Assembly: GCA_902546975.1 (NCBI GenBank)
Contig: CACCLU010000004.1
Coordinates: 89,134 to 153,133 of the forward strand
Length of the DNA: 64,000 bases
From: an uncultured Alphaproteobacteria bacterium
GTDB taxonomy: Bacteria; Pseudomonadota; Alphaproteobacteria; HIMB59
Direction: 5' to 3'
This document shows, piece after piece, positions 1 to 64,000 of this stretch; within the stretch, counting starts at the first letter, position 1, and every line of letters starts with the position of its first letter. The notes under the pieces are model-generated. The model saw only the letters and a program-made list of their open reading frames with translations, was not told the DNA's origin and ran no database searches. The position numbers and the translations under genes were made by a program.

Positions 1-757
1 CCGTTACTAAACCAAAACCTGAAGAAATTACTACTGCAATACTCACTTTGTCAAAAGCATATGCAGAGACCAAACAAAAATAACCTGTAGTTTCTAATAT
101 TCCTTGAAAAAATAAAATAGGAACTGCTTTTTTTGTCAGTGTTATTTTAGACTTCATAAAAAATAATAAGGAAGCAATACCCAATAAGCTAAAAAATCTT
201 ACATATATAACAGCCTCAATTGGATTTAAAGAATTAGAGGCCTCTTGAGAAAAAATAAGACCCAAAGCCAGCATACCACTTGCCATAAATGACACAATTA
301 GAGACTCTTTTATCTGTTTTTTTGATAAACCTAGGCTTTCTTTAAAACTATCAGCGCTTATGGATACAAATATTGCGCCGGATATTACAACAAGAGTGGC
401 AATCCACTGAGTCAGTGTGGGTTCACTTCCTAAAAAAAATCTTATGACAAAAACAAAAAAGGGGTTGGTCGCTGTTATCGAGGCTACAATTGATACTGGT
501 CCCATTTGAAGACCTCTGTATAAACAAAGAAGTCCAAACATTATTAAAATTCCTGATAGGAAACTATTACTCAAACCAATCGCGTTTGGAGAAAGACCAC
601 TTCCAAAAAAATAGAATAAAATTAAATAAAATATTGAGCCAACAACCAGCATCCAAAAAAGTGAATTTTTAAATCCAACTTCCTTTGATGAAAATCTAGC
701 TAAAAAATCTCCAACACCAAAACTAAAAGCTGAGAGAATACCCAATAAGATTGCCAT
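1..757 (-). CDS. EamA/DMT family transporter (3' end runs off the window)
   Basis: Hand translation from ATG at 757: MAILLGILSAFSFGVGDFLARFSSKEVGFKNSLFWMLVVGSIF..., a hydrophobic EamA-type N-terminus; absent from the ORF track, presumably because its stop lies outside the window. Confidence 0.8.
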   Translation of the reverse strand, partial: MAILLGILSAFSFGVGDFLARFSSKEVGFKNSLFWMLVVGSIFYLILFYFFGSGLSPNAIGLSNSFLSGILIMFGLLCLYRGLQMGPVSIVASITATNPFFVFVIRFFLGSEPTLTQWIATLVVISGAIFVSISADSFKESLGLSKKQIKESLIVSFMASGMLALGLIFSQEASNSLNPIEAVIYVRFFSLLGIASLLFFMKSKITLTKKAVPILFFQGILETTGYFCLVSAYAFDKVSIAVVISSGFGLVT

Positions 758-772
758 CAATATAACTAAAAT

Positions 773-1108
773 CTAAACGTGAAAACTCTCACCACAACCG
801 CATTCACTAGTCTGATTAGGATTTTTAAAAATAAACCTTTCTCCAAATTCTTCTTTAATAAAGTCCATTTCTGTGCCTATTACATACATAACTGCTTTGT
901 CCTCAATATATAGAGGAAACTTGTAATCATTGACTAGCTCACAACCTTGTATGTTATCATTACTCACATACTCCATTGTATAACTCAATCCCGCACAACC
1001 TTTAGTGCTTAAGCCAATCTTTAAACCAATAGCATTACTATTATTAACTAATAATTTAGAAATTTGTTCTTCAGCAGTTTTGGATAATGAAAATAAAGGA
1101 CTGGTCAT
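773..1108 (-). CDS. sufA: A-type Fe-S carrier (HesB/IscA/SufA family)
   Basis: KGCAGLSY and C-terminal CGCGESF motifs; last gene of the suf operon. Confidence 0.9.
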   Translation of the reverse strand: MTSPLFSLSKTAEEQISKLLVNNSNAIGLKIGLSTKGCAGLSYTMEYVSNDNIQGCELVNDYKFPLYIEDKAVMYVIGTEMDFIKEEFGERFIFKNPNQTSECGCGESFHV

Positions 1109-1109
1109 A

Positions 1110-1499
1110 CTAAAAACCTAAAACTAACTTAGCATTTTCACTCATCATATCTTTATTCCATGGTGGTTGAAAGGTTAGTTTTATACTGACTTGTCCTACA
1201 TCATTTAGTTCATGGACTTTTTTAGCAACCTCTAATGGAAAACTATCAGCAACTGGACAGTTAACTGTTGTCAGTGTCATGATAATTTTAATATTGTTAA
1301 AATTATCTATTGATATGTCGTAAATTAAACCAAGATCATAAATATTCATATCCATTTCAGGATCTTTTATATCTGTGAGAACTTTGATTATATGATCATT
1401 TGTTAATGTCACTGACTGTGATGACGATTTTTCTCCGTAAGTAATCTCACCTTCAGAACTTACTTTTGGCATAAAGTCAGAGAGTGTTTTATTATCCAT
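1110..1499 (-). CDS. sufT: SUF Fe-S assembly factor, DUF59/MIP18 (SufT-like)
   Basis: DPEMDMNIYDLGLIY, MTLTTVNCP and FQPPW motifs. Confidence 0.85.
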   Translation of the reverse strand: MDNKTLSDFMPKVSSEGEITYGEKSSSQSVTLTNDHIIKVLTDIKDPEMDMNIYDLGLIYDISIDNFNNIKIIMTLTTVNCPVADSFPLEVAKKVHELNDVGQVSIKLTFQPPWNKDMMSENAKLVLGF

Positions 1500-1502
1500 A
1501 GC

Positions 1503-2711
1503 CTATTGAAGAAGTTTTAGAGTTTTTTTCAAAGAGTCTATAAAATGATCAATATCATTAAGATCGTTATAAATACCAAAAGAGACTCTGCAAGAACCAG
1601 GGATACCTAACTTTTTCATAAATGGTTGGCAACAATGGTGACCTCCTCTAATCATAATTCCATACTGGTCAAGAAAAGTGGCAATATCATTAAAATTTTG
1701 GTTTTTAACATTAAAAGAAACAATGGATGTAGCATTTCCATCTTCATTAGAGCCATATATATCTACTTCTTTGAATTCACGTAAAGCTTTAATTAATGTA
1801 GATCTGAGTTTTTTTTCATTCAGAAAATAGTCTTGGTAATTATTATTATTCAAATATTCCATAGCGGTTTTAAAGCCAATTGCTGCCTCAATTGAAGGCG
1901 TACCCGGTTCAAATTTATTAGGTAACATAGCATAGGAAAAATCATTAGATGAAACTTCATTGATCATCCCTCCTCCAAGTGTTGGAGGATTTAATTTATT
2001 TAAAATATCTTCTTTACCATACATAATTCCAATACCAGATGGACCATAAAGTTTATGAGATGAAAAAGAGTAAAAATCACAATCTAAATCTTTTACGTCT
2101 ATTTTTAAGTGTGCTATTGATTGACAACCATCAACGGCAACATAAGTATCTTTATTAATTGATTTTTTAATCTTTTTAATATCAAGTATTTGGCCAGTTA
2201 CATTTGACATGTGTGTTAAAGAGAGAACCTTTGTGGAGTCATCACAATTATTAATGATATCGTCTTCAGATAGAATGCCATCTTTCAAAATAGGAATTAT
2301 TTTTAATTCTAAACCTAATTTTTTACATAAGTTCATCCAAGGCAAATAGTTTGAGTGATGTTCTAATTCTGTCACAACAATATTATCGCCCTCTTTAAGA
2401 TGTTCAGCTAATGAATTAGCAATAATATTTATAGAGTCAGTAGCCCCTCTTGTAAAAATTATTTCATCTGTAGAGTTAGAATTAATAAAATTTTTTGCTA
2501 CATCTCTAGATTTTTCATATAAATCTGTAGCATCTATACTAAGTGAATTCATTCCTCTATGAACATTTTCATAAGAATTTTCTAAAAATTCAGAAATAGA
2601 GTTAATTACTTGTTTGGGTTTCTGAGTACTTGCTGCAGAGTCAAGATAAGTAATAGCTTTGTCTCTAATCTTTTTATCTAAAATTGGAAAATCTAATTTA
2701 ATATTATTCAT
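1503..2711 (-). CDS. sufS: SufS-type cysteine desulfurase
   Basis: YLDSAASTQKP, PLP lysine in FSSHKLYGPSG, catalytic RGGHHCCQP. Confidence 0.95.
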   Translation of the reverse strand: MNNIKLDFPILDKKIRDKAITYLDSAASTQKPKQVINSISEFLENSYENVHRGMNSLSIDATDLYEKSRDVAKNFINSNSTDEIIFTRGATDSINIIANSLAEHLKEGDNIVVTELEHHSNYLPWMNLCKKLGLELKIIPILKDGILSEDDIINNCDDSTKVLSLTHMSNVTGQILDIKKIKKSINKDTYVAVDGCQSIAHLKIDVKDLDCDFYSFSSHKLYGPSGIGIMYGKEDILNKLNPPTLGGGMINEVSSNDFSYAMLPNKFEPGTPSIEAAIGFKTAMEYLNNNNYQDYFLNEKKLRSTLIKALREFKEVDIYGSNEDGNATSIVSFNVKNQNFNDIATFLDQYGIMIRGGHHCCQPFMKKLGIPGSCRVSFGIYNDLNDIDHFIDSLKKTLKLLQ

Positions 2712-3808
2712 GATAATAAACTTTCAATTAACTCATTTGAATAATTCTTTAGCATATCATCTTTTATTGACTCAATAATCTCAACAATAAATGCTTTTTT
2801 TAATATTTTTTTAGCTATTTCGCTATCAATTCCTCTGGACTTAAAATAATAAATTTGCTCGTCATCTAATTTGGAAACAGTAGACCCGTGACTACATTTT
2901 ACATCATCTGCATAAATTTCAAGTTCTGGTTTATTGTTGGCTTTCGATATGTCATCTAAAAGCAACGATCTGCTCATTTGATATCCATCAGTTTTCTGAG
3001 CAATAGAGTCAACATATATCTTTCCTTGAAAGTTTGTAATAGCGCCCTTCTCAACAATAGATTTAAAAATTTCTCTACTTGACGAAGAAGGCTTTAAATG
3101 TTGTATAAATGAATAATTGTCATTTACACCATAATTGTTGATATTAAGACCATATAAATCAAAATTACATTCGTGATTTAATGATGCATAAAACTCGTTT
3201 CTTGTATGGATATTATCTGATTGAAAAGAAACAAAGTTTAAATAAGAGTTGTCTTGTAAATTAGTCTCAAAGTATAAAAAAGATTTATTATTTGAAACAT
3301 TATAGTGAACTACATTTAACTTAGAACTATTAGATAAATCTAAGAAAATTGATTTAGGGTACTCATCATTTGATTTGCTATTAAAAATAATAAGATTGAC
3401 TTCGTTTGTAGAGGATTTAGATATATGTATGTTCTCATTTATTTGAGAAATATCTAAAAATAAATTTCTATCATCAAATGTATCTAAATTTACAGATTTA
3501 GTTTCCCTTTTTACTAAAGAGGAGACTCTAAAAAAGCTATCTTCATTATTGTAATTCCAGAGATTTAAATTAGTTGTCAAATCAAATGGATTTGAAATAT
3601 AAGAGGTAATATTTTTGGTATTATCTAATAGTTTAGAAAAATTTATATCTCTAAGTAAGATTTCGGATTTGACTTCTTTATGGAGTTGAGCGTATTTATA
3701 ATTTTCAATTTTAAAATTTTTATATGGGTTTTGATTATCTAAGATGTCTTTAGCATATTGAGATACACTTTCAGATTGTATCTTGTCTAAATTTAATACA
3801 AGTTCCAT
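2708..3808 (-). CDS. sufD: Fe-S assembly protein SufD (divergent N-terminus)
   Basis: C-terminal KPELEIYADDVKCSHGSTV; position between sufC and sufS. Confidence 0.9.
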   Translation of the reverse strand: MELVLNLDKIQSESVSQYAKDILDNQNPYKNFKIENYKYAQLHKEVKSEILLRDINFSKLLDNTKNITSYISNPFDLTTNLNLWNYNNEDSFFRVSSLVKRETKSVNLDTFDDRNLFLDISQINENIHISKSSTNEVNLIIFNSKSNDEYPKSIFLDLSNSSKLNVVHYNVSNNKSFLYFETNLQDNSYLNFVSFQSDNIHTRNEFYASLNHECNFDLYGLNINNYGVNDNYSFIQHLKPSSSSREIFKSIVEKGAITNFQGKIYVDSIAQKTDGYQMSRSLLLDDISKANNKPELEIYADDVKCSHGSTVSKLDDEQIYYFKSRGIDSEIAKKILKKAFIVEIIESIKDDMLKNYSNELIESLLS

Positions 3809-4554
3809 TAGGCGGTTTGAGATATCTCTTCGTAACCTTTTTCTTCTAGCTCTAAAGCTAAAGAGTAATCACCAGATTTTACGATTTTACCATCTGCAAT
3901 AATATGAACAAAATCAGGCTTTATATAATTTAAAAGTCTTTGATAATGAGTAATGACTAAGAAAGAATTATCATTATTTCTTAATTTATTTACTCCCTCA
4001 GAGACAATTCTTAAGGCATCAATATCTAAACCGGAGTCTGTTTCATCTAAAATAGCCATTTTGGGACTTAACATAGACATCTGTAAAATTTCTTGTTTCT
4101 TTTTTTCACCACCAGAGTAGTTAACATTTAGATCTCTTTTAAGCATTTCAGTACTTATATTCAATTCTTCTGCTTTTGATTTCATTAATTTAGCAAATTC
4201 TAATGCGTCCATTTCACTTTGACCTAAATATTTTCTTTTAGAATTGATTGCTGTTTTCAAAAAAAATGAAGTTTGCACACCAGGTATCTCCATTGGATAT
4301 TGAAATGCAAGAAATAATCCCTCGTTTGCTCTTTCATCAACATCTAATTCCAATAAATTTTTTCCATTGTAATCTATTGTTCCATCATTTATTTCATATT
4401 TATCTTTACCAGATAGCACGTAAGAGAGTGTGCTTTTACCAGAACCGTTAGGGCCCATAAGTGCGTGAACCTCACCTTTATTAATAGATAAATCCAAACC
4501 TTTAATTATTTTTTTTTCTTCAATAGAGACATGAAGGTTTTTAATTTCTAACAT
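3808..4554 (-). CDS. sufC: Fe-S assembly ATPase SufC
   Basis: Walker A GPNGSGKST, signature YSGGEKK, LDETDSGLDIDAL. Confidence 0.96.
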   Translation of the reverse strand: MLEIKNLHVSIEEKKIIKGLDLSINKGEVHALMGPNGSGKSTLSYVLSGKDKYEINDGTIDYNGKNLLELDVDERANEGLFLAFQYPMEIPGVQTSFFLKTAINSKRKYLGQSEMDALEFAKLMKSKAEELNISTEMLKRDLNVNYSGGEKKKQEILQMSMLSPKMAILDETDSGLDIDALRIVSEGVNKLRNNDNSFLVITHYQRLLNYIKPDFVHIIADGKIVKSGDYSLALELEEKGYEEISQTA

Positions 4555-6011
4555 TATCCAACGCTTCCCTCTAAGCTAATTGCGACTAATTTTTGAGCTT
4601 CAACAGCAAATTCCATTGGTAAATGTTGAAGTACCTCTTTACAAAAACCATTCACAATTAACCCTACTGCATCTTCACTGTTTAATCCTCTTTGCTGACA
4701 GTAAAATAATTGATCTTCGTTAATTTTTGAGGTTGTGGCCTCGTGCTCAACCATTGAGTCGGAATTACTTGACTCTATATATGGAACTGTATGAGCTCCA
4801 CATTGATTGCCTATTAATAGAGAGTCACATTGAGTAAAATTTCTCGCATTTTTGGCTTTCGACAAAATATTTACAAGGCCTCTATATGTATTATTAGCTT
4901 TTCCAGCTGAAATGCCTTTTGATATGATTTTAGAAGACGTGTTTTTACCAATGTGTATCATTTTTGTGCCAGTGTCAGCTTGTTGCATATTGTTAGTTAT
5001 GGCTACTGAATAAAATTCTCCTTTAGAGTTATCTCCTTGTAAAATGCAGCTTGGATATTTCCATGTAATTGCAGATCCTGTCTCGACTTGAGTCCAAGAT
5101 ATTTTAGAATTTTTCCCTCTGCAGGCACCTCTTTTGGTTACAAAGTTGTAGATGCCTCCCTTACCCTCTTTATCTCCTGGGTACCAGTTTTGAACTGTTG
5201 AATACTTAATTTCAGCATTATCTAGGGCAACTAACTCTACATTAGCAGCATGAAGTTGGTTTTCATCTCTCATTGGTGCAGTACAGCCTTCTAGGTAACT
5301 CACATAACTGTCTTTATCAGCGATTATAAGCGTTCTTTCGAATTGACCTGTGTTCATTGCATTAATTCTAAAATATGTTGATAATTCAACTGGGCACCTT
5401 ACTCCCTCAGGAATGTAAATAAATGATCCATCAGTGAAAACGGCTGAGTTTAATGCTGCGAAAGAATGATCTGATACTGGAATTACACTTCCTAGATATT
5501 TTTTTACTAATTCTGGGTGAGTTTTTACTGCCTCAGAAATTGAACAAAATACTATACCTAAGTCACTCAGTTGTTTTTTATATGTCGTGGCAACTGATAC
5601 GGAGTCGAAAACAGCATCAACAGCTATACCAGATAACATTTTTTGTTCTTTTAATGGAATTCCAAGTTTTTCATAAGTTTTTAGTATTTCTGGGTCTATT
5701 TCATCTAGTGACTTTGGTTTATCTTTTAAACTTTTGGGTATTGAGTAATAATAACAATCTTGATAATCAATTTCTGGAATATTCAATTTAGCCCATTGAG
5801 GCTTCGGTAATTTGTTGAAGACTTTAAATGCATTTAGTCTCCATTCAAGCATCCACTCTGGTTCATCTTTTTGGGCAGATATGAATTTTATTATTTCTTC
5901 ATTTAAACCTTTTGGAGGTCGGATCTCGTCTACTTCAGTAGAAAAACCATATTTGTAATCACTACTACCTAGTGTGTTTACTTGTTTAATTGTTTGTTCT
6001 GTAGCTGCCAT
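4554..6011 (-). CDS. sufB: Fe-S assembly scaffold SufB
   Basis: [32 protein letters not shown] motifs. Confidence 0.97.
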
Positions 6012-6071
6012 AGGTCTCGATATATATGATAAATAAGGATTTTTACAAGAAAATACGAGTAAATACCCTAA

Positions 6072-7172
6072 TTAGTTCAGTTTCTGTTTAATAATCCCAC
6101 CACCTAAAACCCTATCATTATCATACAAAACACAAGCTTGACCTTTTGTAATTGCCTCTGCGGGTTCATCAAACTCAAAAGAGTAGGAAGTAGATTGTTT
6201 AATTAGTTTTCCCTTTTTTGGTTCAGATAAAGATCTAATTTTTGCACTACAAGGAATTTCAACAATTTTTTTGGAAAGGTCGTACTCTGGCATAATAAAA
6301 TTCAAATCACCTAATAAGAGGGATTTACCTAACAAATCTTTCTTATCACCAACAATTATTTGGTTTTTATCTTTAATGATATCAACAACATAAAGTGGGT
6401 CTTCATTTGCTATACCTAAGCCTCTTCTTTGACCAACTGTAAAATTTTGAATACCGTCATGAAAAGATAAAACATTACCTAAAAGGTCGAGTATTTCACC
6501 TTTCTTCTTATTTGACTTAATAAATTTTTTATAATCTCCATCTGGAATGAAACATATATCTTGACTATCCTTCTTGTCATAAACGATAAGACCAAGATCC
6601 TCTGCTATTTTTCTAGTTTCTGCTTTAGATATCTCACCAAGAGGAAATCTTAGGTAATCTAATTGATCCTGTGTTGTTGCAAATAGAAAATAACTTTGAT
6701 CCTTCGATTTATCCTCAGCCCTATACATATGGGCATCTTTAGTTTTACCTTTTCTTCTAATGTAATGACCTGTTGCCATACAATCTGCCTCTAATTTTTT
6801 TGCAAAGTTCATTAAATCTCTAAACTTGACAGTCTCATTACACTTAACACAAGGTATGGGTGTCTCACCATTTTCGTAAGCGTTGATAAAGTAATCGATT
6901 ACATCTGATTTAAATGTTTTTTCATAATTAAATACATAATGGGGTATATCTAATTTTTGGGCAACTCTTCTAGCGTCATAAATATCAAGACCAGAACAAC
7001 AAGAACCTTTTTTTGCAGAGTTATTAGAAGTATAGAGCTGAAGAGTTATACCTATAACATTGTATCCCTCTTTTTTTAATAGACCAGCTGTGACAGAACT
7101 ATCTACTCCACCAGACATAGCAACCACCACTGTTGTGCTTGATGGATCTTTATTAAAACCTAATGAATTCAT
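6072..7172 (-). CDS. mnmA: tRNA 2-thiouridine(34) synthase
   Basis: AMSGGVDSSV, PCVKCNETVKF, ATGHY, KDQSYFL, DSQDICF, GQACVLY. Confidence 0.96.
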   Translation of the reverse strand: MNSLGFNKDPSSTTVVVAMSGGVDSSVTAGLLKKEGYNVIGITLQLYTSNNSAKKGSCCSGLDIYDARRVAQKLDIPHYVFNYEKTFKSDVIDYFINAYENGETPIPCVKCNETVKFRDLMNFAKKLEADCMATGHYIRRKGKTKDAHMYRAEDKSKDQSYFLFATTQDQLDYLRFPLGEISKAETRKIAEDLGLIVYDKKDSQDICFIPDGDYKKFIKSNKKKGEILDLLGNVLSFHDGIQNFTVGQRRGLGIANEDPLYVVDIIKDKNQIIVGDKKDLLGKSLLLGDLNFIMPEYDLSKKIVEIPCSAKIRSLSEPKKGKLIKQSTSYSFEFDEPAEAITKGQACVLYDNDRVLGGGIIKQKLN

Positions 7173-7204
7173 TTATAACTTGCTTTTTTTATCAAAAGTA
7201 ATCT

Positions 7205-7861
7205 ATGATCTCTTCTTTAATTATGCCAGAAGTATTTATACAAGGTGGTGAAGGTAAACTTCAAGCCAAATACTCACCTAGTGAACAAGAAAAACCAAAT
7301 ATAGCTATAATTCTCCATCCCAATCCTAAACACGGTGGAACTATGGACACTAAAGTTAATTATGCTGCATTTAAAGTGATGAAAGATGCGGGTTTTTCAA
7401 CGCTAAGAATAAATTTTCGCGGTGTTGGTAAGAGTGATGGTGCCTTTACTGAGGGAGAGGGAGAGCTAAATGATGCAAGTGTCTCTTTAGATTGGCTCCA
7501 AAAAAAAAATGAGGATTTTAGGTCTTGTTGGATTGTAGGATTCTCCTTTGGTGCATGGATTGGATTTCAAACTCTAATGAGAAGACCAGAAGTAGATGGA
7601 TTAATTTTAATAGCCCCACCTGTAAATTTGTACGATTTTAATTTTTTATCACCCTGTCCTATCAAAACATTGATAGTTAGAGCTGAACAAGATGAAATAG
7701 TAAAAAGAGATAACTTAAAAGAATTTTTTGAAACATTTAAAAAACAAAAAAATGCGGAAGTGTCAATGGAAACTATCTCAAAATCAAATCACTTATTTGA
7801 GGGAAAGCTAGATCCTCTTATGAACACTTTAAATAAGTATATTCAAAAACACAAAAGCTAA
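7205..7861 (+). CDS. Alpha/beta fold hydrolase of the conserved alphaproteobacterial isc/suf-adjacent type
   Basis: LHPNPKHGGTMD, NFRGVGKSDG, nucleophile elbow GFSFGAW, C-terminal NHLF. Confidence 0.85.
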   Translation: MISSLIMPEVFIQGGEGKLQAKYSPSEQEKPNIAIILHPNPKHGGTMDTKVNYAAFKVMKDAGFSTLRINFRGVGKSDGAFTEGEGELNDASVSLDWLQKKNEDFRSCWIVGFSFGAWIGFQTLMRRPEVDGLILIAPPVNLYDFNFLSPCPIKTLIVRAEQDEIVKRDNLKEFFETFKKQKNAEVSMETISKSNHLFEGKLDPLMNTLNKYIQKHKS

Positions 7862-8907
7862 CACTTTTCACCTAAGTAAATATTTTTTAAAACTTTTGTA
7901 GTTTCATAATATGTAGATTGTTTTTTTAGCATATATCTTATACCAAGTAATGCCATTCCTTGGGATTCAATGAAATCTCCGTCTATTTGGTAATTATCAA
8001 TTAAAGAAATGTTATCAAAATACTCAGTGAAAATTTTTTGTAAAGTTAGATTTTTTCTTCCACCGCCCATTAAAATAATTTTGAATTCTGATTGCAAGGA
8101 AATCAAAGAATTAATAGCAAATGGAATAACTTCAAGTAATGTATAAATTAAATCATTTAAATTTTTATCTTTAATAGAATTATCTATATATTTATGAAAA
8201 TAATTTCTGTCTAAAGATTTAGGAAGTTTTTCTAAAAAATACTTGTCACTTATTATTCTGTTAAATAGAACATCAATTTTTTGACCATTATTAGATAATG
8301 AACCATCAACATCAAATCTTTCTTTAGTTTTTTCAAAAATTAAATCATTAACGACGGCATTACCAAAAGAACTATCACCAGCAGTAATTTTTTGGTTATC
8401 AATAACAGTTATATTAGTAACACCTCCTATATTGACAAAAATAACCTTTTTTAAATCTAGTTGATTAGCTAAGACTCGGTGGAATTCTGGCATTATTGGT
8501 GCCCCATTACCACCATTTAACAAATCATTTTTTCTAAAGTTACATATAACAGGAGAGTTAGTGTTAAATCTAATACTCTTATCAAATAGTTGTATTGAAA
8601 TTTTTGTTTTTTGATCGTGGTATATTGTTTGTCCATGCATTGCAATTAAGTCTATTTCGAAATTATTTTTTTTAATAAAATTGTTTATAGAATCCTTATA
8701 TTCTTGATTTAGCTGGTTTATAACTTTGGTATCGTCTAGGTATCCTTTCAAAATTACATTACGTAATTTTAATTGCAGGTCATCACTATATGGAATGAAT
8801 TCATTTGATATATCAGTGACATATGAAACTCCATCAGATTTGACCAAGCTACAATCAATACCATCTAAAGAAGTACCAGACATGCAACCGAGGGCGATAT
8901 ATTCCAT
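7858..8907 (-). CDS. anmK: Anhydro-N-acetylmuramic acid kinase
   Basis: GCMSGTSLDGID, HGQTIYH, GGNGAP, NIGGVTNIT. Confidence 0.92.
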   Translation of the reverse strand: MEYIALGCMSGTSLDGIDCSLVKSDGVSYVTDISNEFIPYSDDLQLKLRNVILKGYLDDTKVINQLNQEYKDSINNFIKKNNFEIDLIAMHGQTIYHDQKTKISIQLFDKSIRFNTNSPVICNFRKNDLLNGGNGAPIMPEFHRVLANQLDLKKVIFVNIGGVTNITVIDNQKITAGDSSFGNAVVNDLIFEKTKERFDVDGSLSNNGQKIDVLFNRIISDKYFLEKLPKSLDRNYFHKYIDNSIKDKNLNDLIYTLLEVIPFAINSLISLQSEFKIILMGGGRKNLTLQKIFTEYFDNISLIDNYQIDGDFIESQGMALLGIRYMLKKQSTYYETTKVLKNIYLGEKC

Positions 8908-8940
8908 TTGATATCTATAAAATTATGTTAATTATTATAT

Positions 8941-10137
8941 ATGATAGATTATATACAGTTATTTAAAGATAGAAATCTATTCAATCAATGCACTAATGAA
9001 ATAGAACTTAATAATTTACTCAATAAGAAAAAAATTATTTTTTATATTGGATTTGATGCAACTGCTGATGCATTACATGCCGGAAGTCTTGTTCAATTAA
9101 GAGCTATTAAGACTCTAATCAAACATGGTCATCAGGCTATAGTACTATTAGGTGGAGGCACAACAAAAATTGGTGACCCCTCTGGCAAAGATGCCTCAAG
9201 ACAAATTTTAACTTACGAAACAATCCAAAAAAATATTGAGAATTTTAAAAGAATATTTGAACATTATTTTAGAGATTTGAAAGAAAATATAAAATTTATA
9301 AATAATGATCAATGGCTTGATAAATTAAATTACATAGAGTTATTGAGAGATTTGGGAAGTCAAGTTTCAATCAATCGTATGCTTACATTTGAGAGTGTTA
9401 AAGAGAGACTTAAAAGAGAGCAATCATTATCATTTTTAGAATTTAATTACATGATACTCCAAAGTTATGATTTTCTTCACTTAAATAAACATGAAAATTG
9501 TGAGTTGCAAATTGGCGGCTCGGATCAATGGGGTAATATCGTTTTGGGTATGGAAATTATATCAAAAATAAACAAAAAAGATGCTTTTGGTCTGACTACA
9601 CCTCTTTTAACTACCTCTACAGGTAAGAAGATGGGCAAGACCGAGCAAGGCGCTGTCTGGATAGATCAAAATAAATACAGCTCTTACGATTTCTATCAGT
9701 ATTGGAGAAATGTGGATGATAATGATGTGGAAAAACTATTACTTATTTTTAGTGATTTAGACAAAGAAGAAATAAAAATATTAATTAAAGAAGATATCAA
9801 TAATGCGAAAAAAAAATTAGCATATTTAGTGACAACAGATTGTCATTCAGAAAGCTCAGCACATGAGGCTGAAGAAAAAGCAAGATCAATTTTTGAAAAT
9901 AATTCTTTCGATAATATTGATGAAATTAACTTTAAAATAGACTCAAAACTCATAGATACACTAACATCCAATAGTACGGTCTCATCAAAATCTGAAGCAA
10001 AAAGGCTAATCGAGGGTGGTGGTATAAAGATTGACGACGAGCAAATCAACGATATTAATCTTACTATTGATAAGTCTTATAACGGAAAAATACTCAAGAT
10101 TGGTAAAAAAAAATATTTTAAAATTATCGTTAAGTAA
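8941..10137 (+). CDS. tyrS: Tyrosine--tRNA ligase
   Basis: YIGFDATADALHAGS, QIGGSDQWGNI, KMGKT, C-terminal S4 domain. Confidence 0.97.
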   Translation: MIDYIQLFKDRNLFNQCTNEIELNNLLNKKKIIFYIGFDATADALHAGSLVQLRAIKTLIKHGHQAIVLLGGGTTKIGDPSGKDASRQILTYETIQKNIENFKRIFEHYFRDLKENIKFINNDQWLDKLNYIELLRDLGSQVSINRMLTFESVKERLKREQSLSFLEFNYMILQSYDFLHLNKHENCELQIGGSDQWGNIVLGMEIISKINKKDAFGLTTPLLTTSTGKKMGKTEQGAVWIDQNKYSSYDFYQYWRNVDDNDVEKLLLIFSDLDKEEIKILIKEDINNAKKKLAYLVTTDCHSESSAHEAEEKARSIFENNSFDNIDEINFKIDSKLIDTLTSNSTVSSKSEAKRLIEGGGIKIDDEQINDINLTIDKSYNGKILKIGKKKYFKIIVK

Positions 10138-11146
10138 CCAATATATCTTTTATAGCATCATTAACAAAATTTAAATCATCTTTGGACTTACCTTCTCCAG
10201 CATAGTGACCGTAGCTTGAAGGAATGATTCGTAATTCACCATTTTTAATATTTTTTAATTCAATTTCATTATCCTCTGGGGGGAAGTATAAATCATTTTT
10301 ACCTGGCATTAAAATACATCGCGCAGTAATAGAGTTAAGAGCTTTATCAAATTGATTATTAAATTTATTATTGTTGCTAATGTCGTGCTCTTGCCAAGTT
10401 CTTATCATCGCTAATAAATCATTTGCATCCTTACGATAATAAATTCTATTCCAAAGTTTATCCAAAACTTCTTTTGCATCTTTGTAACCATCATCGATAT
10501 ATTTTTTTTCCCTAAACCAGTCTTGCCCATGCGCCCATCCAGCCCATACTCTTGCCATTGTTGTTTTTCCATTTTGAGGTTGTTTTTCATAAATTCCAGA
10601 ATTCCAGTTTGGATCTGAAGTCAAAGCAGCATATACACCCTCTAAAAATACATATGTATGCTCTGTGGTTTTCGCATGACCACACATTGAAATCATATTT
10701 TCTACCATGTCTGGAAAATATGACGCCCACTGAAAAGCTTGTTGTCCTCCCATTGACCAGCCTATTACTAATTTAATTTTTTCTATGTTAAATATTTCTT
10801 TTAGAAGTGTGTATTGTGCTTGCACGTTATCATATATTGTAATTAAGGGAAAATTAGGTCCATTAAAGGGTTTTTCTGTATTACTGGGTGAGGATGAAAC
10901 ACCATTACAAAACATATTTGGAATAATGATGAAATATTTATCTGGATCTATGGGAAAATTATTACCAATCAGATATCCTTGCTCAAGATGTGTACCAGCA
11001 TACCTAGTAGGAAATAAAATTACATTTGATTTGTCAGAATTTAGTTTCCCAAATGCTAAATAATTTAATTGTAAATCTATTATGTCACCTGATTTTAATT
11101 TGAAATTATTTAGTTGGTATTTATGTAGTTCCTCTTTACTAATCAA
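10130..11146 (-). CDS. Homoserine O-acetyltransferase-like (MetX-fold) alpha/beta hydrolase; substrate unknown
   Basis: IIIPNMFCNGVSSSPSN, GWSMGGQQAFQWA nucleophile elbow, DLYFPP Asp, YGHYAG His. Confidence 0.7.
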   Translation of the reverse strand: MISKEELHKYQLNNFKLKSGDIIDLQLNYLAFGKLNSDKSNVILFPTRYAGTHLEQGYLIGNNFPIDPDKYFIIIPNMFCNGVSSSPSNTEKPFNGPNFPLITIYDNVQAQYTLLKEIFNIEKIKLVIGWSMGGQQAFQWASYFPDMVENMISMCGHAKTTEHTYVFLEGVYAALTSDPNWNSGIYEKQPQNGKTTMARVWAGWAHGQDWFREKKYIDDGYKDAKEVLDKLWNRIYYRKDANDLLAMIRTWQEHDISNNNKFNNQFDKALNSITARCILMPGKNDLYFPPEDNEIELKNIKNGELRIIPSSYGHYAGEGKSKDDLNFVNDAIKDILVT

Positions 11147-12544
11147 TTAAAATAACTTTAAATATTCTTTGATTTCCCAATCAGTTGTAGTTGTATGATA
11201 TCTAGACCACTCATCATATTTATATCCAATAAAATTGTTTATCATAGCCTCAGAAAAAACTTTTTTAGTTAATTTATCAGCAGCAAAAGCGTCTACTGCC
11301 TCTAATAAATTTCTTGGCAGTGTAGTAACCTCTTTTTTTTCTTTCTCGGTCAAATCATAAAGACTTTTATTAGTTGGTTTTGGGGGCTTCATTTTTTTGT
11401 CGATACCCTCTGTAACAGCTGCGGCTAATAAAGAAAAAGTTAAATAAGGATTTTGAGTTAAATCAGACGCCCTATTTTCTATACAATATCTATTTTGCGG
11501 TAGTCTTATCATAGCTGATCTATTATTACTGCCGTATGTCATGTGTGTAGGAGCCCATGTATGACGGCCACCATCAAGGCCCTCAACAGTAGGAACAAAT
11601 CCATTATATGAGTTAACAGTTGGGCACGCTAGAGCTGTAATCGCTGCTCCATGTTTTAAAATTCCAGCGACAGCATTGTAGGCTTTATCAGAGAAATTAT
11701 TCCCATTCTTATATATGTTATTATTTTTCTTTTTAATTGATGCCACACTATGATTGATGTGAGCGCCAGCTCTCCAATCACTAATAGTTGTCTTTGGCAT
11801 AAATGATACAAAATATCCATATTTTTTTGCAACTTCCTTTAGTAATACTCTTAAAAATACAAATCTATCAGCCATCCCTAGAATATCTGTGTAACCGAAA
11901 TCTAATTCATACTGGCCATATGCACCCTCAGCAACGACGTCATGGAGATCCCATTTCAAATCATTATTTAAAATATCTATTATTTCTTTTAAAAAATGCA
12001 TTCCATCTATTGAGTACTCTGAGTCATACCCAAAAGCTTGTCTTCTCAAATTTATAGGATCTCTATCAATTGCTTTAACTGGTTTGTCGCCCTCCCACTT
12101 CATTAAGAAAAATTCAGGTTCAATACCAACAAAAAATTTCAAGTCAGATTTAGCGCTTTCCTTTATTTGTTTTTTTAACGTCATTCTCGGGCAAACATCG
12201 TAAGGTTTGTCATTCCAATATAAATCTGCAAAAACCCATGCACATGTTTTATCCCATGGACATATAACAAGACTATCCAAATCTGGCACAGGGATTTGAT
12301 CATTATCTGCTGGGGTTAATTCTGGAACAAAGGAAACAGAATGAACAGCAAATTGAGGGCCTTTACCCATACAAAGATCCTCAAAATCAGATATAGGCAT
12401 AGGCTTAGTTTTTGGACTACCCAGAAAATCAATCCAATTAGAATAAATGTATTTTACTCCTTTTTTTTCTAAATCCTTTTTTATTTTTCTAACTTTTTTT
12501 ACATCAGGTAAGGCGTCTTTAAAATTTTCAAAATATTGACCCAA
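11147..12544 (-). CDS. Glutamine synthetase-like gamma-glutamyl-amine ligase (paralog 3)
   Basis: GIEPEF, GQYELDF, FMPK, HINHS, NNRSAMIRLP, IENRASD..NPY; TTG start with GGAGGAG Shine-Dalgarno; flap reads TWAP rather than EAP. Confidence 0.85.
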   Translation of the reverse strand: MGQYFENFKDALPDVKKVRKIKKDLEKKGVKYIYSNWIDFLGSPKTKPMPISDFEDLCMGKGPQFAVHSVSFVPELTPADNDQIPVPDLDSLVICPWDKTCAWVFADLYWNDKPYDVCPRMTLKKQIKESAKSDLKFFVGIEPEFFLMKWEGDKPVKAIDRDPINLRRQAFGYDSEYSIDGMHFLKEIIDILNNDLKWDLHDVVAEGAYGQYELDFGYTDILGMADRFVFLRVLLKEVAKKYGYFVSFMPKTTISDWRAGAHINHSVASIKKKNNNIYKNGNNFSDKAYNAVAGILKHGAAITALACPTVNSYNGFVPTVEGLDGGRHTWAPTHMTYGSNNRSAMIRLPQNRYCIENRASDLTQNPYLTFSLLAAAVTEGIDKKMKPPKPTNKSLYDLTEKEKKEVTTLPRNLLEAVDAFAADKLTKKVFSEAMINNFIGYKYDEWSRYHTTTTDWEIKEYLKLF

Positions 12545-12620
12545 GTTAGTCTCCTCCTAAAATTTAAATCTTATCGAATTGAAATTATATGACCATAATA
12601 TAAAATTACTACTTCAAATT

Positions 12621-12866
12621 ATGAATATTGATTACTTTAAAAAATCATGGATTAAATTTTACAAAAGAGGCTTTATGATGGGATTCTTTGTTTTAACTTT
12701 TATACTCACTGTTGATCAGTTTTTACAGACACCACTTTTTTTTAGTAAGATTACAGATATAAAAGTATTTATGTTCATTATATCCACTATTTTTTTTGCA
12801 GCAGTGTTTTGTGGTCTTTTAGCAGTGATTTTTTTATCACTAATTATGATCGCTACTAAAAAATAA
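12621..12866 (+). CDS. Small hypothetical membrane protein (ATG start preferred over the upstream TTG at 12579)
   Basis: Fills an otherwise empty gap; two hydrophobic stretches; no recognisable family. Confidence 0.4.
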   Translation: MNIDYFKKSWIKFYKRGFMMGFFVLTFILTVDQFLQTPLFFSKITDIKVFMFIISTIFFAAVFCGLLAVIFLSLIMIATKK

Positions 12867-13607
12867 TTATAATTTAATATTTTCTAACCAATTCAGTAAT
12901 TCAAGTTCTCTGTTAAATTGATCTTCATTTTCAAAACTTTGTAATTTATTTAATAATGCTTCAAATTCATTTTCACTCATAATCTTTAAATAATTTCTTT
13001 TCCAATAACTCATTAATTTACCGATATAGTTGTATGGTAGTTCTGGATGATATTGAGTACAAAATATGTTTTGTTTTTTATGACATATAGATTGAATAGA
13101 ATGATTATTCTCAGAAATTATGTCAAAGTCCTTGGGAAGAGTTTCTAAACTATCGTAATGATGACCAGGGGCAGTAAATAAATTTTTTTTATTTTTATAA
13201 ACAAAATGATTTTTTATAATTTTTATTTTTTCAGAATATCCAAACTCTGGACTCATAGAACTTGATATTTTTCCTCCAAATGCTGTTACAACCACTTGAA
13301 GACCCCAACAACTTCCCCAAATTGGTCTTTCTAGAGTTGCTATTCTATCAAATATCTTCAACTGATTTTTATTGTGATCATTGTCATCATAAATATTACC
13401 GAGACCTCCGGTCCATAAAAAGGCATCGTAATCTTCAAAACTAAATTTATTTACATCCTCAATGTAAGGTTTATAAACCGAGATATTTGAGAGGGGATTT
13501 TGCTTTTTAATAATTTCTTCAAAAAAACTATATTGATAAGAAGAATTTGATTTAACATGTTCATTATCATGGTTTTGATCCATGCCACTGATAATTAGTA
13601 AATTCAA
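12867..13607 (-). CDS. Class I glutamine amidotransferase-like protein (putative gamma-glutamyl-amide hydrolase)
   Basis: WTGG, nucleophile GSCWGLQ, QYHPE; no synthase domain. Confidence 0.85.
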   Translation of the reverse strand: MNLLIISGMDQNHDNEHVKSNSSYQYSFFEEIIKKQNPLSNISVYKPYIEDVNKFSFEDYDAFLWTGGLGNIYDDNDHNKNQLKIFDRIATLERPIWGSCWGLQVVVTAFGGKISSSMSPEFGYSEKIKIIKNHFVYKNKKNLFTAPGHHYDSLETLPKDFDIISENNHSIQSICHKKQNIFCTQYHPELPYNYIGKLMSYWKRNYLKIMSENEFEALLNKLQSFENEDQFNRELELLNWLENIKL

Positions 13608-13616
13608 GTTTTCTGT

Positions 13617-13787
13617 TTATTTATGTCTAGAGAATTTCTTTTTTAAAATCAATTCGTTATCTTTTTTTGCAATTTTTCTTAAAATAAAAATCATAAATGC
13701 AATCCAAATAACTGCTGCTATTAGTTTATTTTCAGCTATTGATTGAATGAGATTTTGAAAAAAGAGATTTGAAGTGTTGTAATCCAT
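13617..13787 (-). CDS. Small single-TM protein (56 aa), not in the ORF track
   Basis: Hand translation MDYNTSNLFFQNLIQSIAENKLIAAVIWIAFMIFILRKIAKKDNELILKKKFSRHK; stop 10 nt before the GATase start. Confidence 0.5.
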   Translation of the reverse strand: MDYNTSNLFFQNLIQSIAENKLIAAVIWIAFMIFILRKIAKKDNELILKKKFSRHK

Positions 13788-13793
13788 TTATTA

Positions 13794-13819
13794 TAAGGCG
13801 GGGATAATTCCCCGCCTTA
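13794..13819. terminator. Perfect 11-bp hairpin after the amt operon
   Basis: TAAGGCGGGGA-taat-TCCCCGCCTTA, GC-rich in an AT-rich background. Confidence 0.7.
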
Positions 13820-13828
13820 AATTATACA

Positions 13829-14002
13829 TTATTTTGTTTTTTTTGCAGTATCAGACTCGTGTCTTGCTGTTGCCATAGTGACTAGCACGCATAGAGCAAT
13901 AACAAAAAGGGTCCAAAATATCAGTGCACCTTCACTGTTGGCATAAGTGAAATAAGCGTCCACACCTTCCCAACTATTTTCAGGTCCTGGAAATGTATTC
14001 AT
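13829..14002 (-). CDS. Small membrane protein (57 aa) co-transcribed with amt, not in the ORF track
   Basis: MNTFPGPENSWEGVDAYFTYANSEGALIFWTLFVIALCVLVTMATARHESDTAKKTK; strong SD AAGGAAGGAG; starts 21 nt after the amt stop. Confidence 0.75.
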   Translation of the reverse strand: MNTFPGPENSWEGVDAYFTYANSEGALIFWTLFVIALCVLVTMATARHESDTAKKTK

Positions 14003-14022
14003 ATTTTCTCCTTCCTTATATG

Positions 14023-15300
14023 TTACTGATATGCCTTGAGATTTAACTCAGCGCTATCAATACCTGCTTTTTGAACTGCATCTGGTACACGTAACCAATT
14101 CATCATTTTCATAATGAATGATAAACCATAACCAGGCACAAATCCTACTAAGAACATGACTATACATCCAACTAACTGTCCACCAAAACTTGTTGGAGGA
14201 ATATCACCAGATGCTGGATAGCCTGAAGCAAATAATCCCATTGCAATCACACCCCATATACCGGCAACTCCATGAACAGATATAGCTCCTACTGGATCAT
14301 CAATCTTGAAAACACTGTGTAACCAATTATTCGCAGGAATAATTATAACACCGCCAACAAAACCGAGAACAAAGGCTAATCCTGGATACCAAACATCAAG
14401 CCCAGACGCACAGGAGAAAATACCTGCAAGACCACCTGACATCATCCAGAATGGGTTACCTTTACTCATCCAGAATGCACCAATCATTCCTCCACCTAGA
14501 CCCATGAGGGTATTGAAAGCGAAAGATGATAATGTTGCTGGAGCACCGTAAATGTTTATCCATCCACCAAACTCTGCACCTGCCCAGATTAAACAACCAC
14601 CGAGGAATCCGAAGAAACCAACAATAATCATTAAAAGACCAATAAATGAGAAACGAAGATCATGACCCTCAATCTCATTCGCAGAACCGTCAGCATTGTA
14701 TTTACCAACTCTAGGTCCTAAGTTTAAGACAACTCCGAAAGCAAACCAACCTGCTACCATGTGAACAACACCAGCTGCTCCAACATCATGATATCCGAAT
14801 TGTGTTACTAACCAACCATCAGGATGCCAGCCCCATGAAGCGGCTAAGATCCATGCTACAGACCCTAAAACAACAGCCAAGAAAGTAAATGAGCTAATTC
14901 TTATTCTCTCAAGAACAGATCCTGAAAAAATAGATGCTGTAGTACAAGCAAATAATGTAAATGCTGCCCAGAAAACACCTGTGGCTTGGTCACTTAACAT
15001 TGGCCCCATAGATACATTCCATGGAGTACCATAACCGTCAAGTGCTATTGGAGTAAATCCCTCTGGAAATGCAAGATAAATATACCAACCAAATAACCAG
15101 AAGGTTGGTATCATAAACGCGAACGCTAAAAGGTTTTTTGTAGCTGAAGAGACCGCGTTTTTAAAACGAGACGATCCTACTTCATACATCAAGAAACCTA
15201 CGTGAATTGCAATCATTAACGCAGTACACCACCAATAGTAAGCTTCCATACTGACGTTCGCTTGCATCATCACGTACGATTCAAGTTCTTCAAGTGTCAT
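14023..15300 (-). CDS. amt: Amt-family ammonium/methylammonium transporter
   Basis: About 11 TM segments, twin His (GVVHMVAG, ISVHGVAG), DDPVGA, GxxER; SD AGGAGG. Confidence 0.92.
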   Translation of the reverse strand: MTLEELESYVMMQANVSMEAYYWWCTALMIAIHVGFLMYEVGSSRFKNAVSSATKNLLAFAFMIPTFWLFGWYIYLAFPEGFTPIALDGYGTPWNVSMGPMLSDQATGVFWAAFTLFACTTASIFSGSVLERIRISSFTFLAVVLGSVAWILAASWGWHPDGWLVTQFGYHDVGAAGVVHMVAGWFAFGVVLNLGPRVGKYNADGSANEIEGHDLRFSFIGLLMIIVGFFGFLGGCLIWAGAEFGGWINIYGAPATLSSFAFNTLMGLGGGMIGAFWMSKGNPFWMMSGGLAGIFSCASGLDVWYPGLAFVLGFVGGVIIIPANNWLHSVFKIDDPVGAISVHGVAGIWGVIAMGLFASGYPASGDIPPTSFGGQLVGCIVMFLVGFVPGYGLSFIMKMMNWLRVPDAVQKAGIDSAELNLKAYQ

Positions 15301-15533
15301 TATATGACCTCCTTATTAATTATTACTTTTTATTTTTATAAAAATAAAAAAGAACAGAGAAAAAATCTTTTTACAACTTTTTAGAATCTTCTTTCCTGTA
15401 CTTTTATGTATTTTACTTTTAATTGACTTAATTATAAAATCAAAAGAGATTAATTAATGTTAAAAAAAGATTGAGTTCAATTGTTTTTTTAATGGTATGC
15501 ACGATTTGCATATTTAGATAGAGGAGATATATA

Positions 15534-16841
15534 ATGGCAACTAACCTTCACCAATTTGCAAAAAAAAATGGTGTTAAATATTTTTTTGTAAGCTTTGTAG
15601 ATTTATTTGGAGTGCTCAGATCAAAGCTTGTACCTGCAACAGCTATAGATGAAATTCAATCTGAAGGTGCTGGATTTGCTGGTTTTGCAACATGGCTTGA
15701 TATGTCTCCAGCTGACTCTGATATGTTTGGTATGCCTGATGGTGATAGTGTTATCCAGCTTCCTTGGAATAAAGAAATAGCTTGGGTTGCCTCAGATTTG
15801 TTTATGGATGGTAAACCAGTAGAAACCTCACCCAGAATAGCCTTAAAAAGACAAATAGAAAAAGCAGCTAAAAAAAATCTTTATATGAAGTCAGGTGTTG
15901 AGTGTGAATTTTTTCTAGTTAATGAAGATGGGACTTCTTTATCAGATCAAAGGGATACGCAAGCAAAACCATGCTATGACTCCTCTGCATTAATGAGAAG
16001 ATATGATGTTATTACTGAAATATGTGACTCAATGATCTCACTTGGATGGAAACCTTACCAAAACGACCATGAGGATGCGAATGGTCAATTTGAAATGAAC
16101 TGGGATTTTTCAGATTGTTTAGTAACTGCAGATAGACATGCTTTTTTTAAATTCATGGTGAAATCTATTGCAGAAAAACATTCATTAAGGGCGACTTTCA
16201 TGCCCAAACCTTTCACAAATTTAACAGGCAATGGATGTCATTGTCATATTTCTATTTGGGATAAATCTGGCAAAAAAAATATGTTTTTAGATAAAAAAGA
16301 TGAATTAGGTTTATCCAAAACTGGTTACAATTTCTTAGGTGGAATAATGGAAAGTGCGGACAAAATGGCTGCTGTTTTTAATCCAACTGTAAACTCCTAT
16401 AAAAGAATTAACGGTAGTGTTACAACATCAGGTGCAACTTGGTCACCAAGTTCGATTACTTGGGCAGGTAACAACAGAACACACATGGTAAGAGTTCCTG
16501 GAGCAGGAAGATTTGAATTGAGATTAATGGATGGAGCTACAAATCCTTATTTACTTCAAGCAGGTATTTTACTTTTAGGATTGGACGGTTTAAATAATAA
16601 AAGAGACCCTGGTAAAAGATTAGATATTAATATGTACACAGAGGGTCACAAGGCTGGAAAAGTAAAGAAATTGCCATTAAATCTTCTTGATGCAATACGT
16701 GATTTTGATAAATCAAAAATCATTAGAGCAGGTTTTGGTGATGATTTAGTTAATAGCTATGTCAAACTAAAAAATCAAGATTGGGGTACTTTTAATAAAT
16801 ACCTTTCTAATTGGGAAAGAGAAACAACTCTAGATTGTTAA
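15534..16841 (+). CDS. gmaS: Gamma-glutamylmethylamide synthetase (GlnT/type III-annotated GS)
   Basis: GAGFAGFATWLDMSP, NDHEDANGQFEMNW, SGATWSP; methylamine-cluster context. Confidence 0.88.
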   Translation: MATNLHQFAKKNGVKYFFVSFVDLFGVLRSKLVPATAIDEIQSEGAGFAGFATWLDMSPADSDMFGMPDGDSVIQLPWNKEIAWVASDLFMDGKPVETSPRIALKRQIEKAAKKNLYMKSGVECEFFLVNEDGTSLSDQRDTQAKPCYDSSALMRRYDVITEICDSMISLGWKPYQNDHEDANGQFEMNWDFSDCLVTADRHAFFKFMVKSIAEKHSLRATFMPKPFTNLTGNGCHCHISIWDKSGKKNMFLDKKDELGLSKTGYNFLGGIMESADKMAAVFNPTVNSYKRINGSVTTSGATWSPSSITWAGNNRTHMVRVPGAGRFELRLMDGATNPYLLQAGILLLGLDGLNNKRDPGKRLDINMYTEGHKAGKVKKLPLNLLDAIRDFDKSKIIRAGFGDDLVNSYVKLKNQDWGTFNKYLSNWERETTLDC

Positions 16842-16848
16842 ATTATTT

Positions 16849-17403
16849 ATGACACCTGAAGTTTTACAAGAAAAGTTTCTTGATTGGCAATGTCAATCTA
16901 GAATTCAGGCATTTAGAACACAAAATGGCAGACCAAATTCATCTATGGCACCTATATTGCTTGATAAGAAAGGAAATGAACTTCTAAGAATTATTGTTGT
17001 AATTTCGGAAAATGATCCTGTAAACACTACAAAACTGTTTGAACACACTTTTAAACGAACTTACGATCCTGCTGATCGATTTGATAAAATGAATAAATTT
17101 TTATCTTCTGAATATTTTATGGATAAAGATAAATTTTCAGACTCTTTATTTGCTACTTTTCCAAAAAACTCAAGTATCTCAAAAAAAGTAGTTAAAGACG
17201 GCTCATGTATCTTAGATTTTATTCACCTTTCTACAAATTATAGATTGTCATGCTCTCCTTTTATTCTCGATAAAAATGAGGAACATTGGGAAAATATTTT
17301 TTGGCATAATAAAAATTTTAATTCTGGTTTGGGAAATGACATTGATGTTATAAAATTTATTCCAAACTGGAAAAAATCTAAATTAATAAGAATTAAAGAT
17401 TAA
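16849..17403 (+). CDS. Hypothetical protein co-transcribed with gmaS
   Basis: 184-aa ORF starting 7 nt after the gmaS stop and followed by a hairpin. Confidence 0.75.
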   Translation: MTPEVLQEKFLDWQCQSRIQAFRTQNGRPNSSMAPILLDKKGNELLRIIVVISENDPVNTTKLFEHTFKRTYDPADRFDKMNKFLSSEYFMDKDKFSDSLFATFPKNSSISKKVVKDGSCILDFIHLSTNYRLSCSPFILDKNEEHWENIFWHNKNFNSGLGNDIDVIKFIPNWKKSKLIRIKD

Positions 17404-17416
17404 AATATTTGAAAGT

Positions 17417-17440
17417 ATAAGGGAGCAAAGGCTCCCTTAT
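17417..17440. terminator. Hairpin between convergent operons, probably a bidirectional terminator
   Basis: ATAAGGGAGC-aaag-GCTCCCTTAT. Confidence 0.75.
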
Positions 17441-17450
17441 TTATAAAATT

Positions 17451-17927
17451 TTACTCAACTAACTTAAAGTTCTCACCCTTAGCGTATGTTCTTTTTAACT
17501 GTACCAAGGGATGATTAGGTGACATTTGAAACTTAATTAAAAGTTCTCTTGCTAACATATCTCTGTCTTGTTGGTTTTTTGGAAGTTTAATCTTCTTTGG
17601 TAAAGTTATCCAAGCGTTTGCATTTCTGTCAAACACAGCAGGGGTATCGCCTTCAAAACCCATATGGATGTCCTCTAACCAATTTAAATCATCCCAACCC
17701 ATAATTTCGATATATTGTTTAAGAAATGGTGTTAAGTGCTTGTAATCAGGAATTAGGTTAACATCATAACGATAGCCAATATGCTGGCCAATCATTTTTT
17801 CTCTTGATGTTTTAATTTCCTTATCTTTTAATTTAGCTCCGCCGACAACTTGATAACCTTTTGACTTAGTAGGTTTTTTTGATTTTGCAGAAGTTGATTT
17901 CTTTTTTGTAACTTTCTTTTTAACCAT
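17451..17927 (-). CDS. Hypothetical protein with Lys-rich N-terminal tail
   Basis: SD AGGAG; last gene of the 23893-17451 operon. Confidence 0.75.
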   Translation of the reverse strand: MVKKKVTKKKSTSAKSKKPTKSKGYQVVGGAKLKDKEIKTSREKMIGQHIGYRYDVNLIPDYKHLTPFLKQYIEIMGWDDLNWLEDIHMGFEGDTPAVFDRNANAWITLPKKIKLPKNQQDRDMLARELLIKFQMSPNHPLVQLKRTYAKGENFKLVE

Positions 17928-17936
17928 AATACTCTC

Positions 17937-19271
17937 CTAAATTGAGTGGTAGTTATCTACACCTACTGTTAAATCTGTACCAGCCAATGGAACTTTAGCC
18001 ATTGCTGATGACTCCATTGTCAATGCAGCTAGATCTTCTGGCTCAAGTGAGTGAATGTTTGTCTTACCACATGCTCTTGCTAACATTTGGCACTCAAGAG
18101 TCATAGTGCTAAGCAAATTATAAACTCTCTCTGCTGCCTCTGTTGGGTCTAATCTACTTCTAAGAACAGGATCCTGTGTGGCCACACCAACTGGACATCT
18201 ACCAGTATGGCAGTGATAGCAGTAACCTGCCTCCACTCCCATTTCTTTTTCATAATCAGCTTCTGGAATATCTTTGTTACAGTTCAGTGCTACTAATCCA
18301 GCTGTACCGATAGCAATAGCATCTGCACCAAGAGCTAAGGCTTTAGCCATATCAGCTCCATCTCTAATACCTCCAGCAAATACCAATGATATTTCACCAG
18401 TTTTACCAACATCGTCCAAAGCTCTTCTTGCTTCTCTAATTGCCCCAATACCAGGAATACCAGTATTAGCTGCTGCGATGTGTGGGCCAGCTGCTGTTGA
18501 GCCTTCCATAGAGTCTAAAAATATAGAGTCAGGGTCACATTTTGCTGCCATTCTGACATCGTCATAAACTCTTGATGCACCTAATTTCAATTGAATTGGC
18601 ACTTGATTGTCAGTTAATTCTCTTAATTCTTGAACCTTAAGAGCTAAATCGTCCGGTCCCATCCAGTCTGGGTGTCTAGCAGGGGATCTTTGATCAATAC
18701 CAGCAGGTAATGATCTCATCTCAGCTACTTGGTCAGTAACTTTCTGGCCCATTAAGTGACCACCCATCCCAACTTTTTGACCTTGGCCAATGAAAACCTC
18801 AATAGCGTCAGCTAATTGAGCATGGTGTGGGTTGAAGCCATACCTGGATTGAATACATTGATAATACCATTTGTGAGAGTACCTTCTCTCATCAGGTATC
18901 ATACCCCCTTCTCCAGAGCAAGTTGCACTTCCAGCCATTGATGAACCTCTAGCTAAAGCAGTTTTTGCTTCATAAGAAAGAGCACCAAAACTCATACTTG
19001 TTATGTAAACAGGAATATCAAGTTTGATAGGATTTTTTGCTCTAGGGCCTATTATTGTTTCTGTTAGACACTTCTCTCTGTAACCTTCAATAACAAATCT
19101 TGTTAATGTGCCTGGTAAAAAAACTAAATCATCCCAGTGAGGAATTTTTTTCATTAACGCCATACCACGCATACGATAACGACCAAGTTGTGATTTGATA
19201 TGAATGTCGTCCATTACCTCGGGGGTAAAAATTGAGTTTTGTCCTAATAATTGTGTATTACGTTTTGCCAT
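17937..19271 (-). CDS. FMN-binding glutamate synthase-family subunit (MgsC paralog retaining Cys cluster)
   Basis: SMSFGALS, SGEGG, GQGQKVGMGGHL, SPARHPD, CYHCHTGRCPVGVATQD. Confidence 0.88.
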   Translation of the reverse strand: MAKRNTQLLGQNSIFTPEVMDDIHIKSQLGRYRMRGMALMKKIPHWDDLVFLPGTLTRFVIEGYREKCLTETIIGPRAKNPIKLDIPVYITSMSFGALSYEAKTALARGSSMAGSATCSGEGGMIPDERRYSHKWYYQCIQSRYGFNPHHAQLADAIEVFIGQGQKVGMGGHLMGQKVTDQVAEMRSLPAGIDQRSPARHPDWMGPDDLALKVQELRELTDNQVPIQLKLGASRVYDDVRMAAKCDPDSIFLDSMEGSTAAGPHIAAANTGIPGIGAIREARRALDDVGKTGEISLVFAGGIRDGADMAKALALGADAIAIGTAGLVALNCNKDIPEADYEKEMGVEAGYCYHCHTGRCPVGVATQDPVLRSRLDPTEAAERVYNLLSTMTLECQMLARACGKTNIHSLEPEDLAALTMESSAMAKVPLAGTDLTVGVDNYHSI

Positions 19272-20107
19272 TAGCCTAATATTCCTTTCTTTTCTGCTGG
19301 CTCTAGATTGTCATAATTCCAGAGCATTCTTCCTGCAACGTATTTCTTAAATTTTGAAGCTGGGACCTTGCAATCAATCTCAGCATTTTTAATTTTTTGT
19401 TCTAGCCATCTAACCTCGTGTTCATTCATTTCACCAGGTACGCAGTCTGTTCCAAGCGAATGAGGCTCCCCTCCTACAAAAATGATTCCATCATACATTG
19501 AGTCACCCATGTTTGCGTTTACATCACCACAAACGATAATTCTTCCTCTTTGCATCATAAATCCAGTGTAAGCTCCAGCATTTCCGCCAATAAGAATAGT
19601 GCCACCTTTCATATCAATTCCAGTTCTTGCACCTGCATCGCCTTTAACTATAAGGTCACCGCCTCTAAGAGCAGCTCCAAAACAAGATCCTGCATTGTTT
19701 TCAACAACAACTTTTCCTGACATCATATTTTCAGCACATGACCAACCAACTCTTCCGTTAACTCTCACTGTTGGTCCATCGATACAACCGATACCAAAAT
19801 AACCTAAGCTACCCTCAAAGATTAAGTTTAACTTATTTAGAATTCCCACACCAAGTGAATGTTTTGCACCAGGGTTTTTAATAACTATAGACCCATATCC
19901 CTTTCGAATTGCATCTCTGATTTTTTGATTCAATTCATGAGCATCAATGCCTTCACAATCAATGGAGGTTCTTTTATTAAAATCAACTTCGTGATTACCG
20001 TAGTAGGTATAATTTTCTTCTTCTGTTACTTCAAAATATAATTTTTGCGATCTACCTGATAAATTTTCATCATCAAAAGCAGTAGTTCTTTTTGTTATGC
20101 CTGCCAT
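19271..20107 (-). CDS. GXGXG-domain protein (MgsB/GltB3 paralog) with N-terminal extension
   Basis: Repeated G-x-G-x-G beta-helix motifs (GDAGARTGIDMKGG, GNAGAYTGFMMQRG). Confidence 0.85.
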   Translation of the reverse strand: MAGITKRTTAFDDENLSGRSQKLYFEVTEEENYTYYGNHEVDFNKRTSIDCEGIDAHELNQKIRDAIRKGYGSIVIKNPGAKHSLGVGILNKLNLIFEGSLGYFGIGCIDGPTVRVNGRVGWSCAENMMSGKVVVENNAGSCFGAALRGGDLIVKGDAGARTGIDMKGGTILIGGNAGAYTGFMMQRGRIIVCGDVNANMGDSMYDGIIFVGGEPHSLGTDCVPGEMNEHEVRWLEQKIKNAEIDCKVPASKFKKYVAGRMLWNYDNLEPAEKKGILG

Positions 20108-21036
20108 ACTTTTACCTCCGCTTCATAAGGGTCATATGTTTTAATTTCGTGAGGAAATATATTCCTAATTGCAACTTCCTCTGATGCACATGCTACGATG
20201 TCTTTACTTTCGTAGATTACCATTGGCTTAGCGGCCATATGGTCTTTTGCCATTCCCAACTGATCCTTTGTTGCTACAACATATGTAAAAACTCCATCGA
20301 GCTCATCCAAGCTATCATGCATAGCTTTTTCTAGTTCAATGCCGTTAGCCATCTTATCAGCTATATAGACAGCAATTATTTCTGAGTCACAATTTGAATT
20401 AAACCTGTAACCTTTTCTTTCAAGTACTCTTCGATTGCCCCAATAGTTAGTCAATTGACCATTATGAACAACTGACACATCCTCAAAAGGAAAAGCCCAA
20501 TAAGGGTGTGCGGATTTAATATCTACATCAGACTCGGTAGCCATCCTTGTATGGCCAATACCGTGGGTACCCATAAATTTATCAAGGCCATATTGATTGG
20601 ATACAGTATTTGCATCGCCTAAGTCTTTAATGAGCTCAAGACCCTTACCAATAGATAAAATTTCAGTTTTTTCGACTGTTTCTATCTCAGTAGCCAAATC
20701 TGTGAGGTCACCTTTAAAATCAAATATATATCTGAAAGCGTATGGGGTGCTGGAGCTTTCTTTTGTTACTTTAGCACCATGTTTTTTTAAAATAGAGTCG
20801 ACAGCATTTTTTCTATTTTTTAAATCAGCAGGTGAGTCGACAGTTGCATTTACCTTTTCAGCCTCGTTTTCAGATATTTTAAATCTCATTACAAAGCCTT
20901 TTTTTAAAGGTGTTCCGTACATAGCATATCCTGTTGAGTCAGGTCCCCTATGTTTAAGACCTTGTAACATAAGGCCCATTTGTTCACCGACGTTGACTGT
21001 CTTCTTTTTATTTATAACTCCAGCTATTCCACACAT
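20095..21036 (-). CDS. Class II (Ntn) glutamine amidotransferase (MgsA paralog)
   Basis: N-terminal MCGIAG, HRGPDSTG, GHTRMATES, HNGQLTN, DSE. Confidence 0.88.
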   Translation of the reverse strand: MCGIAGVINKKKTVNVGEQMGLMLQGLKHRGPDSTGYAMYGTPLKKGFVMRFKISENEAEKVNATVDSPADLKNRKNAVDSILKKHGAKVTKESSSTPYAFRYIFDFKGDLTDLATEIETVEKTEILSIGKGLELIKDLGDANTVSNQYGLDKFMGTHGIGHTRMATESDVDIKSAHPYWAFPFEDVSVVHNGQLTNYWGNRRVLERKGYRFNSNCDSEIIAVYIADKMANGIELEKAMHDSLDELDGVFTYVVATKDQLGMAKDHMAAKPMVIYESKDIVACASEEVAIRNIFPHEIKTYDPYEAEVKVWQA

Positions 21037-21055
21037 ACTTTTCTCCTATCTTATC

Positions 21056-22525
21056 TTATGGTAAGCAATCTAGGTATTTATCGAGATCCCATTGAGTCGG
21101 AGTTGCTAAAAATTCTTCCCACTCATCTCTTTTATACTCCATAAACACTTTCATCATGTCACCTGGTAGAGCATCTTGTATTACCTTATCGGTTTCTAAT
21201 CGATCTAATGCCTCACCAAGAGTCATTGGTAATTTTTCAACTTGCTTACCAGCTTTCATTTGTTCATACATATTTTGTTGTTCAGGTTTGCCTGGATCCA
21301 TTTTCTTTGAAATACCATGGTCGAATGCTTTCAACAGGCCGCTTCCCATTAAGTATGGGTTGTGGGCTGAGTCAACTGATCGATATTCAAATCTACCAGG
21401 GGCAGATACCCTTAAACCACAGGTTCTGTTTTGATATCCCCAGTCCGCATAAACTGGAGCCCAAAAACCTGTATCCCAAAGTCTTCTATATGAATTCACA
21501 GTTGAGGAACCCAAGGCTGTTAAAGCAGGAAGGTGTTCCATGACACCACCAATTGCTTGAAGGCCTATTTTTCCAGGAATTCTTCTATCTTTTCCGTCCG
21601 GCATAAAGACATTTGTACCTCCCCTACGGTGATGAAATACATTTTCCATACCTGGGATAGTCTTGTTACCACATGGTATTAACTCATCTTTTCCGCCCTT
21701 CCAGAGTGAAATATTTGTGTGACACCCAGAAGCAGACACGCCAACAAATGGCTTACTCAGAAAACAAGCAATCAAATTAAATTCTCTTGCTACTTGAGCA
21801 CAGATTTGTCTGTAAGTTGATAACCTGTCAGCGTTTCTAACAACATCATCGTAGTTGAAATTTAGTTCTAATTGTCCAGGCGCGTCCTCATGGTCACCTT
21901 GGATAATGTCCAAACCCATTGCACGTGAATACTCAATTACTTTCATGTAAACAGGTCTTAATGATTCAAATTGATCAATGTGATAGCAGTAAGGCTTAGA
22001 GAAACCTGAGCCAGTCGGTGAACCATCTTCGTTTTTTGTTAACCACATCATTTCAGGTTCTGTCCCTGCTCGTAATTCTAGTTTGTGTTTCTTTTTAAAT
22101 TCTTCATGGGCTCTTTTTAAGTTACCTCTGCAATCAGATGTAAGATATCCACCAGGATCTTTTTCTTCTTCCCTGTTTCTAAAACAAGTACAAAAAACTC
22201 TGGCAATTCTTTTATCCCATGGAATTTGAACAAATGTTTCAGGGTCAGGTATACCCACTAATTCGTGAGCCTCTGGTCCATAACCTATGTAATCACCATG
22301 TCTATTTGTAAATAGATTAGCAGTAGCTCCATAAACTAATTGGAAACCTTTATTGGCTACACTCTCCCAATGATCTGCAGGAACACCTTTACCTACAATT
22401 CGACCTGTAACAGAAATAAATTGATAATAAATGTACTCAATTCCTAATTTATCAATTTTTTTTCTAACTTGTTTTATATAGTCTTGTCTCTTTTTATCCT
22501 TAACGTACGTTTCTAGCGCTGTCAT
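21056..22525 (-). CDS. Glutamine synthetase-like gamma-glutamyl-amine ligase (paralog 2, GMAS-like)
   Basis: GTEPEM, GDHEDAPGQLE, SASGCH, FWAP, NRTCGLR, FEYRSVD..NPY. Confidence 0.85.
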   Translation of the reverse strand: MTALETYVKDKKRQDYIKQVRKKIDKLGIEYIYYQFISVTGRIVGKGVPADHWESVANKGFQLVYGATANLFTNRHGDYIGYGPEAHELVGIPDPETFVQIPWDKRIARVFCTCFRNREEEKDPGGYLTSDCRGNLKRAHEEFKKKHKLELRAGTEPEMMWLTKNEDGSPTGSGFSKPYCYHIDQFESLRPVYMKVIEYSRAMGLDIIQGDHEDAPGQLELNFNYDDVVRNADRLSTYRQICAQVAREFNLIACFLSKPFVGVSASGCHTNISLWKGGKDELIPCGNKTIPGMENVFHHRRGGTNVFMPDGKDRRIPGKIGLQAIGGVMEHLPALTALGSSTVNSYRRLWDTGFWAPVYADWGYQNRTCGLRVSAPGRFEYRSVDSAHNPYLMGSGLLKAFDHGISKKMDPGKPEQQNMYEQMKAGKQVEKLPMTLGEALDRLETDKVIQDALPGDMMKVFMEYKRDEWEEFLATPTQWDLDKYLDCLP

Positions 22526-22546
22526 TTTATTCCTCCTCCTTTTACA

Positions 22547-23893
22547 TCAACTCCAAGGGAACGGGCTCTTTGAAACCGGATGTAACTTCCCTTCTTCATA
22601 ACGAGAAAATCTAAAAGGTTCTAGAATTTCAGATTTCTCACCAAGTAACTCATTAGATACAAGATCACCTAACCCAGCCATTTTGTATCCATGGTTTGCA
22701 TCAGCTATAATATATACGTTTTCTCTGTATCGGTCGAATACGGGAAAACGATCTGGAGTAACACAGCCAATACCGCCAGCTTTTTGCTTTTTGTATTTAG
22801 CGTGACATCCATCAAATTGCTTTTGGCAAAAAGCCAAAGCTGAGGTCCATTTATCCTCAAAAGAAGCCCTAGGTTGAAACTCATCTGAGTCATGACCATA
22901 AGGGTCAAGACTTATGTCGTTTACAGGTTTATTTATGTCATAAGGAGAGGAGCCGCCTTGTATACCATCTCTGTAGACATCGGGCTTATAGTAAAAACCC
23001 CACATAACATTTTCATGTATAACATCTCCTGTTTTATTTGAGACAAGTGTAGCTTCTGTATCAACATGAATAACTGGGTACTCTGTTCCGTTTGCTGTTT
23101 TATAACTTCTTGGATCAACTTCCAACTCACCCTCTTCAAGCGCCATGTATGACCACATAGGTATATCATCAGTAAATGAACCATCAGGTTTTTTTATTTT
23201 TACGGTGTTAGGTAATTCTAAAATTTCCCAAAATTTTCTTACCCAAGGGCCAGCCGCAACAACTAATTGAGTGCATTCAATTTTACCCTCTGAAGTTTCT
23301 ACAGCCGAAACTGCTCCACTACCATTAGAAGAAATTAAATTGTTAACAGTCACACCTTCTAAAACTTTTGCTCCAGCTGATACTGCTAACTTATGGAAGC
23401 CCTCTATAGCTCCTCTATTAGCTCCATATCCTGTTTTCTTTTCGTGTAAAACTGAAGTGATGCCTTGAGCTTGCCAATCTGGCAACATGTCTTTCATATA
23501 CTTATCACAATCTGATGCTCCCTCGATAAACTCAGAGTCAAATCCTATTTCTTTTTGCTGCTCATAAACTTCAGACATGCCCTCTTGCATAAGCTCGGAG
23601 TTGATCTGCATGTAGCCAACTGGCTTGTAAGTTAAAGCCTCAGCATTCTCATTCCAAACATTTACAGAATGAGCCATTAGTCTTCTCATTGCAGGCTGGT
23701 AGTAGTTGTTCCTTACAATTCCACATGCAACACCACTTGCTCCATTTGCAACTTTGGATTTTTCCAAAACGACTACAGAATTTTCTTTGAGTTGGCCTTT
23801 GCTGGATAATTTTTTACAAAGATGCCATGCGGTGCTCAGACCGTGAATTCCAGCCCCGATTATTAAATAGTCACATTTAGTAGGTAAGCTCAT
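22547..23893 (-). CDS. FAD-dependent oxidoreductase, DAO/SoxB superfamily (start moved to ATG 23893)
   Basis: GAGIHGLSTAWHL Rossmann motif, GASGVACG; SD GGAGG precedes ATG at 23893. Confidence 0.85.
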   Translation of the reverse strand: MSLPTKCDYLIIGAGIHGLSTAWHLCKKLSSKGQLKENSVVVLEKSKVANGASGVACGIVRNNYYQPAMRRLMAHSVNVWNENAEALTYKPVGYMQINSELMQEGMSEVYEQQKEIGFDSEFIEGASDCDKYMKDMLPDWQAQGITSVLHEKKTGYGANRGAIEGFHKLAVSAGAKVLEGVTVNNLISSNGSGAVSAVETSEGKIECTQLVVAAGPWVRKFWEILELPNTVKIKKPDGSFTDDIPMWSYMALEEGELEVDPRSYKTANGTEYPVIHVDTEATLVSNKTGDVIHENVMWGFYYKPDVYRDGIQGGSSPYDINKPVNDISLDPYGHDSDEFQPRASFEDKWTSALAFCQKQFDGCHAKYKKQKAGGIGCVTPDRFPVFDRYRENVYIIADANHGYKMAGLGDLVSNELLGEKSEILEPFRFSRYEEGKLHPVSKSPFPWS

Positions 23894-23952
23894 TATTTTA
23901 GTAACCTCCAAGCAGTTACATTTTGTCTGTGAGGTATGAAAAAAACACATTT

Positions 23953-23971
23953 TGTTTCATATTATGAAACA
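23953..23971. promoter_or_regulatory. Palindromic operator TGTTTCAT-ATT-ATGAAACA (perfect copy)
   Basis: Perfect inverted repeat upstream of the extra mgs-like operon; the same motif occurs at 24799, 32918 and 42246. Confidence 0.75.
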
Positions 23972-24010
23972 AAATTTTTATAAAAATCTATTATTTATCA
24001 ACAATAATCG

Positions 24011-24781
24011 TCAATTGGCAACAATTAGTCGAGAAATTTTAATCGAGGCAGATTGAAGGAGATCGACATAATACATCATAGTTTTTGGGTTTAAAATATT
24101 TTTACTTCCTGATAAAGCGATTCCGGCAAATGATCTTTTATCTTTGTCTAAAATAGCAACTCCTATTCCATAAGAGTTTTCAAAAGCTTCTCCATGATTA
24201 AGTGCATAACCGTTAGTTCTAATTTTGCCTAGTTGTCTTTTTAAATCATTTAAATTTGTAATTGTATTGTTTGTGTGTGGATAAAAATTATAACTACGAT
24301 AAATTGTTGCAATTTCATTTTCAGGTCTGTAAGCAAGCATGACTTTTCCCAAAGCACAGCAATGAGCGTCAAGTCTCATTCTAAAAGTTCTAATAGTTGC
24401 ATCATCATTGTTGTCAGAAATTTTATCAGAATGAACTATTTGAGATCCTTCAAGCATTGCCAAATAGGTAATTAAATTCGTTTTACTAGAGACCTCTTTT
24501 AGAATTTCTTTAGAAGTCTCAGAAATTGACTGAAGATAATCTGAGGTTTCTCCAAATTGAAAAGCTTTATGCCCCATAGTGTATGTATTCGATCCAGTAT
24601 TTTTATGGATATAACCAAGTTGAGATAAAACAGACAATAGTCTAAATGTAGTTGTTCTAGATAAAATTGCTTTTCTGGAAATATTCGATGCCTTCAACGG
24701 GAAAATTGATTTTGATAAAATTTCAAGAATTTTAAAAGATTTTTCCAGAGATTTATTTATATATTTTAAATTTTGTTGCAA
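24011..24781 (-). CDS. IclR family transcriptional regulator
   Basis: N-terminal KSLEKSFKILE..HTH (LSRTTTFRLLSVL..LGY), AHCCALGKVMLA, IRTNGYA; TTG start with GGAGG SD. Confidence 0.92.
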   Translation of the reverse strand: MQQNLKYINKSLEKSFKILEILSKSIFPLKASNISRKAILSRTTTFRLLSVLSQLGYIHKNTGSNTYTMGHKAFQFGETSDYLQSISETSKEILKEVSSKTNLITYLAMLEGSQIVHSDKISDNNDDATIRTFRMRLDAHCCALGKVMLAYRPENEIATIYRSYNFYPHTNNTITNLNDLKRQLGKIRTNGYALNHGEAFENSYGIGVAILDKDKRSFAGIALSGSKNILNPKTMMYYVDLLQSASIKISRLIVAN

Positions 24782-24798
24782 AACTGTCCTCCAACCAA

Positions 24799-24817
24799 TG
24801 TTCCACAGTATGAAACA
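24799..24817. promoter_or_regulatory. Operator copy TGTTCCACAGTATGAAACA upstream of iclR (putative autoregulation)
   Basis: Matches the 19-bp palindrome; 18 nt upstream of the iclR start. Confidence 0.65.
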
Positions 24818-24851
24818 TTATAGTATAGTTTAAGTTATTAGCAACTAGTGG

Positions 24852-26171
24852 TTAAATCTTACCAGGCACCCAACCGGTTCCCGCTAAAGGAACCCTTGCC
24901 ATTGCAGCAGCTTCAACTGTTAATGCACATAGGTCCTCAGGTTCAAGATTATGTAAATCGTTTTTACCACATGCCCTCGCTATAGTTTGGGCTTCAAGAG
25001 TCATAACCTTGAGATAATTAGATAATCTTTTTCCACCTTTTACTGGATCTAATCTTTTCATTAATTTTGGATCTTGTGTATTTATACCTGATGGGTCTTT
25101 ACCTTCATGCCAATCATCGAAAGCACCAGCTGTTGTTCCAAGTTTTTTGTAATCGCTCTCCCACTTTGGATCATTATCACCCAGTGCAATTAATGCTGAT
25201 GAACCAATGGAAACAGCATCAGCACCCAATGCCATAGCTTTTGCAACATCCGCACCATTTCTAATTCCACCTGAAATAATTAACTGAACCTTCCTGTGCA
25301 TATCTAAGTCTAATAAAGCATCTACTGCTGGCCTGATACATGCCAATGTTGGCTGACCTACGTTTTCGATAAATACCTCTTGTGTAGCTGCAGTACCTCC
25401 TTGCATGCCATCAAGCACCACCACATCAGCACCGGCTTTTACTGCAAGTGCAGTATCGTAGTAAGGCCTAGATCCTGCAATTTTTACAAATATGGGAACT
25501 TTCCAACCTGTTATTTCCCTGAGTTCTAAAATTTTAATTTCCAAATCATCTGGTCCAGTCCAATCTGGATGTCTACATGCTGATCTCTGATCAATTCCTT
25601 TTGGTAATGTTCTCATCTCGGCAACACGATCACTTATCTTTTGACCGAGTAACATACCTCCACCGCCAGGTTTAGCACCTTGACCTATCACAACTTCAAT
25701 AGCATCTGCTTTTCTTAAATCCTCTGGATTCATTCCATACCTTGAGGGAAGTAATTGGTAAACCAAATGCTTTGATTGTCCTCTCTCCTCAGGGGTCATG
25801 CCTCCATCGCCTGTTGTCGTTGAAGTCCCGGCAATACTAGCTCCTCTTCCAAGCGCTTCTTTCGCTGGTCCTGAGAGAGCTCCAAAGCTCATTCCAGCAA
25901 TTGTTATTGGAATATCTAATTCAAGCGGTTTTTTTGCAAATCTTGTTCCAAGAGTGACGTTAGTACTACACTTTTCTCTATAGCCCTCTAAAGGGTATCT
26001 TGACATTGATGCGCCTAAAAAAAGAAGATCGTCAAAATGAGGTAGTCTTTTTTTTGAACCACCGCCTCTAATGTCATAAATACCTGTTTCTGCAGCTCTT
26101 CGAATTTCAGAGTTTGTATAGTCATCAAATGTCCAAGATTTTCTTGGTGTAGTTTTAAATTTTTCTGCCAT
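24852..26171 (-). CDS. mgsC: N-methylglutamate synthase FMN subunit
   Basis: AGMSFGALS, TGDGG, GQGAKPGGGGMLLG, SACRHPDWTGPDDL; Cys-less FDDWHEGKDP. Confidence 0.85.
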   Translation of the reverse strand: MAEKFKTTPRKSWTFDDYTNSEIRRAAETGIYDIRGGGSKKRLPHFDDLLFLGASMSRYPLEGYREKCSTNVTLGTRFAKKPLELDIPITIAGMSFGALSGPAKEALGRGASIAGTSTTTGDGGMTPEERGQSKHLVYQLLPSRYGMNPEDLRKADAIEVVIGQGAKPGGGGMLLGQKISDRVAEMRTLPKGIDQRSACRHPDWTGPDDLEIKILELREITGWKVPIFVKIAGSRPYYDTALAVKAGADVVVLDGMQGGTAATQEVFIENVGQPTLACIRPAVDALLDLDMHRKVQLIISGGIRNGADVAKAMALGADAVSIGSSALIALGDNDPKWESDYKKLGTTAGAFDDWHEGKDPSGINTQDPKLMKRLDPVKGGKRLSNYLKVMTLEAQTIARACGKNDLHNLEPEDLCALTVEAAAMARVPLAGTGWVPGKI

Positions 26172-26854
26172 TAGTACTCCGATACATTATCTATATTAAA
26201 ATTATAAAGTTTTCTTGCTGAACCATACATTTTGAAGTTTTTAATCTCACTTTCATTTATACTTGCTTTTTTTAAAAGAGATCTCAAAATATTTTGATCT
26301 TTTTTATTCATTTTTTTCTCTTCGCAGTCAGCACCGAGTGATTTCACCTTACCCTTAATAAAAATATTTGCTTCATAGATACTGTCTCCCAGAGCGTCTC
26401 CAGCATCTCCACATATAACTAAATTTCCAGATTGAGCCATAAATGCAGACATATGGCCTACCGATCCTTTAACTATAATATCTATTCCTTTCATTGAAAT
26501 CCCACAACGTGAACTAGTATCACCATCAATGATCAAAGTTCCACCATGTGCTGTAGCACCGGCTGATTGGGATGCATTGCCCTTAACATGAACAGTTCCA
26601 GACATCATATTTTCTGCAACACCTGTGCCCACATTTCCATTTACAATGATATTTGCATTCATGTTCATACCAGCACAATAGTATCCTGTGTGACCATCAA
26701 TAGTGACTTCAATCTCGTCTTTTAGTCCAGCACAAATAGCGTGATTTCCATCTGGATTTGAAATTTTAAAAATCTTTTTGTTTGATTTTCTATCTATACT
26801 CTGAAGAGTTTCATTAACTTTTCTCAATGACTCTTTTTTTAAATTTAAATTCAT
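26171..26854 (-). CDS. mgsB: N-methylglutamate synthase GXGXG subunit
   Basis: GHTGYYCAGM, GNASQSAGATAHGG, RCGISMKG. Confidence 0.85.
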   Translation of the reverse strand: MNLNLKKESLRKVNETLQSIDRKSNKKIFKISNPDGNHAICAGLKDEIEVTIDGHTGYYCAGMNMNANIIVNGNVGTGVAENMMSGTVHVKGNASQSAGATAHGGTLIIDGDTSSRCGISMKGIDIIVKGSVGHMSAFMAQSGNLVICGDAGDALGDSIYEANIFIKGKVKSLGADCEEKKMNKKDQNILRSLLKKASINESEIKNFKMYGSARKLYNFNIDNVSEY

Positions 26855-27735
26855 TATTTGCCCCAGCTGTATACTTTTCCGGGCTCTGGTTCAAAAATTT
26901 TTGCTGAATTTACATTTGGTAAGTGTGCCATTGCTTGAAACTCTGAGGCAATAGCAACATAATCCTTTGTTTCTGCAACAACTGCGGGTTTACAAGCTAT
27001 CTCATCTCTAACAATTGCCATGCCATTTTTGGTTCCAGAAATAAATGTGTAAAAACCATCGAGGTCCTTCAGTCCATCCAAAAGTGTTTCTTTGAGTGAT
27101 TTTTTATCAGATAATCCGTTTGAAATATAACCTGCAGCGACTTCCGTATCATTCAAGGACTTTATTTCAATCCCTTTTTTCTGAAGCGATCTTCTTAAAT
27201 TGTTGTGATTTGACAAAGATCCGTTATGTACAAGACATTCATCCTCGCCTGTGGAATATGGATGAGAGCCATCTGTCGTGATTGCACTTTCTGTTGCCAT
27301 CCTTGTATGCCCAATAGCATGTGAGCCAGAAAACTTCTCTAGTGAAAAATTTTTAACAACATCCTTCGGATTTCCTACTTGTTTAAATATTTCTATGCAA
27401 CTACCATACCCAACTAAACTTAATTCATCATGATTTTTTAAAATTTCTATAAATTTCTTTGGCTTCATTGCTGTTTCAATTATTAAATGATCTGAAATAG
27501 ATTTTACTTTGATATCTTTTACTTGCTTAGATAGTTTTTTTGAAATTTCTTTTACTTGATCAGTATTAGAGCAGACCGAATATTTATATTTCTTTTTTTT
27601 CTCAGATGAGTATATCGCAAAACCTGCACTATCAGGACCACGCGTAGCCATACTATTCATCATTCCAGTAAGAAATTTACCTAATTGTGAATTATATTTT
27701 TTATTTTTTAAATATATTCCAACTATACCGCACAT
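26854..27735 (-). CDS. mgsA: N-methylglutamate synthase Ntn-amidotransferase subunit
   Basis: MCGIVG, RGPDSAG, GHTRMATES, HNGSLSNH. Confidence 0.85.
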   Translation of the reverse strand: MCGIVGIYLKNKKYNSQLGKFLTGMMNSMATRGPDSAGFAIYSSEKKKKYKYSVCSNTDQVKEISKKLSKQVKDIKVKSISDHLIIETAMKPKKFIEILKNHDELSLVGYGSCIEIFKQVGNPKDVVKNFSLEKFSGSHAIGHTRMATESAITTDGSHPYSTGEDECLVHNGSLSNHNNLRRSLQKKGIEIKSLNDTEVAAGYISNGLSDKKSLKETLLDGLKDLDGFYTFISGTKNGMAIVRDEIACKPAVVAETKDYVAIASEFQAMAHLPNVNSAKIFEPEPGKVYSWGK

Positions 27736-27740
27736 TAATA

Positions 27741-28337
27741 TTAAATACCCTCATACCCATACTCTAATGACGAGTCAGTAATGCTATGGTAAAAAGAACC
27801 ACCAAAGCTTCTTAATGCATAAAGGTTAAAACAAAACGGTTGGTCGTCTAAATAGTCGATCAGTATGTTAATTCCGTTATATGTCGTGTTCACGCAATTA
27901 TTTGGTTTAAACATATTTTCATTAAAATTTATTGGAGAACCTTTTTTTAAAACATTTTTTGCATTTACGCCTGATATTTGTAATACAGCTCTTGATTGTG
28001 AAATATCTGTAATGGCAAAATCCTCATCTCTAATCGATTTATAAATTTCGTCTTTCAAGTCAATTTTTTTTGAGATAATTAACCAGGTATCAGGACCGGT
28101 CCACAATACTCTTGTTTCTTGGTTGTGAGAAACTTTTAGACTTTCTGTCGGTAAATTAAGTTGATTTATGGTAACTTTTTCAATCTCAATTGAGCTTTTT
28201 TTAAATTTAGCAATTTGGATAATACTTAGGTCTTTTATTTCTGAAATTTTTAATAGGTTTTCTTTATTCTCATAGTCGCCAAACAAGCCGAGCTTATGAT
28301 CAAAATGAAGTGGTGATAGGTTTTGTGCTTGTTCCAT
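27741..28337 (-). CDS. soxG: Sarcosine oxidase gamma / N-methylglutamate dehydrogenase small subunit
   Basis: LWTGPDTWL, DISQSRAVLQISG, RSF; operon position. Confidence 0.85.
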   Translation of the reverse strand: MEQAQNLSPLHFDHKLGLFGDYENKENLLKISEIKDLSIIQIAKFKKSSIEIEKVTINQLNLPTESLKVSHNQETRVLWTGPDTWLIISKKIDLKDEIYKSIRDEDFAITDISQSRAVLQISGVNAKNVLKKGSPINFNENMFKPNNCVNTTYNGINILIDYLDDQPFCFNLYALRSFGGSFYHSITDSSLEYGYEGI

Positions 28338-31336
28338 TATGATCTTACCCTTGAGCCTTCGGGATCAACATAGTGTGAGGATACTACCTCAACAGGAATT
28401 GAAATATCTTTCAAAGGAGAGACAGCATATAGATTTTTACCAATTTTATTTTTACCATCTTTTATAATAGCTATGGAAAAAGGATTATTATATTCAACAC
28501 TCCAACAAGAAGATGAAACATGTCCAAGTTTAGGTATTGGGGCAACAGCACTATTATCTTCTATAATATGTGAACCCTCTGGGATCTTTGTTTTTTTGTC
28601 TAGTGGAACAAGTCCAACAATAGTTTGTCTATCCGACTCAGTGAATGCATCTTTAGATAAAGATCTTTTACCTATGAAATCTTTTTTCTGACTCACCATA
28701 CTATTCAGTCCAACATCAAAAGGAATAGTACGTCCGTCTAATTCTGCTCCTGCGACATGACCCATTTCTATTCTTAAGGTTGATAGAGCTTCTGTTCCGT
28801 ATGGTTGAATATCAAATGACTGTCCTACTTCCATGATCTTCTTCCACATATAAAGACCATAGTTTGACTCGACATTTACCTCATAAGCTAGTTCGCCAGA
28901 AAAAGAAATTCTATAAATTCTAGCTTTGATACCGTCTATTGAAGAGTCCACTAGCCCCATGAATGGTAAGCCCTCATTAGACATATCTACATCAGGAAAT
29001 AACTTAGATAAAAGATCTCTAGACTTTGGACCTGCCACTGCTATACCAGACCACTGTTCAGTAGTTGATAAGACATTTACATCTAAATCTGGCCATACAA
29101 CTTGTAAATAATACTCTAAGTGCGATAAAACATTTGCAGCTTGGGCAGTAGTGGTAGTCATATGAAAATGATTTTCAGATAATCGAGATGTTGTTCCATC
29201 ATCAAAAACCATGCCATCTTCCCTTAGCATTACTCCATATCTAGCTTTTCCAACGGGCAGTTTCAGCCATGCATTTGTATAAACTCTGTTTAAGAATTCT
29301 GGTGCATCCGGACCTTTAATATCAATCTTACCAAGTGTCGTAACATCACAAATTCCAACGTTTTTTCTTACATTTGCAGCTTCCCTATTAACAGCAGTGT
29401 TCATATCCTCAGAACCCCTTGGGTAGTATCTGGGTCTTTGCCATAAACCTGCTGCTACAAAAACAGCATTATTTTCCTCATGCCATGTATGAATGGGAGA
29501 TTTTCTTGTCGGTAAATAGTGATTACCAACTTCTCTACCTACGATAGCTCCAATTGTTACAGGAGTGTATGGTGGTCTAAATGTTGTATGACCAACTTCT
29601 GGAACAATCTTTTTTTCTATTTTAGATACATATTGCAAACCATTTAAATTACTTGTCTTACCTTGATCGCCGGCCATCCCAAGAGTTGTATATCTTTTGA
29701 CGTGCTCAATTGATCTGAAGCCTTCTCTAATTGCAAGCTCTACATCAGAAACTGCAACGTCATTTTGAAAGTCGATAAAGCGTTTTGGTTTTTTTCCAGA
29801 TGGTAAAGGCATACACCAGAGCTTTTCATGTTTTTCATAGCTAGGTTCATTTGAGTTGGGACTATTTGTAGGATTATTTTGATCTGTGAATTTGTTTGAT
29901 AAATCAAAGCCCACTTGAAAACCTTCAGCTAGAGATTGATTTAAGGTAAAAGAACCATTAGCAGCTCCAATTGCAGTTTCTTTCTGTCTTTTTTTATCTG
30001 GTACGAATGCATCAATATCATCGTTAAACTTTAATTTATTTCCAGCTTGGGAAGATAAATGAACCGTTGGTGTCCAGCCTCCGGACATACAAATGCAATC
30101 ACACTCTACTGTTTCTTCTAAAATAAAAGACTCTTTTGAAGAGTCAAGCTTACCAATGATAGCAGAGTTTATCTTCAAATGTCCTTTAGTGTCTGCGATC
30201 CCTGAATTAAATTTTATAGAAATACCCTTTTGCTGAACTTCCTTGACTAATTCACCGTTTGAGCTGTCTCGAGTGTCTACAATGATTGGTTCAATATCAT
30301 TTTTAATAAACTCAAGGGCAGTTGAATATGCTGTATCATTATTGGTAAATATAATTGGTTTCTTACCAACTAATGTTTCATAAACCTTCATATATTCTTT
30401 TGCTGCTGAGGCTAATACAATTCCTGGCCTATCATTGTTTCCAAAAGATATTGGTCTTTCAATAGAACCAGTTGAAACAATTACTTCTCCAGCTCTAATA
30501 TAATGTAGTCTTTGTCTTGGAGTGTATTTTGAGGGATTTTCAATATGATCGCTAACTCTTTCAATCATTACGGTCATATTGTGATCATAGTATCCAAAGA
30601 CTTGTGACCTTTTTTTTAATATTACATTTGGCATACTTTTTAGCTGGGAAATGGTATCACTAGCCCACTCTTTTCCTGACATGTTACCAATCGTAACTTC
30701 GTCAGTTAGAAGAGAGCCACCAAAATTAGGCTTGTCTTCTGCTAATATTACTCTTGCCCCGTTTTTTGCAGCAGCCAGAGCACTTGCGAGGCCTGATGGA
30801 CCAGAGCCAACAACGAGTACATCGCAGTGTTCATAATTATGCTCGTACCTATCTGGGTCAGGTAACAGTGGTGCTTTACCCATACCAGCAGCTTTTCTTA
30901 TAAATGGTTCATAGATTTTCATCCAAAAACTTTTTGGCCACATAAATGTTTTGTAATAGAAACCTGCAGGAAAAAAACGATTTAAGACATTATTGATTTC
31001 TCCAATATCAAATTGAACTGAGGGCCAACAATTTTGACTTTTAGCTTTTAATCCCTCAACTAACTCAACTTCGGTCGCAATGATATTAGGTTCAGATTTA
31101 TTACCATCATGCAATTGTACCATTGCATTTGGTTCTTCAACACCAACTCCCAAAAAACCGCGAGGGCGATGATACTTAAAACTTCTTCCAACTAAATGAA
31201 CACCATTTGCAATTAAAGCAGATGCAAGGGTGTCTCCTTCATAGCCATGATAAATAGTTCCGTTAAAAGTAAAGTTAATTTTTTTATCCTTATTAATAAG
31301 TCCGGTTGAGTTGGTTGTTCTAAAACTGTTAGACAT
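28337..31336 (-). CDS. soxA: Sarcosine oxidase alpha / N-methylglutamate dehydrogenase large subunit
   Basis: GRSFKYHRPRG, VGSGPSG, KRYTTLGM..DQGK, GcvT-like C-terminal half. Confidence 0.93.
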   Translation of the reverse strand: MSNSFRTTNSTGLINKDKKINFTFNGTIYHGYEGDTLASALIANGVHLVGRSFKYHRPRGFLGVGVEEPNAMVQLHDGNKSEPNIIATEVELVEGLKAKSQNCWPSVQFDIGEINNVLNRFFPAGFYYKTFMWPKSFWMKIYEPFIRKAAGMGKAPLLPDPDRYEHNYEHCDVLVVGSGPSGLASALAAAKNGARVILAEDKPNFGGSLLTDEVTIGNMSGKEWASDTISQLKSMPNVILKKRSQVFGYYDHNMTVMIERVSDHIENPSKYTPRQRLHYIRAGEVIVSTGSIERPISFGNNDRPGIVLASAAKEYMKVYETLVGKKPIIFTNNDTAYSTALEFIKNDIEPIIVDTRDSSNGELVKEVQQKGISIKFNSGIADTKGHLKINSAIIGKLDSSKESFILEETVECDCICMSGGWTPTVHLSSQAGNKLKFNDDIDAFVPDKKRQKETAIGAANGSFTLNQSLAEGFQVGFDLSNKFTDQNNPTNSPNSNEPSYEKHEKLWCMPLPSGKKPKRFIDFQNDVAVSDVELAIREGFRSIEHVKRYTTLGMAGDQGKTSNLNGLQYVSKIEKKIVPEVGHTTFRPPYTPVTIGAIVGREVGNHYLPTRKSPIHTWHEENNAVFVAAGLWQRPRYYPRGSEDMNTAVNREAANVRKNVGICDVTTLGKIDIKGPDAPEFLNRVYTNAWLKLPVGKARYGVMLREDGMVFDDGTTSRLSENHFHMTTTTAQAANVLSHLEYYLQVVWPDLDVNVLSTTEQWSGIAVAGPKSRDLLSKLFPDVDMSNEGLPFMGLVDSSIDGIKARIYRISFSGELAYEVNVESNYGLYMWKKIMEVGQSFDIQPYGTEALSTLRIEMGHVAGAELDGRTIPFDVGLNSMVSQKKDFIGKRSLSKDAFTESDRQTIVGLVPLDKKTKIPEGSHIIEDNSAVAPIPKLGHVSSSCWSVEYNNPFSIAIIKDGKNKIGKNLYAVSPLKDISIPVEVVSSHYVDPEGSRVRS

Positions 31337-31601
31337 TAAAGTCCTCGTTCATTTTACACGTATCAAAAATTTCATGTGTAGCGGTGTCTCTTGAGACTTT
31401 AAACCATTGTCTACATCCAGAAACATGATGCCATAGTTCTGAATGTTTTCCTCTTGGGTTGTCTCTGTAGTAAACAAAATTATCCCAATCCTCGGTTGAA
31501 ATTTCTTCTCCTAGTTGAGGTCTTTTTATAGTGGCGTCTCCGCCATAAGAAAATTCATTTTGTGAGCGCTTGCCACAGTATGGGCATTTTATTTCTAACA
31601 T
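31329..31601 (-). CDS. soxD: Sarcosine oxidase delta subunit
   Basis: CPYCG and WHHVSGCRQWF zinc ligands. Confidence 0.93.
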   Translation of the reverse strand: MLEIKCPYCGKRSQNEFSYGGDATIKRPQLGEEISTEDWDNFVYYRDNPRGKHSELWHHVSGCRQWFKVSRDTATHEIFDTCKMNEDFNV

Positions 31602-31604
31602 CTA

Positions 31605-32861
31605 TTAACCGATCCAAGGTTTAGGGCCTACCCCCTTTTCATCAATAATTTTTCCAGTATGGAATCTTTCAAGGTTAAAGTCTGAGTTGAGTTCATGTAC
31701 TTGATCTTGTGCTATTGTATGTGCAAAAACAAAACCTGAGCTAGGAGTAGCTTTAAAGCCTCCGTAGCACCAACCGCAATTAAGATATACACCCTCAATA
31801 TGAGTTTTATCGATTATTGGAGAACCATCCATGGACATATCCATAATACCTCCCCAAGTTCGAAGCATTTTGAGTCTACTAAAGTTTGGGAAGACAGCCA
31901 ATCCACCTGTTAAAACATGCTGTATCATTGGCATATTTCCTCTTTGAGCATAGCTGTTGTAACCATCTAAATCACCACCCATAACCATTTCACCTTTGTC
32001 AGATTGGCTGCAATAAAAGTGACCTGCTCCGAAAGTAACTACGTTATGAAGTAAAGGTTTAACTGGTTCTGAGACACAAGCTTGCAGAACATGTGCTTCA
32101 ATTGGAAGTCTCATATTTAACATGTCTGCTAAAAGTGTAGTGCTTCCAGCAACACACAATCCAACTTTTTTAGTTTTAATGTTTCCTCTTGATGTTTGAA
32201 CGCCTTCTATTTTTCCGTTATTAACATCAAAACCTGTCACTTCACAATTTTGAATTATATCGACACCCATGGAGTCTGCCTGTCTAGCATATCCCCAAGC
32301 AACTGCATCATGTCTTGCAGTTCCTCCACGTGGTTGCATTAAACCACCATGAATGGGAAAACGACATGTTTCTGAAAAATCTGCAAATGGGATCATCTTT
32401 TTTAAATCATCCCTTCCAAGAAGAATTGCATCAATACCATTTAATCTCATAGAGTTACCTCTTCTAGCGTAAGCATTCATTTGTGCATCAGAGTGAGCTA
32501 GGTTTATAATTCCTCTCGGTGAGTACATAACGTTGTAATTTAATTCTTGGCTAAGTGTTTCCCAAAGCTTCATACCAAACTCATAAAAATGAGCGTTTGA
32601 ATCAAACATATAGTTAGATCTCAAGATGGTAGTGTTTCTTCCAACATTACCTCCTCCAATCCAACCCTTTTCAAGTATGGCAACGTTTGTGATGCCATGT
32701 TCTTTTGCAAGATAATAAGCTGTTGCAAGACCATGACCACCGCCGCCTACAATTATGACATCGTATTCTTTTTTAGGCTCGGGGTCTTTCCAAGCTACCT
32801 CCCAATTTTCATGGTTGGTGAAAGCATTTTTTACTAAACTAAAAACTGAGTACTTTTGCAT
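31605..32861 (-). CDS. soxB: Sarcosine oxidase beta / N-methylglutamate dehydrogenase flavoprotein
   Basis: GGGGHGLATAYYLA, GGNVGRNTT, GTARHDAVAWGYAR, GWCYGGFK. Confidence 0.93.
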   Translation of the reverse strand: MQKYSVFSLVKNAFTNHENWEVAWKDPEPKKEYDVIIVGGGGHGLATAYYLAKEHGITNVAILEKGWIGGGNVGRNTTILRSNYMFDSNAHFYEFGMKLWETLSQELNYNVMYSPRGIINLAHSDAQMNAYARRGNSMRLNGIDAILLGRDDLKKMIPFADFSETCRFPIHGGLMQPRGGTARHDAVAWGYARQADSMGVDIIQNCEVTGFDVNNGKIEGVQTSRGNIKTKKVGLCVAGSTTLLADMLNMRLPIEAHVLQACVSEPVKPLLHNVVTFGAGHFYCSQSDKGEMVMGGDLDGYNSYAQRGNMPMIQHVLTGGLAVFPNFSRLKMLRTWGGIMDMSMDGSPIIDKTHIEGVYLNCGWCYGGFKATPSSGFVFAHTIAQDQVHELNSDFNLERFHTGKIIDEKGVGPKPWIG

Positions 32862-32917
32862 GATTCAATTAAACCTCTTCGAAAATATATATTCCTAATA
32901 TAATGCTACAATAAACC

Positions 32918-32936
32918 TGTTCCATAATATGAAACA
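32918..32936. promoter_or_regulatory. Operator copy TGTTCCATAATATGAAACA in the divergent soxB/tmm promoter region
   Basis: Near-perfect copy of the 19-bp palindrome. Confidence 0.75.
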
Positions 32937-33034
32937 ACATTTTTATTATCCCTGTATTTATTACAGATTATGACAAAAAATGGATTGGAAATTAAAATTT
33001 AATTATTAATATTAATTCAAATCGGAGGAGAATA

Positions 33035-34369
33035 ATGACAAAAGTTGCACTAATTGGTACAGGTCCCTGTGGACTATCTTTTTTAAGATCTCTGCATCAA
33101 GCGCAAAGCAAAGGCGAAAATATTCCTGAGGTTGTTGCCTTTGAAAAACAAGAAAGTTGGGGTGGTCTTTGGAATTATACTTGGAGAACCGGGTCTGATC
33201 AATATGGAGATCCAATTCACAATAGTATGTATAGATACCTTTGGTCGAATGGACCAAAAGAGTGTCTTGAATTTGCAGATTATTCTTTTGATGAGCATTT
33301 CAAAAAACCAATTCCCTCCTTCCCTCCAAGAGCCGTCCTTCAAGATTACATTTTAGGTCGTGCAGAAAATTCAGATGTAAAAAAATACGTAAAGTTTAAC
33401 ACAACTGTTACCTCTGTTGCTGATAATGGTAATGGATTTGATATTACATACCGAAATAAAAAAGACGATCAAACTAAAACTGAAAGTTTTGATAAATTAG
33501 TTGTTGCGACTGGACACTTCTCTGTTCCCTACATTCCTGAATATGAGGGAATGAATAGCTTTCCAGGGAGAATAATGCACTCTCATGATTTCAGAGACGC
33601 TGAAGAGTTTAGAGATAAAAACGTTGTCGTTCTCGGAAGTAGTTACTCTGCTGAAGATGTAGCGTTACAGTGCCATAAGTATGGAGCTAAAACTGTTACT
33701 ATTGGTTATAGAAACAATCCAATGGGTTTCAATTGGCCTGAAGGCATGAAAGAAGTACATTACATGGATAAGATCGATGGAAACAAAGCAGTTTTTAAAG
33801 ATGGCACAGTTCAAGAAATGGATGCCTTAATACTATGTACAGGTTACTTGCATCATTTTCCTTTTTTACCAGAAGATCTAAAATTAAAAACTCATAACAG
33901 GCTGTATCCTCCAAACTTATACAAAGGAGTAGTATGGCAAAATAATCAAAATTTGTTTTATCTTGGTATGCAAGATCAGTTTCATACTTTTAACATGTTT
34001 GATGCTCAAGCTTGGTATGTTAGAGACATAATAATGAACAAAATAACTCTGCCTTCAGCTGATGAGTTAGCAAAGGATATTGATAACTGGGTTAAAAAGG
34101 AAGAAGCCCTAGAGGATGCCTATCAAATGATTGATTTTCAAACAGATTATTGTGTGGATTTATGTTCTGCTGTTGACTACCCAAAAATTGACTTTGAGTT
34201 AATTCGCAAACATTTTTATGATTGGGAACACCATAAGGAAGAAAATATCCTGACCTATAGAGATAAATCCTTTTCCTCGCCAGTCACTGGCACCACTGGT
34301 CCCTCACATCATACTACATGGTTGGATGCTATGGATGACTCTATGTCTACATATTTAGATACAAAATAA
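33035..34369 (+). CDS. tmm: Trimethylamine monooxygenase (bacterial FMO)
   Basis: GTGPCG, GGLWNYTWRTG, SMYRYLWSNGPKECLEF, FMO motif FPGRIMHSHDFR, GSSYSAED. Confidence 0.93.
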   Translation: MTKVALIGTGPCGLSFLRSLHQAQSKGENIPEVVAFEKQESWGGLWNYTWRTGSDQYGDPIHNSMYRYLWSNGPKECLEFADYSFDEHFKKPIPSFPPRAVLQDYILGRAENSDVKKYVKFNTTVTSVADNGNGFDITYRNKKDDQTKTESFDKLVVATGHFSVPYIPEYEGMNSFPGRIMHSHDFRDAEEFRDKNVVVLGSSYSAEDVALQCHKYGAKTVTIGYRNNPMGFNWPEGMKEVHYMDKIDGNKAVFKDGTVQEMDALILCTGYLHHFPFLPEDLKLKTHNRLYPPNLYKGVVWQNNQNLFYLGMQDQFHTFNMFDAQAWYVRDIIMNKITLPSADELAKDIDNWVKKEEALEDAYQMIDFQTDYCVDLCSAVDYPKIDFELIRKHFYDWEHHKEENILTYRDKSFSSPVTGTTGPSHHTTWLDAMDDSMSTYLDTK

Positions 34370-34376
34370 ATAATAT

Positions 34377-34550
34377 ATGTCCAATCATACTCTTAATTTT
34401 ATTGGATGGGTTTTATTTATTATATCTGCTGTAGGCTTTATAATATCAAGTATTGGTAGTTTCTGGGCTATGTTTGGAAGTCTTTTTTTCTTTGTAGCTT
34501 GTTTTGTTTTTCTAATACCATTCTTTAGAAAAGAAAAAAATAAAGATTAA
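34377..34550 (+). CDS. Small two-TM protein (57 aa) directly after tmm, not in the ORF track
   Basis: MSNHTLNFIGWVLFIISAVGFIISSIGSFWAMFGSLFFFVACFVFLIPFFRKEKNKD; starts 7 nt after the tmm stop. Confidence 0.7.
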   Translation: MSNHTLNFIGWVLFIISAVGFIISSIGSFWAMFGSLFFFVACFVFLIPFFRKEKNKD

Positions 34551-35716
34551 GGAATATTTTTGTCAATCCCCTTTGGGATGAGTTTTTCTTTATCGTAAAA
34601 TGGTAAATCAATTATTTCGCAGTCAGCTAAATTATCATTAACAGAATCAACTTTAATTTGAAATTCTTTCCACTCACCAGGGTAGTCAAATCGTACATAA
34701 CCCACATACTTTTCTAAAGTAGGAGACCAAGTTGATGCTGAAAGATATCCAATTTTTTGTTCATTTGATGATAAATAAACTTTTGCTCTTGGAATAATTT
34801 CTTTATCGGTAGTTATACCAAATAATCTCTTTCCAAATTTTGTTGATAAAAATTCTAAAGCTTTTTTTCCAATAAAATTTTCTTTTTCCAAATCAACTAG
34901 AGAGCCTAATCCAATTTCATAAGGATTCATAGAAGAGTCAAAATCTGTGTTGTTATCTAGGATGCCTGCTTCAATTCTTCTTATATCCATTGATTCTAGA
35001 CCATCAAATGTCATACCCATCGGATATCCGATTTCACAAATAGTATCCCAAATTTTTTTATAATTAGTCTTATTTCCTAGAGTATAAATTTCGAAGCCTA
35101 ATTCAGAAGTCCATCCTGTTCTAGAGACATATACATTTTGATCAGCTATTTTTGAATAGCCTGAATGATAATATTTAAAATCATTGTTTATTTCTCCATT
35201 TGTCAGCTTTGAAATTATATCTTTAGAAATTGGACCTTGTATTTGTATCACTCGAGAATTAGGGTCAGTTATAGTAACTTCATAGTTTTTTTGATGAGCT
35301 TTTAACCAAGTTTCAAGGGGTCCATCAGGTTGGACGTACCAAAATTTATTTTGCTCTAATCTAAAAAGGACACCATCTATAAATATTCCGCCATTTTCAT
35401 AACAGGCAATTGCATATTTACCCCTGCCTACTTTCATATCTTTAATTTTGCGACAAAATATTTTATCAAGAAATTCCTCTGACTGTGGTCCCTCTATTTG
35501 AATAGGTTTTTCAGGTACATCATACATGACAGCTTTTCTTCTCAAATTCCAGTAACTATCTTTAATTTTATTTCCAACAGATATTGGAAAATAGCGATCG
35601 GCATATACACCATAAGAATTATCTTCTTTATGATAAAATTCAAAAAAAGGTCCTTTATCAAACCTGTTATCACTAATTGGTAAAGTTGAAGATTTATCTA
35701 AAAAAATTGAACTCAT
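34547..35716 (-). CDS. GcvT-family aminomethyltransferase / THF-dependent demethylase-like protein
   Basis: MYDVPE, IDGVLFRL, VSRTGWTSELGFEIY, RRIEAGILD; directly downstream of tdm. Confidence 0.85.
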   Translation of the reverse strand: MSSIFLDKSSTLPISDNRFDKGPFFEFYHKEDNSYGVYADRYFPISVGNKIKDSYWNLRRKAVMYDVPEKPIQIEGPQSEEFLDKIFCRKIKDMKVGRGKYAIACYENGGIFIDGVLFRLEQNKFWYVQPDGPLETWLKAHQKNYEVTITDPNSRVIQIQGPISKDIISKLTNGEINNDFKYYHSGYSKIADQNVYVSRTGWTSELGFEIYTLGNKTNYKKIWDTICEIGYPMGMTFDGLESMDIRRIEAGILDNNTDFDSSMNPYEIGLGSLVDLEKENFIGKKALEFLSTKFGKRLFGITTDKEIIPRAKVYLSSNEQKIGYLSASTWSPTLEKYVGYVRFDYPGEWKEFQIKVDSVNDNLADCEIIDLPFYDKEKLIPKGIDKNIP

Positions 35717-35732
35717 TTAAAAGATAAATAAA

Positions 35733-38084
35733 TTAGGATTTAACTCTTGATTTAGTTGGATCATAAAATGGGAAAGGTACAACCTTAGCCTTTATTCTTT
35801 TTTGTTGACCATCTAACTTACCTATTTCAACTTCAGTATTAAGCTCGCTGTATTTGACATTGATTTTACAAAGAGCAATATTTTTATTTAGAACAGGGGA
35901 TTTCATACCACTTGTTATAATGCCAACTTGTTCCCTTCCATTATTTGAAGGATGAACACAGTCACCATGCCCGGTAGTTTCATTTCCCTCAATCTCAAGT
36001 CCAACTAGTTTTCTTTGAGGGTTTGTCTTTCTTTCAAGTAAAGCTTCTTTACCAATAAAGTTATCTTCTTTTGATTTGAGAGGAACAGTAAAACCAATTC
36101 CCGCCTCAAACGGATCAGTTTGATCGTCGAATTCATAATTTGCAAAAACTAAACCAGCTTCAATTCTGACTAAATCCAAAGCGTCCAATCCCATAGGCAC
36201 AATTCCAAACTCCTCTCCGGCTTTCATTACAGCATCCCAAACTTCAGCAGCTTTACTCGGATGACAGAATATTTCATAACCTAGTTCACCTGTATATCCA
36301 GTTCTAGAAACCATTAAAGGAATTCCATCTAAAGTATTTAACCTAGCTATAGAAAACCTAAACCACTCTAAATCAGTCAATGATGTTTGATGAGGAGGGG
36401 TCCAGATTATCTTTTTTAATATTTCTCTACTCTTTGGCCCTTGGACGGAAACATTATGTAAATTATCAGTAGAAGATTTAATCCATACCTTTAAGTTATG
36501 TTCCTTTGCTTTTTCTCTTAACCATTCACCGCAATACTCATCTCCACAAATCCACCTAAAATTATCATCCGTCATTTTGAATAGTGTACCGTCATCAAGC
36601 ATACCTCCATGCTCGTAGCACATCGCAGTGTAAACAACTTGGCCAACAGATAGTTTTCTGATGTTTCTGGTGCAAGTCATTTGTAAAAGTTCTTCAGCGT
36701 CTGGGCCTCGTACTTCAAACTTTCTTAATGCTGATAGATCCATAATGATAGCCCGCTCTCTGCAAGCTTCATATTCTTGGTGCGCCCCGTAATTATTATA
36801 ATTAGAAGCTAACCAGAAGCCTTTGTACTCAACAATATTTTCAGTAAGTTTTGATACTCTTGGGTGAAAACCAGTTTCTTTAGTTAATTTTGGATCAGAG
36901 TCTGCTTTCATTCTAAATGCCATTCCTTTACTAAAAGGTCTATTCGGTCTATAGACTCTAACAAAAATGTCAGTAGGATTCCATCCATTAGCTGCATCTA
37001 CATCGTCTGGACAGGCAGAGGAGACACAAACTAAATTTTTCAGGGCTTTAAACATCACATAGTCTCCTGGTCTAGACCATGGTTCATCAAAAATTAAAGC
37101 ATTATTTGCATCAATGGCTGTGTTGTAAAATAAATTTATAGCATTCCAACCTAGTCTTTTTCTCACAGTAAACTTATCTAATACATAATTGAAATTATCT
37201 GAGCAATTTGGATGACCAAAATAGCCAATATCATCATAAAATTTCGAAGTACATGCAGTACCAAACGTATCATGTCTTCCGACAGTGTCTCTGTAGACTT
37301 CAACCATGGGCATTTGATTTTCATCGTAATATTTAGAATGGAGACCTGGCATTGGAAAAGCACTACCCATTAAATATCTACTATTAGTTGTATCTATTGA
37401 GAGCTCTTGGCCTTTTTGAAGGCTCTCTGAGTCGAATGCCATAAAGTCAGAACATTGTCTTCCATAAACATCAATTATCTGAATAAAATCTCCCTCTTTG
37501 ACCTCATAGGCCATTGCGGTATATCTTTTAACAAAAATTTCTTCAACAGGATCCATTAAAGGGTCTGGTAATAAAAATTCTCCCTCTTCACGTTTTTTAT
37601 TTCTTTGAACAATTACTCGTAGTTGGGATGCAGGAATATTTTCATGTGTAATTTCACTTTCGCCTGGTGCAGAAATTATACAAACAATGGAGTCGTTTGT
37701 TTTAAACTCCTCAATTGAACCTGAAAGTGAATTTTGAGAAAATACTAAAATCGATTGATTAATAGACTCTACCTCATATCCAAGTTTTTTTAATTTAGTA
37801 CGTGCTATTTGAGCTGACTCCTCCTCGCTCGTAAGGATTTTTTTTGTTAATTGTCCGTTGTGCTCGTTATTAAGACCTAAAGGTGATAGATTACACTCTC
37901 GCTTTGAATTAAAGCATACAATCTCGGCCTGTTGATGGCCTTCTAAATTAATTATTTTAATTTTGTCATCTGGTTCTAATTTTAATGTGAGAGAACCTCC
38001 ACCAATTACCAAATAATTTTCTAAGTCGTCACCAAGAGCTGGTAATCCAGGTTCATAAGGTTGAGTAACTCTTGGGATGATCAT
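35733..38084 (-). CDS. tdm: TMAO demethylase (DUF1989 + GcvT fusion)
   Basis: N-terminal DUF1989 repeats with GRQCSDF, HDTFGTAC, SSACPDD; C-terminal GcvT (DLSALRKFEV, RTGYTGELGYEI). Confidence 0.9.
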   Translation of the reverse strand: MIIPRVTQPYEPGLPALGDDLENYLVIGGGSLTLKLEPDDKIKIINLEGHQQAEIVCFNSKRECNLSPLGLNNEHNGQLTKKILTSEEESAQIARTKLKKLGYEVESINQSILVFSQNSLSGSIEEFKTNDSIVCIISAPGESEITHENIPASQLRVIVQRNKKREEGEFLLPDPLMDPVEEIFVKRYTAMAYEVKEGDFIQIIDVYGRQCSDFMAFDSESLQKGQELSIDTTNSRYLMGSAFPMPGLHSKYYDENQMPMVEVYRDTVGRHDTFGTACTSKFYDDIGYFGHPNCSDNFNYVLDKFTVRKRLGWNAINLFYNTAIDANNALIFDEPWSRPGDYVMFKALKNLVCVSSACPDDVDAANGWNPTDIFVRVYRPNRPFSKGMAFRMKADSDPKLTKETGFHPRVSKLTENIVEYKGFWLASNYNNYGAHQEYEACRERAIIMDLSALRKFEVRGPDAEELLQMTCTRNIRKLSVGQVVYTAMCYEHGGMLDDGTLFKMTDDNFRWICGDEYCGEWLREKAKEHNLKVWIKSSTDNLHNVSVQGPKSREILKKIIWTPPHQTSLTDLEWFRFSIARLNTLDGIPLMVSRTGYTGELGYEIFCHPSKAAEVWDAVMKAGEEFGIVPMGLDALDLVRIEAGLVFANYEFDDQTDPFEAGIGFTVPLKSKEDNFIGKEALLERKTNPQRKLVGLEIEGNETTGHGDCVHPSNNGREQVGIITSGMKSPVLNKNIALCKINVKYSELNTEVEIGKLDGQQKRIKAKVVPFPFYDPTKSRVKS

Positions 38085-38087
38085 TCT

Positions 38088-40160
38088 CTATGCTAATCCA
38101 AGAGCTTTTTTTCTTTCCTCGGCCCATTTTCTCACAATTACATCTACTGAAATAGCCATTAAAGAAACGAATAAACCTAGTGTTATAGCAACACCAGGAC
38201 CGTCTTGAGCTCTTGATAATGCTCCAAAAATAAGTTGGCCTAAATCTTCAGTTCCAATTAACGCTCCTAAAATTACCATTTGAAGAGTGAAAACAACTGT
38301 TTGATTAACGCCAAGCATAATTGTAGGGAAAGCTAATGGAATTTCAATATTTGTCCATCTTTGTATTCTCGAGACACCGGACATGGTGCCTGCTTCATGT
38401 AAGGAGAGTGGGACACTATTTAGACCCCAGACAGTATATCGAGTAGCAGGAACAGTAGCATAAACAATAGCAGCTATTAACACTGAGGTATCAGTAATAT
38501 TGAACAAGAAGATAACAGGTATTAAATAAACAAAGGATGGAAATGTTTCAAAAAAATCACACACGGAGAGAATAATTTTTGACCCCCTCTCAGTTTGTGC
38601 AAATATTGATCCAACTATTATTCCATTGAGAGATGCCATAATTACAGCAAATGTTGCCATGTACATTGTAATTAAAGCTCTGTCCCAATATTTTGACATA
38701 GCAATAAATAACATCATGCCCCCAACTAATAAGCTTGTTCTAATTCCACCAATGATATAAGCGACACCCATAGTAAGAGTCAACGTGGCAACTACTGGCA
38801 TACCTAGATAAGCTTTTTTCATAGGACCTAGAACTTCAGTTAGAAGAAACTTATTGAAAGAATTGAGAGAATAGAAAAAAGTTTCCCAAACCCAATCAAC
38901 AGCAGCATCAATATAGTGAGCAAAAGTAAAACCTTTTTCAATAGGTATGACATATAAGTAATTAATTTTATCGAAGTAACCATTTGCTATAAAAGCAATG
39001 ATTGAAAAAATTAAAATTGAGGTTCCAAAGATGATTAAGAGTTTATATCTTTGAAAAAAAGATAAATTTTCAAAATAATCAACTTGTTTATTCGCCCATG
39101 CTTTTGTAAATCGATCAAGGATAACAGCAATTAAGACGATACAAAAACCTGCTTCAGCAGCTTTGCCAATTTTTAAACTATTTAAGGCAATTTTTAAATT
39201 TAGACCAAGTCCTTTTGCACCAACGAAAGACGCAATTACAACCATTGCTAGGCATTGCATAATAACTGTATTGACACCGTTTAAAATATCTCGTCTAGCT
39301 GTTGGTATTAATACTTTAAATAAAAGCTGAGTTTTTGTACAACCGCTCATAAGTCCCGCTTCTACTACCTCAGGTGAAATTCGTTTTAATCCTAAAATGG
39401 TATTTCTTATCATTGGTGGGGTAGCAATTACTATAGTAGCTATCGAACCTGCATGATCGCCTAAACCAAATAAAGCTATAATAGGGACTAGATATGCAAA
39501 TTGAGGCATAGTTTGCATTACATTTAGTACTGGTTGCAAAGCTGTCTCAACTTTTCTATCTAGGTATCCCCATATTCCAAAGGATAGACCTAATACAAAA
39601 CAAATTGGTGTTGTAATTAGAACAAAAGAGAGTGTTTGTATAGATGGTACCCAATTTCCAAAGATTGATACATATAAAGATCCTATCCCTCCAAGTAAAG
39701 CCAATCTAATACCACCAAGTTGGAACCCAAGCAAAAAAGCACCGACTGTAGCTGCTGTCCATGGAAGTGCTGGCCATGTCATCCAATCATTATCTTTCAG
39801 CCAAGCATCACTAACAAAAACATCAATTATTTTGTCACCACCCAATAAAAGTTCTCTTACAAAAGTAATTAAAAATAATAAACCTTTAGATATAGATTTT
39901 GTGAATTCACGAAATGCTGCTTTTTCTTCATACATTTCAAATATGGGGTCCCATACTTTGAGAGGAAACCATTCATATAAAGCTGCATATATAATCTCAT
40001 TTAACTTAATTGGTATGAAAGCTAATATAGAGGGAAGTCTCCAAAAATAGTTACCCTCATTATGTGGCACTAAATTGTATAAAAGCAAAAATACAATTAA
40101 TAAAATACCAAACTGAGCTAGTTTTGAAGATCTAATGATATTTAAATAATTCTTATCCAC
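38088..40160 (-). CDS. tmoV: TMAO ABC transporter permease (two fused ProW-like domains)
   Basis: Two repeats (LNVMQTMPQFAYLVP, CDFFETFPSFVYLIP), each followed by an EAA-like loop. Confidence 0.85.
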   Translation of the reverse strand: MDKNYLNIIRSSKLAQFGILLIVFLLLYNLVPHNEGNYFWRLPSILAFIPIKLNEIIYAALYEWFPLKVWDPIFEMYEEKAAFREFTKSISKGLLFLITFVRELLLGGDKIIDVFVSDAWLKDNDWMTWPALPWTAATVGAFLLGFQLGGIRLALLGGIGSLYVSIFGNWVPSIQTLSFVLITTPICFVLGLSFGIWGYLDRKVETALQPVLNVMQTMPQFAYLVPIIALFGLGDHAGSIATIVIATPPMIRNTILGLKRISPEVVEAGLMSGCTKTQLLFKVLIPTARRDILNGVNTVIMQCLAMVVIASFVGAKGLGLNLKIALNSLKIGKAAEAGFCIVLIAVILDRFTKAWANKQVDYFENLSFFQRYKLLIIFGTSILIFSIIAFIANGYFDKINYLYVIPIEKGFTFAHYIDAAVDWVWETFFYSLNSFNKFLLTEVLGPMKKAYLGMPVVATLTLTMGVAYIIGGIRTSLLVGGMMLFIAMSKYWDRALITMYMATFAVIMASLNGIIVGSIFAQTERGSKIILSVCDFFETFPSFVYLIPVIFLFNITDTSVLIAAIVYATVPATRYTVWGLNSVPLSLHEAGTMSGVSRIQRWTNIEIPLAFPTIMLGVNQTVVFTLQMVILGALIGTEDLGQLIFGALSRAQDGPGVAITLGLFVSLMAISVDVIVRKWAEERKKALGLA

Positions 40161-41166
40161 CGAATAAAACTTTTATAACTTTAGAAGGGTTTATAGAGCC
40201 AACTACTGAATTTTTATCATCAACAACTTTAATAATTTCTTTACTATTTAAAATTTTTTCTGCTACGGTTTCTATAATATCATCTTTTTTAACAGCTATT
40301 TCTCCGGAGGCATGTGGATCAGAGGCATCCATGATTGACTCTATCTTCAATACTTTTTCACGAGGGACATCCTCAGTAAATTTCCTAACATAGTCAGTAG
40401 CAGGATTTAAAACTATATTATCTGGTTTGTCTAATTGTTCTATTATTCCATCTTTCATAATAGCTATTCTATCAGCAAGCCTCAATGCTTCGTCAAAGTC
40501 ATGAGTGACAAACATAATTGTTTTATTCAAAACAGACTGGAGTCTCAAAAACTCGTCTTGCATTTCTTTTCTAATTAGAGGATCAAGTGCAGAGAAAGGC
40601 TCATCTAAAAACCAAATATCAGGTTCAACTGCTAATGACCGCGCAATTCCAACTCTTTGTTGCTGTCCACCAGAGAGTTCTCTTGGAAAGTAATTTTCTC
40701 TACCCTTTAGGCCTACAAGCTCAACCATTTCAAGTGCTTTATGAATGCTATTTTCAGTAGTGACTCCTTTTACTTGAAGCGGAAAAGCAATATTTTCTAA
40801 AACTGTTTTATGTGGAAGAAGAGCGAAATTTTGAAATACCATTCCCATCTTTTCTCTTCTTAGTTCGATTAATTGCTTATTATTCATTAAGCAAATATCC
40901 TCACCATCAATTAAAATTTTACCAGAAGTTGCGTCTGTTAATCTAGATATACACCTTAGTAATGTTGATTTTCCTGATCCAGAGAGACCCATAACTACAA
41001 GCATTTCTCCCTGATTTACATCAAAAGAAGCATTGTTAACGCCAACTATGCACCCTGCTTCTTGAAATTTTTTGGCGTCTACATTCCCTCCACTTTCAGA
41101 TAAAAGTGTCTGAGCGTTATTACCAAAAATTTTATAGACAGATGAACAGCTAATAGTTGGTGACAT
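40153..41166 (-). CDS. tmoW: TMAO/betaine ABC transporter ATPase
   Basis: GLSGSGKST, LSGGQQQRVG, DEPFSALDPLIR (ProV-like). Confidence 0.88.
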   Translation of the reverse strand: MSPTISCSSVYKIFGNNAQTLLSESGGNVDAKKFQEAGCIVGVNNASFDVNQGEMLVVMGLSGSGKSTLLRCISRLTDATSGKILIDGEDICLMNNKQLIELRREKMGMVFQNFALLPHKTVLENIAFPLQVKGVTTENSIHKALEMVELVGLKGRENYFPRELSGGQQQRVGIARSLAVEPDIWFLDEPFSALDPLIRKEMQDEFLRLQSVLNKTIMFVTHDFDEALRLADRIAIMKDGIIEQLDKPDNIVLNPATDYVRKFTEDVPREKVLKIESIMDASDPHASGEIAVKKDDIIETVAEKILNSKEIIKVVDDKNSVVGSINPSKVIKVLFGG

Positions 41167-41192
41167 AAATTAATCTTTCCTAAAATAAAATT

Positions 41193-41221
41193 AATTCCCC
41201 CCTCAAAAAGAGGGAGGAATT
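41193..41221 (-). terminator. Hairpin between tmoX and tmoW
   Basis: Minus strand AAUUCCUCCCUC-UUUUU-GAGGGGGGAAUU, fully paired using one U:G wobble, followed by a U-rich tract. Confidence 0.65.
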
Positions 41222-41234
41222 CAAATTAGAAATA

Positions 41235-42176
41235 TTACTTCATAAATAGATCTATTTGATCTCTATTATTTGCAATATATGCAGTTGCAGCTTCAGCATG
41301 AGTCATGCCTTCGTTGTCAACGTAGTTTGCCATTTCACCAATGTTAGGTGCTGTAAATTCCATTTTTGTATAGAACTTATATGCAGATGTATGAGTGATT
41401 GGGAACTTAATGTGAGCAGCTTTTTTAAGCCAACCTTTTGGAGAACCACAACCAGTAGTCTCTAAAGAACCACCTTGTTCTAGTCTACATCCCTCGAAGT
41501 ATGGAGGAAATTCAATGAAAGTAAAACCAGCTGCATCTGTAAAGTTTGGAGACCAGTTAAAGATAATTGTGCCTCTTCCCTCTTTTTTAGCTGCTTCTAA
41601 TTCAGCCCATAATGCATCTGCAGTACCTGCAAATTTTACCATCCATAAATCATCTATACCAAGACCTTTAAGTCTGTTAGGCATAACTTCTGTGTGCCAC
41701 TCATAAGGACCTTCTAACCATCTACCTTTACCTTCAGAGTCTGGTGTTGCAAAGTTTGCTGCACACTCTGGAGATTTAAGTGCTTCCCAGCTTGGAAGAC
41801 CAGGACATAATCCATCTTCGATTACCCAGTTAGGAACACCCATTTCTTCAAAAGTAATAAGGTCGTGACTTCCAGCATCAATTAATCCACCTTTATCCAT
41901 AGCTTCATAAAAAGGCAGAGCCATTGTTGACTCCCAAGTTTCGTGAGCAACGTGAAGTTCACCTACTCTGACAGCTTCATATCTTGTTGCTGACTCAGCA
42001 GGGACTAATTCAACATCATAACCAAGCTCTTCAAAAGCTTGTGCCATAACGTTAGCCATAACGATTTGGCTTGACCAGTTTAAAACTGGAATTCTAATCG
42101 GGTCTGCTGCTTTTGCTACAGTTGTAAAACCAGCAAACAGGACTAGAGCGTAAAATAATGAAATAAATTTTTTCAT
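41235..42176 (-). CDS. tmoX: TMAO ABC transporter substrate-binding protein
   Basis: Signal peptide; NWSSQ, HETWE, EEMGVPNWV, FNWSPNF; adjacent to tdm. Confidence 0.85.
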   Translation of the reverse strand: MKKFISLFYALVLFAGFTTVAKAADPIRIPVLNWSSQIVMANVMAQAFEELGYDVELVPAESATRYEAVRVGELHVAHETWESTMALPFYEAMDKGGLIDAGSHDLITFEEMGVPNWVIEDGLCPGLPSWEALKSPECAANFATPDSEGKGRWLEGPYEWHTEVMPNRLKGLGIDDLWMVKFAGTADALWAELEAAKKEGRGTIIFNWSPNFTDAAGFTFIEFPPYFEGCRLEQGGSLETTGCGSPKGWLKKAAHIKFPITHTSAYKFYTKMEFTAPNIGEMANYVDNEGMTHAEAATAYIANNRDQIDLFMK

Positions 42177-42245
42177 TTACTCCTCCTATATCTATTATAA
42201 TAGTAGAAGTAATATAGGGCATAAGACAACAAGGTTGAAGCCTAA

Positions 42246-42264
42246 AAATCCATAATATGAAACA
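42246..42264. promoter_or_regulatory. Operator copy AAATCCATAATATGAAACA upstream of tmoX
   Basis: 16/19 identical to the 32918 copy. Confidence 0.6.
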
Positions 42265-42301
42265 ACTAGTCTTTAAAAAAAACCAAAAAATCAATAAAAA
42301 A

Positions 42302-43345
42302 ATGATTTTTGTGAGTAAAGAAAATCTGTCGCATAATTACAGGCAAATCGATAAGTTCTCAGGTAATTCAAAGATTATAAGCGTAATTAAAGGTGATGGC
42401 TATGGGCACGGCCTTTTGGAATGTTGTAAAATATTAAAAACAAATAAATGTAAAGATTTTTATGTAGCTAGGTTAGATGATGCTATCAAGCTGAGAGAAA
42501 ATTTTAAAAATATAAATATTTACCTTTTATCAGGTGTGATTTCAAACAATGATTTAAAAGAAATAAAAAAACATAAAATAATTCCAATTATTAATAATGT
42601 CGATCAATTATCTTTATTAAAAACTTCACAAAAACTTAAGTACGTTTTACATGTTGATACTGGAATGAATCGTCTTGGATTGCAGGCAAGCGAACTTGAG
42701 AAATATTCAAATTTAATCGATAAACAAAATATTATTTTTTTAATGTCTCACCTATCTTCTGCGGATGATTTAAAAAAAAATGAGTCTAGTAAACAATTAA
42801 ATAAACTTATTGACCTAAATAAAAATTTTAACTTACCTTTAAGTATTGCTAATTCATCTGGGATTTTTTTAGGAAAGCAGTATCATTTAAATTATGTAAG
42901 ACCTGGAAAAAGTCTATACGGAATTAATCCTTTCTATAAAAAAAGATTTAACTTAAGACAGGTTATGAGTATTTACTCACCTATATTACAAGTTCAAAAT
43001 GTCAGAAAAGGAAATTCAATTGGCTACAGCCAAACTTATAAACTTAAAAAAGACTTAAAAGTTGCAACAATAGATTTTGGTTACTCTGATGGATTTCTTA
43101 GAAGCGGAAGTAATAAAGCATCTGTTTATATAGATAAATTTCAATGTAGAATTTTAGGAAGAGTTTCAATGGACTTGATTACGATTGATGTGTCTAAAGT
43201 TCCCAATAACAAATTGTATTTAGGCAAACCTGTCGAAATAATTGGAAGTAATCAACGATATGAAAGAATTGCATACGAAACTGGGACTAATGAACACGAG
43301 ATTTTAATTTCTTTAGGCAGGAACTTAAGAAAAGTATATATATAA
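42302..43345 (+). CDS. alr: Alanine racemase (start probably 42302; the track start at 42257 lies inside the operator)
   Basis: VIKGDGYGHG PLP lysine, HVDTGMNRLG, MSHLSSAD, ANSSG, GYSDG, GRVSMD. Confidence 0.93.
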   Translation: MIFVSKENLSHNYRQIDKFSGNSKIISVIKGDGYGHGLLECCKILKTNKCKDFYVARLDDAIKLRENFKNINIYLLSGVISNNDLKEIKKHKIIPIINNVDQLSLLKTSQKLKYVLHVDTGMNRLGLQASELEKYSNLIDKQNIIFLMSHLSSADDLKKNESSKQLNKLIDLNKNFNLPLSIANSSGIFLGKQYHLNYVRPGKSLYGINPFYKKRFNLRQVMSIYSPILQVQNVRKGNSIGYSQTYKLKKDLKVATIDFGYSDGFLRSGSNKASVYIDKFQCRILGRVSMDLITIDVSKVPNNKLYLGKPVEIIGSNQRYERIAYETGTNEHEILISLGRNLRKVYI

Positions 43346-43348
43346 GTC

Positions 43349-45112
43349 ATGTACGAAGCTCCAATTAAAGATTTAAATTTTGTAATTAAAAATCTAATAG
43401 ATTTAGGCAAACTAAATAAAGTTAGTGATTACTCTGAATTTTCTGATGATTTAGTTGAAGCTGTTCTTGAAGAGGCAGGAAAAATAGCTTCTGAAGTGTT
43501 AGACCCTTGTAACCTTTCAGGAGACCATGAGGGCTCAAAAAGACTAGATACTGGTGAAGTCGTAACTCCTAAAGGCTACAAAGAGGCTTATGAGAGTTTA
43601 AGAGATGGTGGGTGGTTTGGCTTAGAGGCCAAAGAAAAATTTGGTGGTCAACAGATACCAGTAACTTTATCTGCCGCTGTTAATGAGATTTGGCATAGTT
43701 CTAATATGTCATTAGCGCTTTGCCACCTATTAACACAAGGTTTGATATATGCTTTACAAAAATCAGCATCAGAAGATCAAAAAAGCTTTTATATACCAAA
43801 ATTAGCATCAGGTCATTGGACAGGAACAATGAATTTAACTGAACCACAATCCGGAACAGACCTGTCTACGATTAAAACTAAAGCCATAAAAGAAAATGGT
43901 CATTATAAAATTTATGGACAAAAAATTTATATTACCTATGGGGAGCATGATTTATCTGAGAATATTATTCATTTGGTTTTAGCCAGAACACCTGAAGCGC
44001 CAGAGGGTAATAAAGGTATTTCTGTTTTTCTTGTTCCTAAATTTATTCCAAATGATGACGGCAGTATTGGCAAGAAAAATGATGTAGCCTGTTTGTCTAT
44101 TGAAAAAAAACTTGGTGTTAAAGGTTCTCCTACTGCAGTTTTACAGTTTGGTGAAAAGGATGGAGCAATTGGTTATTTAGTTGGAGAAGAAAATCAGGGT
44201 TTAAATATAATGTTCGAAATGATGAACCATGCAAGGTTCTCAGTTGGAGTACAAGGACTTGCTGTTTCTGAAAGAGCTTACCAGCAATCTAAAATGTATG
44301 CTTTTGATAGAGTTCAAGGAGTTCCGATTGATGGTCAGAAAGGTGATCCTATTATTCATCACCCAGATGTGCTTCGATTATCCTCGACTATGAAATCAGA
44401 AATCGAAGCTATGAGAGCTCTTGCAATTTATGGAGCTTTTGCTTTGGATATGACTAAGTCAGAAGAGAGTGAATATTGGGAAACAAAATCATCTTTAATG
44501 ATACCTATTATTAAAGGGTGGTTGACTGAAAGATCACTAGAGATTACATCAAACGCTATTCAAATTCATGGTGGAATGGGCTTTATTGAAGAAACAGGAA
44601 TCGCACAACATTATAGAGATGCTAGAATTCTCCCAATATATGAGGGCACCACTGCAATTCAAGCAAATGATTTAGTTTTTAGGAAGACGCTTCGAGACAA
44701 TGGTAAAAGCATATTAGAATTAATTGATGAAATTAAAACCGATACAGAAGGATCTGCGAGTTCAGATCGATTACAAGAGTTATGTAAAAAAATGGATAGC
44801 TCAATTGACTCTGCAAAAAAAGTTGTTGAGCACATTGTTTCTACTTCTAACAATAAAAAAAGACCTGCTGTATCGAGTGTTAATTATTTAATGATGTTAG
44901 GTTATATTTTTGGGGGTTGGATGATGATTAAAACTGCCAAAAAATCACTCGAACTAAAAGATAAAGGCGAAATTGATAATGAATTTCTGGATGCAAAAAT
45001 AGCTACATCAAGTATTTATGTATCAAGTATTTTGCCTAAAATTGATAGTTTAGCTTCCATAATTTTACATGGAGATGAAGATGTTTTAGCTATGAAACAT
45101 CAATGGTTGTAA
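43349..45112 (+). CDS. Acyl-CoA dehydrogenase (DmdC-like long type)
   Basis: TGTMNLTEPQSGTDL, QKIYITYGEHD, EKKLGVKGSPT, QIHGGMGFIEE, IYEGTTAIQA. Confidence 0.88.
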   Translation: MYEAPIKDLNFVIKNLIDLGKLNKVSDYSEFSDDLVEAVLEEAGKIASEVLDPCNLSGDHEGSKRLDTGEVVTPKGYKEAYESLRDGGWFGLEAKEKFGGQQIPVTLSAAVNEIWHSSNMSLALCHLLTQGLIYALQKSASEDQKSFYIPKLASGHWTGTMNLTEPQSGTDLSTIKTKAIKENGHYKIYGQKIYITYGEHDLSENIIHLVLARTPEAPEGNKGISVFLVPKFIPNDDGSIGKKNDVACLSIEKKLGVKGSPTAVLQFGEKDGAIGYLVGEENQGLNIMFEMMNHARFSVGVQGLAVSERAYQQSKMYAFDRVQGVPIDGQKGDPIIHHPDVLRLSSTMKSEIEAMRALAIYGAFALDMTKSEESEYWETKSSLMIPIIKGWLTERSLEITSNAIQIHGGMGFIEETGIAQHYRDARILPIYEGTTAIQANDLVFRKTLRDNGKSILELIDEIKTDTEGSASSDRLQELCKKMDSSIDSAKKVVEHIVSTSNNKKRPAVSSVNYLMMLGYIFGGWMMIKTAKKSLELKDKGEIDNEFLDAKIATSSIYVSSILPKIDSLASIILHGDEDVLAMKHQWL

Positions 45113-45113
45113 T

Positions 45114-45605
45114 TTGGAAAAATTCAAAAATAAATTAAGTAATTTTTTTAGTTGGCTTTCAAAGGCAGAATTAGTTGAGCTAGACTCAGTGGATACTAGC
45201 GAAGATCCAATCAGACCAGACATTGACAATGAATTTCGCACCTCGTATGGCCGCAAGATTTATGGATTAAAATCTAATGAAGATGTTGAAGGGTTTATTT
45301 GTCTAGCATTCTGTAACGATGTACCACAAACAATGAAAGAATTAGACTTAATGAGCAAAAATGCTTTTCATGAAAAAAACGCAAACATTGCTGTAGCCTA
45401 TACTGTTTGGTCAAGAAAAAGAGGAGCAGGTAAACAAACTATTTTTACAACAAAAAAGCTTGTTAAAGATGAGATGAAAAATATAGATCGCTTTATCACA
45501 CTTTCTCCTTTGACGCCTATTGCAACACATTTTCATATAAAGCATGGTGCTAAATTAGTAAATATCAATGCAACTTCCCAAAACTTTGAATACGACTTTA
45601 ATTAG
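45114..45605 (+). CDS. Hypothetical protein, malonyl-CoA decarboxylase/GNAT-like mini-domain
   Basis: AVAYTVWS, RGAGK and RFITLSP resemble motifs of the MCD catalytic domain; TTG start. Confidence 0.55.
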   Translation: MEKFKNKLSNFFSWLSKAELVELDSVDTSEDPIRPDIDNEFRTSYGRKIYGLKSNEDVEGFICLAFCNDVPQTMKELDLMSKNAFHEKNANIAVAYTVWSRKRGAGKQTIFTTKKLVKDEMKNIDRFITLSPLTPIATHFHIKHGAKLVNINATSQNFEYDFN

Positions 45606-47239
45606 GTCCCAGAGTAAATAGGCCCACCCCCACCCTCAGGAGTTACCCACTCAATATTTTGAGAAGGTTCTTTAATATCGCATGTCTTACAATGAATACA
45701 ATTTTGAGAATTAATTTTTAAAATTTTTTTTTGGAGGTCATTATCAAATTCAACTTCATACACACCTGCAGGGCAATACCTTTGGGCAGGTTCGTCGTAT
45801 TCTTCAATAGTAAAATTAGTTGACAGATCTTTATCATTAAGTAACAAATGGTTAGGTTGATCATCTGCGTGGTTAGTTCCTGATAAATAAACTGAGCTGG
45901 GTTTATCAAAAGTAATAACACCATCATATTTAGGATAAGTAATTTTTTTTGCTTTTTTAGCTGGGATCAAAGATTCATGATCAGCATGCTTATGTTGAAG
46001 GGTAAACGGAAGTTTACCTCCAAATATTTTTTGATCTAATCCAGTAAAAATCATTGCAGGTATTAGGCCCCATTGAAAACTGGGCTTTACATTTCTTGCT
46101 TTGTATAATTCCTCATATACCCATGAGTTTTTGAATTTTGACTCATACTCTGACAGTTCTTTATTACTATTTATGTGATCATTGATGACTTCTGCAGCAA
46201 TTATTCCACTTTTCATTGCGGTATGTGATCCTTTAATTTTTGGCATATTTAGAGTGCCTGCATCACATCCTATCAATAACGCCCCAGGCATATACATTTG
46301 TGGAAGACTCTGCAATCCTCCCTCTATTAGAGCTCTTGCTCCATAAGAAATTCTTTTACCACCATCTAATAATTTTTTGATATCAGGGTGAGTTTTAAAC
46401 TGTTGAAATTCATCATAAGGAGAAAGGTATGGATTCTTATAATCCAAACCTATTACGTAACCTAAGTATATTTGATTATTTTCAGCGTGATAACAAAAAC
46501 TACCTCCATATGTATCACTTTCAAGAGGCCAACCAACACTGTGAGAAACTTTACCGATTAGATGATTTTCAGAATTGATCTCCCAAATTTCTTTAAAGCC
46601 TATACCGTATTGTTGAGGAGATTTGTTGTTCGAGTCTAAATTAAATTTTTTAAGGACCTCTTTTCCCAGGTGACCTCTACAACCCTCTGATAAAACTGTA
46701 ACTTTACCTTTGATATTAATCCCAGGTTCATAATTATCTTTAGGTTTAAAATTTTTGTCTAAACCCATATCACCTGTTTGAACACCAATAACCTTTTGAT
46801 CGTTATCATAAAGTAATTTACTAGCTGCAAATCCTGGAAAGATCTCTACTCCTAAGTTTTCGGCAAATTCACCTAACCATTTGCAAAGATTAGATAAGCT
46901 AATAATGTAGTTTCCATGATTTTTTAAAACATTTGGTAAAAAAAAGTTTGGCACCTTCATACTTTTAGTTTTTGTATAAAATAAAAAATCTTCTGATGTT
47001 ACTGATGTATTGATTGGACTATTAAGATCTTTCCAATTTGGAATGAGTTCATCTAAAGCCTTAGTTTCAAAAACATTACCACTTAAAATATGAGCACCGA
47101 CTTCAGATGCTTTTTCTAGTACACAAATAGACAAATTCGTATCGAGTTGTTTTAGTTTAATTGCTGTTGATAAACCAGCTGGACCAGCTCCAACTATTAC
47201 TACATCGTAATTTAATTCTTCTCTCTGCACTTCGCTCAT
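45602..47239 (-). CDS. Electron transfer flavoprotein-ubiquinone oxidoreductase
   Basis: VGAGPAGLS, GAHILSG, C-terminal YCPAGVYE and NCIHCKTCDIK [4Fe-4S] motifs. Confidence 0.95.
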   Translation of the reverse strand: MSEVQREELNYDVVIVGAGPAGLSTAIKLKQLDTNLSICVLEKASEVGAHILSGNVFETKALDELIPNWKDLNSPINTSVTSEDFLFYTKTKSMKVPNFFLPNVLKNHGNYIISLSNLCKWLGEFAENLGVEIFPGFAASKLLYDNDQKVIGVQTGDMGLDKNFKPKDNYEPGINIKGKVTVLSEGCRGHLGKEVLKKFNLDSNNKSPQQYGIGFKEIWEINSENHLIGKVSHSVGWPLESDTYGGSFCYHAENNQIYLGYVIGLDYKNPYLSPYDEFQQFKTHPDIKKLLDGGKRISYGARALIEGGLQSLPQMYMPGALLIGCDAGTLNMPKIKGSHTAMKSGIIAAEVINDHINSNKELSEYESKFKNSWVYEELYKARNVKPSFQWGLIPAMIFTGLDQKIFGGKLPFTLQHKHADHESLIPAKKAKKITYPKYDGVITFDKPSSVYLSGTNHADDQPNHLLLNDKDLSTNFTIEEYDEPAQRYCPAGVYEVEFDNDLQKKILKINSQNCIHCKTCDIKEPSQNIEWVTPEGGGGPIYSGT

Positions 47240-47261
47240 AATGTTGATTATATATTAAATA

Positions 47262-48215
47262 TTACGATTCTATCTGATTAAGTAGATCTAACTCTTTAAT
47301 AATTTCAGGTATTGCTTGAAATAAATCCGAAGAAAGTCCGTAGTCAGCTATATTAAATATTGGTGCCTCTAAATCCTTATTAATAGCGACTATGACTTTA
47401 CTTTCTTTCATACCCGCTAAATGCTGTATTGCACCGGATATACCTACGGCAATATAAAGCTCAGGAGCAACCATTTTACCAGTTTGTCCGACTTGGTATT
47501 CATTGCCAATATATCCTGAATCAACAGCAGCTCTCGACGCTCCAACAGCTGCATTAAGTTTATCAGCTAAATCATATAAAAGTTTAAAATTATCAGAGTT
47601 TTCTAGTCCTCTACCTCCAGACACAACCACTCGAGCATTGCCCAATTCAGGTCTGTCACTCTTTGATACTTCTCTACTTACGAATGTTGTTTTAACCTCT
47701 GAATCGATGAAAGGAATATTTTCTACAGCAGCATCGCCCCCTGCTTCTTCACATTTTTCAAAAGAAGTGGGCCTGATAGTCATTAAATTAATTTTTTGAT
47801 CAGTTTGAACATAAGAAATAGCGTTTCCCGCGTAAATAGGTCTAATAAAAGTATCTTGGGACTCTATGCCTATAATATCACTTATTTGCGTAACATCTAA
47901 CTGAGCAGATACTCTAGGTAGCAGGTTTTTTCCAAATGTACTAGAAGGTGCTAAAATGTGTGAATAGTTTTCAGCTAAATTAGAAATTATTGGAGATGAT
48001 AATTCTGGTATTTGATTTTCTAATTTCTCATGATCACAAATAATTACTTTTTTAACTAACTGTATTGATTTTGCACTTTTAGCAAGTTCTTCAATTTTAT
48101 TCCCTAAAATTAAAAGATGAATATCTTCGCTTAATTTTTCGGCAGCACTAATAGTATTAAGAGTTGATGATTTTAAATTTTTGTTATCATGTTCCGCTAC
48201 TACAAGTACAGACAT
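47262..48215 (-). CDS. etfA: Electron transfer flavoprotein alpha subunit
   Basis: VVSGGRG, GASRAAVD, QVGQTGK, GISGAIQHLAGM. Confidence 0.95.
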   Translation of the reverse strand: MSVLVVAEHDNKNLKSSTLNTISAAEKLSEDIHLLILGNKIEELAKSAKSIQLVKKVIICDHEKLENQIPELSSPIISNLAENYSHILAPSSTFGKNLLPRVSAQLDVTQISDIIGIESQDTFIRPIYAGNAISYVQTDQKINLMTIRPTSFEKCEEAGGDAAVENIPFIDSEVKTTFVSREVSKSDRPELGNARVVVSGGRGLENSDNFKLLYDLADKLNAAVGASRAAVDSGYIGNEYQVGQTGKMVAPELYIAVGISGAIQHLAGMKESKVIVAINKDLEAPIFNIADYGLSSDLFQAIPEIIKELDLLNQIES

Positions 48216-48965
48216 TTATATTACTTTTGCCTCGTATTTTAGTTTTTGAACCAATTCTTTTACATCATTAACCATAATCCCTGCTTTTCTTTTTGGAGGC
48301 TCAATTACTTTTAAGGTTTTAATTTTTGATGATGTATCAATTCCAAGAGTGTCAATATCAATTGTCTCAAGAGGTTTTTTTTTAGCCTTCATTATATTTG
48401 GAAGAGAGGCAAACCTTGGTGTGTTTAATCTTAAATCACATGTTAAAACAGCTGGAAGTGAAGTCTCTAGGTTTTCAATACCTTCATCTATCTCCCTTGA
48501 TATAAAAACTTTATTATTTTCAATTTTTAAATTTGAAATAAAACATCCTTGTGGCCAATTTAATAATGCAGATAAAATCTGACCTGTTTGATTTGAGTCA
48601 TCATCGATAGCTTGTTTACCCATTAAAACGAGATCTGGTTTTTCTTTATCAATTATTATTTTTAGTGTTTTAGCTACTGCTAATGGCTCTAATGTGTTTT
48701 GACTTTTAACCAATATAGACCTATCAATTCCCATAGCCATAGATGTTCTTAAAACATCTTGGGATTTATCATCTCCAATAGATACAGATATTATCTCATT
48801 TGCAAGACCCTGTTCCTTAAGCTTTACTGCCTCTTCAATGGCATTTTCATCTGGTGGATTAACAGACATTTTAACATTTTGAGTTTCTACTCCACTATTG
48901 TCGCTTTTTACTCTTATCTGCACTTTGTAATCAACGACCCTTTTGACAGCAACTAAAACTTTCAT
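48216..48965 (-). CDS. etfB: Electron transfer flavoprotein beta subunit (start at ATG 48965)
   Basis: MKVLVAVKRVVDY, GKQAIDDDSNQTG, PRFASLPNIMKAKKK. Confidence 0.95.
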   Translation of the reverse strand: MKVLVAVKRVVDYKVQIRVKSDNSGVETQNVKMSVNPPDENAIEEAVKLKEQGLANEIISVSIGDDKSQDVLRTSMAMGIDRSILVKSQNTLEPLAVAKTLKIIIDKEKPDLVLMGKQAIDDDSNQTGQILSALLNWPQGCFISNLKIENNKVFISREIDEGIENLETSLPAVLTCDLRLNTPRFASLPNIMKAKKKPLETIDIDTLGIDTSSKIKTLKVIEPPKRKAGIMVNDVKELVQKLKYEAKVI

Positions 48966-49017
48966 TTGAATTTCAATAAAATAAACTAAGTTAAACAACT
49001 TACAAGATCCAAAAACT

Positions 49018-49563
49018 ATGACAAATATTAAGAAGAGGAAGATCTACAAAAATATTTATGAATTATTAATTAAATATACTAATAAACTTGATTTTAAAGA
49101 GATAAGAGAAAATTACATTTATAATGGAAATAGTGTCTCAGCTATTTGTTTTAATAAACAAGATCAAGTTTTTTATTTCACAAGACAGATGAGACCAAAT
49201 TATTTTTTTAATAAATTTTCACCTTACCCTCTGGAAATAGTAGCAGGTGGGATTAACAAGAAAGAAACAAGTAGACAGGCTATTATCAGAGAAATAAAAG
49301 AGGAACTTGGAGTCAAACCTATTTCGGTAAAAAAGTTGGAGTCACTCATTATTGCCCCAGATATTTTAGAAGAAATTACTGATATCTATCTTGCATACGT
49401 ACCTAGAATTACAAACTTTAAAATTATAAATCCTAATGAGGGAGAATATATAAAGATAATCCCGATGAAAAAAAAACAAATTTTAGAAATTTTAAAAACA
49501 AATAGAACACAAAATATTGTTACAAAATACTCTTTTTTAAAAATAAAAGAGCTTAAGATTTAA
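49018..49563 (+). CDS. NUDIX hydrolase (ADP-ribose pyrophosphatase-like)
   Basis: Nudix box GGINKKETSRQAIIREIKEELG; RQMR. Confidence 0.85.
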   Translation: MTNIKKRKIYKNIYELLIKYTNKLDFKEIRENYIYNGNSVSAICFNKQDQVFYFTRQMRPNYFFNKFSPYPLEIVAGGINKKETSRQAIIREIKEELGVKPISVKKLESLIIAPDILEEITDIYLAYVPRITNFKIINPNEGEYIKIIPMKKKQILEILKTNRTQNIVTKYSFLKIKELKI

Positions 49564-51985
49564 TCTTAATCATCTCTTTATCATAGATAGGATAAAGATG
49601 CACATTGCAGGGAACTTTTTTAGTAGCTATCTCTAATTCATAATTACCATTTTCTACAAAATTTTGATCAATAACATCTTTGCTTCTTATGTACCCATAA
49701 CCAATAGATTTGCCTATGGTGTATCCATAACCTCCACTTGATAACCAACCTACTTGTTTACCATCTCTAAATATAGTTTCTCTTCCTAAAAGGATTTGAT
49801 TTGGATCATCGCACGTAAAACCTGCAAAAATCTTTTTCAAACCTTTTGATTTTTGATTTAATAGTGCTTTTTTTCCAATGAAATCTTTGTCAGAGTTAAT
49901 TTTAGTTGCCCATCCTAATCCAGCCTCAAGAGGAGTATGGTCTGGCCCGATATCTGAACCCCAAGCTCTGTAGCCCTTTTCTAAACGACAACTCTCTATA
50001 CATCGATATCCAGCATTAACTAATCCAAATTGATTTCCATATTCCATTATTTTTGAATAAATTTCTGAGGAAAAATCTATTGGGAAATGGAGCTCCCAAC
50101 CTAACTCACCCATATAGGTTATTCTAATTGCATAAACATCTTTTGATGCAATTTTGATTTTTTTACATGTAGCAAATGGAAAATTATCATTTGATAAATC
50201 TGTATTTGTAAGTCCTTGAAGGATCTTTCTAGAATTTGGTCCCATTAATGAAAAAACTGAATTATCAAATGTTATATTTTTAACTTCTACTTCTAAATTA
50301 TTTGGAATATTTGAAATTATCCAATCATAGTCATGGGTCATAAAACCTGTTCCAGTTATTATATAAAAGGTATTTTTATCTATAACTGTTATTGTTAAAT
50401 CACATTCAATTCCACCATCGTCATTCAACATTTGGGTATAGATTGTCGAACCAATTGGTCTTTCAATTTTATTTGCACATAAATACTCTAAAGCTTGTAG
50501 TGAGTCTTTACCTGATACAATAAACTTAGCGAAAGATGTTTGGTCAATTAGAACAGCACTCTCTCTTGCGGCCTTTACTTCATTTCCAACAAATTCAAAC
50601 CAATTTTGTCTGTCAAAGGAATAAATATCCCTAGGCTCACTTCCTTTTGGTGCAAACCAATTAGGTCTCTCCCAACCCATTTTTTCACCAAAGCATGCAT
50701 TTGAGCTTTTAAGTTTTTCATAAATTGGAGATTTTTTAAATTCTCTCACTGAGGAGTTTTCCTCAAAAGGCCATGCCATAGTGTAATGTTTAGCATAAGC
50801 CTCATAAGTTCTTTTTCTTACCCACTCCAAATCTTGATGGGGTTTTCCAAATCTTCTTATATCAACTGGCCATAAATCGTAAGGTGGTCTTCCATTAGCT
50901 ACCCATTCTGCAAGTGCCATACCCGCTCCACCTCCAGCAGCTATCCCATATGCGTTGAAACCTGCGCCAACATAAAAGTTTTTTAATTCAGGACTCTCTC
51001 CTAAAATAAAGTTTCCATCTGGAGTAAAACTCTCTGGTCCATTTATTAATTCTTTGACCCCAGCAGTTTCAAGACTAGGGACTCTTCCAAGAGCATTATT
51101 CATTATTTGTTCAAAATGATCGTAATTTGAGTCTAAAAGTGAAAAATGAAAATCTTCTGGGACTGATTTTTCAGCCCATGATAAAGGGTTAGGTTCATAC
51201 CCTCCCATTGCAAGGCCTCCAACTTCCTCTTTAAAATAAATTAACCTGTCAGGATCTCTTAAAGTAGGAAGGTCTGATTTAACACCCTCTATTTTTTCAG
51301 TAACCAAATATTGATGTTGAAAAGATACTAAAGGGACATTAACTCCAACATCTTGTGCAAACTGTCTGGTCCACTGACCACAACAACAAACAATTTTTTC
51401 ACACTTTACTTTACCTTTAGATGTTTCAATACCTTCAATTACGCCATTATTTATAATTACCTTTGATACTCTAGTTTCCTCAAATATTTTTGCTCCTTTG
51501 TTTCTAGCTCCTTTAGCCAATGCTTGTGAAATATCTGTCGGATTTGCTTGTCCATCTGTAGGAAGGAAGGCTGCTCCATAAACATCATCTATATTCATGA
51601 TTGGCCATAAATCTTGAGCCTCTTTTGGAGTAAGTAGTTCCATCTTCAAACCAAATGAATGAGCTGTAGTAGTTTGTCTTAAAACCTCCTGCCATCTCTC
51701 TTTATTACAAGCTAGTCTCAATCCACCATTCATCTTCCATCCTGTTCCTAATCCTGTTTCTTTTTCAAGCTTGTCATAAAGATCAACAGAATATCCTAAT
51801 AATTGTGTAATATTTGCATTTGTTCTTAATTGGCCAACTAGTCCAGCAGCATGCCATGTACTACCAGATGTTAATTTACCACTTTCAATAAGTACAACTT
51901 CATGTCCTAAATCAGCTAAGTGATATACAGTAGAGCAACCCACTATACCACCCCCAATTACTACAATTTTTGAACTATCTATCAT
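49553..51985 (-). CDS. FAD-dependent N-methyl-amino-acid dehydrogenase, DAO + GcvT fusion (dimethylglycine/sarcosine dehydrogenase family)
   Basis: GGGIVG, GSTWHAAG, NGPESFTPD, GWERPNWF, RLEKGYRAWG. Confidence 0.9.
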   Translation of the reverse strand: MIDSSKIVVIGGGIVGCSTVYHLADLGHEVVLIESGKLTSGSTWHAAGLVGQLRTNANITQLLGYSVDLYDKLEKETGLGTGWKMNGGLRLACNKERWQEVLRQTTTAHSFGLKMELLTPKEAQDLWPIMNIDDVYGAAFLPTDGQANPTDISQALAKGARNKGAKIFEETRVSKVIINNGVIEGIETSKGKVKCEKIVCCCGQWTRQFAQDVGVNVPLVSFQHQYLVTEKIEGVKSDLPTLRDPDRLIYFKEEVGGLAMGGYEPNPLSWAEKSVPEDFHFSLLDSNYDHFEQIMNNALGRVPSLETAGVKELINGPESFTPDGNFILGESPELKNFYVGAGFNAYGIAAGGGAGMALAEWVANGRPPYDLWPVDIRRFGKPHQDLEWVRKRTYEAYAKHYTMAWPFEENSSVREFKKSPIYEKLKSSNACFGEKMGWERPNWFAPKGSEPRDIYSFDRQNWFEFVGNEVKAARESAVLIDQTSFAKFIVSGKDSLQALEYLCANKIERPIGSTIYTQMLNDDGGIECDLTITVIDKNTFYIITGTGFMTHDYDWIISNIPNNLEVEVKNITFDNSVFSLMGPNSRKILQGLTNTDLSNDNFPFATCKKIKIASKDVYAIRITYMGELGWELHFPIDFSSEIYSKIMEYGNQFGLVNAGYRCIESCRLEKGYRAWGSDIGPDHTPLEAGLGWATKINSDKDFIGKKALLNQKSKGLKKIFAGFTCDDPNQILLGRETIFRDGKQVGWLSSGGYGYTIGKSIGYGYIRSKDVIDQNFVENGNYELEIATKKVPCNVHLYPIYDKEMIKIKS

Positions 51986-52842
51986 TATAGTTTATCAAAC
52001 GACTCCTCAAATTTTTTGAGATTATCTGAAGTATACTCAGCATAATTAAATTCTATCTTAGAAGTGATCTCAGAGACCATACTCCACATTGTCTCTCTTA
52101 ATAAACTAGCAGTTTTCATTGCGTTATATTTAATTATTAAATCTTTTAATGGTTTTTCTTTAAAATACATTTCTAAAACTTCATTTTCTAGATTTTCATC
52201 TAAATCATTATTAGAAGATAAACCCCCTATATCAAACAAAGGATCATTAAAACCACCATATTCCCAATCTACTACCCATATTTTAGAACCATCATCAAGA
52301 AAATTTGCAGCCAATAAATCATTATGACCAAATACAATTTCTCTTGGAGAGGAGAGTTTTTCTAACTTTTCTGCTTTTTTTAACAAACTTGGAATTAATG
52401 AAATGTGAGAGCTATTATTATTTAATAAGTAATTTGAGTAGTACTTTATGACATAAAAAACCCAGAAAATTTGAGGCTGACCTGATAACTTGTTAGGTAT
52501 TTCATCATGAATTTTTCTTATGATCGGAACAATTTTATTTAAATTTTCTCTTACAGTTTTTGGTTCAAGAGTTTTACTTTCAATGAATTCTAAGACCAAT
52601 ACTCCAGGTTCATTATAAATTAATTTTGGAGACACCCCTATTTGATAGGCTGCTTCACTAACAATAATTTCGTTTGATCGATAAACTAGATGTTCTGGTA
52701 TATCTAAACCTAATCTAACAACTGATTTAGAACCAGAGTCTGATACTAAGAAATTAAGATTTGTAATTCCTCCCTCTAAAGGTTCAATATTTTCAAGATT
52801 TTTCCATATTGGAAGACTCTTGATTTTATTTTCAAATTCCAT
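51985..52842 (-). CDS. Choline/ethanolamine kinase-family phosphotransferase
   Basis: GGITNLNF, HNDLLAANF, VDWEYGG. Confidence 0.85.
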   Translation of the reverse strand: MEFENKIKSLPIWKNLENIEPLEGGITNLNFLVSDSGSKSVVRLGLDIPEHLVYRSNEIIVSEAAYQIGVSPKLIYNEPGVLVLEFIESKTLEPKTVRENLNKIVPIIRKIHDEIPNKLSGQPQIFWVFYVIKYYSNYLLNNNSSHISLIPSLLKKAEKLEKLSSPREIVFGHNDLLAANFLDDGSKIWVVDWEYGGFNDPLFDIGGLSSNNDLDENLENEVLEMYFKEKPLKDLIIKYNAMKTASLLRETMWSMVSEITSKIEFNYAEYTSDNLKKFEESFDKL

Positions 52843-52965
52843 TTGATTAAAACATACTGATCTTTGAATTATTTTCTACGGATAAAATCCAAAAACATTT
52901 GAAATTTTTTATAGAATTTTTTTTAAAAGCTATAATAATCTCCATATATATATTTAGGAGGTAGT

Positions 52966-54003
52966 ATGGATCTAATACAGAGACTCAATGAAGGAACTAT
53001 TTTGTGTGCAGAAGGCTATCTTTTTGCAATGGAGAGAAGAGGATATTTACAGGCAGGAACTTACGTTCCTGAGGTTGTTCTTGATAATCCTGAAGTAGTA
53101 ACTCAACTTCATAGAGAGTTTATTAGAGCTGGTAGTGATGTTGTTCAAGCATTTACTTATTACGGTCACAGAGAAAAGTTGCGTTTGATTGGAAAGGAAG
53201 AATTATTAGAACCTCTTCAAAAAAATGCATTAGAAATTGCAAAAAATGCTGCAGCTGAGTTTCCCCAGTTAGATTTAATGATAGCTGGTAATGTAGCTAA
53301 TACTAATATTTATGACCCTGATGACAAACAATCTCACATTGATTGTCAAAAAATGTTTGAAGAACAAATAGCTTGGGCAAAAGAAGCTAATGTTGATTTT
53401 GTTATTGCTGAAACAATTAATTGGACTGAAGAAGCTAAATTAGCATTAAAGGAAATTAAAAATGCAGGTTTAATAGCTGTCGTAAATCTTGCTATACCTA
53501 AAGGTGACAAAACAAGAGAAGGCCATAGTGCTGCAGAGGCCTGTAAAATTTTGGAAGACCATGGTGCTGATGTAGTTGGCCTTAATTGTTATCGTGGTCC
53601 TGAAATGACAATGAAACTGCTGCCAAGCATTAGAGAAAAAGTCTCATGCCATGTGGCTGCATTACCTGTTCCATATAGAACAACTGAAGAATTCCCAACA
53701 CACATGTATATAGAGGATCCAAATTGTAATTGTTTAGATGGTAATGTTTCTCATATTGCTCTTGATGGATTAACATGTAACAGGTTTGAAATGGCTGAAT
53801 TCACCAAACAATGTATGGACATCAATGTAAATTTTATTGGTATTTGTTGCGGTGCCGACCCTCATCATGTAAGAGAAATGGCAGTTGCTATGGGTAGAAA
53901 ACCAATTTCTTATAAATATTACCCTGATATGAGCAAACATTTTTCTCATGGCACAGAAAGCAGTCTTAAGGACATTAACAAAACTAACGAATGGCTTAAA
54001 TAA
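52966..54003 (+). CDS. Homocysteine S-methyltransferase (betaine-homocysteine methyltransferase-like)
   Basis: AEGYLFAMERRGY, Zn ligands GLNC and GICCG; SD AGGAGG. Confidence 0.88.
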   Translation: MDLIQRLNEGTILCAEGYLFAMERRGYLQAGTYVPEVVLDNPEVVTQLHREFIRAGSDVVQAFTYYGHREKLRLIGKEELLEPLQKNALEIAKNAAAEFPQLDLMIAGNVANTNIYDPDDKQSHIDCQKMFEEQIAWAKEANVDFVIAETINWTEEAKLALKEIKNAGLIAVVNLAIPKGDKTREGHSAAEACKILEDHGADVVGLNCYRGPEMTMKLLPSIREKVSCHVAALPVPYRTTEEFPTHMYIEDPNCNCLDGNVSHIALDGLTCNRFEMAEFTKQCMDINVNFIGICCGADPHHVREMAVAMGRKPISYKYYPDMSKHFSHGTESSLKDINKTNEWLK

Positions 54004-54033
54004 TTAATAAGACTTATAAAAAATAAATTTTAG

Positions 54034-54765
54034 ATGAGTATATGGGGAAAACTTTTAGCTGGGACTTTTGGTTTTGCTCTTGGGGGGCCAATCGGAGCTA
54101 TGTTAGGTGTAATAGCGGGTCACAGTGTTGATCGTATTCGAAACCAAAAATCTGACTCTAATATAGCCTCTAATTCACCACAAGAAATTATAACGATAGG
54201 TATAATTATTTTAGCAGCTAAACTGGCTAAAGCAGATGGTCAAGTTACAACTGATGAAATAAGCGCCTTTAAAGAAAAATTTAAAATACCTCCTGATTTT
54301 CAAAGTGATGTTAGCAAAATATTTAATGAAGCTAAAAAAAGCTCTGATGACTATCATCAATATGCTCAACAAATAGGAATGCTATTTCGTGGACAGCCTC
54401 AAGTTTTGGAGCAAATTTTAAACTTACTTTTTTATATCGCAGAGGCTGATGGTGAAATCAGCGACTCAGAAATAGTATTTATTCAAAATTGTTCTGATTA
54501 TTTTGGACTAAATAAAGCTCAATATGAAAGCATAAAAACTATGTGGCTGGATAAACAAATTGATCCATACAAAATTTTAGGAGTTGAGAAAAGTTTTTCT
54601 GATGGTGAAATTAGAAAGAGATGGATACAGCTAAGCAAAGAGTTACACCCTGACCAATTAAGGGCACAGGGTGTTCCTCAAGAATTAATCATTAAATCTG
54701 AAGACAGACTATCCGAGATAAATCAAGCCTACGATAAAATAAAAAGTATTCGCAAAATCAATTAA
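54034..54765 (+). CDS. djlA: DjlA-like co-chaperone (TerB + J domain)
   Basis: N-terminal GGPIGAMLG anchor, KLAKADG, C-terminal J domain with HPD. Confidence 0.82.
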
Positions 54766-54965
54766 ACTTTTTTTAACTGATCTGCTTTGGATTTGCCTTT
54801 GTCTTCAACAACTTCAAATTCGACTTTGTCGCCTTCATCGAGGCGGTCTAAACCTGCTTGTTGAACAGCTGTGATGTGGACAAAGATATCTTTATCTTCT
54901 CCATCAGGGGCAATAAACCCATATCCTTTTTTTGGGTTAAACCATTTCACTGTTCCTGTAGCCAT
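54762..54965 (-). CDS. Cold-shock protein
   Basis: GTVKWFN, KGYGFI (RNP1), DIFVH (RNP2). Confidence 0.95.
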
Positions 54966-55109
54966 TTATAGTCCTTTCTTAATCTTAAGTAGTAAATATT
55001 TAGCGTATCCAAACATAGTTAAAAATTTTATGAGATTTTTTTAATTAGTATTCAAATAATAAGCCTAAATATTGGTAAACTTTTTATAGCAATTTTTCTA
55101 AATTTAAAG

Positions 55110-55901
55110 TTAAAAATGGTAAACCGGGCCGCTACCTTTACCAATTTTATACAAACTTCCTTTAATTATGGCTCTTTTTATATAATTTCTTGATTTTTTG
55201 ACAGAATTTAAAATATCTTCACCTAAAGCTAAATTCGAAGCAATTGCTGACGATAAAGTACACCCAGTTCCATGTGTGTTTTTACTTTTAATGATACTAG
55301 ACTCAAAAAAGTGAATTTTTTTATTTTTTTTTATAAATAGACAGTCGAATATTTTTCCATTTTTAATTAAACCTTTGATCAGTATATCCTTAGCGCCAAT
55401 TTTTTCTAAAATTTGAATTGCATTAATCATATCATCTTTACTATTAATCTTGGTATTTGTAAGAATTTCTGCCTCCTTCAAATTAGGAGTAATTATCATA
55501 GATTTTGTTATAAGGTTTTTAGTTAAACTTGATATAGCGCTTTTCTTTAAGAGTAAATAACCAGATGTTGAAACCATAACAGGGTCTAAAACAACTTTAG
55601 ATATTTTATAGTTGTCAATAAATTTTGAAATTTCTTGAATAATTTTTTTATCACTTAACATACCAATCTTTATTGAGTCTGGTTTAATATCACTACACGT
55701 CGTATTAAGTTGTTCTCTTATAAACTTTGGGGTTGTATTAAAAATACTTTTTACCTCTTGAGTATTTTGTGCAGTTAAAGCAGTAATTACAGACATCGCA
55801 TAACATTTAAAGTATGTTATAGTTTTAATATCAGCTTGGATACCTGCTCCTCCTGATGAGTCAGAACCTGCAATTGTTAATACAGTTTTATATCTTTTCA
55901 T
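55110..55901 (-). CDS. thiD: Hydroxymethylpyrimidine/phosphomethylpyrimidine kinase
   Basis: TIAGSDSSGGAGIQAD, DPVMVS, TPNL.EA, HGTGCT. Confidence 0.95.
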   Translation of the reverse strand: MKRYKTVLTIAGSDSSGGAGIQADIKTITYFKCYAMSVITALTAQNTQEVKSIFNTTPKFIREQLNTTCSDIKPDSIKIGMLSDKKIIQEISKFIDNYKISKVVLDPVMVSTSGYLLLKKSAISSLTKNLITKSMIITPNLKEAEILTNTKINSKDDMINAIQILEKIGAKDILIKGLIKNGKIFDCLFIKKNKKIHFFESSIIKSKNTHGTGCTLSSAIASNLALGEDILNSVKKSRNYIKRAIIKGSLYKIGKGSGPVYHF

Positions 55902-56511
55902 AACTTGAAATAATTTTACTTACATCCATGCAATTCATTTTAATATTACCTTTTAATAAAGAGGATATCATAGCAACTCCATGGATTTTTAGTTTAAGTA
56001 TACTATTTACATCACTAATATTGATACCTCCTATTGCTATTAAAGGGATTTTTGTAGTTTTAGCACAAATTTTAAGCCCGCTTAAACCAAAATAATTTTT
56101 CATTTCTTTTTTTGTATTTGACGAGAAGGCTGAAACACCTATGTAGTCAACTCCCTTTAACTTTTTTACCTTTATGAATTCATTTTTATTACTTGCTGAA
56201 ACTCCTATTATAGCTTTTCTTCCCAATAATTTCCTAGCTTGATTATAGGGTAAATCATCCATACCAACATGTGCACCATGAGCATTTATAGATTTCGCAA
56301 TATCCACACGATCATTGACAATGAGGGTTTTTTTAAATTTAACACAATCTTTTTTTAAATCTTTCCCTAAGTTGTATAAATCAATTGTTTTTAAATTTTT
56401 AAACCTTAATTGAATACAATCGACCTTACTCTCAAATATTATTTTCAAATAATTATCCAACTTACTTAATGGTGTAAGTTTATCGTCAGTAACAAAACAA
56501 AATTTAAACAC
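55888..56511 (-). CDS. thiE: Thiamine phosphate synthase
   Basis: QLRFK, VNDRVD, GAHVGMDD, IAIGGI. Confidence 0.92.
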   Translation of the reverse strand: MFKFCFVTDDKLTPLSKLDNYLKIIFESKVDCIQLRFKNLKTIDLYNLGKDLKKDCVKFKKTLIVNDRVDIAKSINAHGAHVGMDDLPYNQARKLLGRKAIIGVSASNKNEFIKVKKLKGVDYIGVSAFSSNTKKEMKNYFGLSGLKICAKTTKIPLIAIGGINISDVNSILKLKIHGVAMISSLLKGNIKMNCMDVSKIISSYEKI

Positions 56512-57301
56512 TAGTAATTTTTAAATTATCTAAAATTTCTTTTTCTGTAATATTATTTAATTTGTTCAAGAAATTTACTTGAAAATCTCCTGGCCCCTCT
56601 GATTTTGATGCTGCGAGTTCTCCTGCGATTGAAAAAATAGCCGCTGAGCTTATCGCAGATTTGTATAAACTTTCACCTACAGAAGCAAATGCTCCTACTA
56701 TGCACGATAAAGAGCAACCGATAGCTGTAACCTTCGTCATAACACTTGATCCATTTGAAATTTTAGTGACATTATCTTCATAAATAATGAAGTCGTCTCT
56801 ACCGCTTATAAATACAACACAATTATTCTCGTTAGATAAAATTTTTCCAGACTCAATAGCTGCGTGACTTTCAATTGATGAGTCAACTCCCTTTGAAGAT
56901 ATTTTATTTTGATCTACTAGTGATTGAATTTCAGATGCGTTTCCTCTGATAATTAATTTTTTAGAGCTTTTAATAATGTCAAGAGAAGTTTGAGTTCTTA
57001 ACTTACTCGCACCTGAACCCACAGGGTCTAATATGATTGGTTTTTCTTGTTCAACATAATATTTAGAAGCCTCTAAAAAGCTAGGCCTCCAATTATCGTC
57101 TAACGTTCCAATATTATTAACAAGACAAGACGATATAGCAGCTATTTCTTTAAGTTCATTTGTTGCATGAGACATCAAAGGAGATGCTCCGATAGAGAGA
57201 AGAATATTAGCGTTTATGTTCATTGCCACGTAATTTGTAATACAATGTACAAGCGCTCCTTTATGTCTTAAGTTTTTTAAATCATTATAAATATGTTCCA
57301 T
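56504..57301 (-). CDS. thiM: Hydroxyethylthiazole kinase
   Basis: VHCITNYV, ILDPVG, IRGNASEI, TAIGCS. Confidence 0.93.
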   Translation of the reverse strand: MEHIYNDLKNLRHKGALVHCITNYVAMNINANILLSIGASPLMSHATNELKEIAAISSCLVNNIGTLDDNWRPSFLEASKYYVEQEKPIILDPVGSGASKLRTQTSLDIIKSSKKLIIRGNASEIQSLVDQNKISSKGVDSSIESHAAIESGKILSNENNCVVFISGRDDFIIYEDNVTKISNGSSVMTKVTAIGCSLSCIVGAFASVGESLYKSAISSAAIFSIAGELAASKSEGPGDFQVNFLNKLNNITEKEILDNLKITSV

Positions 57302-58686
57302 TATATACCTTTCCTTTTCATCAAAAGTGTCAATATTGTTGAAAATAGAATTGGCACTAAAAATGATGAGAATAATTTATAGTTATTAATAAATGTGAAA
57401 TTAATATTTAGAAAATCGCTCATTATATTTTTGCTGAATGAGGGATCAGGAAATATTAATACTCCCAGTAGTAAGCTCAAAAAAGAGATTATATATATTT
57501 GTTTTGTAGAGATATTAAAACCAAATAATCCCAACAGAAAAGGTAAAACTAAGCAACAACAAATTAAATCAGCAATTAAGAAGACGTATAAGACATTGTA
57601 GCCTTGCGAGGATAGTATGAAAACTGCCACCAAGAAAACAATAATAAAGTATAAGTTTGAAGAGGATTTTAAGGAGTAACTTGTGCTTAGGGAGACAATC
57701 TGAGAATTTATAGCATTTATTAATGTATCAATACTACTCAATACAAGAGAAGCAGCTAATATTACAAAAATGTATTTTATAAATGAAGTCTCGAGTAAAC
57801 CGAAAAGTTTCACAAATGTTAAATCAGGATCATCCATTGAGTAAAGTGAGATTGAAACTAGTCCAGAGTATCCAATGAAATAAACAATTATAAATATAAT
57901 TAAAGCAGATATAACTAAGCCAATACTAAGCGTTTTATTATCTTTAGCAGCATAAATTCTTTGCCAATTACCATGGTGAAAAAGATTGGTAAATGTAACT
58001 GCTACTAAAAAAGTCAAACCTGTTATCCATAGGAATTGATTATTAAAATCAAATAAATTAGCATTTTCGATCATAAATGAAGAGTTATCTGAAAAGTCTT
58101 GGAAAGGAATTTTAAAAACTAAAAACAAACAAATTCCTATAATGAATATGAATTGAATTAAATCGGTAAATATTGTTGCCGACAATCCTCCAATTAGAAC
58201 GTACGATAAAGCAATTAATATAATTATCATTGAAGAAATCCAATATGGTGTATCATTTAAAAAATTAAAGAACTTTGAGATAGATGTAATTTCAGCTATT
58301 AAGAAAACTGTCATATAAACTAAAGAAACTATTATAACAAAGTGGGATAAGTTCTTACCAAACCGTTTTTCGATACAATCGTGAAAGCCTGTTGAGTTTG
58401 GAAAAACCTTTCTTACATATTTTCCTATAAAGATGAATAAAACTAAAGGCATCGCAGCTCCAAGAGCATAACCAATCACATTACCCATTCCACCCCAAGT
58501 AGCTGCTGCGGCAGGCGAAAATATTATCCAAAAACCCAATGCGGAAGATACAAAAGAAGATATTGAAAAAAATAAGTTATATTTATTTTTAATAACAAAT
58601 TTATCATCTGATAATTCATTTTTTTTCAAAAAAAAGAATGACGCAGTAAAAATTAATCCAAATAAAATTAAAAAAAGAATTTCCAT
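57301..58686 (-). CDS. thiV: Sodium:solute symporter, ThiV-type thiamine-precursor transporter
   Basis: About 13 TM segments, GGLSATIFTDLIQ, NLFHHGNWQRIYAAK; first gene after a TPP riboswitch. Confidence 0.8.
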   Translation of the reverse strand: MEILFLILFGLIFTASFFFLKKNELSDDKFVIKNKYNLFFSISSFVSSALGFWIIFSPAAAATWGGMGNVIGYALGAAMPLVLFIFIGKYVRKVFPNSTGFHDCIEKRFGKNLSHFVIIVSLVYMTVFLIAEITSISKFFNFLNDTPYWISSMIIILIALSYVLIGGLSATIFTDLIQFIFIIGICLFLVFKIPFQDFSDNSSFMIENANLFDFNNQFLWITGLTFLVAVTFTNLFHHGNWQRIYAAKDNKTLSIGLVISALIIFIIVYFIGYSGLVSISLYSMDDPDLTFVKLFGLLETSFIKYIFVILAASLVLSSIDTLINAINSQIVSLSTSYSLKSSSNLYFIIVFLVAVFILSSQGYNVLYVFLIADLICCCLVLPFLLGLFGFNISTKQIYIISFLSLLLGVLIFPDPSFSKNIMSDFLNINFTFINNYKLFSSFLVPILFSTILTLLMKRKGI

Positions 58687-58715
58687 CTAATTTGCTCCTG
58701 TTTTAAAAGTATTTA

Positions 58716-58797
58716 AGGGAAACTTCCTACGCCAGAATTACCTGGATCAGGTTCGAGGGTTAAGTATTACCTTTCTCAGCCTTTCAGCACCCCTTAA
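58716..58797 (-). promoter_or_regulatory. TPP riboswitch (THI box)
   Basis: Minus strand GGGGTGC..GCTGAGA..ACCC.TCGAACCTGATCCAGGTAATTCTGGCGTAGGAA, about 40 nt upstream of the thiV start. Confidence 0.93.
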
Positions 58798-58872
58798 AAT
58801 TCCATATTATCAAACTAACTAAAATAAATCAATTATCTTTACTAAAAACTAATTTAATATTAAAAACATCAC

Positions 58873-60363
58873 ATGAAAATAATTGAAAACTTCTCTGACT
58901 CTAAATTAATATCTAGTAATTCAGAAGACTTCATAAAATTATATAAACCTAGTACGGGTGAGGAATATGCGCATGTTCCAAAAACAACAAGAGATGAATT
59001 TGAAAAAATTATCAATAAAATGAAATTAGCACAACCTTTATGGGCTAATACACCCATTACAAAAAGAAGTGAAATTTTATTTAAATTTAAAAATTTAATT
59101 GAAAAAAATTATGATTTAATAGCAAAAATAATATCTGAAGAACATGGCAAAGTTTTTTCTGATGCTAAAGGATCTTTGCAGAGAGGTCTTGAAGTAGTTG
59201 ACTTTGCATGCGGTATTCCTCATTTATTGAAAGGAAATCACTCAATTAACGTTGGAACAAACGTAGATTTGTTTGATATTAAGCAGCCTTTGGGAATTTG
59301 TGCTGGTATTACACCATTTAATTTCCCAGCTATGGTTCCAATGTGGATGTTTCCATTATCTATAGCATGTGGAAATGCCTTTATGCTAAAACCTTCTGAG
59401 AAAGTTCCTCAATGCTCTTTAAAACTTGCAGAGTTAATGAGTGAAGCTGGTCTACCTGATAACGTCCTCACAGTCGTAAATGGCGATAAAAATATTGTAG
59501 ATCTTATACTTCAGTGTGAAGATATTTCTTCAGTAAGTTTTGTTGGCTCAACACCTGTTGCAAAGTACATTTACACCGAATGTTCAAAAACAAATAAGAG
59601 AGTTCAAGCTCTTGGTGGTGCTAAAAACCATATGCTTATAATGGAAGACGCGAATTTAGAGGATGCAGTTAATGGACTAATTGGAGCAGCTTTTGGATCT
59701 GCTGGTGAACGTTGTATGGCAACATCAGTTGCTATGCCTGTTGGAAATATTCAAAAACCATTTATGGATTTGCTAAAGGAGAAGGCAACTAAAATCAAAG
59801 TTGGGGAGTCTTTAGACCCACAAAGCGAAATGGGACCTCTCATTACAAAGGAACACAAACAAAAAGTTCTATCTTATATTGAAAAAGGTGTTCAAGAGGG
59901 TGCGAAATTAGAGTTAGATGGAAGAGAAATTAGTCTTCAAGGTTATGAAAATGGTAATTTTGTAGGTCCTACAATATTTAATAATGTTACTGATGGTATG
60001 ACTATATACAAAGAAGAGATTTTTGGCCCTGTTTTATCTGTCCTTAATATGAATAATTTTGAAGAGGCTATAAAACTGATTAATAAACATCAGTTTGGCA
60101 ATGGCACTTCTATTTATACATCAAGTGGTTCATTAGCGAGAAATTTTATGAAAAATGTCCAAATAGGAATGGTTGGGATAAACATTCCTATTCCAGTTCC
60201 AATGTCTTTTTATACTTTTGGTGGCTGGAAAGGTTCAATATTTGGTGGTCATGGAATGCACGGAGAAGAAGGGATTAATTTTTATACCAAACGTAAGACA
60301 ATAACATCGAGATGGCCAGATGATGTCGCAGGGGCTTCACTCAACATGCCAACTATGAAATAA
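58873..60363 (+). CDS. mmsA: CoA-acylating methylmalonate-semialdehyde dehydrogenase
   Basis: ITPFNFPAMVP, KPSE, FVGSTP, GGAKNH, SAGERCMA, EEIFGPV, FGGWK.S.FG. Confidence 0.92.
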   Translation: MKIIENFSDSKLISSNSEDFIKLYKPSTGEEYAHVPKTTRDEFEKIINKMKLAQPLWANTPITKRSEILFKFKNLIEKNYDLIAKIISEEHGKVFSDAKGSLQRGLEVVDFACGIPHLLKGNHSINVGTNVDLFDIKQPLGICAGITPFNFPAMVPMWMFPLSIACGNAFMLKPSEKVPQCSLKLAELMSEAGLPDNVLTVVNGDKNIVDLILQCEDISSVSFVGSTPVAKYIYTECSKTNKRVQALGGAKNHMLIMEDANLEDAVNGLIGAAFGSAGERCMATSVAMPVGNIQKPFMDLLKEKATKIKVGESLDPQSEMGPLITKEHKQKVLSYIEKGVQEGAKLELDGREISLQGYENGNFVGPTIFNNVTDGMTIYKEEIFGPVLSVLNMNNFEEAIKLINKHQFGNGTSIYTSSGSLARNFMKNVQIGMVGINIPIPVPMSFYTFGGWKGSIFGGHGMHGEEGINFYTKRKTITSRWPDDVAGASLNMPTMK

Positions 60364-60369
60364 TGGATT

Positions 60370-60651
60370 ATGGACAAATTTAAAGACAGACAAAAAGCCT
60401 TTGAAGCAGAGCAAAGCCAAAAAGAGCAAACAGAATTTGAAAAAAGAAATTCAAGAAACAAAATCTTTGCTCAATACATTTTAGATGATATTGGACAATC
60501 CGATAATTCAGAATTACTGAGAGAAATAATATTATCTGATCTTGAGGAACCAGGAGATGAAGACATAGTACGTAAAGCCTTAGATGTATTAGCTAAAAAT
60601 AATAGTAGTCTGACTAGAGAAGATCTAGTAAAAAAACTCTCAGAAATATAA
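60370..60651 (+). CDS. DUF1476 protein (F1Fo-ATPase inhibitor zeta-like)
   Basis: FKDRQKAFEA...RNSRNK and EEPGDEDIVRK resemble the alphaproteobacterial zeta subunit. Confidence 0.7.
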   Translation: MDKFKDRQKAFEAEQSQKEQTEFEKRNSRNKIFAQYILDDIGQSDNSELLREIILSDLEEPGDEDIVRKALDVLAKNNSSLTREDLVKKLSEI

Positions 60652-60652
60652 T

Positions 60653-61093
60653 CTACCAAGACCCATTATTTTGCATACTGGCCCAAGGCTCTTTTATTTC
60701 AAGGCTCTCACCTTTTTGAAGTAACTCTATTGATATGCCGTCTGGTGATTTTATGAATGCCATATATCCATCTCTAGGAGGCCTGTTTATCACAACATCC
60801 TTTTTAATCAGATTTTCACAAACTTGATAAATATTATCTACTCTAAAAGCTAGATGACCAAAATTTCTGCCACCTTTGTATTCTTCTTTGTCCCAATTGT
60901 AAGTTAATTCTAAAAGAGGTTTCTTTTTACTATCAGCAGTGTCTTTATCATCAGGAGCACAAAGAAAAATTAGAGTAAATCGACCCTTTTCACTCTCTTT
61001 TCTCGAGTATTCAATTAGTCCTAATTTATTACAATAAAAGTCAAGTGATTGCTCAATATCACTTACTCGAACCATTGTGTGCAAATATTCCAT
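60653..61093 (-). CDS. gloA: Lactoylglutathione lyase (glyoxalase I, VOC family)
   Basis: YLHTMVRV, LELTYNWD, GRNFGHLAF, SPDGISIELLQ. Confidence 0.88.
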   Translation of the reverse strand: MEYLHTMVRVSDIEQSLDFYCNKLGLIEYSRKESEKGRFTLIFLCAPDDKDTADSKKKPLLELTYNWDKEEYKGGRNFGHLAFRVDNIYQVCENLIKKDVVINRPPRDGYMAFIKSPDGISIELLQKGESLEIKEPWASMQNNGSW

Positions 61094-61136
61094 TAAGATT
61101 AAATATCAAAAAATTTTAAATCTGTCCAAAAAATTT

Positions 61137-62009
61137 CTAAAATTGCTTATTGCTTCCAAGGACTATTTTTTTTCGAAGGACAGTTTCACGATAAAAAATA
61201 TATCCGACTGAAAATAAAATTAATGGACCTCCTAGTAGCACCTCTTTCGAGAGAAACTCACCAAAAAAAATATAACCGATGACAAATGCCCAAACAACAG
61301 AAGTGAAGTCTAAAGGAGCAAGAACAGAGGCTTCTGCTAATTGAAAAGATTTTGTAAGACAAAATTGAGCAGTAAACCCTAAAAAACCTGAAGCAATTAG
61401 AAAAACTAAGTCTAAATTATTTGGCCATATCCAATCATCACTATAGAAAAATAAACTTGAAACTGTTCCAAATAAAGTAAAGGCCCATACCGTTAAAATA
61501 TTATTATTAGTTATTAATATTTTTTTTAGAATTATCACTGCCATTGACAAAAATATACTAGCTAAAAGTGGTAAAACAGAATAATTGTTTAATAAATTCA
61601 CGTCCGGTTTCAAAATAATTACTACTCCAATAAAGCCAATAATAATTGCAATTATCCTCCTATATCCAATTTTTTCACCCAGAAAAAAAATTGATAATAT
61701 AGATATAAAAAAAACAGATGAAAAACTGATTGTTTGCATTTCGATCAGTGGAACATATCTAAGAGATATGAAGAAAAGACTCATTGCTGAAATTCCTACT
61801 AAACCTCTAAAAAAATGAAGTTTATAATTGTTAATAGAAGATATTTTTAGATTTAAATAATAAATGACAACTATCAATGGAATAAGAGCAAATAGATTTC
61901 TGAAAAAAACTACCTCAAATAATGGTAAGTTGTCGCCTGTTGCTTTTATACATACACTCATTAAAACAAAAAAAAGGACGGACAAAGACTTGTAGATAAA
62001 TGCTGACAT
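61137..62009 (-). CDS. EamA/DMT family transporter
   Basis: Ten TM segments, EVVFFRNLF, FLGEKIG, LAPLDF. Confidence 0.88.
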   Translation of the reverse strand: MSAFIYKSLSVLFFVLMSVCIKATGDNLPLFEVVFFRNLFALIPLIVVIYYLNLKISSINNYKLHFFRGLVGISAMSLFFISLRYVPLIEMQTISFSSVFFISILSIFFLGEKIGYRRIIAIIIGFIGVVIILKPDVNLLNNYSVLPLLASIFLSMAVIILKKILITNNNILTVWAFTLFGTVSSLFFYSDDWIWPNNLDLVFLIASGFLGFTAQFCLTKSFQLAEASVLAPLDFTSVVWAFVIGYIFFGEFLSKEVLLGGPLILFSVGYIFYRETVLRKKIVLGSNKQF

Positions 62010-62037
62010 GTGGTTAATCTAAATATATTAAATATGA

Positions 62038-62823
62038 ATGAATTTACTAATAGTTAATGGATATGACAAAAACGGATGGGGTAAACTAGCTAGATATGGA
62101 TTACAACCAATATGTGAGTTTTACAGAGACCAACTAAAAATAATTAATTCAAAAATAAAAACTACATTCATTTATCCATCTATGAACTTAGATGAAAATT
62201 ATGATGAAAGTTTCATCAAATCATTTACCGGCATTGTGTGGACAGGTTCAAGTCTCAATATTTATGATAATACAAGAGAAATTAAAAACCAAATTTCTCT
62301 CATGAAAAAGTTATCAAAGTTAAAGGTAAATATGTTTGGTAGTTGTTGGGGTATGCAACTTTTTACTGTTGCAAATGGTGGCGCAGTTAAAAAAAATCCT
62401 AAAGGTAGAGAAATTGGAATAGCCTATAATATAAGTATTAATAAATATGGTGCGCATCATCCAATGTACAAAGATAAGCCCCTGATATTTGATGCTTTTG
62501 CTTCTCATATTGACCATATATCCCAAAAGCCTAATAGATCTCATGTTCTGTCAGACAATCATTACTCAATTCAGTCTCTTATAAGCAATAAATTTTGGGG
62601 TACTCAATATCATCCTGAATTTAATTTTAAATACACAGGACAAATTTTAAATGCAAGAAAAAATATTTTACTTAAAGAAAAACTGTTTAGTAAAAATCAA
62701 ATACAAGAGTTAATCAAAGACTTTAAAAGACCTAATAACAAGAGTTATAGTCAATCTTTGTTAAAAGATACGTTAAGACACAAAGAATTAAAAAATTGGC
62801 TAAGTTATTTAAGAAAGAATTAA
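62038..62823 (+). CDS. Class I glutamine amidotransferase-like protein (paralog of 12867-13607)
   Basis: IVWTGSSL, GSCWGMQ, GREIG, QYHPE. Confidence 0.85.
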   Translation: MNLLIVNGYDKNGWGKLARYGLQPICEFYRDQLKIINSKIKTTFIYPSMNLDENYDESFIKSFTGIVWTGSSLNIYDNTREIKNQISLMKKLSKLKVNMFGSCWGMQLFTVANGGAVKKNPKGREIGIAYNISINKYGAHHPMYKDKPLIFDAFASHIDHISQKPNRSHVLSDNHYSIQSLISNKFWGTQYHPEFNFKYTGQILNARKNILLKEKLFSKNQIQELIKDFKRPNNKSYSQSLLKDTLRHKELKNWLSYLRKN

Positions 62824-63371
62824 TATAATTCTTTAAATTCTTTCAGATTATTACAAACTGAAAATAAATCTTTAAAGTTTTTATAAGCAAATTTGGAGTT
62901 CATTACTTTCTTGTATTGATTAATTATATCAGACCAATAATTATTATAATTAAACAAAATACATTTTTTACCCTTTATAACACCCAATTGAAGAGCGCTG
63001 ATTACTAAACTAATTTCTTCTATTGTACCCCCACCCCCGGGTAAAGCGACAAAACTATCTGACAATTGTAAAAACTTTTTTTTTCTTTGCTCCATTGTTT
63101 TCGTAACATATATTTTGTTAATTTTTGTGTGAATTTTCTCACGCTTATCTAGAAAAGATGGGATGATACCAGTTACATGGGCGTTATATTTTAATGCTGT
63201 CTTAGCAACAACACCCATTAATCCATTTTCTCCACCTCCATAAACAATGTCATAATCATTTTGTGCTAGATATTTTGTAACTGTTATAGCTAAATCTTTA
63301 AAATTTTTGTTTGATCCAAACATAGATCCGCAAAATACGGCAACTTTATGTTTAGAATTTTTTAATTTCAT
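62820..63371 (-). CDS. LOG family protein (TIGR00730)
   Basis: VAVFCGS, VYGGG..GLMG, RKKKF, PGGGGTIEE. Confidence 0.92.
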   Translation of the reverse strand: MKLKNSKHKVAVFCGSMFGSNKNFKDLAITVTKYLAQNDYDIVYGGGENGLMGVVAKTALKYNAHVTGIIPSFLDKREKIHTKINKIYVTKTMEQRKKKFLQLSDSFVALPGGGGTIEEISLVISALQLGVIKGKKCILFNYNNYWSDIINQYKKVMNSKFAYKNFKDLFSVCNNLKEFKELY

Positions 63372-63402
63372 ATAGATTTACTGTACAACAATATTTAAAA
63401 AA

Positions 63403-63693
63403 ATGACTAAAAAAAATAACATTGAAGAGCTTAAAAAAGTAAGAAAGAAAATTGATAATATTGATAACAAGATTATAGAGCTGATTGGTGATAGATTTAA
63501 AGAAATACACAAAGTCACTAAATTAAAGGAAAATAGAGAAGAAATAATTGATCACGAAAGAATTACTCATATTTTAAAGTCTGTTCAATCAAAAGCAAAA
63601 AAAAATAAAATTGACTCTGAAATAATTGTTAGAATTTGGCAAATTTTTATACAAGAAGCTATTAAACTAGAGTCTGCAAAAATAAAAAAATAA
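63403..63693 (+). CDS. Chorismate mutase (AroQ type)
   Basis: LKKVRKKIDNIDNKIIELIGDR, IIDHERI. Confidence 0.85.
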   Translation: MTKKNNIEELKKVRKKIDNIDNKIIELIGDRFKEIHKVTKLKENREEIIDHERITHILKSVQSKAKKNKIDSEIIVRIWQIFIQEAIKLESAKIKK

Positions 63694-64000
63694 TCACACC
63701 AAAACGATTACTAACATTATAAATAAAATTGATATTAGAATTGTGCCTGCAAAACTTGGTGTTGTAACTTTAATGTAGGATAAATTACTAAATTTATAAG
63801 ACTTACTTAATACTTGTTTAAAAGATAAACCTAAATTTTTATATAAACTATCTGTTAATAAACCTATTTTTTTAAATAAGGGTTTACCAATACCAGGTAA
63901 CATTTTTCTGTAAAACCAATCAGAATTTAAAACGGTTGATCTAATCTCGGAGGGATAAAGTTTAAATTTAACTAAAAATAAAAATGCAATAATTGCAAAA
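63694..64000 (-). CDS. mrpD: C-terminus of Na+/H+ antiporter subunit D (Mrp/Mnh), partial
   Basis: The frame continues past the track start to the window edge: FAIIAFLFLVKFKLYPSEIRSTVLNSDWFYRK, resembling the alphaproteobacterial MrpD tail. Confidence 0.6.
   Translation of the reverse strand, partial: FAIIAFLFLVKFKLYPSEIRSTVLNSDWFYRKMLPGIGKPLFKKIGLLTDSLYKNLGLSFKQVLSKSYKFSNLSYIKVTTPSFAGTILISILFIMLVIVLV

Follow-up and report, generated by a model that had tools for sequence, protein, structure and literature searches.

A membrane microprotein strictly linked to one clade of GlnK-independent Amt channels is a candidate accessory subunit

GlnK is the usual partner of the canonical ammonium channel AmtB. 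In the locus described here, the place behind a divergent amt gene is taken by an open reading frame of 57 codons, which raises the question of whether its product is a partner of the channel, and of what kind. The window, i.e. the whole stretch of 64,000 nt that was analysed, comes from an uncultured alphaproteobacterium of the HIMB59 lineage. The small gene occupies positions 13829–14002 of the minus strand and encodes MNTFPGPENSWEGVDAYFTYANSEGALIFWTLFVIALCVLVTMATARHESDTAKKTK, a single-pass membrane microprotein as judged by the reading frame, family motifs, dN/dS, charge bias and a predicted helix. The stop codon of amt (TAA) lies at 14023–14025, and the ATG of the microprotein follows 20 nt further on, after a spacer (14003–14022, minus strand, CATATAAGGAAGGAGAAAAT) that carries a ribosome-binding site, AAGGAAGGAG, at 14008–14017, 5 nt ahead of the ATG; the strong Shine–Dalgarno sequence of the initial annotation is thereby confirmed. 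A promoter scan of the spacer returned no promoter-like site. From its sequence context, the microprotein is translated from its own ribosome-binding site behind amt. The product has one hydrophobic stretch (residues 26–44, mean Kyte–Doolittle 2.6), in line with the single transmembrane helix that had been claimed, preceded by an N-terminal motif at residues 10–21 (SWEGVDAYFTYA) and followed by RHE at residues 47–49.

The other side of the gene is marked by a GC-rich hairpin with an 11-bp stem (13794–13819, minus strand; −21.8 kcal/mol, z −4.3 against shuffles), which begins 9 nt past the microprotein stop codon, so that the small gene does lie between amt and the hairpin as described initially. 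The hairpin has no U-tract, and a simple terminator scan did not call it an intrinsic terminator. Across the genus the stem is kept, with a changed loop in a diverged group of congeners; the hairpin may partly terminate transcription or, as a 3′ structure, stabilise the transcript. Rfam returned no element around the hairpin or in the amt leader (15301–15533).

The nearby hairpin, the small size of the reading frame and the lack of a family match could all be taken to mean that the conservation comes from an RNA element or from the 3′ untranslated region of amt. The substitution pattern is not that of non-coding DNA. Against the congener copy dN/dS is 0.13 (dN 0.09, dS 0.71), and over all comparisons it ranges from 0.09 to 0.34, with synonymous change saturated between distant copies. 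Both the length of 54–60 codons and the amino-acid motifs are retained in AT-rich marine genomes, in the GC-rich genomes of Rhodocyclaceae and in Bacilli, and no Rfam match was found. Conservation at the level of codons thus effectively refutes a non-coding origin, which we regard as very improbable, and the substitution pattern is that of a genuine gene kept by purifying selection. The exact microprotein of the window is present on at least 999 contigs. In one congener assembly (G018, contig C9, 14221–14392) the small gene is called in two overlapping pieces, residues 1–35 and 29–57, which may reflect a frameshift or an assembly error.

In 28 close homologs, M1, N2, P5, G6, S10, W11, E12, G13, V14, D15, Y17, F18, T19 and A21 are invariant, as are A46, H48, E49 and S50 behind the helix, while the helix itself varies among hydrophobic residues. 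The N-terminal and ARHES motifs pointed out in the initial annotation are therefore the conserved core of a family. A homolog search gathered 98 clusters with 54–98% identity to the microprotein, nearly all of exactly 57 aa, and 39 matches came from 1.84 billion representative proteins searched with a profile, the distant members being 54–60 aa long. The family signature is an acidic N-terminus of the form M-N/G-x-SPI-x-SWEG-A/V-x-AYFTFA, one variable helix and then [RK]HE. The microprotein of the window matches both the pattern used for the N-terminal motif, S/T-W-E-G-x2-A-Y-F-T-x-A (in short SWEG-x2-AYFT-x-A), and the helix followed by His-Glu. Within the N-terminal motif, W, F and A are at least 90% conserved in 28 diverse members, and W, E, G, A, Y, F, T and A in a set of 46; the His-Glu after the helix is invariant in two family alignments.

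A scan of named genomes confirmed 189 microprotein loci, 80 of which were kept, from Alphaproteobacteria (Methylopila, Methyloceanibacter, Mesorhizobium, Thalassospira, Dongia and Pelagibius), Betaproteobacteria (Rhodocyclaceae), Gammaproteobacteria (Neptunomonas, Marinomonas, Amphritea, Oceanobacter, Kistimonas, Thiomicrorhabdus and Halochromatium) and Bacilli (Paenibacillus, Aquibacillus, Gracilibacillus, Alkalihalobacillus and Alteribacillus). At five Bacilli loci (L088, L090, L097, L100 and L105) the microprotein is 84–101 aa long, with an added C-terminal tail of about 30–40 residues that is acidic, of low complexity and on the cytoplasmic side. One cluster member, P0299, turned out to be an unrelated protein that had been misplaced.

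The gene had been described as unannotated. For its relatives this does not hold, since they are called in RefSeq and UniProt, although under the name 'hypothetical protein' where they are named at all. Searches of Pfam, NCBIfam and the PDB with the microprotein, its distant members and the small proteins of a sister clade described below gave sub-threshold noise only, and matches to Intron_maturas2, Fumarate_red_C, DUF6867, NdhQ and CcmD were rejected as identities because they fell below threshold. CcmD (heme exporter protein D) is likewise a small single-pass inner-membrane protein, but the profile reached its PDB chain 7f02_D with an E-value of 2.1 and the gene has no ccm context. Nor did Pfam or NCBIfam, at E ≤ 0.1 above cut-off, place the microprotein with a named small transporter subunit such as KdpF or AcrZ.

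The homologs were linked to amt in every sample. At all 80 kept loci of named genomes, the next gene upstream, in the same orientation and separated by 10–147 nt, encodes an Amt 53–65% identical to that of the window; the initial annotation was right that comparable small ORFs adjoin amt genes of this kind. In the window itself the gene follows a divergent-clade amt immediately and in the same orientation, with 20 nt between the two. Marine metagenome contigs gave the same picture, with amt, 14–15 nt and then the 57-aa gene at 12/12 sites, whereas the gene after the microprotein differs from that in the window. On these contigs amt is an intact frame of 427 aa in nine cases, is split into two calls in L013 and L016, and was assigned by position in L024.

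Presence and absence follow the same rule. The sample of relatives comprised 61 genomes (60 searched plus the window's own), and those carrying an Amt of the clade have the microprotein adjacent to it in 30/30 cases. It was found in none of the 27 relatives without an Amt match at E ≤ 1e-80, and three relatives with only a 47%-identical Amt gave no match to the microprotein profile. A single partial copy (in G024) occurs where no amt was detectable, perhaps due to the end of the contig. In an evenly drawn sample of 394 complete genomes across the phylum, six Amts are at least 54% identical to that of the window, and five of them have an adjacent profile match; behind the sixth (L109), a diverged 57-aa ORF begins 15 nt after amt, so that a small ORF is present in 6/6. 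This diverged member (2937–3110, plus strand, genome G314) keeps TWDGVEGAVFMGA and the helix, has QMAEAAKY where [RK]HE is otherwise invariant, and is partnered by a long-branch Amt of the same clade.

In the Amt tree, the microprotein-linked channels form one clade (support 96) and the glnK-linked channels lie outside it (100). Taxonomic classes are intermixed within the linked clade, suggesting that amt and the microprotein gene have been transferred as a unit. In Amphritea, Oceanobacter and Alkalihalobacillus both kinds of pair exist side by side, each amt with its own type of partner. No natural fusion of Amt and microprotein was found; the one candidate, P0134 (482 aa), is an internal assembly duplication. 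This universal same-strand adjacency and the near-perfect match of presence and absence give strong comparative support to the earlier proposal of an accessory or regulatory subunit.

The partner channel itself is unusual. The amt gene (14023–15300, minus strand) encodes a 425-aa channel of a divergent clade without glnK linkage, as shown by PF00909 (210 bits), the tree and sequence motifs. By this Pfam match, by its pore residues and by its fold it belongs to the Amt/Mep/Rh family, yet its scores stay under the cut-offs of the NCBIfam models amt, AmtB and marine_trans_1, with 54.9 bits for the canonical AmtB model NF007947 (cut-off 657) and 212.5 for TIGR00836 (cut-off 343.3). We rejected an assignment as canonical AmtB on these scores, on a GFLGGC motif in place of GFNxGS and on the absence of an adjacent glnK. 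A signal peptide is lacking throughout the clade, whereas the canonical AmtB encoded elsewhere in the genome has one and no small ORF behind its gene. The twin-His pair, the Phe-gate, the Trp (SWGW) and the Asp of the pore are all kept, with SWGW, HD, VVH, GFFGF and VHG aligned. The outer binding motif is changed: canonical channels have GWFGFNGGS, the linked clade GFFGFLGGC and the sister clade GFWGFYAAC in every member. In the product of the window's amt (14023–15300, minus strand) the altered motif lies at residues ~229–236. Numbered as in E. coli AmtB, with the positions assigned by motif, Ser219 has presumably become Cys and Asn216 Leu or Tyr, and the Ser-to-Cys exchange is found in 100% of both clades. 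Such an alteration of the outer site in both clades suggests a changed substrate preference. Conserved aromatic insertions also mark two loops of the linked clade (around W94 and W247), which we take to be periplasmic from the helix order of the model and the known topology of Amt proteins.

The soluble GlnK (PF00543, ~112 aa) acts as a trimer that closes off the cytoplasmic exits of AmtB. GlnK and the microprotein are alike in being small proteins that are encoded beside amt and co-inherited with it. They differ in that the microprotein is a 57-aa membrane helix without a PII match: an identity as PII/GlnK (PF00543) was rejected, since neither Pfam nor NCBIfam gave such a match and a single membrane helix is not the soluble PII fold with its T-loop. 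No PII gene is present in the window, as stated initially; the genome nevertheless has two, one in a canonical glnK–amtB pair on another contig and a second about 8 kb left of the window. The phrase 'in place of glnK' is therefore accurate for gene position only. Since the normal glnK–amtB pair is retained, the microprotein fills the partner slot of another Amt clade and does not substitute for a missing PII system; both partner types are present within one genome, each tied to an Amt clade of its own. HIMB59-type cells are described as keeping glnB–glnA and glnK–amtB, unlike Pelagibacter (PMC3870248), and the genome examined here agrees. One close homolog of the Amt bears the label 'MarineAlpha5'.

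The microprotein could still be a functional stand-in for GlnK, that is, a membrane-embedded gate or inhibitor acting on a signal and not a constitutive subunit. The linked Amt clade is never found beside glnK while the canonical amtB of the same genomes is, and sensing of pH or a ligand is conceivable for the invariant His-Glu, which sits where the helix meets the cytoplasm. In Pelagibacter, the outlier amt SAR11_1310, whose orthology to the window amt is not presumed, lies among glnT, gltB and glx by locus numbering. Other features fit such a gate poorly. The cytoplasmic tail has about 10–13 residues in most members and no known ligand-binding fold or likeness to a T-loop, and the best-conserved segment is predicted to be periplasmic. 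Moreover, a shared transcript and tight spacing, as read from the gene order, would suit a stoichiometric subunit more than a conditional regulator. We thus consider a conditional gate unlikely.

The genes around the pair bear on a different alternative, in which the co-transcribed membrane protein has a job of its own in amine catabolism, such as relief of aldehyde or ammonia stress or the anchoring of an enzyme, and does not bind Amt. In the window, the pair lies in an island of the methylamine/N-methylglutamate type (10130–31336). Divergent from amt is a gmaS-like GS-III gene (15534–16841, plus strand; TIGR03105, 643 bits), and the region between the two (15301–15533) probably holds both promoters, although it shows weak promoter-like hexamers only. 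Two further GS-like ligases are encoded on the minus strand at 11147–12544 and 21056–22525, together with two complete GATase_6/GXGXG/Glu_synthase triplets (17937–21036 and 24852–27735), a DAO oxidoreductase, an IclR regulator and a SoxA-like protein. Three GS-like ligases and two triplets suggest parallel modules of the gamma-glutamylation/N-methylglutamate type for more than one amine.

Two more small reading frames occur in this part of the window. One of 56 aa with a single hydrophobic helix (MDYNTSNLFFQNLIQSIAENKLIAAVIWIAFMIFILRKIAKKDNELILKKKFSRHK; 13617–13787, minus strand) starts right past the hairpin and ends 9 nt before a class-I GATase gene (12867–13607, minus strand); congeners keep it with substitutions of the coding type, and Pfam and NCBIfam gave no match. 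The other (12579–12866, plus strand, 95 aa) has two hydrophobic stretches, lies between the GS-like and GATase genes on the opposite strand, and has no family match.

Beyond the window the company of the pair varies widely. A demethylase of the TMAO type (DUF1989 + GCV_T, Tdm) lies beside it in Neptunomonas, Thalassospira and Hydrogenovibrio, an FMO-type monooxygenase (TMA monooxygenase, Tmm) with HODM in Marinomonas, a copper amine oxidase in Paenibacillus and a gmaS-like GS-III in Methyloceanibacter, while the ethanolamine ammonia-lyase genes EutBC follow directly downstream in Halochromatium, Kistimonas and Bacterioplanoides. The common theme is the catabolism of small amines that are either substrates of the Amt type (methylammonium) or release ammonia. 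The label 'methylamine-type' given to the channel at first thus fits the island in the window and is too narrow for the clade, whose pairs also accompany Tdm, Tmm, EutBC and copper amine oxidase. The one constant neighbour of the microprotein is Amt, the catabolic genes changing between lineages and sometimes being absent.

Adjacency and co-occurrence, however strict, speak of shared function and not of contact, and they would also fit a small protein of the same pathway that does not touch the channel. In addition, the structural model described below offers no usable interface. The neighbours, on the other hand, change completely from gmaS to Tdm, Tmm/HODM, EutBC, copper amine oxidase or none while Amt alone stays, and a corresponding small ORF accompanies a sister clade of Amts. 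These two observations point to the channel itself as the partner, and an independent job of the microprotein in amine catabolism appears slightly less likely than a conditional gate.

The sister clade is represented in the phylum sample by five Amts that are 45–46% identical to that of the window and stand beside the linked clade with a tree support of 100. All five are followed by a downstream single-pass ORF of 68–77 aa, with MSTIGYDSWAVDLAEVGAVYPFQG, a helix and IQFVREG…, according to the pattern M-S-T-x4-SW-x9-YPFQG, a helix with W-x2-WH and a charged tail. At these loci (L110–L114, e.g. L110, 2430–2645, plus strand) the small ORF comes after Amt and mgsA-like genes adjoin. The family of the sister ORF is very abundant and comprises 1362 clusters, mostly from Rhodobacteraceae and all uncharacterised. 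Some of its UniRef entries are labelled 'Heme exporter protein D', with no ccm genes nearby, and the CcmD label looks like an annotation error. The sister ORFs resemble the microprotein in position, strand, single-pass character and an N-terminal Ser-Trp followed by an aromatic motif, and their Amts share the Ser-to-Cys change in the outer binding site; they differ in having a longer cytoplasmic tail and no [RK]HE. Aligning the two families by hhalign gave a probability of 16% and an E-value of 0.0016 over the N-terminal 24 columns only, which is suggestive at most of homology between them.

The distribution of charges gives the likely orientation of the microprotein. More K+R residues are found on the C-terminal flank in 68/71 members, and the N-terminal flank has on average 0.2 K+R and 2.9 D+E over the 71. 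According to the positive-inside rule, this excess indicates N-out/C-in, with residues 1–25 (acidic and aromatic) predicted outside, the transmembrane helix at 26–44, and residues 45–57 (ARHES and a lysine-rich tail) predicted to be cytoplasmic.

We further modelled the pair as an in-frame amt–spacer–microprotein read-through of a Rhodocyclaceae locus, with a spacer of 49 residues and stop codons read as Gly, folded from a 93-row alignment and judged by pLDDT and beta-bridges. The Amt part reached a pLDDT above 90, the microprotein helix 95–97 and the N-terminal motif 58–86. Folded alone, the microprotein gave 93–98 for the helix, and the motif appeared as a short helix; as the confidence of the helix is equal alone and in the fusion, it is uninformative on docking. 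In the fusion, residue A13 of the motif takes part in a beta-bridge, and its counterpart must be a residue of Amt because all other bridge residues lie in Amt. At most, the model hints at contact, which might involve the periplasmic loops. A fold search with it retrieved Amt structures only (TM-score 0.83–0.86 relative to the target). The nearest solved structures are those of sensor-type Amts (6EU6 and 8QJ3; sequence E-value 7e-36, ~26% identity).

Taken together, these comparisons suggest that the microprotein is probably a dedicated accessory subunit of one GlnK-independent Amt clade that travels with genes for the catabolism of small amines. As a subunit, its helix would pack against Amt, the periplasmic SWEG-x2-AYFTFA segment would contact the clade-specific periplasmic loops near the mouth of the channel, and [RK]HE would anchor at the cytoplasmic face of the membrane. 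The microprotein might be needed for assembly or stability of the channel, or it might tune gating or the preference for NH4+ versus methyl- or alkyl-ammonium, much as KdpF, AcrZ and MgtS act on their transporters. The channel, in turn, could serve to import small amines; alternatively, it could let out or recapture ammonia from amine catabolism when nitrogen is plentiful, a state in which GlnK would shut canonical AmtB. It is also conceivable, though we think it rather improbable, that the two proteins form a two-component amine channel, in which the microprotein segment over the loops and the altered outer site together reshape the mouth and shift selectivity or gating. Such a channel would be moved from NH4+ towards methyl- or alkyl-ammonium, or towards a release of ammonia independent of GlnK.

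Small single-pass subunits of transporters are known from other systems, namely KdpF of KdpFABC, AcrZ with AcrB, MgtS with MgtA, and CydX, which are thought to bind, stabilise or tune their membrane partners. Like the microprotein, these proteins have fewer than 60 residues and a single membrane pass and are encoded in an operon with a large transporter. They have no sequence similarity to it, and the partner here is an Amt/Mep/Rh channel; moreover, in the microprotein it is the parts outside the membrane, and not the helix, that are most conserved. Among Amt proteins, Ks-Amt5 and Sd-Amt1, the nearest solved relatives of the partner channel, presumably carry fused cytoplasmic signalling domains. 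The titles of their PDB entries (6EU6; 8QJ3, 8QJ4 and 8QPF) name them sensor or receptor, the Sd-Amt1 chains being 644–661 aa long; at ~26% identity only, the Amt of the window is unlike these sensor types in consisting of the channel alone, its small partner being a separate protein. Few membrane proteins have been studied as thoroughly as the Amt/Mep/Rh channels, and to our knowledge only soluble PII proteins are known as partners of bacterial Amts. Searches of the literature and of family libraries turned up no small membrane subunit of the kind represented by KdpF, AcrZ, MgtS and CydX for any bacterial Amt.

If the two-component reading is true, no earlier subunit embedded in the membrane would have been described for a bacterial Amt/Mep/Rh channel, and the microprotein would have a counterpart in the sister clade, which is abundant in marine Rhodobacteraceae. 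The Amt family would gain a new part from a membrane subunit co-inherited so strictly with a whole clade, and likewise from the sister-clade ORF. Both clades occur in methylated-amine, ethanolamine and primary-amine islands of abundant ocean bacteria, the carriers being HIMB59/SAR11-like cells, Rhodobacteraceae and Oceanospirillales (Amphritea, Neptunomonas and Oceanobacter). Ammonia efflux was proposed by Smith et al. for the Pelagibacter 'outlier Amt' SAR11_1310 (PMC3870248), and how these cells take up methylamines or release ammonium is the question on which a dedicated subunit of the channel would bear.

Follow-up and report, generated by a model that had tools for sequence, protein, structure and literature searches.

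A conserved and previously unstudied six-gene unit lies within the trimethylamine (TMA) island of a marine bacterium, and on balance it probably constitutes a dimethylamine (DMA) route without a DMA monooxygenase that replaces DmmDABC in the pathway from TMA via TMAO to DMA. Because, across 94 genomes encoding the DMA-producing TMAO demethylase Tdm, this unit (hereafter, the module) is found only where Dmm is absent, it is the best candidate for the "missing" DMA step of SAR11-type ocean bacteria. The distribution supports the DMA hypothesis put forward in an earlier note on this DNA; its chemistry, with DMA as substrate and N,N-dimethylglutamate as intermediate, is what we infer.

Gene content and organization of the module

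The module is located in a window of 64,000 nucleotides (the whole stretch of DNA that was analysed) from a genome of 1.29 Mb that is 94% complete. ORF calls and domain profile searches bore out the description of six minus-strand genes with the domains named in the earlier note. With intergenic spacers of -13 to +21 nt, these genes fit one operon. The window also encodes gmaS, mgsABC, mgdABCD, tmm, and tdm, and dmmABC is absent genome-wide, confirming that every step of the TMA pathway except Dmm is present. The features are as follows:

22547..23893, minus strand: DAO flavoprotein, 448 aa (PF01266, 121.5 bits, residues 27-241 only); orthologue of SAR11_1304
21056..22525, minus strand: GS-like ligase, 489 aa (PF00120); orthologue of SAR11_1305 "glnT" of HTCC1062
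20095..21036, minus strand: class-II (Ntn) glutamine-amidotransferase-like subunit, 313 aa (PF13522 and PF13537), starting with MCGI; MgsA paralogue
19271..20107, minus strand: GXGXG subunit, 278 aa (PF01493, 59 bits); MgsB paralogue
17937..19271, minus strand: FMN-binding GltB-like synthase subunit, 444 aa (PF01645, 286.8 bits); orthologue of SAR11_1308 "gltB2"
17451..17927, minus strand: small conserved protein, 158 aa; orthologue of SAR11_1309
16849..17403, plus strand: associated 184-aa protein, convergent to the module
23953..23971, no strand: palindromic operator-like site, a perfect 19-bp palindrome 60-78 nt upstream of the DAO start
24011..24781, minus strand: IclR-family regulator (PF09339 and PF01614), between the module and mgsCBA
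35733..38084, minus strand: Tdm, TMAO demethylase, DMA-producing (NF053776, 1158 bits, cut-off 1100)
15534..16841, plus strand: canonical GmaS, gamma-glutamylmethylamide synthetase (TIGR03105, 643.3 bits; 613 bits to the RhGmaS structure 7cql)
14023..15300, minus strand: Amt-family transporter (PF00909), which travels with the module
24852-27735: mgsCBA, canonical set
27741-32861: mgd genes (soxBDAG-like), canonical set
33035-34369: tmm, canonical set

The longest ORF of the DAO gene extends to 23950, but a start at 23893 fits the length of the orthologues (442-448 aa) and is backed by a GGAGG Shine-Dalgarno sequence. These orthologues are 47-56% identical and are invariably encoded by the first gene of the unit. 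The protein is far from SoxB, MSOX, and glycine oxidase, no PDB chain scoring above 40 bits; in HTCC1062, SAR11_1304 carries the annotation "monomeric sarcosine oxidase". Typical substrates of DAO-family enzymes are N-alkyl amino acids, not free small amines, and we propose that the module DAO serves as N-demethylase of N,N-dimethylglutamate.

The 158-aa protein, invariably encoded by the last gene of the unit, had no match in Pfam or NCBIfam. Its conserved core (residues 48-150) shows 62-86% identity across classes, with 60 invariant columns. The AF2 model (pLDDT 62.8 overall, 75-87 in the core) gave no match better than E = 0.2 in a Foldseek search of the PDB. The 184-aa gene is a seventh gene that accompanies the module in most other lineages: homologues (28-37% identity) are encoded next to the 158-aa protein at 14 of 20 diverse loci, and likewise on three Rhodobacteraceae-like islands, where the gene shares the strand of the module. 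None was found in the Pelagibacteraceae loci examined. Profile searches assigned the 184-aa protein to no family, and its AF2 model (pLDDT 73.7) showed a Foldseek likeness to FMN-binding split-barrel (PNPOx-like) proteins (E = 2e-4, TM 0.39-0.5) that is too weak for a role to be assigned.

Relation to the N-methylglutamate pathway and other glutamylation systems

The N-methylglutamate pathway (GmaS, MgsABC, MgdABCD) is known from Methyloversatilis universalis, Methylocella silvestris, and Ruegeria pomeroyi. The module has the same folds and logic, with a GS-like ligase followed by Ntn, GXGXG, and FMN subunits in the same gene order and then a flavoprotein demethylase. In line with the earlier claim that it duplicates the gmaS/mgsABC/dehydrogenase logic with divergent sequences, all module proteins are deep paralogues of the canonical set (23-50% identity): 29% for the ligase, 31% to MgsA, 37% to MgsB, 50% for the FMN subunit to MgsC, and 23% over 213 residues for the DAO to MgdA. 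The MgsA/B/C of the window share 47-84% identity with mgs products from Rhodobacteraceae-like islands, where these genes are neighbours of gmaS, dmm, and mgd; the module trio is not orthologous to this characterised MgsABC lineage. The two systems also differ in that the demethylase of the module is a single DAO, whereas the known one is the four-subunit Mgd (MgdABCD), a heterotetrameric SoxBDAG-like enzyme, and in that the module always has a small protein of unassigned fold. Moreover, the module is found alongside the canonical set and follows the absence of dmm, not the presence of genes for monomethylamine (MMA).

Compared with GmaS, the module ligase has an insertion of ~25-37 aa and scores under the cut-off of the GmaS equivalog TIGR03105 (300.9 bits in two pieces, cut-off 469.6), and its orthologues are 64-77% identical across classes. 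Using the residue definitions for GmaS in PMC7948447, we found the catalytic Asp177, Glu186, and Arg312, the Trp flap, and the amine pocket (Tyr147, Gln175, Glu179, Asn188, and Lys30') to be kept in 94-95 of 95 module ligases. Two fixed substitutions, Tyr174 to Ile (Y174I) and Asn176 to Gly (N176G), flank the catalytic Asp177. Canonical GmaS is weak on DMA (Km of 16 mM, versus 27 uM for MMA; PMC7948447), and a dedicated DMA ligase would therefore be required. We propose DMA as the substrate of the module ligase.

The pairing of a GS-like ligase with an enzyme oxidising the glutamylated or derived amine is shared with the Puu (putrescine), Ipu (isopropylamine), and Atd/Tdn (aniline) systems, but those close with a gamma-glutamyl hydrolase and lack a GOGAT-like trio. 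Among the ORFs and domains of the module operon, no PuuD-type hydrolase was found.

The three middle genes of the module correspond to the three GltB domains of the GOGAT large subunit as separate proteins, ordered GATase-II, GXGXG, and FMN domain as in MgsABC. Of 104 orthologues of the amidotransferase subunit, 103 retain the N-terminal MCG[IV] motif and, within it, the nucleophile Cys1. The FMN subunit can be aligned to the large chain of GOGAT, with the ...C...CH...CPVGVATQ motif included, and these GOGAT-type 3Fe-4S cysteines recur in 98 of 101 orthologues. The cysteine motif is missing from the MgsC of the window; as a discriminator between module and canonical MgsC it was dropped, since four canonical-type MgsC proteins of SAR11 also carry it. 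Unlike GOGAT, the module operon has no GltD partner, and the ligase partner of the trio is not a glutamine synthetase.

The GS fold, the GOGAT-like trio with its 3Fe-4S cysteines, and the HTCC1062 annotations glnT and gltB2 (PMC3870248) could suggest a spare GS/GOGAT pair that assimilates ammonia. We regard this reading as most improbable, because in all 95 module ligases the flap position holds Trp instead of the GS catalytic Glu, and the Asp50' position holds Ala or Ser, as in GmaS (PMC7948447). In addition, the ligase scores under the cut-offs of all GS equivalogs, the protein levels drop under nitrogen limitation (PMC3870248), and the tdm/dmm distribution would be left without a reason.

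Conservation and linkage across genomes

The six genes follow one and the same order in 66 loci of SAR11 and, among 20 loci from other Alphaproteobacteria, in 18; the module is present in at least 17 alphaproteobacterial families. Upstream of the module and on the same strand, tdm was found in all 65 of 65 SAR11 loci; it lies directly downstream in an unrelated genome of ~2 Mb, and a split tdm is close to the module in a Geminicoccaceae locus. An amt homologue (39-45% identity) directly follows the module in SAR11 and is found close by in most other lineages. In a gammaproteobacterial variant, the DAO is missing while ligase, trio, and small protein are retained; this variant also encodes a polyamine-type solute-binding protein and an aminotransferase of class III.

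To assess co-occurrence with tdm, as the earlier note had suggested, we used a sample of 401 evenly drawn Alphaproteobacteria. Tdm was encoded in 24 of the 38 genomes with the module versus 9 of the 363 lacking it (odds ratio 67, p = 1e-21). True GmaS was present in 28 of the 38 module-bearing genomes, indicating that the module is not simply a substitute for the MMA route. Conversely, 14 of the 38 genomes are without Tdm, 10 are without GmaS, and mgsABC is not between amt and gmaS in 49 of 61 SAR11 loci, so that the module may handle MMA too, or instead.

The 14 genomes without Tdm and the gene content of the gammaproteobacterial variant would also suit ethylamine, ethanolamine, a polyamine, or some other amine outside the TMA pathway, an option for which the earlier note had left room. 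This appears very unlikely in view of the linkage of the module to tdm, tmm, and amt and its complementarity to dmm. The ligase, too, has the pocket of a small-methylamine enzyme and scores only 228.5 bits against the PuuA equivalog NF045547 (cut-off 650), whereas the third ligase of the window (11147-12544) differs at four pocket or flanking positions.

Complementarity with dmmDABC

DmmDABC, a haem enzyme that depends on O2 and NAD(P)H, yields MMA in free form; this haem-dependent oxidative N-demethylase is known from Ruegeria pomeroyi (SPO1579-1582), Methylocella, and Pseudomonas mendocina (HODM). The module has no homology to it at all and none of its domains, i.e., DmmA (PF22290/PF22289), DmmB (FNR plus Fer2), or DmmC (PF11927), nor do these domains occur in an operon anywhere in the genome. 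In a tblastn search of the 1.29-Mb genome, as the earlier note had suggested, DmmA, DmmB, and DmmC queries from a verified dmmDABC operon gave no match. The single PF11927 match is a stand-alone gene of 237 aa (57.6 bits) without DmmA or DmmB neighbours.

The predicted mutual exclusion was observed: of the 94 genomes with Tdm, 43 encode the module alone and 46 DmmC alone, and no genome combines the two. The remaining 5 have neither, 4 of these being fragmented assemblies. In a Rhodobacteraceae-like family with 48 Tdm-bearing genera, 19 have the module, 26 have DmmC, and no genus has the two together (p = 1.3e-10). The module of those 19 genera is 7-15 kb away from tdm, inside the methylated-amine island where the other genera of the family keep dmmDABC. 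DmmC is also encoded in every one of 17 further Tdm-bearing genomes that have no module. The common island near tdm, together with the complementary distribution, suggests that the module and DmmDABC serve the same pathway step, DMA removal, their relation being one of functional analogy only.

Raw PF11927 matches had to be refined as a marker of dmm, since neither a class of shorter paralogues (146-192 bits) nor an orphan gene of 267 bits is Dmm; the split into class A and class B was set post hoc, with the data already seen, and is backed by synteny. The lone genome that appeared to have both systems (G353) carries an orphan PF11927 gene, 28% identical to DmmC, with no DmmA, DmmB, or DmmD nearby.

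On the Tdm tree, at least 5 switches between module and Dmm states were counted, compared with ~22 for shuffled labels, and island type is strongly clustered. Independent contrasts on this tree comprise 5 pairs only, a number that leaves a sign test without power. Such clustering would be expected if the anti-correlation with dmm reflected the history of two island types, the module being an alternative MMA pathway of the N-methylglutamate type that is differently regulated or of higher affinity. Pocket residues identical to those of GmaS and the 10 of 38 module-bearing genomes without canonical GmaS fit this explanation, too. Nevertheless, it seems rather improbable: it leaves 43 Tdm-bearing genomes without a DMA step that is present in all 46 module-less ones, and accounts neither for the extra DAO nor for the coexistence with GmaS, MgsABC, and Mgd in one regulon of the window.

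Replacement of DmmDABC by the module is also in keeping with previous reports on SAR11, which is without dmmDABC and whose DMA route has been stated as unknown (PMC5520151, PMC3870248). Against it stands that no evidence of DMA oxidation by SAR11 has been published (PMC5520151). Roseovarius indicus was reported to be without DMA genes and did not grow even on MMA (PMC7574528), and the Roseovarius strains of Lidbury's Table S3 have dmm. No DMA growth phenotype for any Dmm-less strain was found in the literature searched.

A common operator-like site and regulation of the module

The palindrome TGTTTCATATTATGAAACA upstream of the DAO gene occurs three times in the window (23953, 24799, and 32918), compared with 0.09 occurrences expected by chance. 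The other two copies lie upstream of iclR/mgs (24799) and between mgdA and tmm (32918). The earlier note had assigned the module an operator of its own; this was not borne out, because the site is common to the promoters of the module, iclR/mgs, and mgd/tmm. The copy at 24799 sits just upstream of the iclR gene, and the IclR-family regulator is likely the protein that binds the common site. A paper on TmaR (PMC13390433) was set aside as a guide to this regulator, TmaR being of the AraC type.

Genes of the module are not always co-regulated: in HTCC1062 under nitrogen limitation, the DAO protein is strongly up, while the ligase (0.67 fold) and GltB2 (0.66 fold) are slightly down (PMC3870248). 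This separate regulation would suit a scheme in which the DAO alone replaces Dmm as a DMA dehydrogenase or oxidase (DMA to MMA and formaldehyde), with the ligase and the trio as a coupled second line that traps MMA as GMA and then N-methylglutamate. Smith 2013 and Lidbury 2017 had speculated on an action of SAR11_1304 on methylated amines (PMC3870248, PMC5520151), the ligase pocket is near-identical to that of GmaS, and with mgsABC missing at 49 of 61 SAR11 loci the module synthase may serve MMA. Yet four to five strictly co-inherited genes would be made redundant with gmaS/mgsABC of the same island, GmaS being present in 28 of 38 genomes, and the gammaproteobacterial variant is without a DAO although it has ligase, trio, and small protein. 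We consider this scheme unlikely, also because the DAO family typically works on N-alkyl amino acids.

Proposed route of dimethylamine and its significance

In the favoured reading, a DMA route through glutamate, the substrate, intermediates, and sequence of steps would be as follows. The GS-like ligase would use ATP to join Tdm-derived DMA to the gamma-carboxyl group of glutamate, giving gamma-glutamyl-dimethylamide. The GOGAT-like trio would then free DMA in its tunnel and condense it reductively with 2-oxoglutarate to N,N-dimethylglutamate. From this, the DAO would take off one methyl group as formaldehyde or methylene-THF to yield N-methylglutamate, which the resident MgdABCD would turn into glutamate. 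The two electrons from the DAO step could cover the reduction by the trio, and free MMA would at no point be produced. Relative to DmmDABC, such a route would be ATP-dependent and oxygenase-free and would bypass free MMA. No report of gamma-glutamyl-dimethylamide or N,N-dimethylglutamate in bacteria was found in the literature searched.

More tentatively, the module may be part of a complete oxygenase-free, glutamate-mediated DMA pathway with the unreported metabolites N5,N5-dimethylglutamine and N,N-dimethylglutamate. Here, the two electrons of the DAO would flow back to the reductive condensation by way of the Fe-S/FMN subunit, and perhaps also of the small accessory proteins, giving a net conversion of DMA, 2-oxoglutarate, and ATP to N-methylglutamate and a C1 unit. 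This pathway, possible as it is, would be at work in SAR11 as well as in about half of all Alphaproteobacteria with Tdm, and if it is, the marine "DMA bottleneck" would not exist at the genetic level. Such a "metabolic bottleneck", in which DMA is made from TMAO and SAR11 and many marine bacteria have no known DMA enzyme, was proposed to explain the abundant DMA aerosols over the ocean (PMC5520151, PMC3870248).

With the genes defined and the hosts culturable, the DMA hypothesis is now directly testable. Should the module be the missing step, C1 and nitrogen metabolism would gain a new route that depends on ATP, together with its new intermediates, and metagenomic estimates of DMA degradation would rise, as about half of the sampled Tdm-bearing genomes have been scored as lacking the step. 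The most abundant heterotrophs of the ocean would then be able to mineralise the nitrogen and carbon of TMA and TMAO fully.

The six-gene module is a deep paralogue within a presumptive shared regulon

ORF calling and domain searches of the window confirmed the proposed six-gene operon, whose genes all lie on the minus strand and are tightly packed, with spacers of -13 to +21 nt:

22547-23893, minus strand, DAO-family flavoprotein
21056-22525, minus strand, GS-like ligase
20095-21036, minus strand, class-II amidotransferase with the N-terminus MCGI
19271-20107, minus strand, GXGXG protein
17937-19271, minus strand, Glu_synthase FMN-domain protein
17451-17927, minus strand, small protein of 158 aa without family match

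The DAO ORF is extendable to 23950; begun at 23893, it comes with a GGAGG Shine-Dalgarno sequence and a length that fits the orthologues (442-448 aa). The window also carries a true gmaS (643 bits against TIGR03105 and 613 bits against the sequence of the RhGmaS crystal structure), along with mgsCBA, an mgd operon of SoxBDAG type, tmm, tdm and a GcvT-like gene that stands alone. Relative to this canonical set the module is, as had been claimed, a divergent duplicate: its proteins are deep paralogues, with identities of 29% (ligase), 31% (amidotransferase), 37% (GXGXG protein), 50% (FMN subunit) and 23% (DAO). The genome itself, in which the window is C4:89134-153133, comprises 1.29 Mb in 12 contigs (94% complete, ~33% G+C), and near-identical loci occur in single-cell genomes that bear the label 'uncultured Alphaproteobacteria' (AG-904-K09 type).

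The palindrome TGTTTCATATTATGAAACA is present in three copies in the window, compared to 0.09 expected by chance:

Copy 1, 60-78 nt upstream of the DAO start
Copy 2, upstream of the IclR gene preceding mgsCBA
Copy 3, in the divergent mgdA/tmm promoter region

The earlier note had assigned the module an operator of its own, which did not hold up, as the palindrome is common to the iclR/mgsCBA and mgdA/tmm promoters. These three positions therefore place the module in a presumptive regulon of TMA and monomethylamine (MMA) genes. In Pelagibacteraceae, the ~450 nt that separate tdm from DAO are occupied by a conserved ORF of ~116 aa resembling a winged-helix regulator (loci L085:8045-8497, where it was called as 150 aa, L040:8149-8499 and L027:8151-8501). 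This SAR11 ORF may be the counterpart of the IclR/GntR regulators adjoining the module in other lineages.

Module and dmm exclude each other in Tdm-bearing genomes

The module had been proposed to provide an oxygenase-free route for dimethylamine (DMA), the substrate of DmmDABC, and family and tblastn searches detected no dmmABC in the rest of the genome. The sole PF11927 match in the window's genome (on another contig, G000:C1:44397-45110, or L016:8398-9111 in locus numbering; 237 aa, 57.6 bits) is a haem N-demethylase alpha-like gene that adjoins TauE and LysE transporters, without a DmmA or DmmB partner. Using queries from one dmmDABC operon with verified domains, tblastn of DmmA, DmmB and DmmC against this 94% complete genome returned zero matches, and DmmD recovered GcvT-fold paralogues only. 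The orphan 237-aa gene was found in two genomes of one genus.

In a class-wide sample of 401 evenly drawn Alphaproteobacteria, the anticipated co-occurrence with tdm was pronounced: the ligase orthologue was detected in 38 genomes, Tdm in 33 and both in 24 (odds ratio 67, p = 1e-21). dmmDABC was found in none of these 24; the one strong PF11927 match, from genome G353, belongs to an orphan gene that shares 28% identity with DmmC. Six class-wide genomes had full Tdm without the module, four of them with DmmC; of the remaining two assemblies, one is 75% complete and the other has a contig break inside tdm.

A second sample covered one genome from each of 201 genera of a single family (f94), called Rhodobacteraceae-like because its ligases have Roseovarius, Boseongicola and 'Paracoccaceae' as their named relatives. 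PF11927 matches in this family split into two classes, and only the upper one (213-238 bits; ORFs of 349-439 aa, with one call of 691 aa), which lies near tdm when on the same contig, was counted as DmmC. Members of the lower class (129-192 bits, ORFs mostly ~250-330 aa) are located away from tdm, are 26-30% identical to DmmC and have no DmmA, DmmB or DmmD neighbours. This lower class is widespread in dmm- and module-bearing genomes alike (e.g. G556:C21:31731-32492 and G502:C17:596285-596980). Among the 48 genera with full Tdm, 26 had DmmC without the module, 19 had the module without DmmC, none had both and three had neither (Fisher p = 1.3e-10). Ligase and tdm are 7-15 kb apart in the 19 module genera, and in two dmm-type islands dmmDABC is placed between mgsCBA and mgdCBA. 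A third sample of 17 further Tdm-bearing genomes from four families contained DmmC in every case (17/17) and the module in none (0/17). Altogether, the expected exclusion was seen across 94 Tdm-bearing genomes: 43 with the module only, 46 with DmmC only, none with both and five with neither.

A maximum-likelihood tree of Tdm from 66 of the 94 genomes required at least five module/dmm switches, compared to ~22 for shuffled labels; the pattern thus does not reflect one single event, and island type is strongly inherited. In the only five independent contrasts, Dmm and the module never changed in the same direction, a number at which a sign test is powerless. Some Rhodobacteraceae-like genomes encode a Tdm paralogue of 42-48% identity (e.g. 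G093:C84:1817-3643 and G258:C1:215126-216955), the first ~165 residues of which are unaligned in most copies; some of its host genomes are without true Tdm or GmaS.

GmaS scored above the equivalog cut-off in 28 of the 38 module-bearing genomes, indicating that the module is mostly added to the MMA route rather than replacing it. GmaS was missing from ten of the 38 and Tdm from 14, and mgsABC was absent between amt and gmaS in 49 of 61 SAR11 loci. Based on these gaps, the module synthase may also accept gamma-glutamylmethylamide, and the module is not bound exclusively to TMAO.

The module is conserved as a unit across lineages

Ligase orthologues share 64-77% identity across Alpha- and Gammaproteobacteria. 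All six genes are present in 66 of 74 Pelagibacteraceae loci, and tdm lies upstream on the same strand in all 65 in which both are visible. The SAR11 order is tmoXWV (opposite strand), tdm, the winged-helix-like ORF, DAO, ligase, amidotransferase, GXGXG, FMN subunit, small protein, amt, mgsABC (in a minority) and gmaS. In strain HTCC1062, the module and amt correspond to SAR11_1304 'sox', 1305 'glnT', 1308 'gltB2', 1309 and 1310 (amt), and canonical glxBCD/glnT to SAR11_1313-1316 (PMC3870248, PMC3160333, PMC2704228); amt SAR11_1310 has a riboswitch-like leader (PMC2704228). The Amt-family transporter of the window (14023-15300) is divergent, with 39-45% identity between lineages, is among the module's most constant neighbours and could import methylated amines instead of ammonium.

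Of 20 loci from other alphaproteobacterial families, 18 contained all six genes with their order unchanged, and the remaining two had the ligase only. In 14 of these 20 loci the unit adjoins a gene homologous to the 184-aa ORF at 16849-17403 of the window; amt, tdm, tmm and soxBDA-like genes are often found nearby. Three Rhodobacteraceae-like islands follow the order [GntR], DAO, ligase, amidotransferase, GXGXG, FMN subunit, small protein, CN-hydrolase and 184-aa homologue, and adjoin tmoXWV, tdm, tmm, gmaS, amt or mgd. Their CN-hydrolase (PF00795, 179 bits; L157:18854-19687, also in the G479 and G477 islands) has a 37%-identical homologue elsewhere in the window's genome (C3:126010-126789). 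A gammaproteobacterial variant (L011:10001-17721) is without DAO, and its ligase and amidotransferase are separated by an insertion that encodes a polyamine-type solute-binding protein and a class-III aminotransferase.

The ligase retains the amine pocket of GmaS

At 300.9 bits, the module ligase falls below the cut-off of the GmaS equivalog TIGR03105 (469.6) and is about equidistant from the structures of GmaS (167-193 bits) and of GS-I (up to 180 bits). The amine pocket of RhGmaS consists of Tyr147, Gln175, Asp177, Glu179, Glu186, Asn188 and Lys30', with Arg312 as catalytic residue and Trp300 where the GS flap has Glu; its Km is 27 uM for MMA and 16 mM for DMA (PMC7948447). The pocket residues, Arg312 and Trp300 are all kept in 94-95 of 95 module ligases. 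Two residues flanking the catalytic Asp are replaced, Tyr174 by Ile in 93/95 and Asn176 by Gly in 94/95. Judged from these residues, the ligase sequence suggests that the substrate is a small methylated amine, and we infer that the smaller side chains at 174 and 176 would give space for a second methyl group.

The window's genome encodes seven GS-family ORFs. A third GS-like ligase in the window (11147-12544; region 10130-13607), flanked by a MetX-like hydrolase and a class-I amidotransferase, deviates at four pocket or flanking positions, matching neither GmaS nor the module ligase in its amine-pocket residues.

The module amidotransferase retains the Cys1 nucleophile, and its FMN subunit retains the GOGAT 3Fe-4S cysteines, which are lost from the window's MgsC; they are suggestive only, because four SAR11 canonical-type MgsC proteins keep them too. 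SAR11 canonical-type mgsC occurs in two forms (at about 18670-19995 in each of L031, L040, L044 and L085): the first shares 89-90% identity with the window's MgsC and has no Fe-S cysteines, and the second shares 74-75% and retains the GOGAT C..CH...CP motif.

A candidate glutamylation route for dimethylamine

We read the module as a further form of the N-methylglutamate pathway and consider it rather probable that, as the earlier note proposed, it supplies the DMA step. The detailed chemistry, read from sequence, is plausible: DMA would be ligated to glutamate, the amide transferred onto 2-oxoglutarate to give N,N-dimethylglutamate, one methyl group removed by DAO, and the resulting N-methylglutamate passed to MgdABCD. 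The extra flavoprotein would match the extra demethylation, and an Fe-S cluster would let electrons from DAO pay for the reductive step. Such a route, which would release no free MMA, is consistent with genomes like G226, in which tdm and the module are accompanied by a Sox/Mgd-like enzyme and gmaS is missing. As the main alternative, DAO alone might oxidise free DMA, with the other module genes trapping the resulting MMA, a reading supported by the separate response of SAR11_1304 to nitrogen limitation (PMC3870248); however, it implies redundancy of the remaining genes, and the gammaproteobacterial variant has the rest of the module without DAO.

Literature searches by locus tags, SAR11 DMA/glutamyl terms and predicted intermediates retrieved no paper giving a function for the module genes, an absence that is not proof, as subscription journals lay mostly outside the search. 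The DMA step of SAR11 is explicitly stated to be unknown (PMC5520151, PMC3870248), and with the module as a candidate this acknowledged gap in the marine nitrogen cycle becomes directly testable.

Follow-up and report, generated by a model that had tools for sequence, protein, structure and literature searches.

A second N-methylglutamate synthase-like complex in a HIMB59 bacterium: an inherited cysteine motif and a possible route for dimethylamine

Does a cysteine motif that distinguishes two paralogous FMN subunits also distinguish two reactions? The question is raised by a 64,000-nucleotide stretch of an uncultured HIMB59 alphaproteobacterium (the window), which encodes a canonical MgsC, P0002, and an extra MgsC-like protein, P0001. 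A sequence-only reading of this locus had proposed that the extra copy keeps an iron-sulfur centre that the canonical copy lacks, and that the contrast points to different chemistry. The translation of P0001 (444 residues) contains LVALNCNKDIPEADYEKEMGVEAGYCYHCHTGRCPVGVATQD, and the corresponding region of P0002 (439 residues) reads LIALGDNDPKWESDYKKLGTTAGAFDDWHEGKDPSGINTQD; both translations and the position of the decapeptide CYHCHTGRCP matched exactly on re-check. Full-length identity between the two proteins is 50%. C331, C351, C354 and C359 in the Cys loop of P0001 are replaced by D, F, W and D in P0002, whose five cysteines lie outside the loop. All four cysteines are present in the 120 closest homologs of P0001 (120/120, 79-100% identity) and missing from the 120 closest homologs of P0002 (120/120). 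Given this invariance, the contrast is not due to chance.

The HMMER alignment of P0001 with the Azospirillum GltB chains 1ea0 and 2vdc pairs C331, C354 and C359 with C1102, C1108 and C1113, which we take to be the three [3Fe-4S] ligands of A. brasilense GltB. The first ligand, C331, lies 19 residues upstream of the decapeptide owing to a 17-residue insert that both paralogs have and GltB lacks. The decapeptide, which had been quoted as the cluster motif, thus holds two of the three GltB ligands (C354 and C359) and leaves out C331. C351 aligns with Val1105, a position without cysteine in GltB; this fourth cysteine completes a C...CxxCx4CP pattern, and the cluster may be [4Fe-4S]. The proposal that the extra FMN subunit retains the ligands of the glutamate synthase (GltS) cluster is borne out by this alignment and by the invariance of the ligands across its family. 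Judged by homology, the four cysteines represent the cluster site inherited from GltS, with three of them homologous to [3Fe-4S] ligands, and we consider it probable that the site binds an iron-sulfur cluster. Structure prediction, suggested as a check in the sequence-only reading, gave an AF2 model (41-sequence alignment) with a mean pLDDT of 68 and a Cys loop below 50; the best matches in a fold search with this model are glutamate synthases, confirming the GltS fold.

The motif also occurs in genuine N-methylglutamate synthases. The MgsC of Methyloversatilis universalis FAM5 (EGK70214.1) has all four cysteines (GCNS...GFCHHCHTGKCPVGVTTQD), and deletion of mgsC in this strain abolishes growth on methylamine (PMC5023235). 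Four-Cys MgsC proteins are encoded in classical gmaS-mgsABC(-mgd) clusters of Pelagibacter HIMB1427 and HIMB1746, locus L067, Burkholderia, Zoogloea, Rhodoferax and planctomycetes; in a Methyloversatilis sp., the ligase next to the four-Cys MgsC scores 693 bits against the GmaS structure 9qur. The Cys-less form was found in P0002, Rhizobium, Aminobacter aminovorans and actinobacteria. N-methylglutamate synthase can therefore not be equated with the Cys-less form, as had been assumed, and the contrast between the two copies loses its value as a sign of a different reaction. Common occurrence of the motif in characterised MgsC proteins had been named as an observation that would speak against that interpretation; it was checked, and FAM5 and the classical clusters supply it.

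A tree of the FMN subunits, computed without the columns of the Cys loop, places the loss of the motif. The MgsC clade (support 99) comprises 73 rows, 61 of which carry four cysteines. The Cys-less and partial-Cys forms fall into a single nested MgsC subclade of 11 (SH-aLRT 96); the partial forms CYYC and CYYD appear as intermediates, and a lone CCMC row sits outside the subclade. The FMN subunits of the extra type form a separate clade (SH-aLRT 100), with four cysteines in 12 of 12 members. Read from this tree, the whole MgsC/GlxD family ancestrally carried the four-Cys motif. P0002 belongs to the derived subclade, with D, F/Y, W and D occupying the former cluster pocket, and the difference within the window arose because the canonical copy of this lineage lost the motif; the extra copy did not gain it, and it is no hallmark of that copy. 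Because the motif is ancestral to MgsC and was lost in one nested subclade, it cannot separate two reactions. The classical purification of N-methylglutamate synthase (Pollock and Hersh; Pseudomonas MA/Aminobacter-type organism) is said to have described an FMN enzyme, and the enzyme in question was probably of the Cys-free kind. Our literature search found no paper noting a split between four-Cys and Cys-free N-methylglutamate synthases, and no report of an Fe-S cluster in this enzyme.

The same tree bears on whether the four cysteines take part in catalysis at all. They might form a purely structural site, binding zinc or a redox-inert Fe-S cluster, that is left over from GltS and plays no catalytic part in MgsC or in the extra complex. 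In one whole MgsC subclade, D, Y/F, W and D have taken over the site, and these proteins remain very strongly constrained (HIMB59, Pelagibacter and Rhizobiales sequences are 84-90% identical), which shows that the reaction can run without the cluster; partial-Cys intermediates exist as well. Against this, the cysteines stand at positions homologous to those of a known redox cluster, and we regard a purely structural role as rather unlikely. It would be compatible with the explanation that we favour below and is more a sub-question than a true rival.

Table 1. Features of the window discussed in the text
Feature	Position	Strand	Evidence or remark
Amt-family transporter, frequent module companion	14023..15300	-	PF00909
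gmaS (gamma-glutamylmethylamide synthetase)	15534..16841	+	613 bits against GmaS structure 7cql
184-aa protein, divergently transcribed, usual module companion	16849..17403	+	no Pfam family
Conserved orphan protein P0010, core ~115 aa, no Cys	17451..17927	-	always after FMN subunit
FMN subunit P0001 (GlxD/MgsC-like; 'gltB2' type)	17937..19271	-	PF01645 E=3.5e-85; GltB structures 1e-28 by sequence
CYHCHTGRCP, P0001 residues 351-360	18192..18221	-	C351 (extra, fourth Cys), C354, C359
C331 codon ('LNC')	18279..18281	-	aligned with GltB C1102, first cluster ligand
GXGXG-domain subunit P0003	19271..20107	-	PF01493; 54-67% identity in all related loci
Class II (Ntn) glutamine-amidotransferase-like subunit P0004, starts MCGI	20095..21036	-	PF13522/PF13537; 58-64% identity in related loci
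GS-like ligase P0005, 489 aa	21056..22525	-	PF00120; 68-76% identity across the class
DAO-family (SoxB/MSOX-like) flavoprotein P0006	22547..23950	-	PF01266; PDB matches
Canonical MgsC, Cys-less allele, P0002	24852..26171	-	84-85% identical to Rhizobium/Aminobacter MgsC
mgsB	26171-26854	-	
mgsA	26854-27735	-	
mgdABCD-type N-methylglutamate dehydrogenase genes (SoxG-, SoxA-, SoxB-like)	27741..32861	-	
tmm (FMO-type trimethylamine monooxygenase)	33035..34369	+	PF00743
tdm-like TMAO demethylase gene, 783 aa	35733..38084	-	putative; from length, place beside tmm and orthologs in TMA gene islands

The genes around P0001 form a conserved module set among canonical methylated-amine genes (Table 1). 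Its core comprises the ligase P0005, the amidotransferase-like P0004, the GXGXG subunit P0003, the FMN subunit P0001 and the orphan protein P0010; the DAO flavoprotein, the 184-aa protein and Amt usually accompany it. On the canonical side, the Rhizobium and Aminobacter relatives of P0002 are located in mgsABC-glnT-mgd clusters, and MgdA of the window is 63-67% identical to the proteins of these genera. Per-gene identity of the module is 54-87% across genomes of 1.3-5.5 Mb. The stop codon of P0003 overlaps the start of P0001. The ligase P0005 scores only 193 and 167 bits against the GmaS structures 9qur and 7cql, compared with 613 bits for the true gmaS product of the window, and is not nearer to true glutamine synthetase (GS) than to GmaS. 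The DAO-family protein P0006 probably starts at M20 (position 23893), and its homologs are 445-449 residues long. Its gene adjoins the module in most, but not all, related loci; it is absent from the 20-kb neighbourhoods of L096 and L097, and the module thus does not encode the demethylation step in every case. P0010 is conserved at 65-79% identity in 14 of 15 related loci (32% in the actinomycete locus L088). It matched no Pfam or NCBIfam family, and its predicted structure (pLDDT 65) has no PDB fold match at E<=1e-3; having no cysteine, it is ruled out as a ferredoxin. Homologs of the 184-aa protein (28-39% identity) occupy the same position in L007, L009, L011-L013 and L097-L099, and the Amt gene adjoins the module in L007, L009, L010, L012, L013, L096 and L099. 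A promoter and terminator scan of positions 16800-25000 stayed at chance level; finding no minus-strand terminator within the module is weakly consistent with a single operon. An Rfam scan of the window returned only a distant TPP riboswitch, and none at amt. The plasmid collection contains no close relative of P0001; the best match, at 53% identity, is of the MgsC type.

That the extra copy is not a simple duplicate, the other half of the sequence-only reading, stands on evidence beyond the cysteines: the separate clade, a GS-like ligase of its own, and a different active-site motif (QGQKVGMGGHLMG in the module, QGAKPGGGGMLLG in MgsC and QGAKPGEGGQLPG in GltB). P0001 matches PF01645 in a single stretch, residues 78-403; P0002 matches it in two because its Cys loop has diverged. 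Aligned with the genome's own GltB (QGQK...EMR positions), P0001 retains the equivalents of Q969, K972 and R992, the latter two presumably being the 2-oxoglutarate-binding Lys and Arg (Synechocystis numbering). The GltS ammonia-site residues are altered, with E975 replaced by M and Q978 by H. These replacements and the split subunits set P0001 apart from a bona fide GltB/GltS, the true GltB is encoded elsewhere in the genome, and no GltD or ferredoxin gene was found in 12 related loci. P0001 also lies outside the MgsC clade, to which the proteins of Rhizobium, Aminobacter and the FAM5 type belong. It shares with MgsC an mgsA/mgsB-type operon, with paralogous amidotransferase (GATase) and GXGXG genes directly upstream and overlapping stop and start codons. 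It does not share the partnership with GmaS and MgdABCD: its own ligase scores only about 190 bits against GmaS, and it has one DAO instead of Mgd. MgsC is not defined by lacking the Cys cluster, and P0001 has the cluster ligands, as do FAM5 and 61 of 73 MgsC-clade proteins. We conclude that the split, glutamate-synthase-like N-alkylglutamate synthase complex probably has a second, ancient paralog here, with P0001 as its FMN subunit.

The sequence-only reading had gone further, suggesting that a complex with an Fe-S centre may perform net redox chemistry with an external carrier, unlike the Cys-less N-methylglutamate synthase, which is redox-neutral. The complex could then N-alkylate 2-oxoglutarate reductively in the manner of GOGAT, drawing on DAO, ETF or ferredoxin for electrons, or carry out an oxidation of the trimethylamine dehydrogenase (TMADH) type from FMN through Fe-S to an acceptor. 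The ligands are homologous to the electron-transfer cluster of GltS and are absolutely conserved, a flavoprotein dehydrogenase/oxidase gene usually stands at the operon head, and the classically purified enzyme was reportedly an FMN enzyme, with the Aminobacter MgsC being Cys-less. Yet the motif in genetically or context-proven MgsC is compatible with N-methylglutamate synthase chemistry, no conserved ferredoxin, GltD-like or ETF gene was seen in the module loci examined, the small conserved protein P0010 has no cysteine, and the DAO gene is not adjacent in every locus. The retained dicarboxylate-binding Lys and Arg favour glutamate/2-oxoglutarate chemistry over direct amine oxidation. Net redox chemistry thus seems improbable to us. 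TMADH-like oxidation of dimethylamine by FMN and Fe-S is itself unlikely because these residues are kept. Neither the PDB sequence matches of P0001 (E<=1e-3) nor the 50 listed fold matches include trimethylamine or dimethylamine dehydrogenase chains, and the resemblance to TMADH-type FMN and [4Fe-4S] enzymes is an analogy of cofactors only.

What the extra enzyme set does instead is suggested by where it occurs. Tdm, the TMAO demethylase, yields dimethylamine. Genomic evidence other than the Cys motif links this conserved module to the dimethylamine step in marine bacteria: its proximity to tdm and its mutual exclusion with the dimethylamine monooxygenase Dmm. The module stands beside tdm/tmm in several families and lies 3-10 kb from full-length tdm orthologs in at least six. 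Among 53 Tdm-positive genomes, 21 have only the module, 30 have only DmmC, none has both and two have neither (Fisher p=8e-13, without phylogenetic correction); identical genome samples were used throughout, with Dmm scored by DmmC alone and the module by one protein at >=78% identity. One genus shows both states (G389 and G479 versus G436 and G456). In the class sample, 11 of the 26 module-bearing genomes are without Tdm. The module is more strongly associated with Tdm than gmaS or MgsC is. The dmmDABC genes have been reported absent from all SAR11 (PMC5520151), and this absence has been interpreted as a bottleneck for the breakdown of methylated amines in the sea that affects aerosol-forming amines.

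We propose that the module is a glutamate-mediated route for dimethylamine produced by Tdm, a proposal to which we give even chances. The ligase would gamma-glutamylate the amine at the expense of ATP, and the Cys1 amidotransferase would hydrolyse the amide and channel the amine. FMN-mediated exchange onto glutamate/2-oxoglutarate would then give N,N-dimethylglutamate (or an N-alkylglutamate), which the DAO enzyme would demethylate oxidatively. Somewhat more tentatively, the module would be how SAR11, HIMB59 and other bacteria without Dmm catabolise dimethylamine, the missing route running through gamma-glutamyl-dimethylamide and N,N-dimethylglutamate. A bolder variant, in which the Fe-S cluster wires the FMN site to DAO/ETF and the complex acts as a GOGAT for methylated amines that conserves nitrogen as glutamate, is quite unlikely. 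Dimethylammonium is not a known substrate of Amt-family pores. In the literature searched, we found no assignment of glutamyl-dimethylamide or dimethylglutamate, and no functional assignment for SAR11_1304-1308 of 'Ca. Pelagibacter ubique' HTCC1062. Equating these tags with the module by gene order alone, the DAO (SAR11_1304) is induced under nitrogen limitation and the GS-like and FMN proteins (SAR11_1305 and 1308) fall slightly (PMC3870248), opposite responses that are odd for one pathway.

The distribution also speaks to whether the module serves monomethylamine, as an isofunctional second N-methylglutamate synthase with its oxidase that differs in affinity or regulation. Most module-bearing genomes (19 of 26) have gmaS. 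In the sister family, five genomes combine gmaS and the module without an MgsC-type gene and three lack both gmaS and the module, and the neighbouring Amt-family transporters are methylammonium carriers. On the other hand, gmaS is missing from the remaining seven of the 26 genomes, and half of the module-bearing genomes have a complete gmaS-mgsABC set alongside, as do streamlined SAR11 and HIMB59 genomes, where redundancy is rare. The module has its own, very different ligase and a different active-site motif, tracks Tdm more strongly than gmaS and MgsC do, and excludes Dmm. We therefore hold a second monomethylamine pathway to be unlikely. An alternative GS-GOGAT pair for ammonium assimilation, suggested by the GS-like ligase, the GltS-like complex with cluster ligands, the Amt neighbour and the public annotation as glutamine synthetase and glutamate synthase (PMC3870248), is rejected as very improbable, since the genome already encodes GltB, the GltS-site residues E975 and Q978 have been exchanged, the ligase resembles true GS no more than it does GmaS, the genes lie inside methylated-amine islands and track Tdm, and the HTCC1062 proteins fall, not rise, under nitrogen limitation.

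Two forms of N-methylglutamate synthase thus exist: one with four cysteines, which is probably an Fe-S flavoprotein, and a derived one without them. The first includes the FAM5 enzyme, defined by genetics, and at least some enzymes of SAR11. The two forms of MgsC offer a natural experiment on the role of the GltS cluster in a redox-neutral reaction. To distinguish the paralogs, the Cys motif must be left aside in favour of the QGQKVGMGGHLMG motif, the orphan subunit and the 489-aa ligase. The module is a testable candidate for the dimethylamine step in the most abundant marine heterotrophs and, if the proposal is true, would resolve the 'DMA bottleneck' reported for the cycling of methylated amines in the sea.

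Among known systems, MgsABC (FAM5; GlxBCD of Aminobacter/Rhizobium) is similarly built from a Cys1 GATase, a GXGXG subunit and a PF01645 FMN subunit. MgsC and the module FMN subunit agree at 50% of positions and both have the 17-residue insert in front of the Cys loop, with the same four cysteines in FAM5 MgsC; each complex has a GS-like ligase and a flavoprotein of the N-methyl amino-acid oxidase type as partners. Unlike MgsABC, the module forms a separate clade, reads QGQKVGMGGHLMG where MgsC reads QGAKPGGGGMLLG, uses another ligase (489 aa, ~190 bits to GmaS), has one DAO in place of MgdABCD and an extra orphan protein, and is linked to tdm, not mgd. With GltB (A. brasilense 1EA0/2VDC; Synechocystis 1OFD), P0001 shares the FMN TIM-barrel, the three [3Fe-4S] ligand positions, the CP-x-G-(V/I)-x-TQD sequence and the Lys and Arg that bind 2-oxoglutarate. 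Unlike GltB, the module has its domains on separate polypeptides, a fourth cysteine, the 17-residue insert, replacements of E975 and Q978, and no nearby GltD or ferredoxin. DmmDABC of Ruegeria pomeroyi occupies the same niche beside tdm, tmm and gmaS, and the strictly complementary distribution of Dmm and the module among Tdm-positive genomes suggests the same physiological step. The two systems have no sequence relationship: Dmm is a haem-, NADPH- and O2-dependent demethylase, whereas the module would depend on ATP and glutamate. The HTCC1062 tags SAR11_1304-1308, annotated sox, glnT and gltB2, follow the gene order of the module (PMC3870248). The Pelagibacter loci L010, L061, L064 and L072 have the same order, and their FMN subunits show 84-87% identity.

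Translation of the two FMN subunit genes returns exactly the residues quoted in the sequence-only reading, which contrasted a cysteine motif in the extra copy (P0001) with its absence from the canonical MgsC paralog (P0002). P0001 and P0002 share 50% identity over their full length, and both match the glutamate synthase FMN domain (PF01645, E=3.5e-85, Pfam); divergence of its Cys loop splits the P0002 match into two stretches. Using HMMER, C331, C354 and C359 of P0001 were aligned with C1102, C1108 and C1113 of A. brasilense GltB (chains 1ea0 and 2vdc), the three [3Fe-4S] ligands of that enzyme. Since C331 falls on C1102, the first ligand is the cysteine of 'LNC'. A 17-residue insert separates ligands 1 and 2 in both P0001 and P0002, and an additional, fourth cysteine, C351, lies opposite Val1105 of GltB. 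The resulting pattern, C-x19-C-x2-C-x4-C-P, could have room for a [4Fe-4S] cluster. In P0002 these four sites are occupied by D, F, W and D. All four cysteines are kept in 120/120 nearest homologs of P0001 (79-100% identity; Pelagibacter, HIMB59-type, Xanthobacteraceae, Rhodospirillales and others) and are absent from 120/120 nearest homologs of P0002 (consensus GDNDPKWE..Y.KLG..AGA(Y/F)DDWHEG.DP). Judged from these residues, the four-Cys enzyme probably binds an Fe-S cluster, which may serve to stabilise the structure, to buffer redox changes, or to let electrons truly enter or leave. No dedicated electron carrier is encoded in the extra gene set, hereafter the module.

Features of the window and of related genomes (window positions, or genome:contig:coordinates)
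Feature	Location	Strand	Description
P0001, FMN subunit	17937-19271	minus	ORF, 444 aa
CYHCHTGRCP of P0001	18192-18221		residues 351-360
First ligand C331 of P0001	18279-18281		outside the CYHCHTGRCP decapeptide
P0002, MgsC paralog	24852-26171		ORF, 439 aa
Orphan protein of module	17451-17927		downstream of FMN subunit; core about 115 aa
DAO flavoprotein of module	22547-23950		445-467 aa
GS-like ligase of module			about 490 aa
Cys1 GATase, GXGXG subunit, FMN subunit			further module parts
Divergent protein of module			about 185 aa
Amt transporter			usual module companion
gmaS	15534-16841
Third GS-like ligase and amidotransferase	11147-13607		just past amt
TPP riboswitch	58707-58802	minus	only Rfam match in window, 55 bits
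Third GlxD-like type	G313:C4:1152991-1154199
Third GlxD-like type	G216:C4:443454-444665
Third GlxD-like type	G185:C81:5913-7133
Third GlxD-like type	G183:C2:589341-590552
Third GlxD-like type	G131:C77:148016-149224
Partial Tdm paralog	G127:C84:1817-3643
Partial Tdm paralog	G275:C1:215126-216955
Partial Tdm paralog	G302:C15:22443-24257

The sequence-only reading had equated N-methylglutamate synthase with the Cys-less form and taken the motif as the mark of a different reaction. This is largely refuted by characterised MgsC proteins with the same motif, which that reading had itself named as evidence against it; both forms occur among the characterised proteins. MgsC is Cys-less in Rhizobium leguminosarum (GlxD; island soxBDA(mgd)-glxA-mgsABC-glnT-purU-dmm) and in Aminobacter aminovorans KCTC 2477 (plasmid pAA01; mgsABC-glnT-mgdABCD). 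Querying named genomes with a Burkholderia homolog gave 80 loci, among which MgsC adjoining gmaS, mgsA and mgsB (frequently alongside mgd) has all four cysteines in Methyloversatilis spp., Burkholderia/Paraburkholderia, Zoogloea, Thiobacillus, Rhodoferax, planctomycetes and actinobacteria. The four cysteines are also present in MgsC of Pelagibacter HIMB1427 and HIMB1746 and of L067, a relative whose gene order, mgdD-mgsABC-IclR-DAO, is that of the window. The ligase adjoining Methyloversatilis MgsC scores 693 bits against the GmaS structure 9qur. MgsC of Methyloversatilis universalis FAM5 (EGK70214.1) has the four cysteines as well, and FAM5 with mgsC deleted does not grow on methylamine (PMC5023235). 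On a plasmid of Burkholderia sp. PAMC 26561 (L006), a four-Cys MgsC-type operon lies beside an APC-family permease and an XRE regulator rather than Amt or mgd, and may serve a different amine.

To read the direction of change, we removed the Cys-loop columns from an alignment of 91 proteins and inferred a maximum-likelihood tree. The extra-copy clade (12 members, SH-aLRT 100) is four-Cys throughout, as are 61 of the 73 members of the MgsC clade (support 99). Cys-less and partial MgsC form one nested subclade (n=11, support 96), comprising P0002, Rhizobium, a Rhizobiales isolate, Nocardia, Streptomyces, Modestobacter, Solirubrobacteraceae and partial forms (CYYC in Halochromatium; CYYD in Methylophaga and Marinobacterium); one more partial form, CCMC from an actinobacterial MAG, lies elsewhere within the MgsC clade. 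SAR11 MgsC proteins with four cysteines form the sister group of the nested subclade, and ligands 1, 3 and 4 are kept in the outgroups and GltB. The site was therefore lost step by step in a derived lineage, and it is the Cys-less copy that is exceptional. Since a strongly constrained lineage lacks the site, N-methylglutamate synthesis evidently proceeds without needing it. The MgsC proteins of L077, L080, L089 and L090 (Halochromatium, a Pseudomonadota MAG, Methylophaga and Marinobacterium), with one or two of the four cysteines left (CYYC, CYYD), look like intermediates in this loss.

The histories of mgsC and of mgsA and mgsB differ (window 24852-27735; L005, L067, L072, L094, L095). MgsA and MgsB of the window match both the four-Cys Pelagibacter operon L072 and the Cys-less L095 at about 70-73% identity, and reach only 46-56% with their Rhizobium and Aminobacter counterparts. 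For window MgsC the figures are 90% with the Cys-less Pelagibacter allele, 75% with the four-Cys allele and 84-85% with the Rhizobium and Aminobacter proteins. Either gene-specific replacement spreads the Cys-less allele, or it evolves unusually slowly.

That P0001 is more than a simple duplicate holds for reasons other than the motif, namely its own gene set, ligase and substrate-site segment. The module's gene set recurs in genomes of 1.3 to 5.5 Mb, and its invariant core comprises the ligase, the GATase, the GXGXG and FMN subunits and the orphan protein; a DAO gene is absent from the 20-kb neighbourhoods of L096 and L097. In the window, stop and start codons of module genes overlap or lie 10-21 nt apart. 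Identification of the module ligase as GmaS was rejected, as it scores 193 and 167 bits against GmaS structures versus 613 bits for the window gmaS. The substrate-site segment reads QGAKPGEGGQLPG in GltB, QGAKPGGGGMLLG in MgsC and QGQKVGMGGHLMG in the extra copy, where the 2-oxoglutarate-binding Lys and Arg are intact. The genome carrying the window (1.29 Mb) has a separate true GltB. The orphan protein, with invariant NWLED and PAVFDR motifs and a Lys-rich tail in the window genome, is 65-79% identical across the class and 32% in an actinomycete copy (L088); searches found for it neither a Pfam family nor a PDB fold match, and it probably serves as a fourth subunit. The DAO ORF as listed begins 19 codons (MCFFHTSQTKCNC...) before the start of its homologs (445-449 aa), and the true start is probably M20, at 23893.

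The module's genomic link to the dimethylamine step is well supported. Among 301 genomes drawn evenly from the class, the same set in every search and with the module scored at at least 78% identity, we found the module in 26, MgsC-type proteins in 34, gmaS in 41, full-length Tdm (TMAO demethylase, which makes dimethylamine) in 16 and DmmC (dimethylamine monooxygenase subunit) in 3. The module is present in 14 of the 16 Tdm-positive genomes and DmmC in the remaining two. Full-length Tdm occurs in 38 of 151 genomes of the order around G127: 29 have DmmC only, seven the module only, none both and two neither. A single genus is split, with Dmm in two species and the module in two. Pooled Tdm-positive genomes (n=53) contain Dmm in 30, the module in 21, both in none and neither in two (Fisher p=8e-13, uncorrected for phylogeny). 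In at least six families, 3-10 kb separate the module from tdm, and in the window genome's sister family the two are direct neighbours. Seven module-bearing genomes lack gmaS, and the module is therefore independent of it; gmaS is found with the module, but with no MgsC, in the sister family. Tdm scoring excluded a paralog matching only residues about 165-782 at 45-48% identity, which is found with or without full-length Tdm, including in many genomes of the G127 order.

We propose that the module ligase would gamma-glutamylate dimethylamine and the amidotransferase would free the amine into the complex. The FMN subunit would oxidise glutamate, swap the amine onto the 2-oxo/imino acid and re-reduce it, giving N,N-dimethylglutamate, from which the DAO enzyme would take off the methyl groups.

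A third GlxD-like type, 41-45% identical to P0001, lies in open frames of 650-970 aa and is therefore probably fused. It is 3-4 kb from gmaS in several alphaproteobacteria, and 10 of the 13 genomes having it also carry the module. The window's third GS-like ligase (465 aa) and its neighbouring class I amidotransferase/peptidase C26 gene may be another glutamylation module.

In Pelagibacter the loci read module-amt-mgsABC-gmaS, the order of the HTCC1062 tags SAR11_1304 (sox), 1305 (glnT), 1308 (gltB2), 1310 (amt), 1313-1315 (glxBCD) and 1316 (glnT). The searchable literature assigns no function to SAR11_1305-1308, and our search found no paper on a glutamate-mediated dimethylamine route. The dmmDABC genes are reported missing from all SAR11, where the fate of dimethylamine was called an open question and the SAR11_1304 oxidase named as an untested candidate for the step (PMC5520151). 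We regard the module as a new form of the N-methylglutamate-type pathway.

Follow-up and report, generated by a model that had tools for sequence, protein, structure and literature searches.

A conserved 19-bp palindrome as the predicted operator of an IclR regulon for methylated-amine catabolism in HIMB59 Alphaproteobacteria

Transcription factors are very scarce in streamlined ocean bacteria such as SAR11 and HIMB59, whose methylated-amine genes are important for the marine nitrogen cycle and for climate-active amines. The 64,000-nt stretch of an uncultured HIMB59 genome analysed here (the window) contains an island of TMA/TMAO genes around a gene for an IclR-family regulator, and this raises the question of which of these genes are controlled together, and by which protein. 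The first-pass annotation of the window had proposed that a palindrome present at four places is the operator through which the IclR protein autoregulates and co-controls TMAO uptake, tmm, the sox-mgs genes and an extra module of the island. The analysis presented here indicates that the 19-bp palindrome TGTTYCA-N5-TGRAACA is probably the operator of the IclR protein encoded at 24011-24781, and that the corresponding regulon would comprise six sites.

The extra module (17451-23893, minus strand) encodes, according to Pfam and NCBIfam, a DAO-type flavoprotein, a GS-like ligase, GATase, GXGXG and GltB-FMN subunits, and a 158-aa ORF. The DAO start at 23893 is preceded by a GGAGG Shine-Dalgarno sequence, giving a protein of 448 aa, equal in length to its sister-clade orthologues. 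The module follows immediately downstream of site A, TGTTTCATATTATGAAACA (23953-23971; perfect, PWM score 28.6; all sites are given without strand), which is located between the iclR stop codon and the first gene of the module. Site B, TGTTCCACAGTATGAAACA (24799-24817; perfect, PWM 25.5), is located 17 nt 5' of the iclR start codon and is the predicted autoregulatory site of iclR. Site C, TGTTCCATAATATGAAACA (32918-32936; perfect, PWM 28.5), lies in a divergent promoter region and is common to two sets of genes: the soxBDAG-mgsABC genes of the N-methylglutamate pathway (24852-32861, minus strand; Pfam), which lie downstream of it with intergenic gaps of only 0-5 nt, and the trimethylamine monooxygenase gene tmm (33035-34369, plus strand; FMO-like, 1.1e-42), which is divergent from soxB. 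The degenerate site D, AAATCCATAATATGAAACA (42246-42264; three mismatches, PWM 13.0), is found upstream of the tmoX-tmoW-tmoV-tdm-GcvT-like operon (34547-42176, minus strand; OpuAC, ABC_tran, BPD_transp_1, DUF1989+GCV_T, GCV_T), whose gaps do not exceed 68 nt and whose role is TMAO uptake and demethylation to DMA.

All four sequences of the earlier proposal were found, that at 42246 agreeing with the palindrome at 16 of 19 positions, and all four are indeed intergenic. Perfect copies of TGTTYCAY-N3-RTGRAACA occur three times in the whole 1.29-Mb genome (30% GC), at 23953, 24799 and 32918, all within 9 kb around iclR, and the symmetric pattern TGTTYCAYNNNRTGRAACA, when allowed at most one mismatch, matches exactly sites A, B and C in the window, against a random expectation of 0.03 per window (100 shuffles). 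Scanning the genome with a PWM built from orthologous sites gave five matches with scores of at least 22.9, all intergenic, namely sites A, B and C plus two on another contig that we call E and F. The next seven matches (14.1-16.0) are all located in coding sequence, and matches of 14-16 were rejected as chance because every one of them lies inside a coding ORF; the many random intergenic matches that the first-pass annotation had named as an argument against a regulon were thus not encountered. Markov-shuffled genomes yield about 0.1 matches at scores of 20 or more, and a reversed-pattern control gave none in most of 71 genomes, versus 1-10 matches for the real motif. The amt/gmaS spacer (15301-15533) holds no site, its best PWM score being -11.4; the earlier reading of this spacer was the same, and the absence of a site is consistent with the separate regulation of gmaS and amt that it had suggested. 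A possible further site, weak in this genome with a PWM score of 12.2, lies near a serine-glyoxylate-type aminotransferase gene.

Among about 20 genomes of the genus, in which IclR identity goes down to 73%, the palindrome is the single conserved block of spacers that have otherwise diverged, as seen in phylogenetic footprints of all six sites (alignments A1-A6). In the 173-bp soxB/tmm spacer, no block other than site C is strongly conserved across 17 genomes, and the invariant columns of alignment A1 cluster on its palindrome. At site A, GTTTCA..ATGrAACA is invariant across 21 genomes (A2), and site B is kept in 19 of 20 genomes although its spacer averages 42% identity (A3). Site D has an intact right arm and has lost its outer left arm, and it has 18 contiguous bases in common with site C. 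Its score is in the chance range when taken alone, and there are 119 matches to the palindrome with three mismatches genome-wide; yet it is the best intergenic PWM match after the top five. Its right arm is kept in seven genomes (A4), with only one mismatch in G051; the tmoX spacer of G008 contains a two-armed copy, AGTTTCACAAGTTGAAACA (L035:18970-18988), and G068 has a one-mismatch match at the corresponding distance from site C. Site D is conserved in position and has better two-armed copies in relatives.

The conservation extends to a sister clade in which IclR is 45-50% identical. There, a perfect site, TGTTTCA-N5-TGAAACA, lies right after iclR in 18 of 20 loci, plus L052, at the same place as site A, and the order iclR-site-DAO-GS-like is kept beside tdm/tmm. 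Because a perfect site between iclR and the DAO/GS-like genes persists in the sister clade, site A is the ancestral core of the regulon. Conservation in orthologous promoters, on which the first-pass annotation had made its proposal depend, is therefore present both in alignments A1-A4 and at site A of the sister clade.

Sites E (contig C2:259683) and F (contig C2:253486), which were detected in the PWM scan, are strong, intergenic and conserved in orthologous promoters (A5, A6). Site E is located upstream of a two-subunit N,N-dimethylformamidase (DMFase)-like operon. The large subunit aligns over its full length with 6LVB_A (2.5e-193, residues 3-784), matches PF20254 (3.7e-91), and conserves Tyr, Tyr and Glu at chain positions 399, 440 and 521 of the 6LVB_A alignment, which we take to be the iron ligands; the adjacent small subunit shows a weak match to 6LVB_B (E 0.007). 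The full-length homology, the kept ligand positions and the adjacent small subunit mark the pair as a putative N,N-dimethylformamidase; an acylase with this fold is also known (8HUY). Site F is located upstream of an operon for flotillin-associated rhodopsin (FArhodopsin), flotillin, a hydrolase and an SSF transporter, in which a Bac_rhodopsin match (5.3e-32) is followed by Flot/Band_7. Most relatives also carry a second, 49%-identical proteorhodopsin, and the operon has the second rhodopsin paralogue immediately before flotillin that characterises the FAR gene cluster. The linkage of FArhodopsin, flotillin and DMFase in Pelagibacterales/HIMB59 has been described before in a paper on the FAR cluster that does not mention IclR or a promoter (PMC10308929); its link to the TMA island through a shared operator is new. 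The proposed four-site regulon is hence supported, but with two further strong sites on another contig and a tmoX site that is weak in this genome.

The 256-aa product of iclR (24011-24781, minus strand) has an N-terminal HTH_IclR domain (PF09339, 2.1e-9, residues 11-60) and a C-terminal effector-binding IclR_C domain (PF01614, 1.5e-29, residues 85-251), as is typical of the IclR family, and as the genome (G000) has a single PF01614 gene, iclR is its only IclR-family gene. The protein falls below all NCBIfam equivalog cut-offs, with 112.2 bits versus 284.75 for the PcaR/PcaU/PobR model (TIGR02431), 105.2 versus 275 for KdgR (NF011671) and 104.9 versus 350 for BhcR (NF045644). By these scores it belongs to an uncharacterised IclR subfamily, and no characterised orthologue can therefore guide the choice of effector or sign. 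The recognition-helix residues R42, T44, F46 and R47 are invariant between both clades (alignment A7). A more distant homologue, P0059 (35% identical), lies in a TRAP-transporter context and was left out.

In their comparative-genomics work, Suvorova & Gelfand 2021 (PMC8222616) give GKTYCRYW3-4RYGRAMC as the consensus of group-1 IclR-family operators, which are positioned mostly 20-80 nt upstream of start codons, declining out to 300 nt; experimentally studied regulators with related motifs include PcaU, PobR, PcaR, HmgR and MhpR. Sites A, B and C read GTTYCAY-N3-RTGRAAC, in agreement with this consensus, with a 3-nt centre that is all A/T in A and C and CAG-type in B. As in group 1, the sites lie 5' of the target genes and of the regulator's own gene and are conserved in orthologous promoters, and their centres are 27-108 nt from start codons, most of them in or near the typical range. 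Group-1 systems thus have in common with the HIMB59 sites the half-site sequence, the inverted arrangement and the 3-nt AT-rich centre, as well as a regulator beside its targets, a site at its own promoter and centres tens of nt upstream. They differ in that no third direct-repeat box was seen in the HIMB59 operators, and the content of the HIMB59 regulon (methylated-amine catabolism, a DMFase-like amidase and FArhodopsin) is new with respect to that study, which has no Pelagibacter, HIMB or trimethylamine entries. The group-2 operators of KdgR, IclR and AllR (TGRAACA-N1-2-TGTTYCA) use identical half-site words, but these are everted instead of inverted and differently spaced. Literature searches for IclR together with trimethylamine, SAR11, dimethylamine or N-methylglutamate found nothing relevant, and no published regulator or operator of the methylated-amine genes or of the FAR cluster emerged from the literature searched. 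The regulon is new, but its regulator belongs to a known kind. We assign the palindrome to IclR on the basis of the group-1 fit, the single IclR-family gene and the sites flanking iclR in two clades; the proposed autoregulation and co-control of TMAO uptake, tmm, sox-mgs and the extra module gain support from the consensus fit, the single iclR and the conservation, from which we infer the binding itself.

A fixed offset to a -10-like hexamer without a -35 is how activator-dependent promoters look. Such a hexamer is present 27-29 nt downstream of the operator in all six target directions at sites A, C, D, E and F, the calls at C (soxB side), D, E and F being manual, spacing-based consensus matches in 30%-GC DNA. 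The predicted -10 of the soxB promoter is TATATT (32884-32889, minus strand; 28 nt from site C), for which columns 27, 31, 32 and 34 of alignment A1 are invariant in 17 genomes, and this promoter has no recognisable -35. The predicted -10 of the tmoX promoter is also TATATT (42211-42216, minus strand; 29 nt from site D), and TAATATA is kept there in five of the seven aligned genomes (A4); that of the extra-module promoter, CAAAAT (23920-23925, minus strand; 27 nt from site A), is weaker than the others. It should be noted that the gap between operator and hexamer is 23 nt, not 28, in the sister clade. This geometry would place the operator centre near -50 at all five sites, where IclR would then act as an activator. 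Site B abuts the -10 of a promoter-like TTGCTA-16-TATAAT (24844-24817) and would cover the transcription start, so that IclR would repress its own gene. Based on the spacing, we lean slightly towards activation at A, C, D, E and F combined with autorepression at B.

The same operator and binder would also fit a classical repressor that acts at every site without any activation, IclR either occluding RNA polymerase or acting as a roadblock until it is released by a methylated-amine effector. We regard this as a serious possibility that falls short of being likely. It would account for site B abutting a good -10, and it is in line with the many repressors in the IclR family (PMC8222616). Moreover, an alternative extra-module promoter, TTGATA-16-AAAAAT (24001-23974), ends 2 nt before site A, has its -35 within the invariant TTATCAACAAT block, and would make the operator overlap the transcription start, as a repressor site does. 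However, no promoter-like pair overlaps sites C, D, E or F in consensus promoter scans (at C, of the soxB side), and the constant 27-29-nt offset to a conserved -10-like hexamer without a -35 also argues against repression throughout.

It is unlikely that a different transcription factor binds the palindromes, the adjacency of iclR being coincidental or iclR itself being co-regulated by that factor. Contig-edge cases aside, tmm and iclR are co-present or co-absent across 71 assemblies, and 12 assemblies without tmm and without a detected IclR-family gene still hold sites E and F, as such a factor would explain. However, iclR-less assemblies break inside the island, at least two of the 12 (G060 and G035) carrying pieces of it on contigs of 7.0 and 13.9 kb that stop within it, and their DMFase proteins share 96-100% identity with the corresponding proteins of iclR-bearing relatives. 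Orphan E and F sites would not yet have decayed in genomes this close to iclR-bearing ones, and these assemblies are thus uninformative rather than contrary. In addition, the motif equals the IclR group-1 consensus, the sites adjoin iclR in both clades, whose IclR proteins share 45-50% identity, and a Pfam search of the ORFs annotated in the 20-kb region of E and F gave no regulator, with three small ORFs lacking any match.

Far less probable still is that the palindromes are RNA hairpins, such as attenuators, processing sites or stabilisers, and not DNA operators. Sites A and B are located within a long co-directional gene row and fold at -10.2 kcal/mol (z -4.3) and -9.0 kcal/mol, respectively, but site F (-1.5 kcal/mol, z +0.2) and the plus strand of site C (-1.8 kcal/mol) show no better folding than shuffles, the genes on either side of site C diverge, and neither terminator-like sites nor a terminator-like T-run were found. 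Furthermore, the base sequence itself is conserved beyond pairing, the arms switching T/C and A/G independently. Finally, the 30% GC of the genome and the bases common to sites C and D might suggest that the palindromes arose by chance in AT-rich DNA or that they belong to a small element that is repeated or mobile. This is refuted, as far as sequence statistics can do so, by the low numbers expected at such scores (0.03 in the window and about 0.1 in the genome), by the intergenic location of the five top matches, and by unrelated flanks that diverge while the sites hold position.

In the IclR regulon that we propose, an IclR dimer, or a dimer of dimers, would contact the palindrome via its N-terminal helix-turn-helix, and binding would be modulated by a small molecule that the C-terminal domain senses, most plausibly dimethylamine or some other methylated amine, or else a glutamylated intermediate. 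Site A, as the ancestral target, would govern the DAO/GS-like/GltB-like extra module, site B the iclR gene, site C both soxBDAG-mgsABC and the divergent tmm, the weak site D tmoXWV-tdm-gcvT, site E the two-subunit N,N-dimethylformamidase-like operon, and site F the FArhodopsin-flotillin-hydrolase-SSF transporter operon; gmaS and amt, without a site, would be outside the regulon. These targets correspond to the known TMA/TMAO/N-methylglutamate sets of marine Alphaproteobacteria (tmm, tdm, tmoXWV, gmaS, mgsABC, mgd/sox) plus the FAR cluster. Dimethylamine would be a product of Tdm as well as of the DMFase-like enzyme, and this would make the regulon functionally coherent.

The predicted operator connects the TMA/TMAO genes with an amidase that would release DMA and with the unstudied extra module, which is of the glutamylation type. 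This link lends independent support to the extra module as the missing dimethylamine step in clades that have been reported without a DMA monooxygenase. The role in TMA/TMAO catabolism that had been suggested for the module is supported in this sense, as a role in dimethylamine-centred catabolism. A bolder view, which we hold only tentatively and consider rather doubtful, is that the HIMB59 IclR is a dimethylamine-centred master switch that senses DMA or a glutamylated derivative and co-activates the DMA-producing genes, the DMA-consuming and N-methylglutamate genes, and the FArhodopsin-flotillin genes. DMA would then be produced by Tmm/Tdm from TMA/TMAO and by the DMFase-like amidase from DMF-like amides, and the DAO/GS-like/GltB-like module behind iclR would be the so-far missing DMA-consuming route. 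If true, this would make the non-pumping FArhodopsin part of a microdomain for the uptake and sensing of methylated amines or amides, and not a light-energy device.

In summary, the operator offers a concrete regulon of six promoters and one protein. The placement of FArhodopsin under the same predicted control as methylated-amine catabolism suggests conditions and partners with which this rhodopsin can be studied.

The four operator copies proposed in the first-pass annotation are present in the window at exactly the positions it gave, and the genes beside them form a compact map. A 15-gene row on the minus strand (32861 to 17451), with site C (TGTTCCATAATATGAAACA, 32918) at its head, comprises soxBDAG-mgsABC (32861-24852), iclR (24781-24011) and an extra module ending at 17451 that encodes a DAO-type flavoprotein, a GS-like ligase, GATase, GXGXG and GltB-FMN subunits and a 158-aa ORF. 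Site B (TGTTCCACAGTATGAAACA, 24799) lies in the 70-nt gap ahead of iclR, and site A (TGTTTCATATTATGAAACA, 23953) in the gap ahead of the DAO-type gene. The tmm gene (33035-34369, plus strand) is divergent from soxB, and site D (AAATCCATAATATGAAACA, 42246), which has three mismatches, is situated 69 nt from the start of tmoX in the minus-strand row tmoX-tmoW-tmoV-tdm-GcvT-like (42176-34547). The DAO-type ORF (22547-23950) has its first ATG at 23950, separated from site A by 2 nt and lacking a ribosome-binding site; the start is most probably 23893, because GGAGG precedes that ATG and the resulting 448 aa equal the length of the orthologues in a sister clade (loci whose IclR is 45-50% identical to that of the window). 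For an alanine racemase ORF (42257-43345), the earliest ATG is the one contained in the right arm of site D; translation probably begins at a later ATG of that spacer, so that operator D need not overlap coding sequence.

The symmetric pattern TGTTYCAYNNNRTGRAACA, with at most one mismatch, matches only sites A, B and C in the window, against 0.03 matches expected from shuffles, and these three are the only perfect copies in the whole 1.29-Mb genome (30% GC), of which the window is C4:89134-153133. A genome scan with a symmetrised PWM made from orthologous sites gave five matches scoring 22.9-28.6, all of them intergenic, followed by seven (14.1-16.0) that all fall within long ORFs, and hence no random intergenic matches; twenty Markov-shuffled genomes contained 0.1 matches of at least 20 per genome, against five observed. 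Across 71 genomes, the real pattern occurs 1-10 times per genome, versus zero matches in most of them for a reversed control. The amt/gmaS spacer, from which a good copy had been reported missing, indeed reaches a best score of only -11.4. The score of site D, 13.0, would by itself be at chance level; the site is nonetheless the top intergenic match below the first five, and it shares 18 contiguous bases with site C.

Orthologues of IclR are present in 54 of the 71 species-level genomes of the same family and genus, and about 20 divergent loci were fetched and each spacer aligned (alignments A1 to A6; A7 is the IclR protein). The predicted operators A to C are strongly conserved in the orthologous promoters: 21 genomes share an unvarying GTTTCA...ATGrAACA at site A (A2), site B is kept in 19 of 20 although the mean identity of its spacer is only 42% (A3), and in 17 genomes nothing but the site C palindrome stands out as a strongly conserved block within the soxB/tmm spacer (A1). 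Seven genomes preserve the right arm of site D, and G051 has just one mismatch there (A4). The tmoX spacer of one relative (G008) has a good two-armed copy, AGTTTCACAAGTTGAAACA, and another (G068) has a one-mismatch match at the distance from site C that corresponds to site D, so that the weak site D of the window is best read as a degenerated descendant of a genuine operator. In some relatives, a second copy is found 37-42 nt from site A or B (loci L038:18522/18564, G007:C3:72862/72904 and L032:2273/2310), an arrangement that would fit binding by an IclR tetramer. Separately, the tmm leader or promoter contains a second conserved block, AAAAATGGATTGGAAA (32975-32990; about 10 genomes, A1), which overlaps the spacer of a predicted ATGACA-17-TAAAAT promoter and could be the site of another regulator or a leader element.

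Two further strong copies lie outside the window, on contig C2 (253486-262521; L051:9486-18524). Site E (TGTTTCATTATTTGGAACA, 259683) is 40 nt upstream of a gene pair encoding 142-aa and 784-aa proteins and is retained by 12 of 13 orthologous promoters, whose proteins are as little as 87-88% identical (A6). The 784-aa protein matches Paracoccus N,N-dimethylformamidase (DMFase) over its full length (6LVB_A, 2.5e-193; PF20254, 3.7e-91), with conservation of the Tyr, Tyr and Glu aligned to chain positions 399, 440 and 521, which we take to be the iron ligands; the 142-aa protein matches the small subunit weakly (E 0.007). Site F (TATTTCAAAATATGAAACA, 253486), kept in 12 orthologous promoters plus one copy with an inserted base, again to 87-88% identity (A5), precedes the gene for a 232-aa rhodopsin by 57 nt; next come genes for flotillin, a 129-aa ORF, an alpha/beta hydrolase and an SSF symporter. 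This operon is the FAR cluster described for Pelagibacterales/HIMB59, in which no function is known for the rhodopsin (PMC10308929). A DMFase-like paralogue, 58-59% identical, occurs in two relatives (G014:C1:87428-89818, where tmm is only some 10 kb away on the same TMA island contig, and G002:C52:8640-11030), with no operator in the 170 bp aligned upstream. Also outside the window, the gene for a class-V (serine-glyoxylate-type) aminotransferase has a weak site, AATTTCACAAAGTGAAATA (C4:173214-173232, window coordinate about 84081; PWM 12.2), 68 nt upstream. A one-mismatch site stands at this position in G007. A further good site, which the genome of the window lacks, occurs in G007, G014 and G016 at 4.1 kb past the aminotransferase 3' end, close to sucCD/mtkAB-like genes; a link to C1 assimilation is possible.

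As to what reads these palindromes, we favour the adjacent IclR on three independent points: the fit of the motif to a family consensus, the single IclR-family gene of the genome (PF01614 search), and the presence of sites flanking iclR in two clades, between which the recognition-helix residues R42, T44, F46 and R47 are invariant (A7). The motif GTTYCAY-W3-RTGRAAC agrees with the "group 1" consensus GKTYCRYW3-4RYGRAMC derived from comparative genomics, and the distances to start codons are mostly within or near the range given there (PMC8222616). Another protein as the binder is improbable, with nothing positive to favour it. RNA hairpins are rejected: sites A and B are foldable (-10.2 and -9.0 kcal/mol), but site F and plus-strand site C fold no better than shuffles, the arms vary independently so that sequence rather than pairing is conserved, and terminator-like features are lacking. 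A chance palindrome or repeat element is ruled out by the statistics and the unrelated flanks. Twelve assemblies keep sites E and F while lacking both iclR and tmm. These absences are at least partly assembly gaps, since G060 and G035 carry island fragments (tmoX onward) on 7.0- and 13.9-kb contigs that end within the island, G060 retaining a site D copy; the DMFases of the iclR-less genomes are 96-100% identical to those of iclR-bearing relatives, too close for orphan sites to have decayed. This pattern speaks neither for nor against the assignment to IclR. The protein falls below every curated NCBIfam cut-off, including that of PcaR/PcaU/PobR (112 bits versus 284.75), and represents an uncharacterised subfamily. 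One relative has a second, divergent IclR-family gene (G010:C4:19265-19780; PF01614, 1.4e-14).

Homologues of this IclR are found at 72-98% identity only, and then at 45-50% in the sister group, which consists of other HIMB59-type or Pelagibacterales-labelled SAGs and MAGs. There, a perfect TGTTTCA-N5-TGAAACA lies 2-12 nt past the iclR stop in 18 of 20 loci and one metagenome contig, preceding genes for a DAO-type protein of 448 aa and a GS-like protein of 495 aa; tdm and tmm adjoin. Site A with the extra module is therefore the ancestral core of the predicted regulon. The two sister loci read in detail (L052 and L128) have no convincing site upstream of iclR. L052, the metagenome contig just counted, encodes, alongside iclR-site-DAO, a TrxB-like flavoprotein (336 aa) and a 2Fe-2S ferredoxin (103 aa) between tmm and tdm (677-1998).

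The sign of regulation is less clear-cut. All six target directions have a -10-like hexamer at 27-29 nt past the operator (CAAAAT from A to DAO, TATATT from C to soxB, GATTAT from C to tmm, TATATT from D to tmoX, TAAAAT at E and TAATAT at F), and several are conserved (A1, A4-A6). With a coincidence chance of roughly 0.15-0.19 per site, judged from the hexamer density of the same spacers, six out of six is improbable even allowing for the post-hoc choice of offset. In the sister clade, the offset to a conserved TAAAAT is 23 nt. No -35-like hexamer was found, nor did a consensus scan give a promoter pair overlapping these target sites. The fixed offset places the operator centre near -50, an arrangement resembling that of activator-dependent promoters. 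Site B differs in directly adjoining the TATAAT of a promoter-like element (TTGCTA-16-TATAAT, a 10/12 match), with only 17 nt left before the start codon. This is a classical position for autorepression, one that would also suit a pure repressor; the fixed -10 spacing lacking a -35 argues against such a repressor, which we consider slightly less probable than not. We therefore lean weakly towards an IclR that would activate the catabolic promoters and repress its own. At site A the sign could be either, given a TTGATA-16-AAAAAT element whose end lies 2 nt short of the operator. Dimethylamine (DMA) or a related methylated amine is an economical guess for the effector.

Tdm and a DMFase would both release DMA. 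The predicted regulon would thus join two DMA-producing enzymes, the monomethylamine (N-methylglutamate, NMG) pathway and the module behind iclR. This shared operator independently supports the first-pass placement of the extra module downstream of TMA/TMAO, and the module plausibly works on DMA. A group-1 operator with a neighbouring autoregulated IclR is of a well-known kind; the content of the regulon is new, and our literature search found no IclR or other operator linked to tmm, tdm or NMG genes in SAR11 or HIMB59, or to the FAR cluster. Two questions, the missing DMA step and the function of the FArhodopsin, become directly testable.
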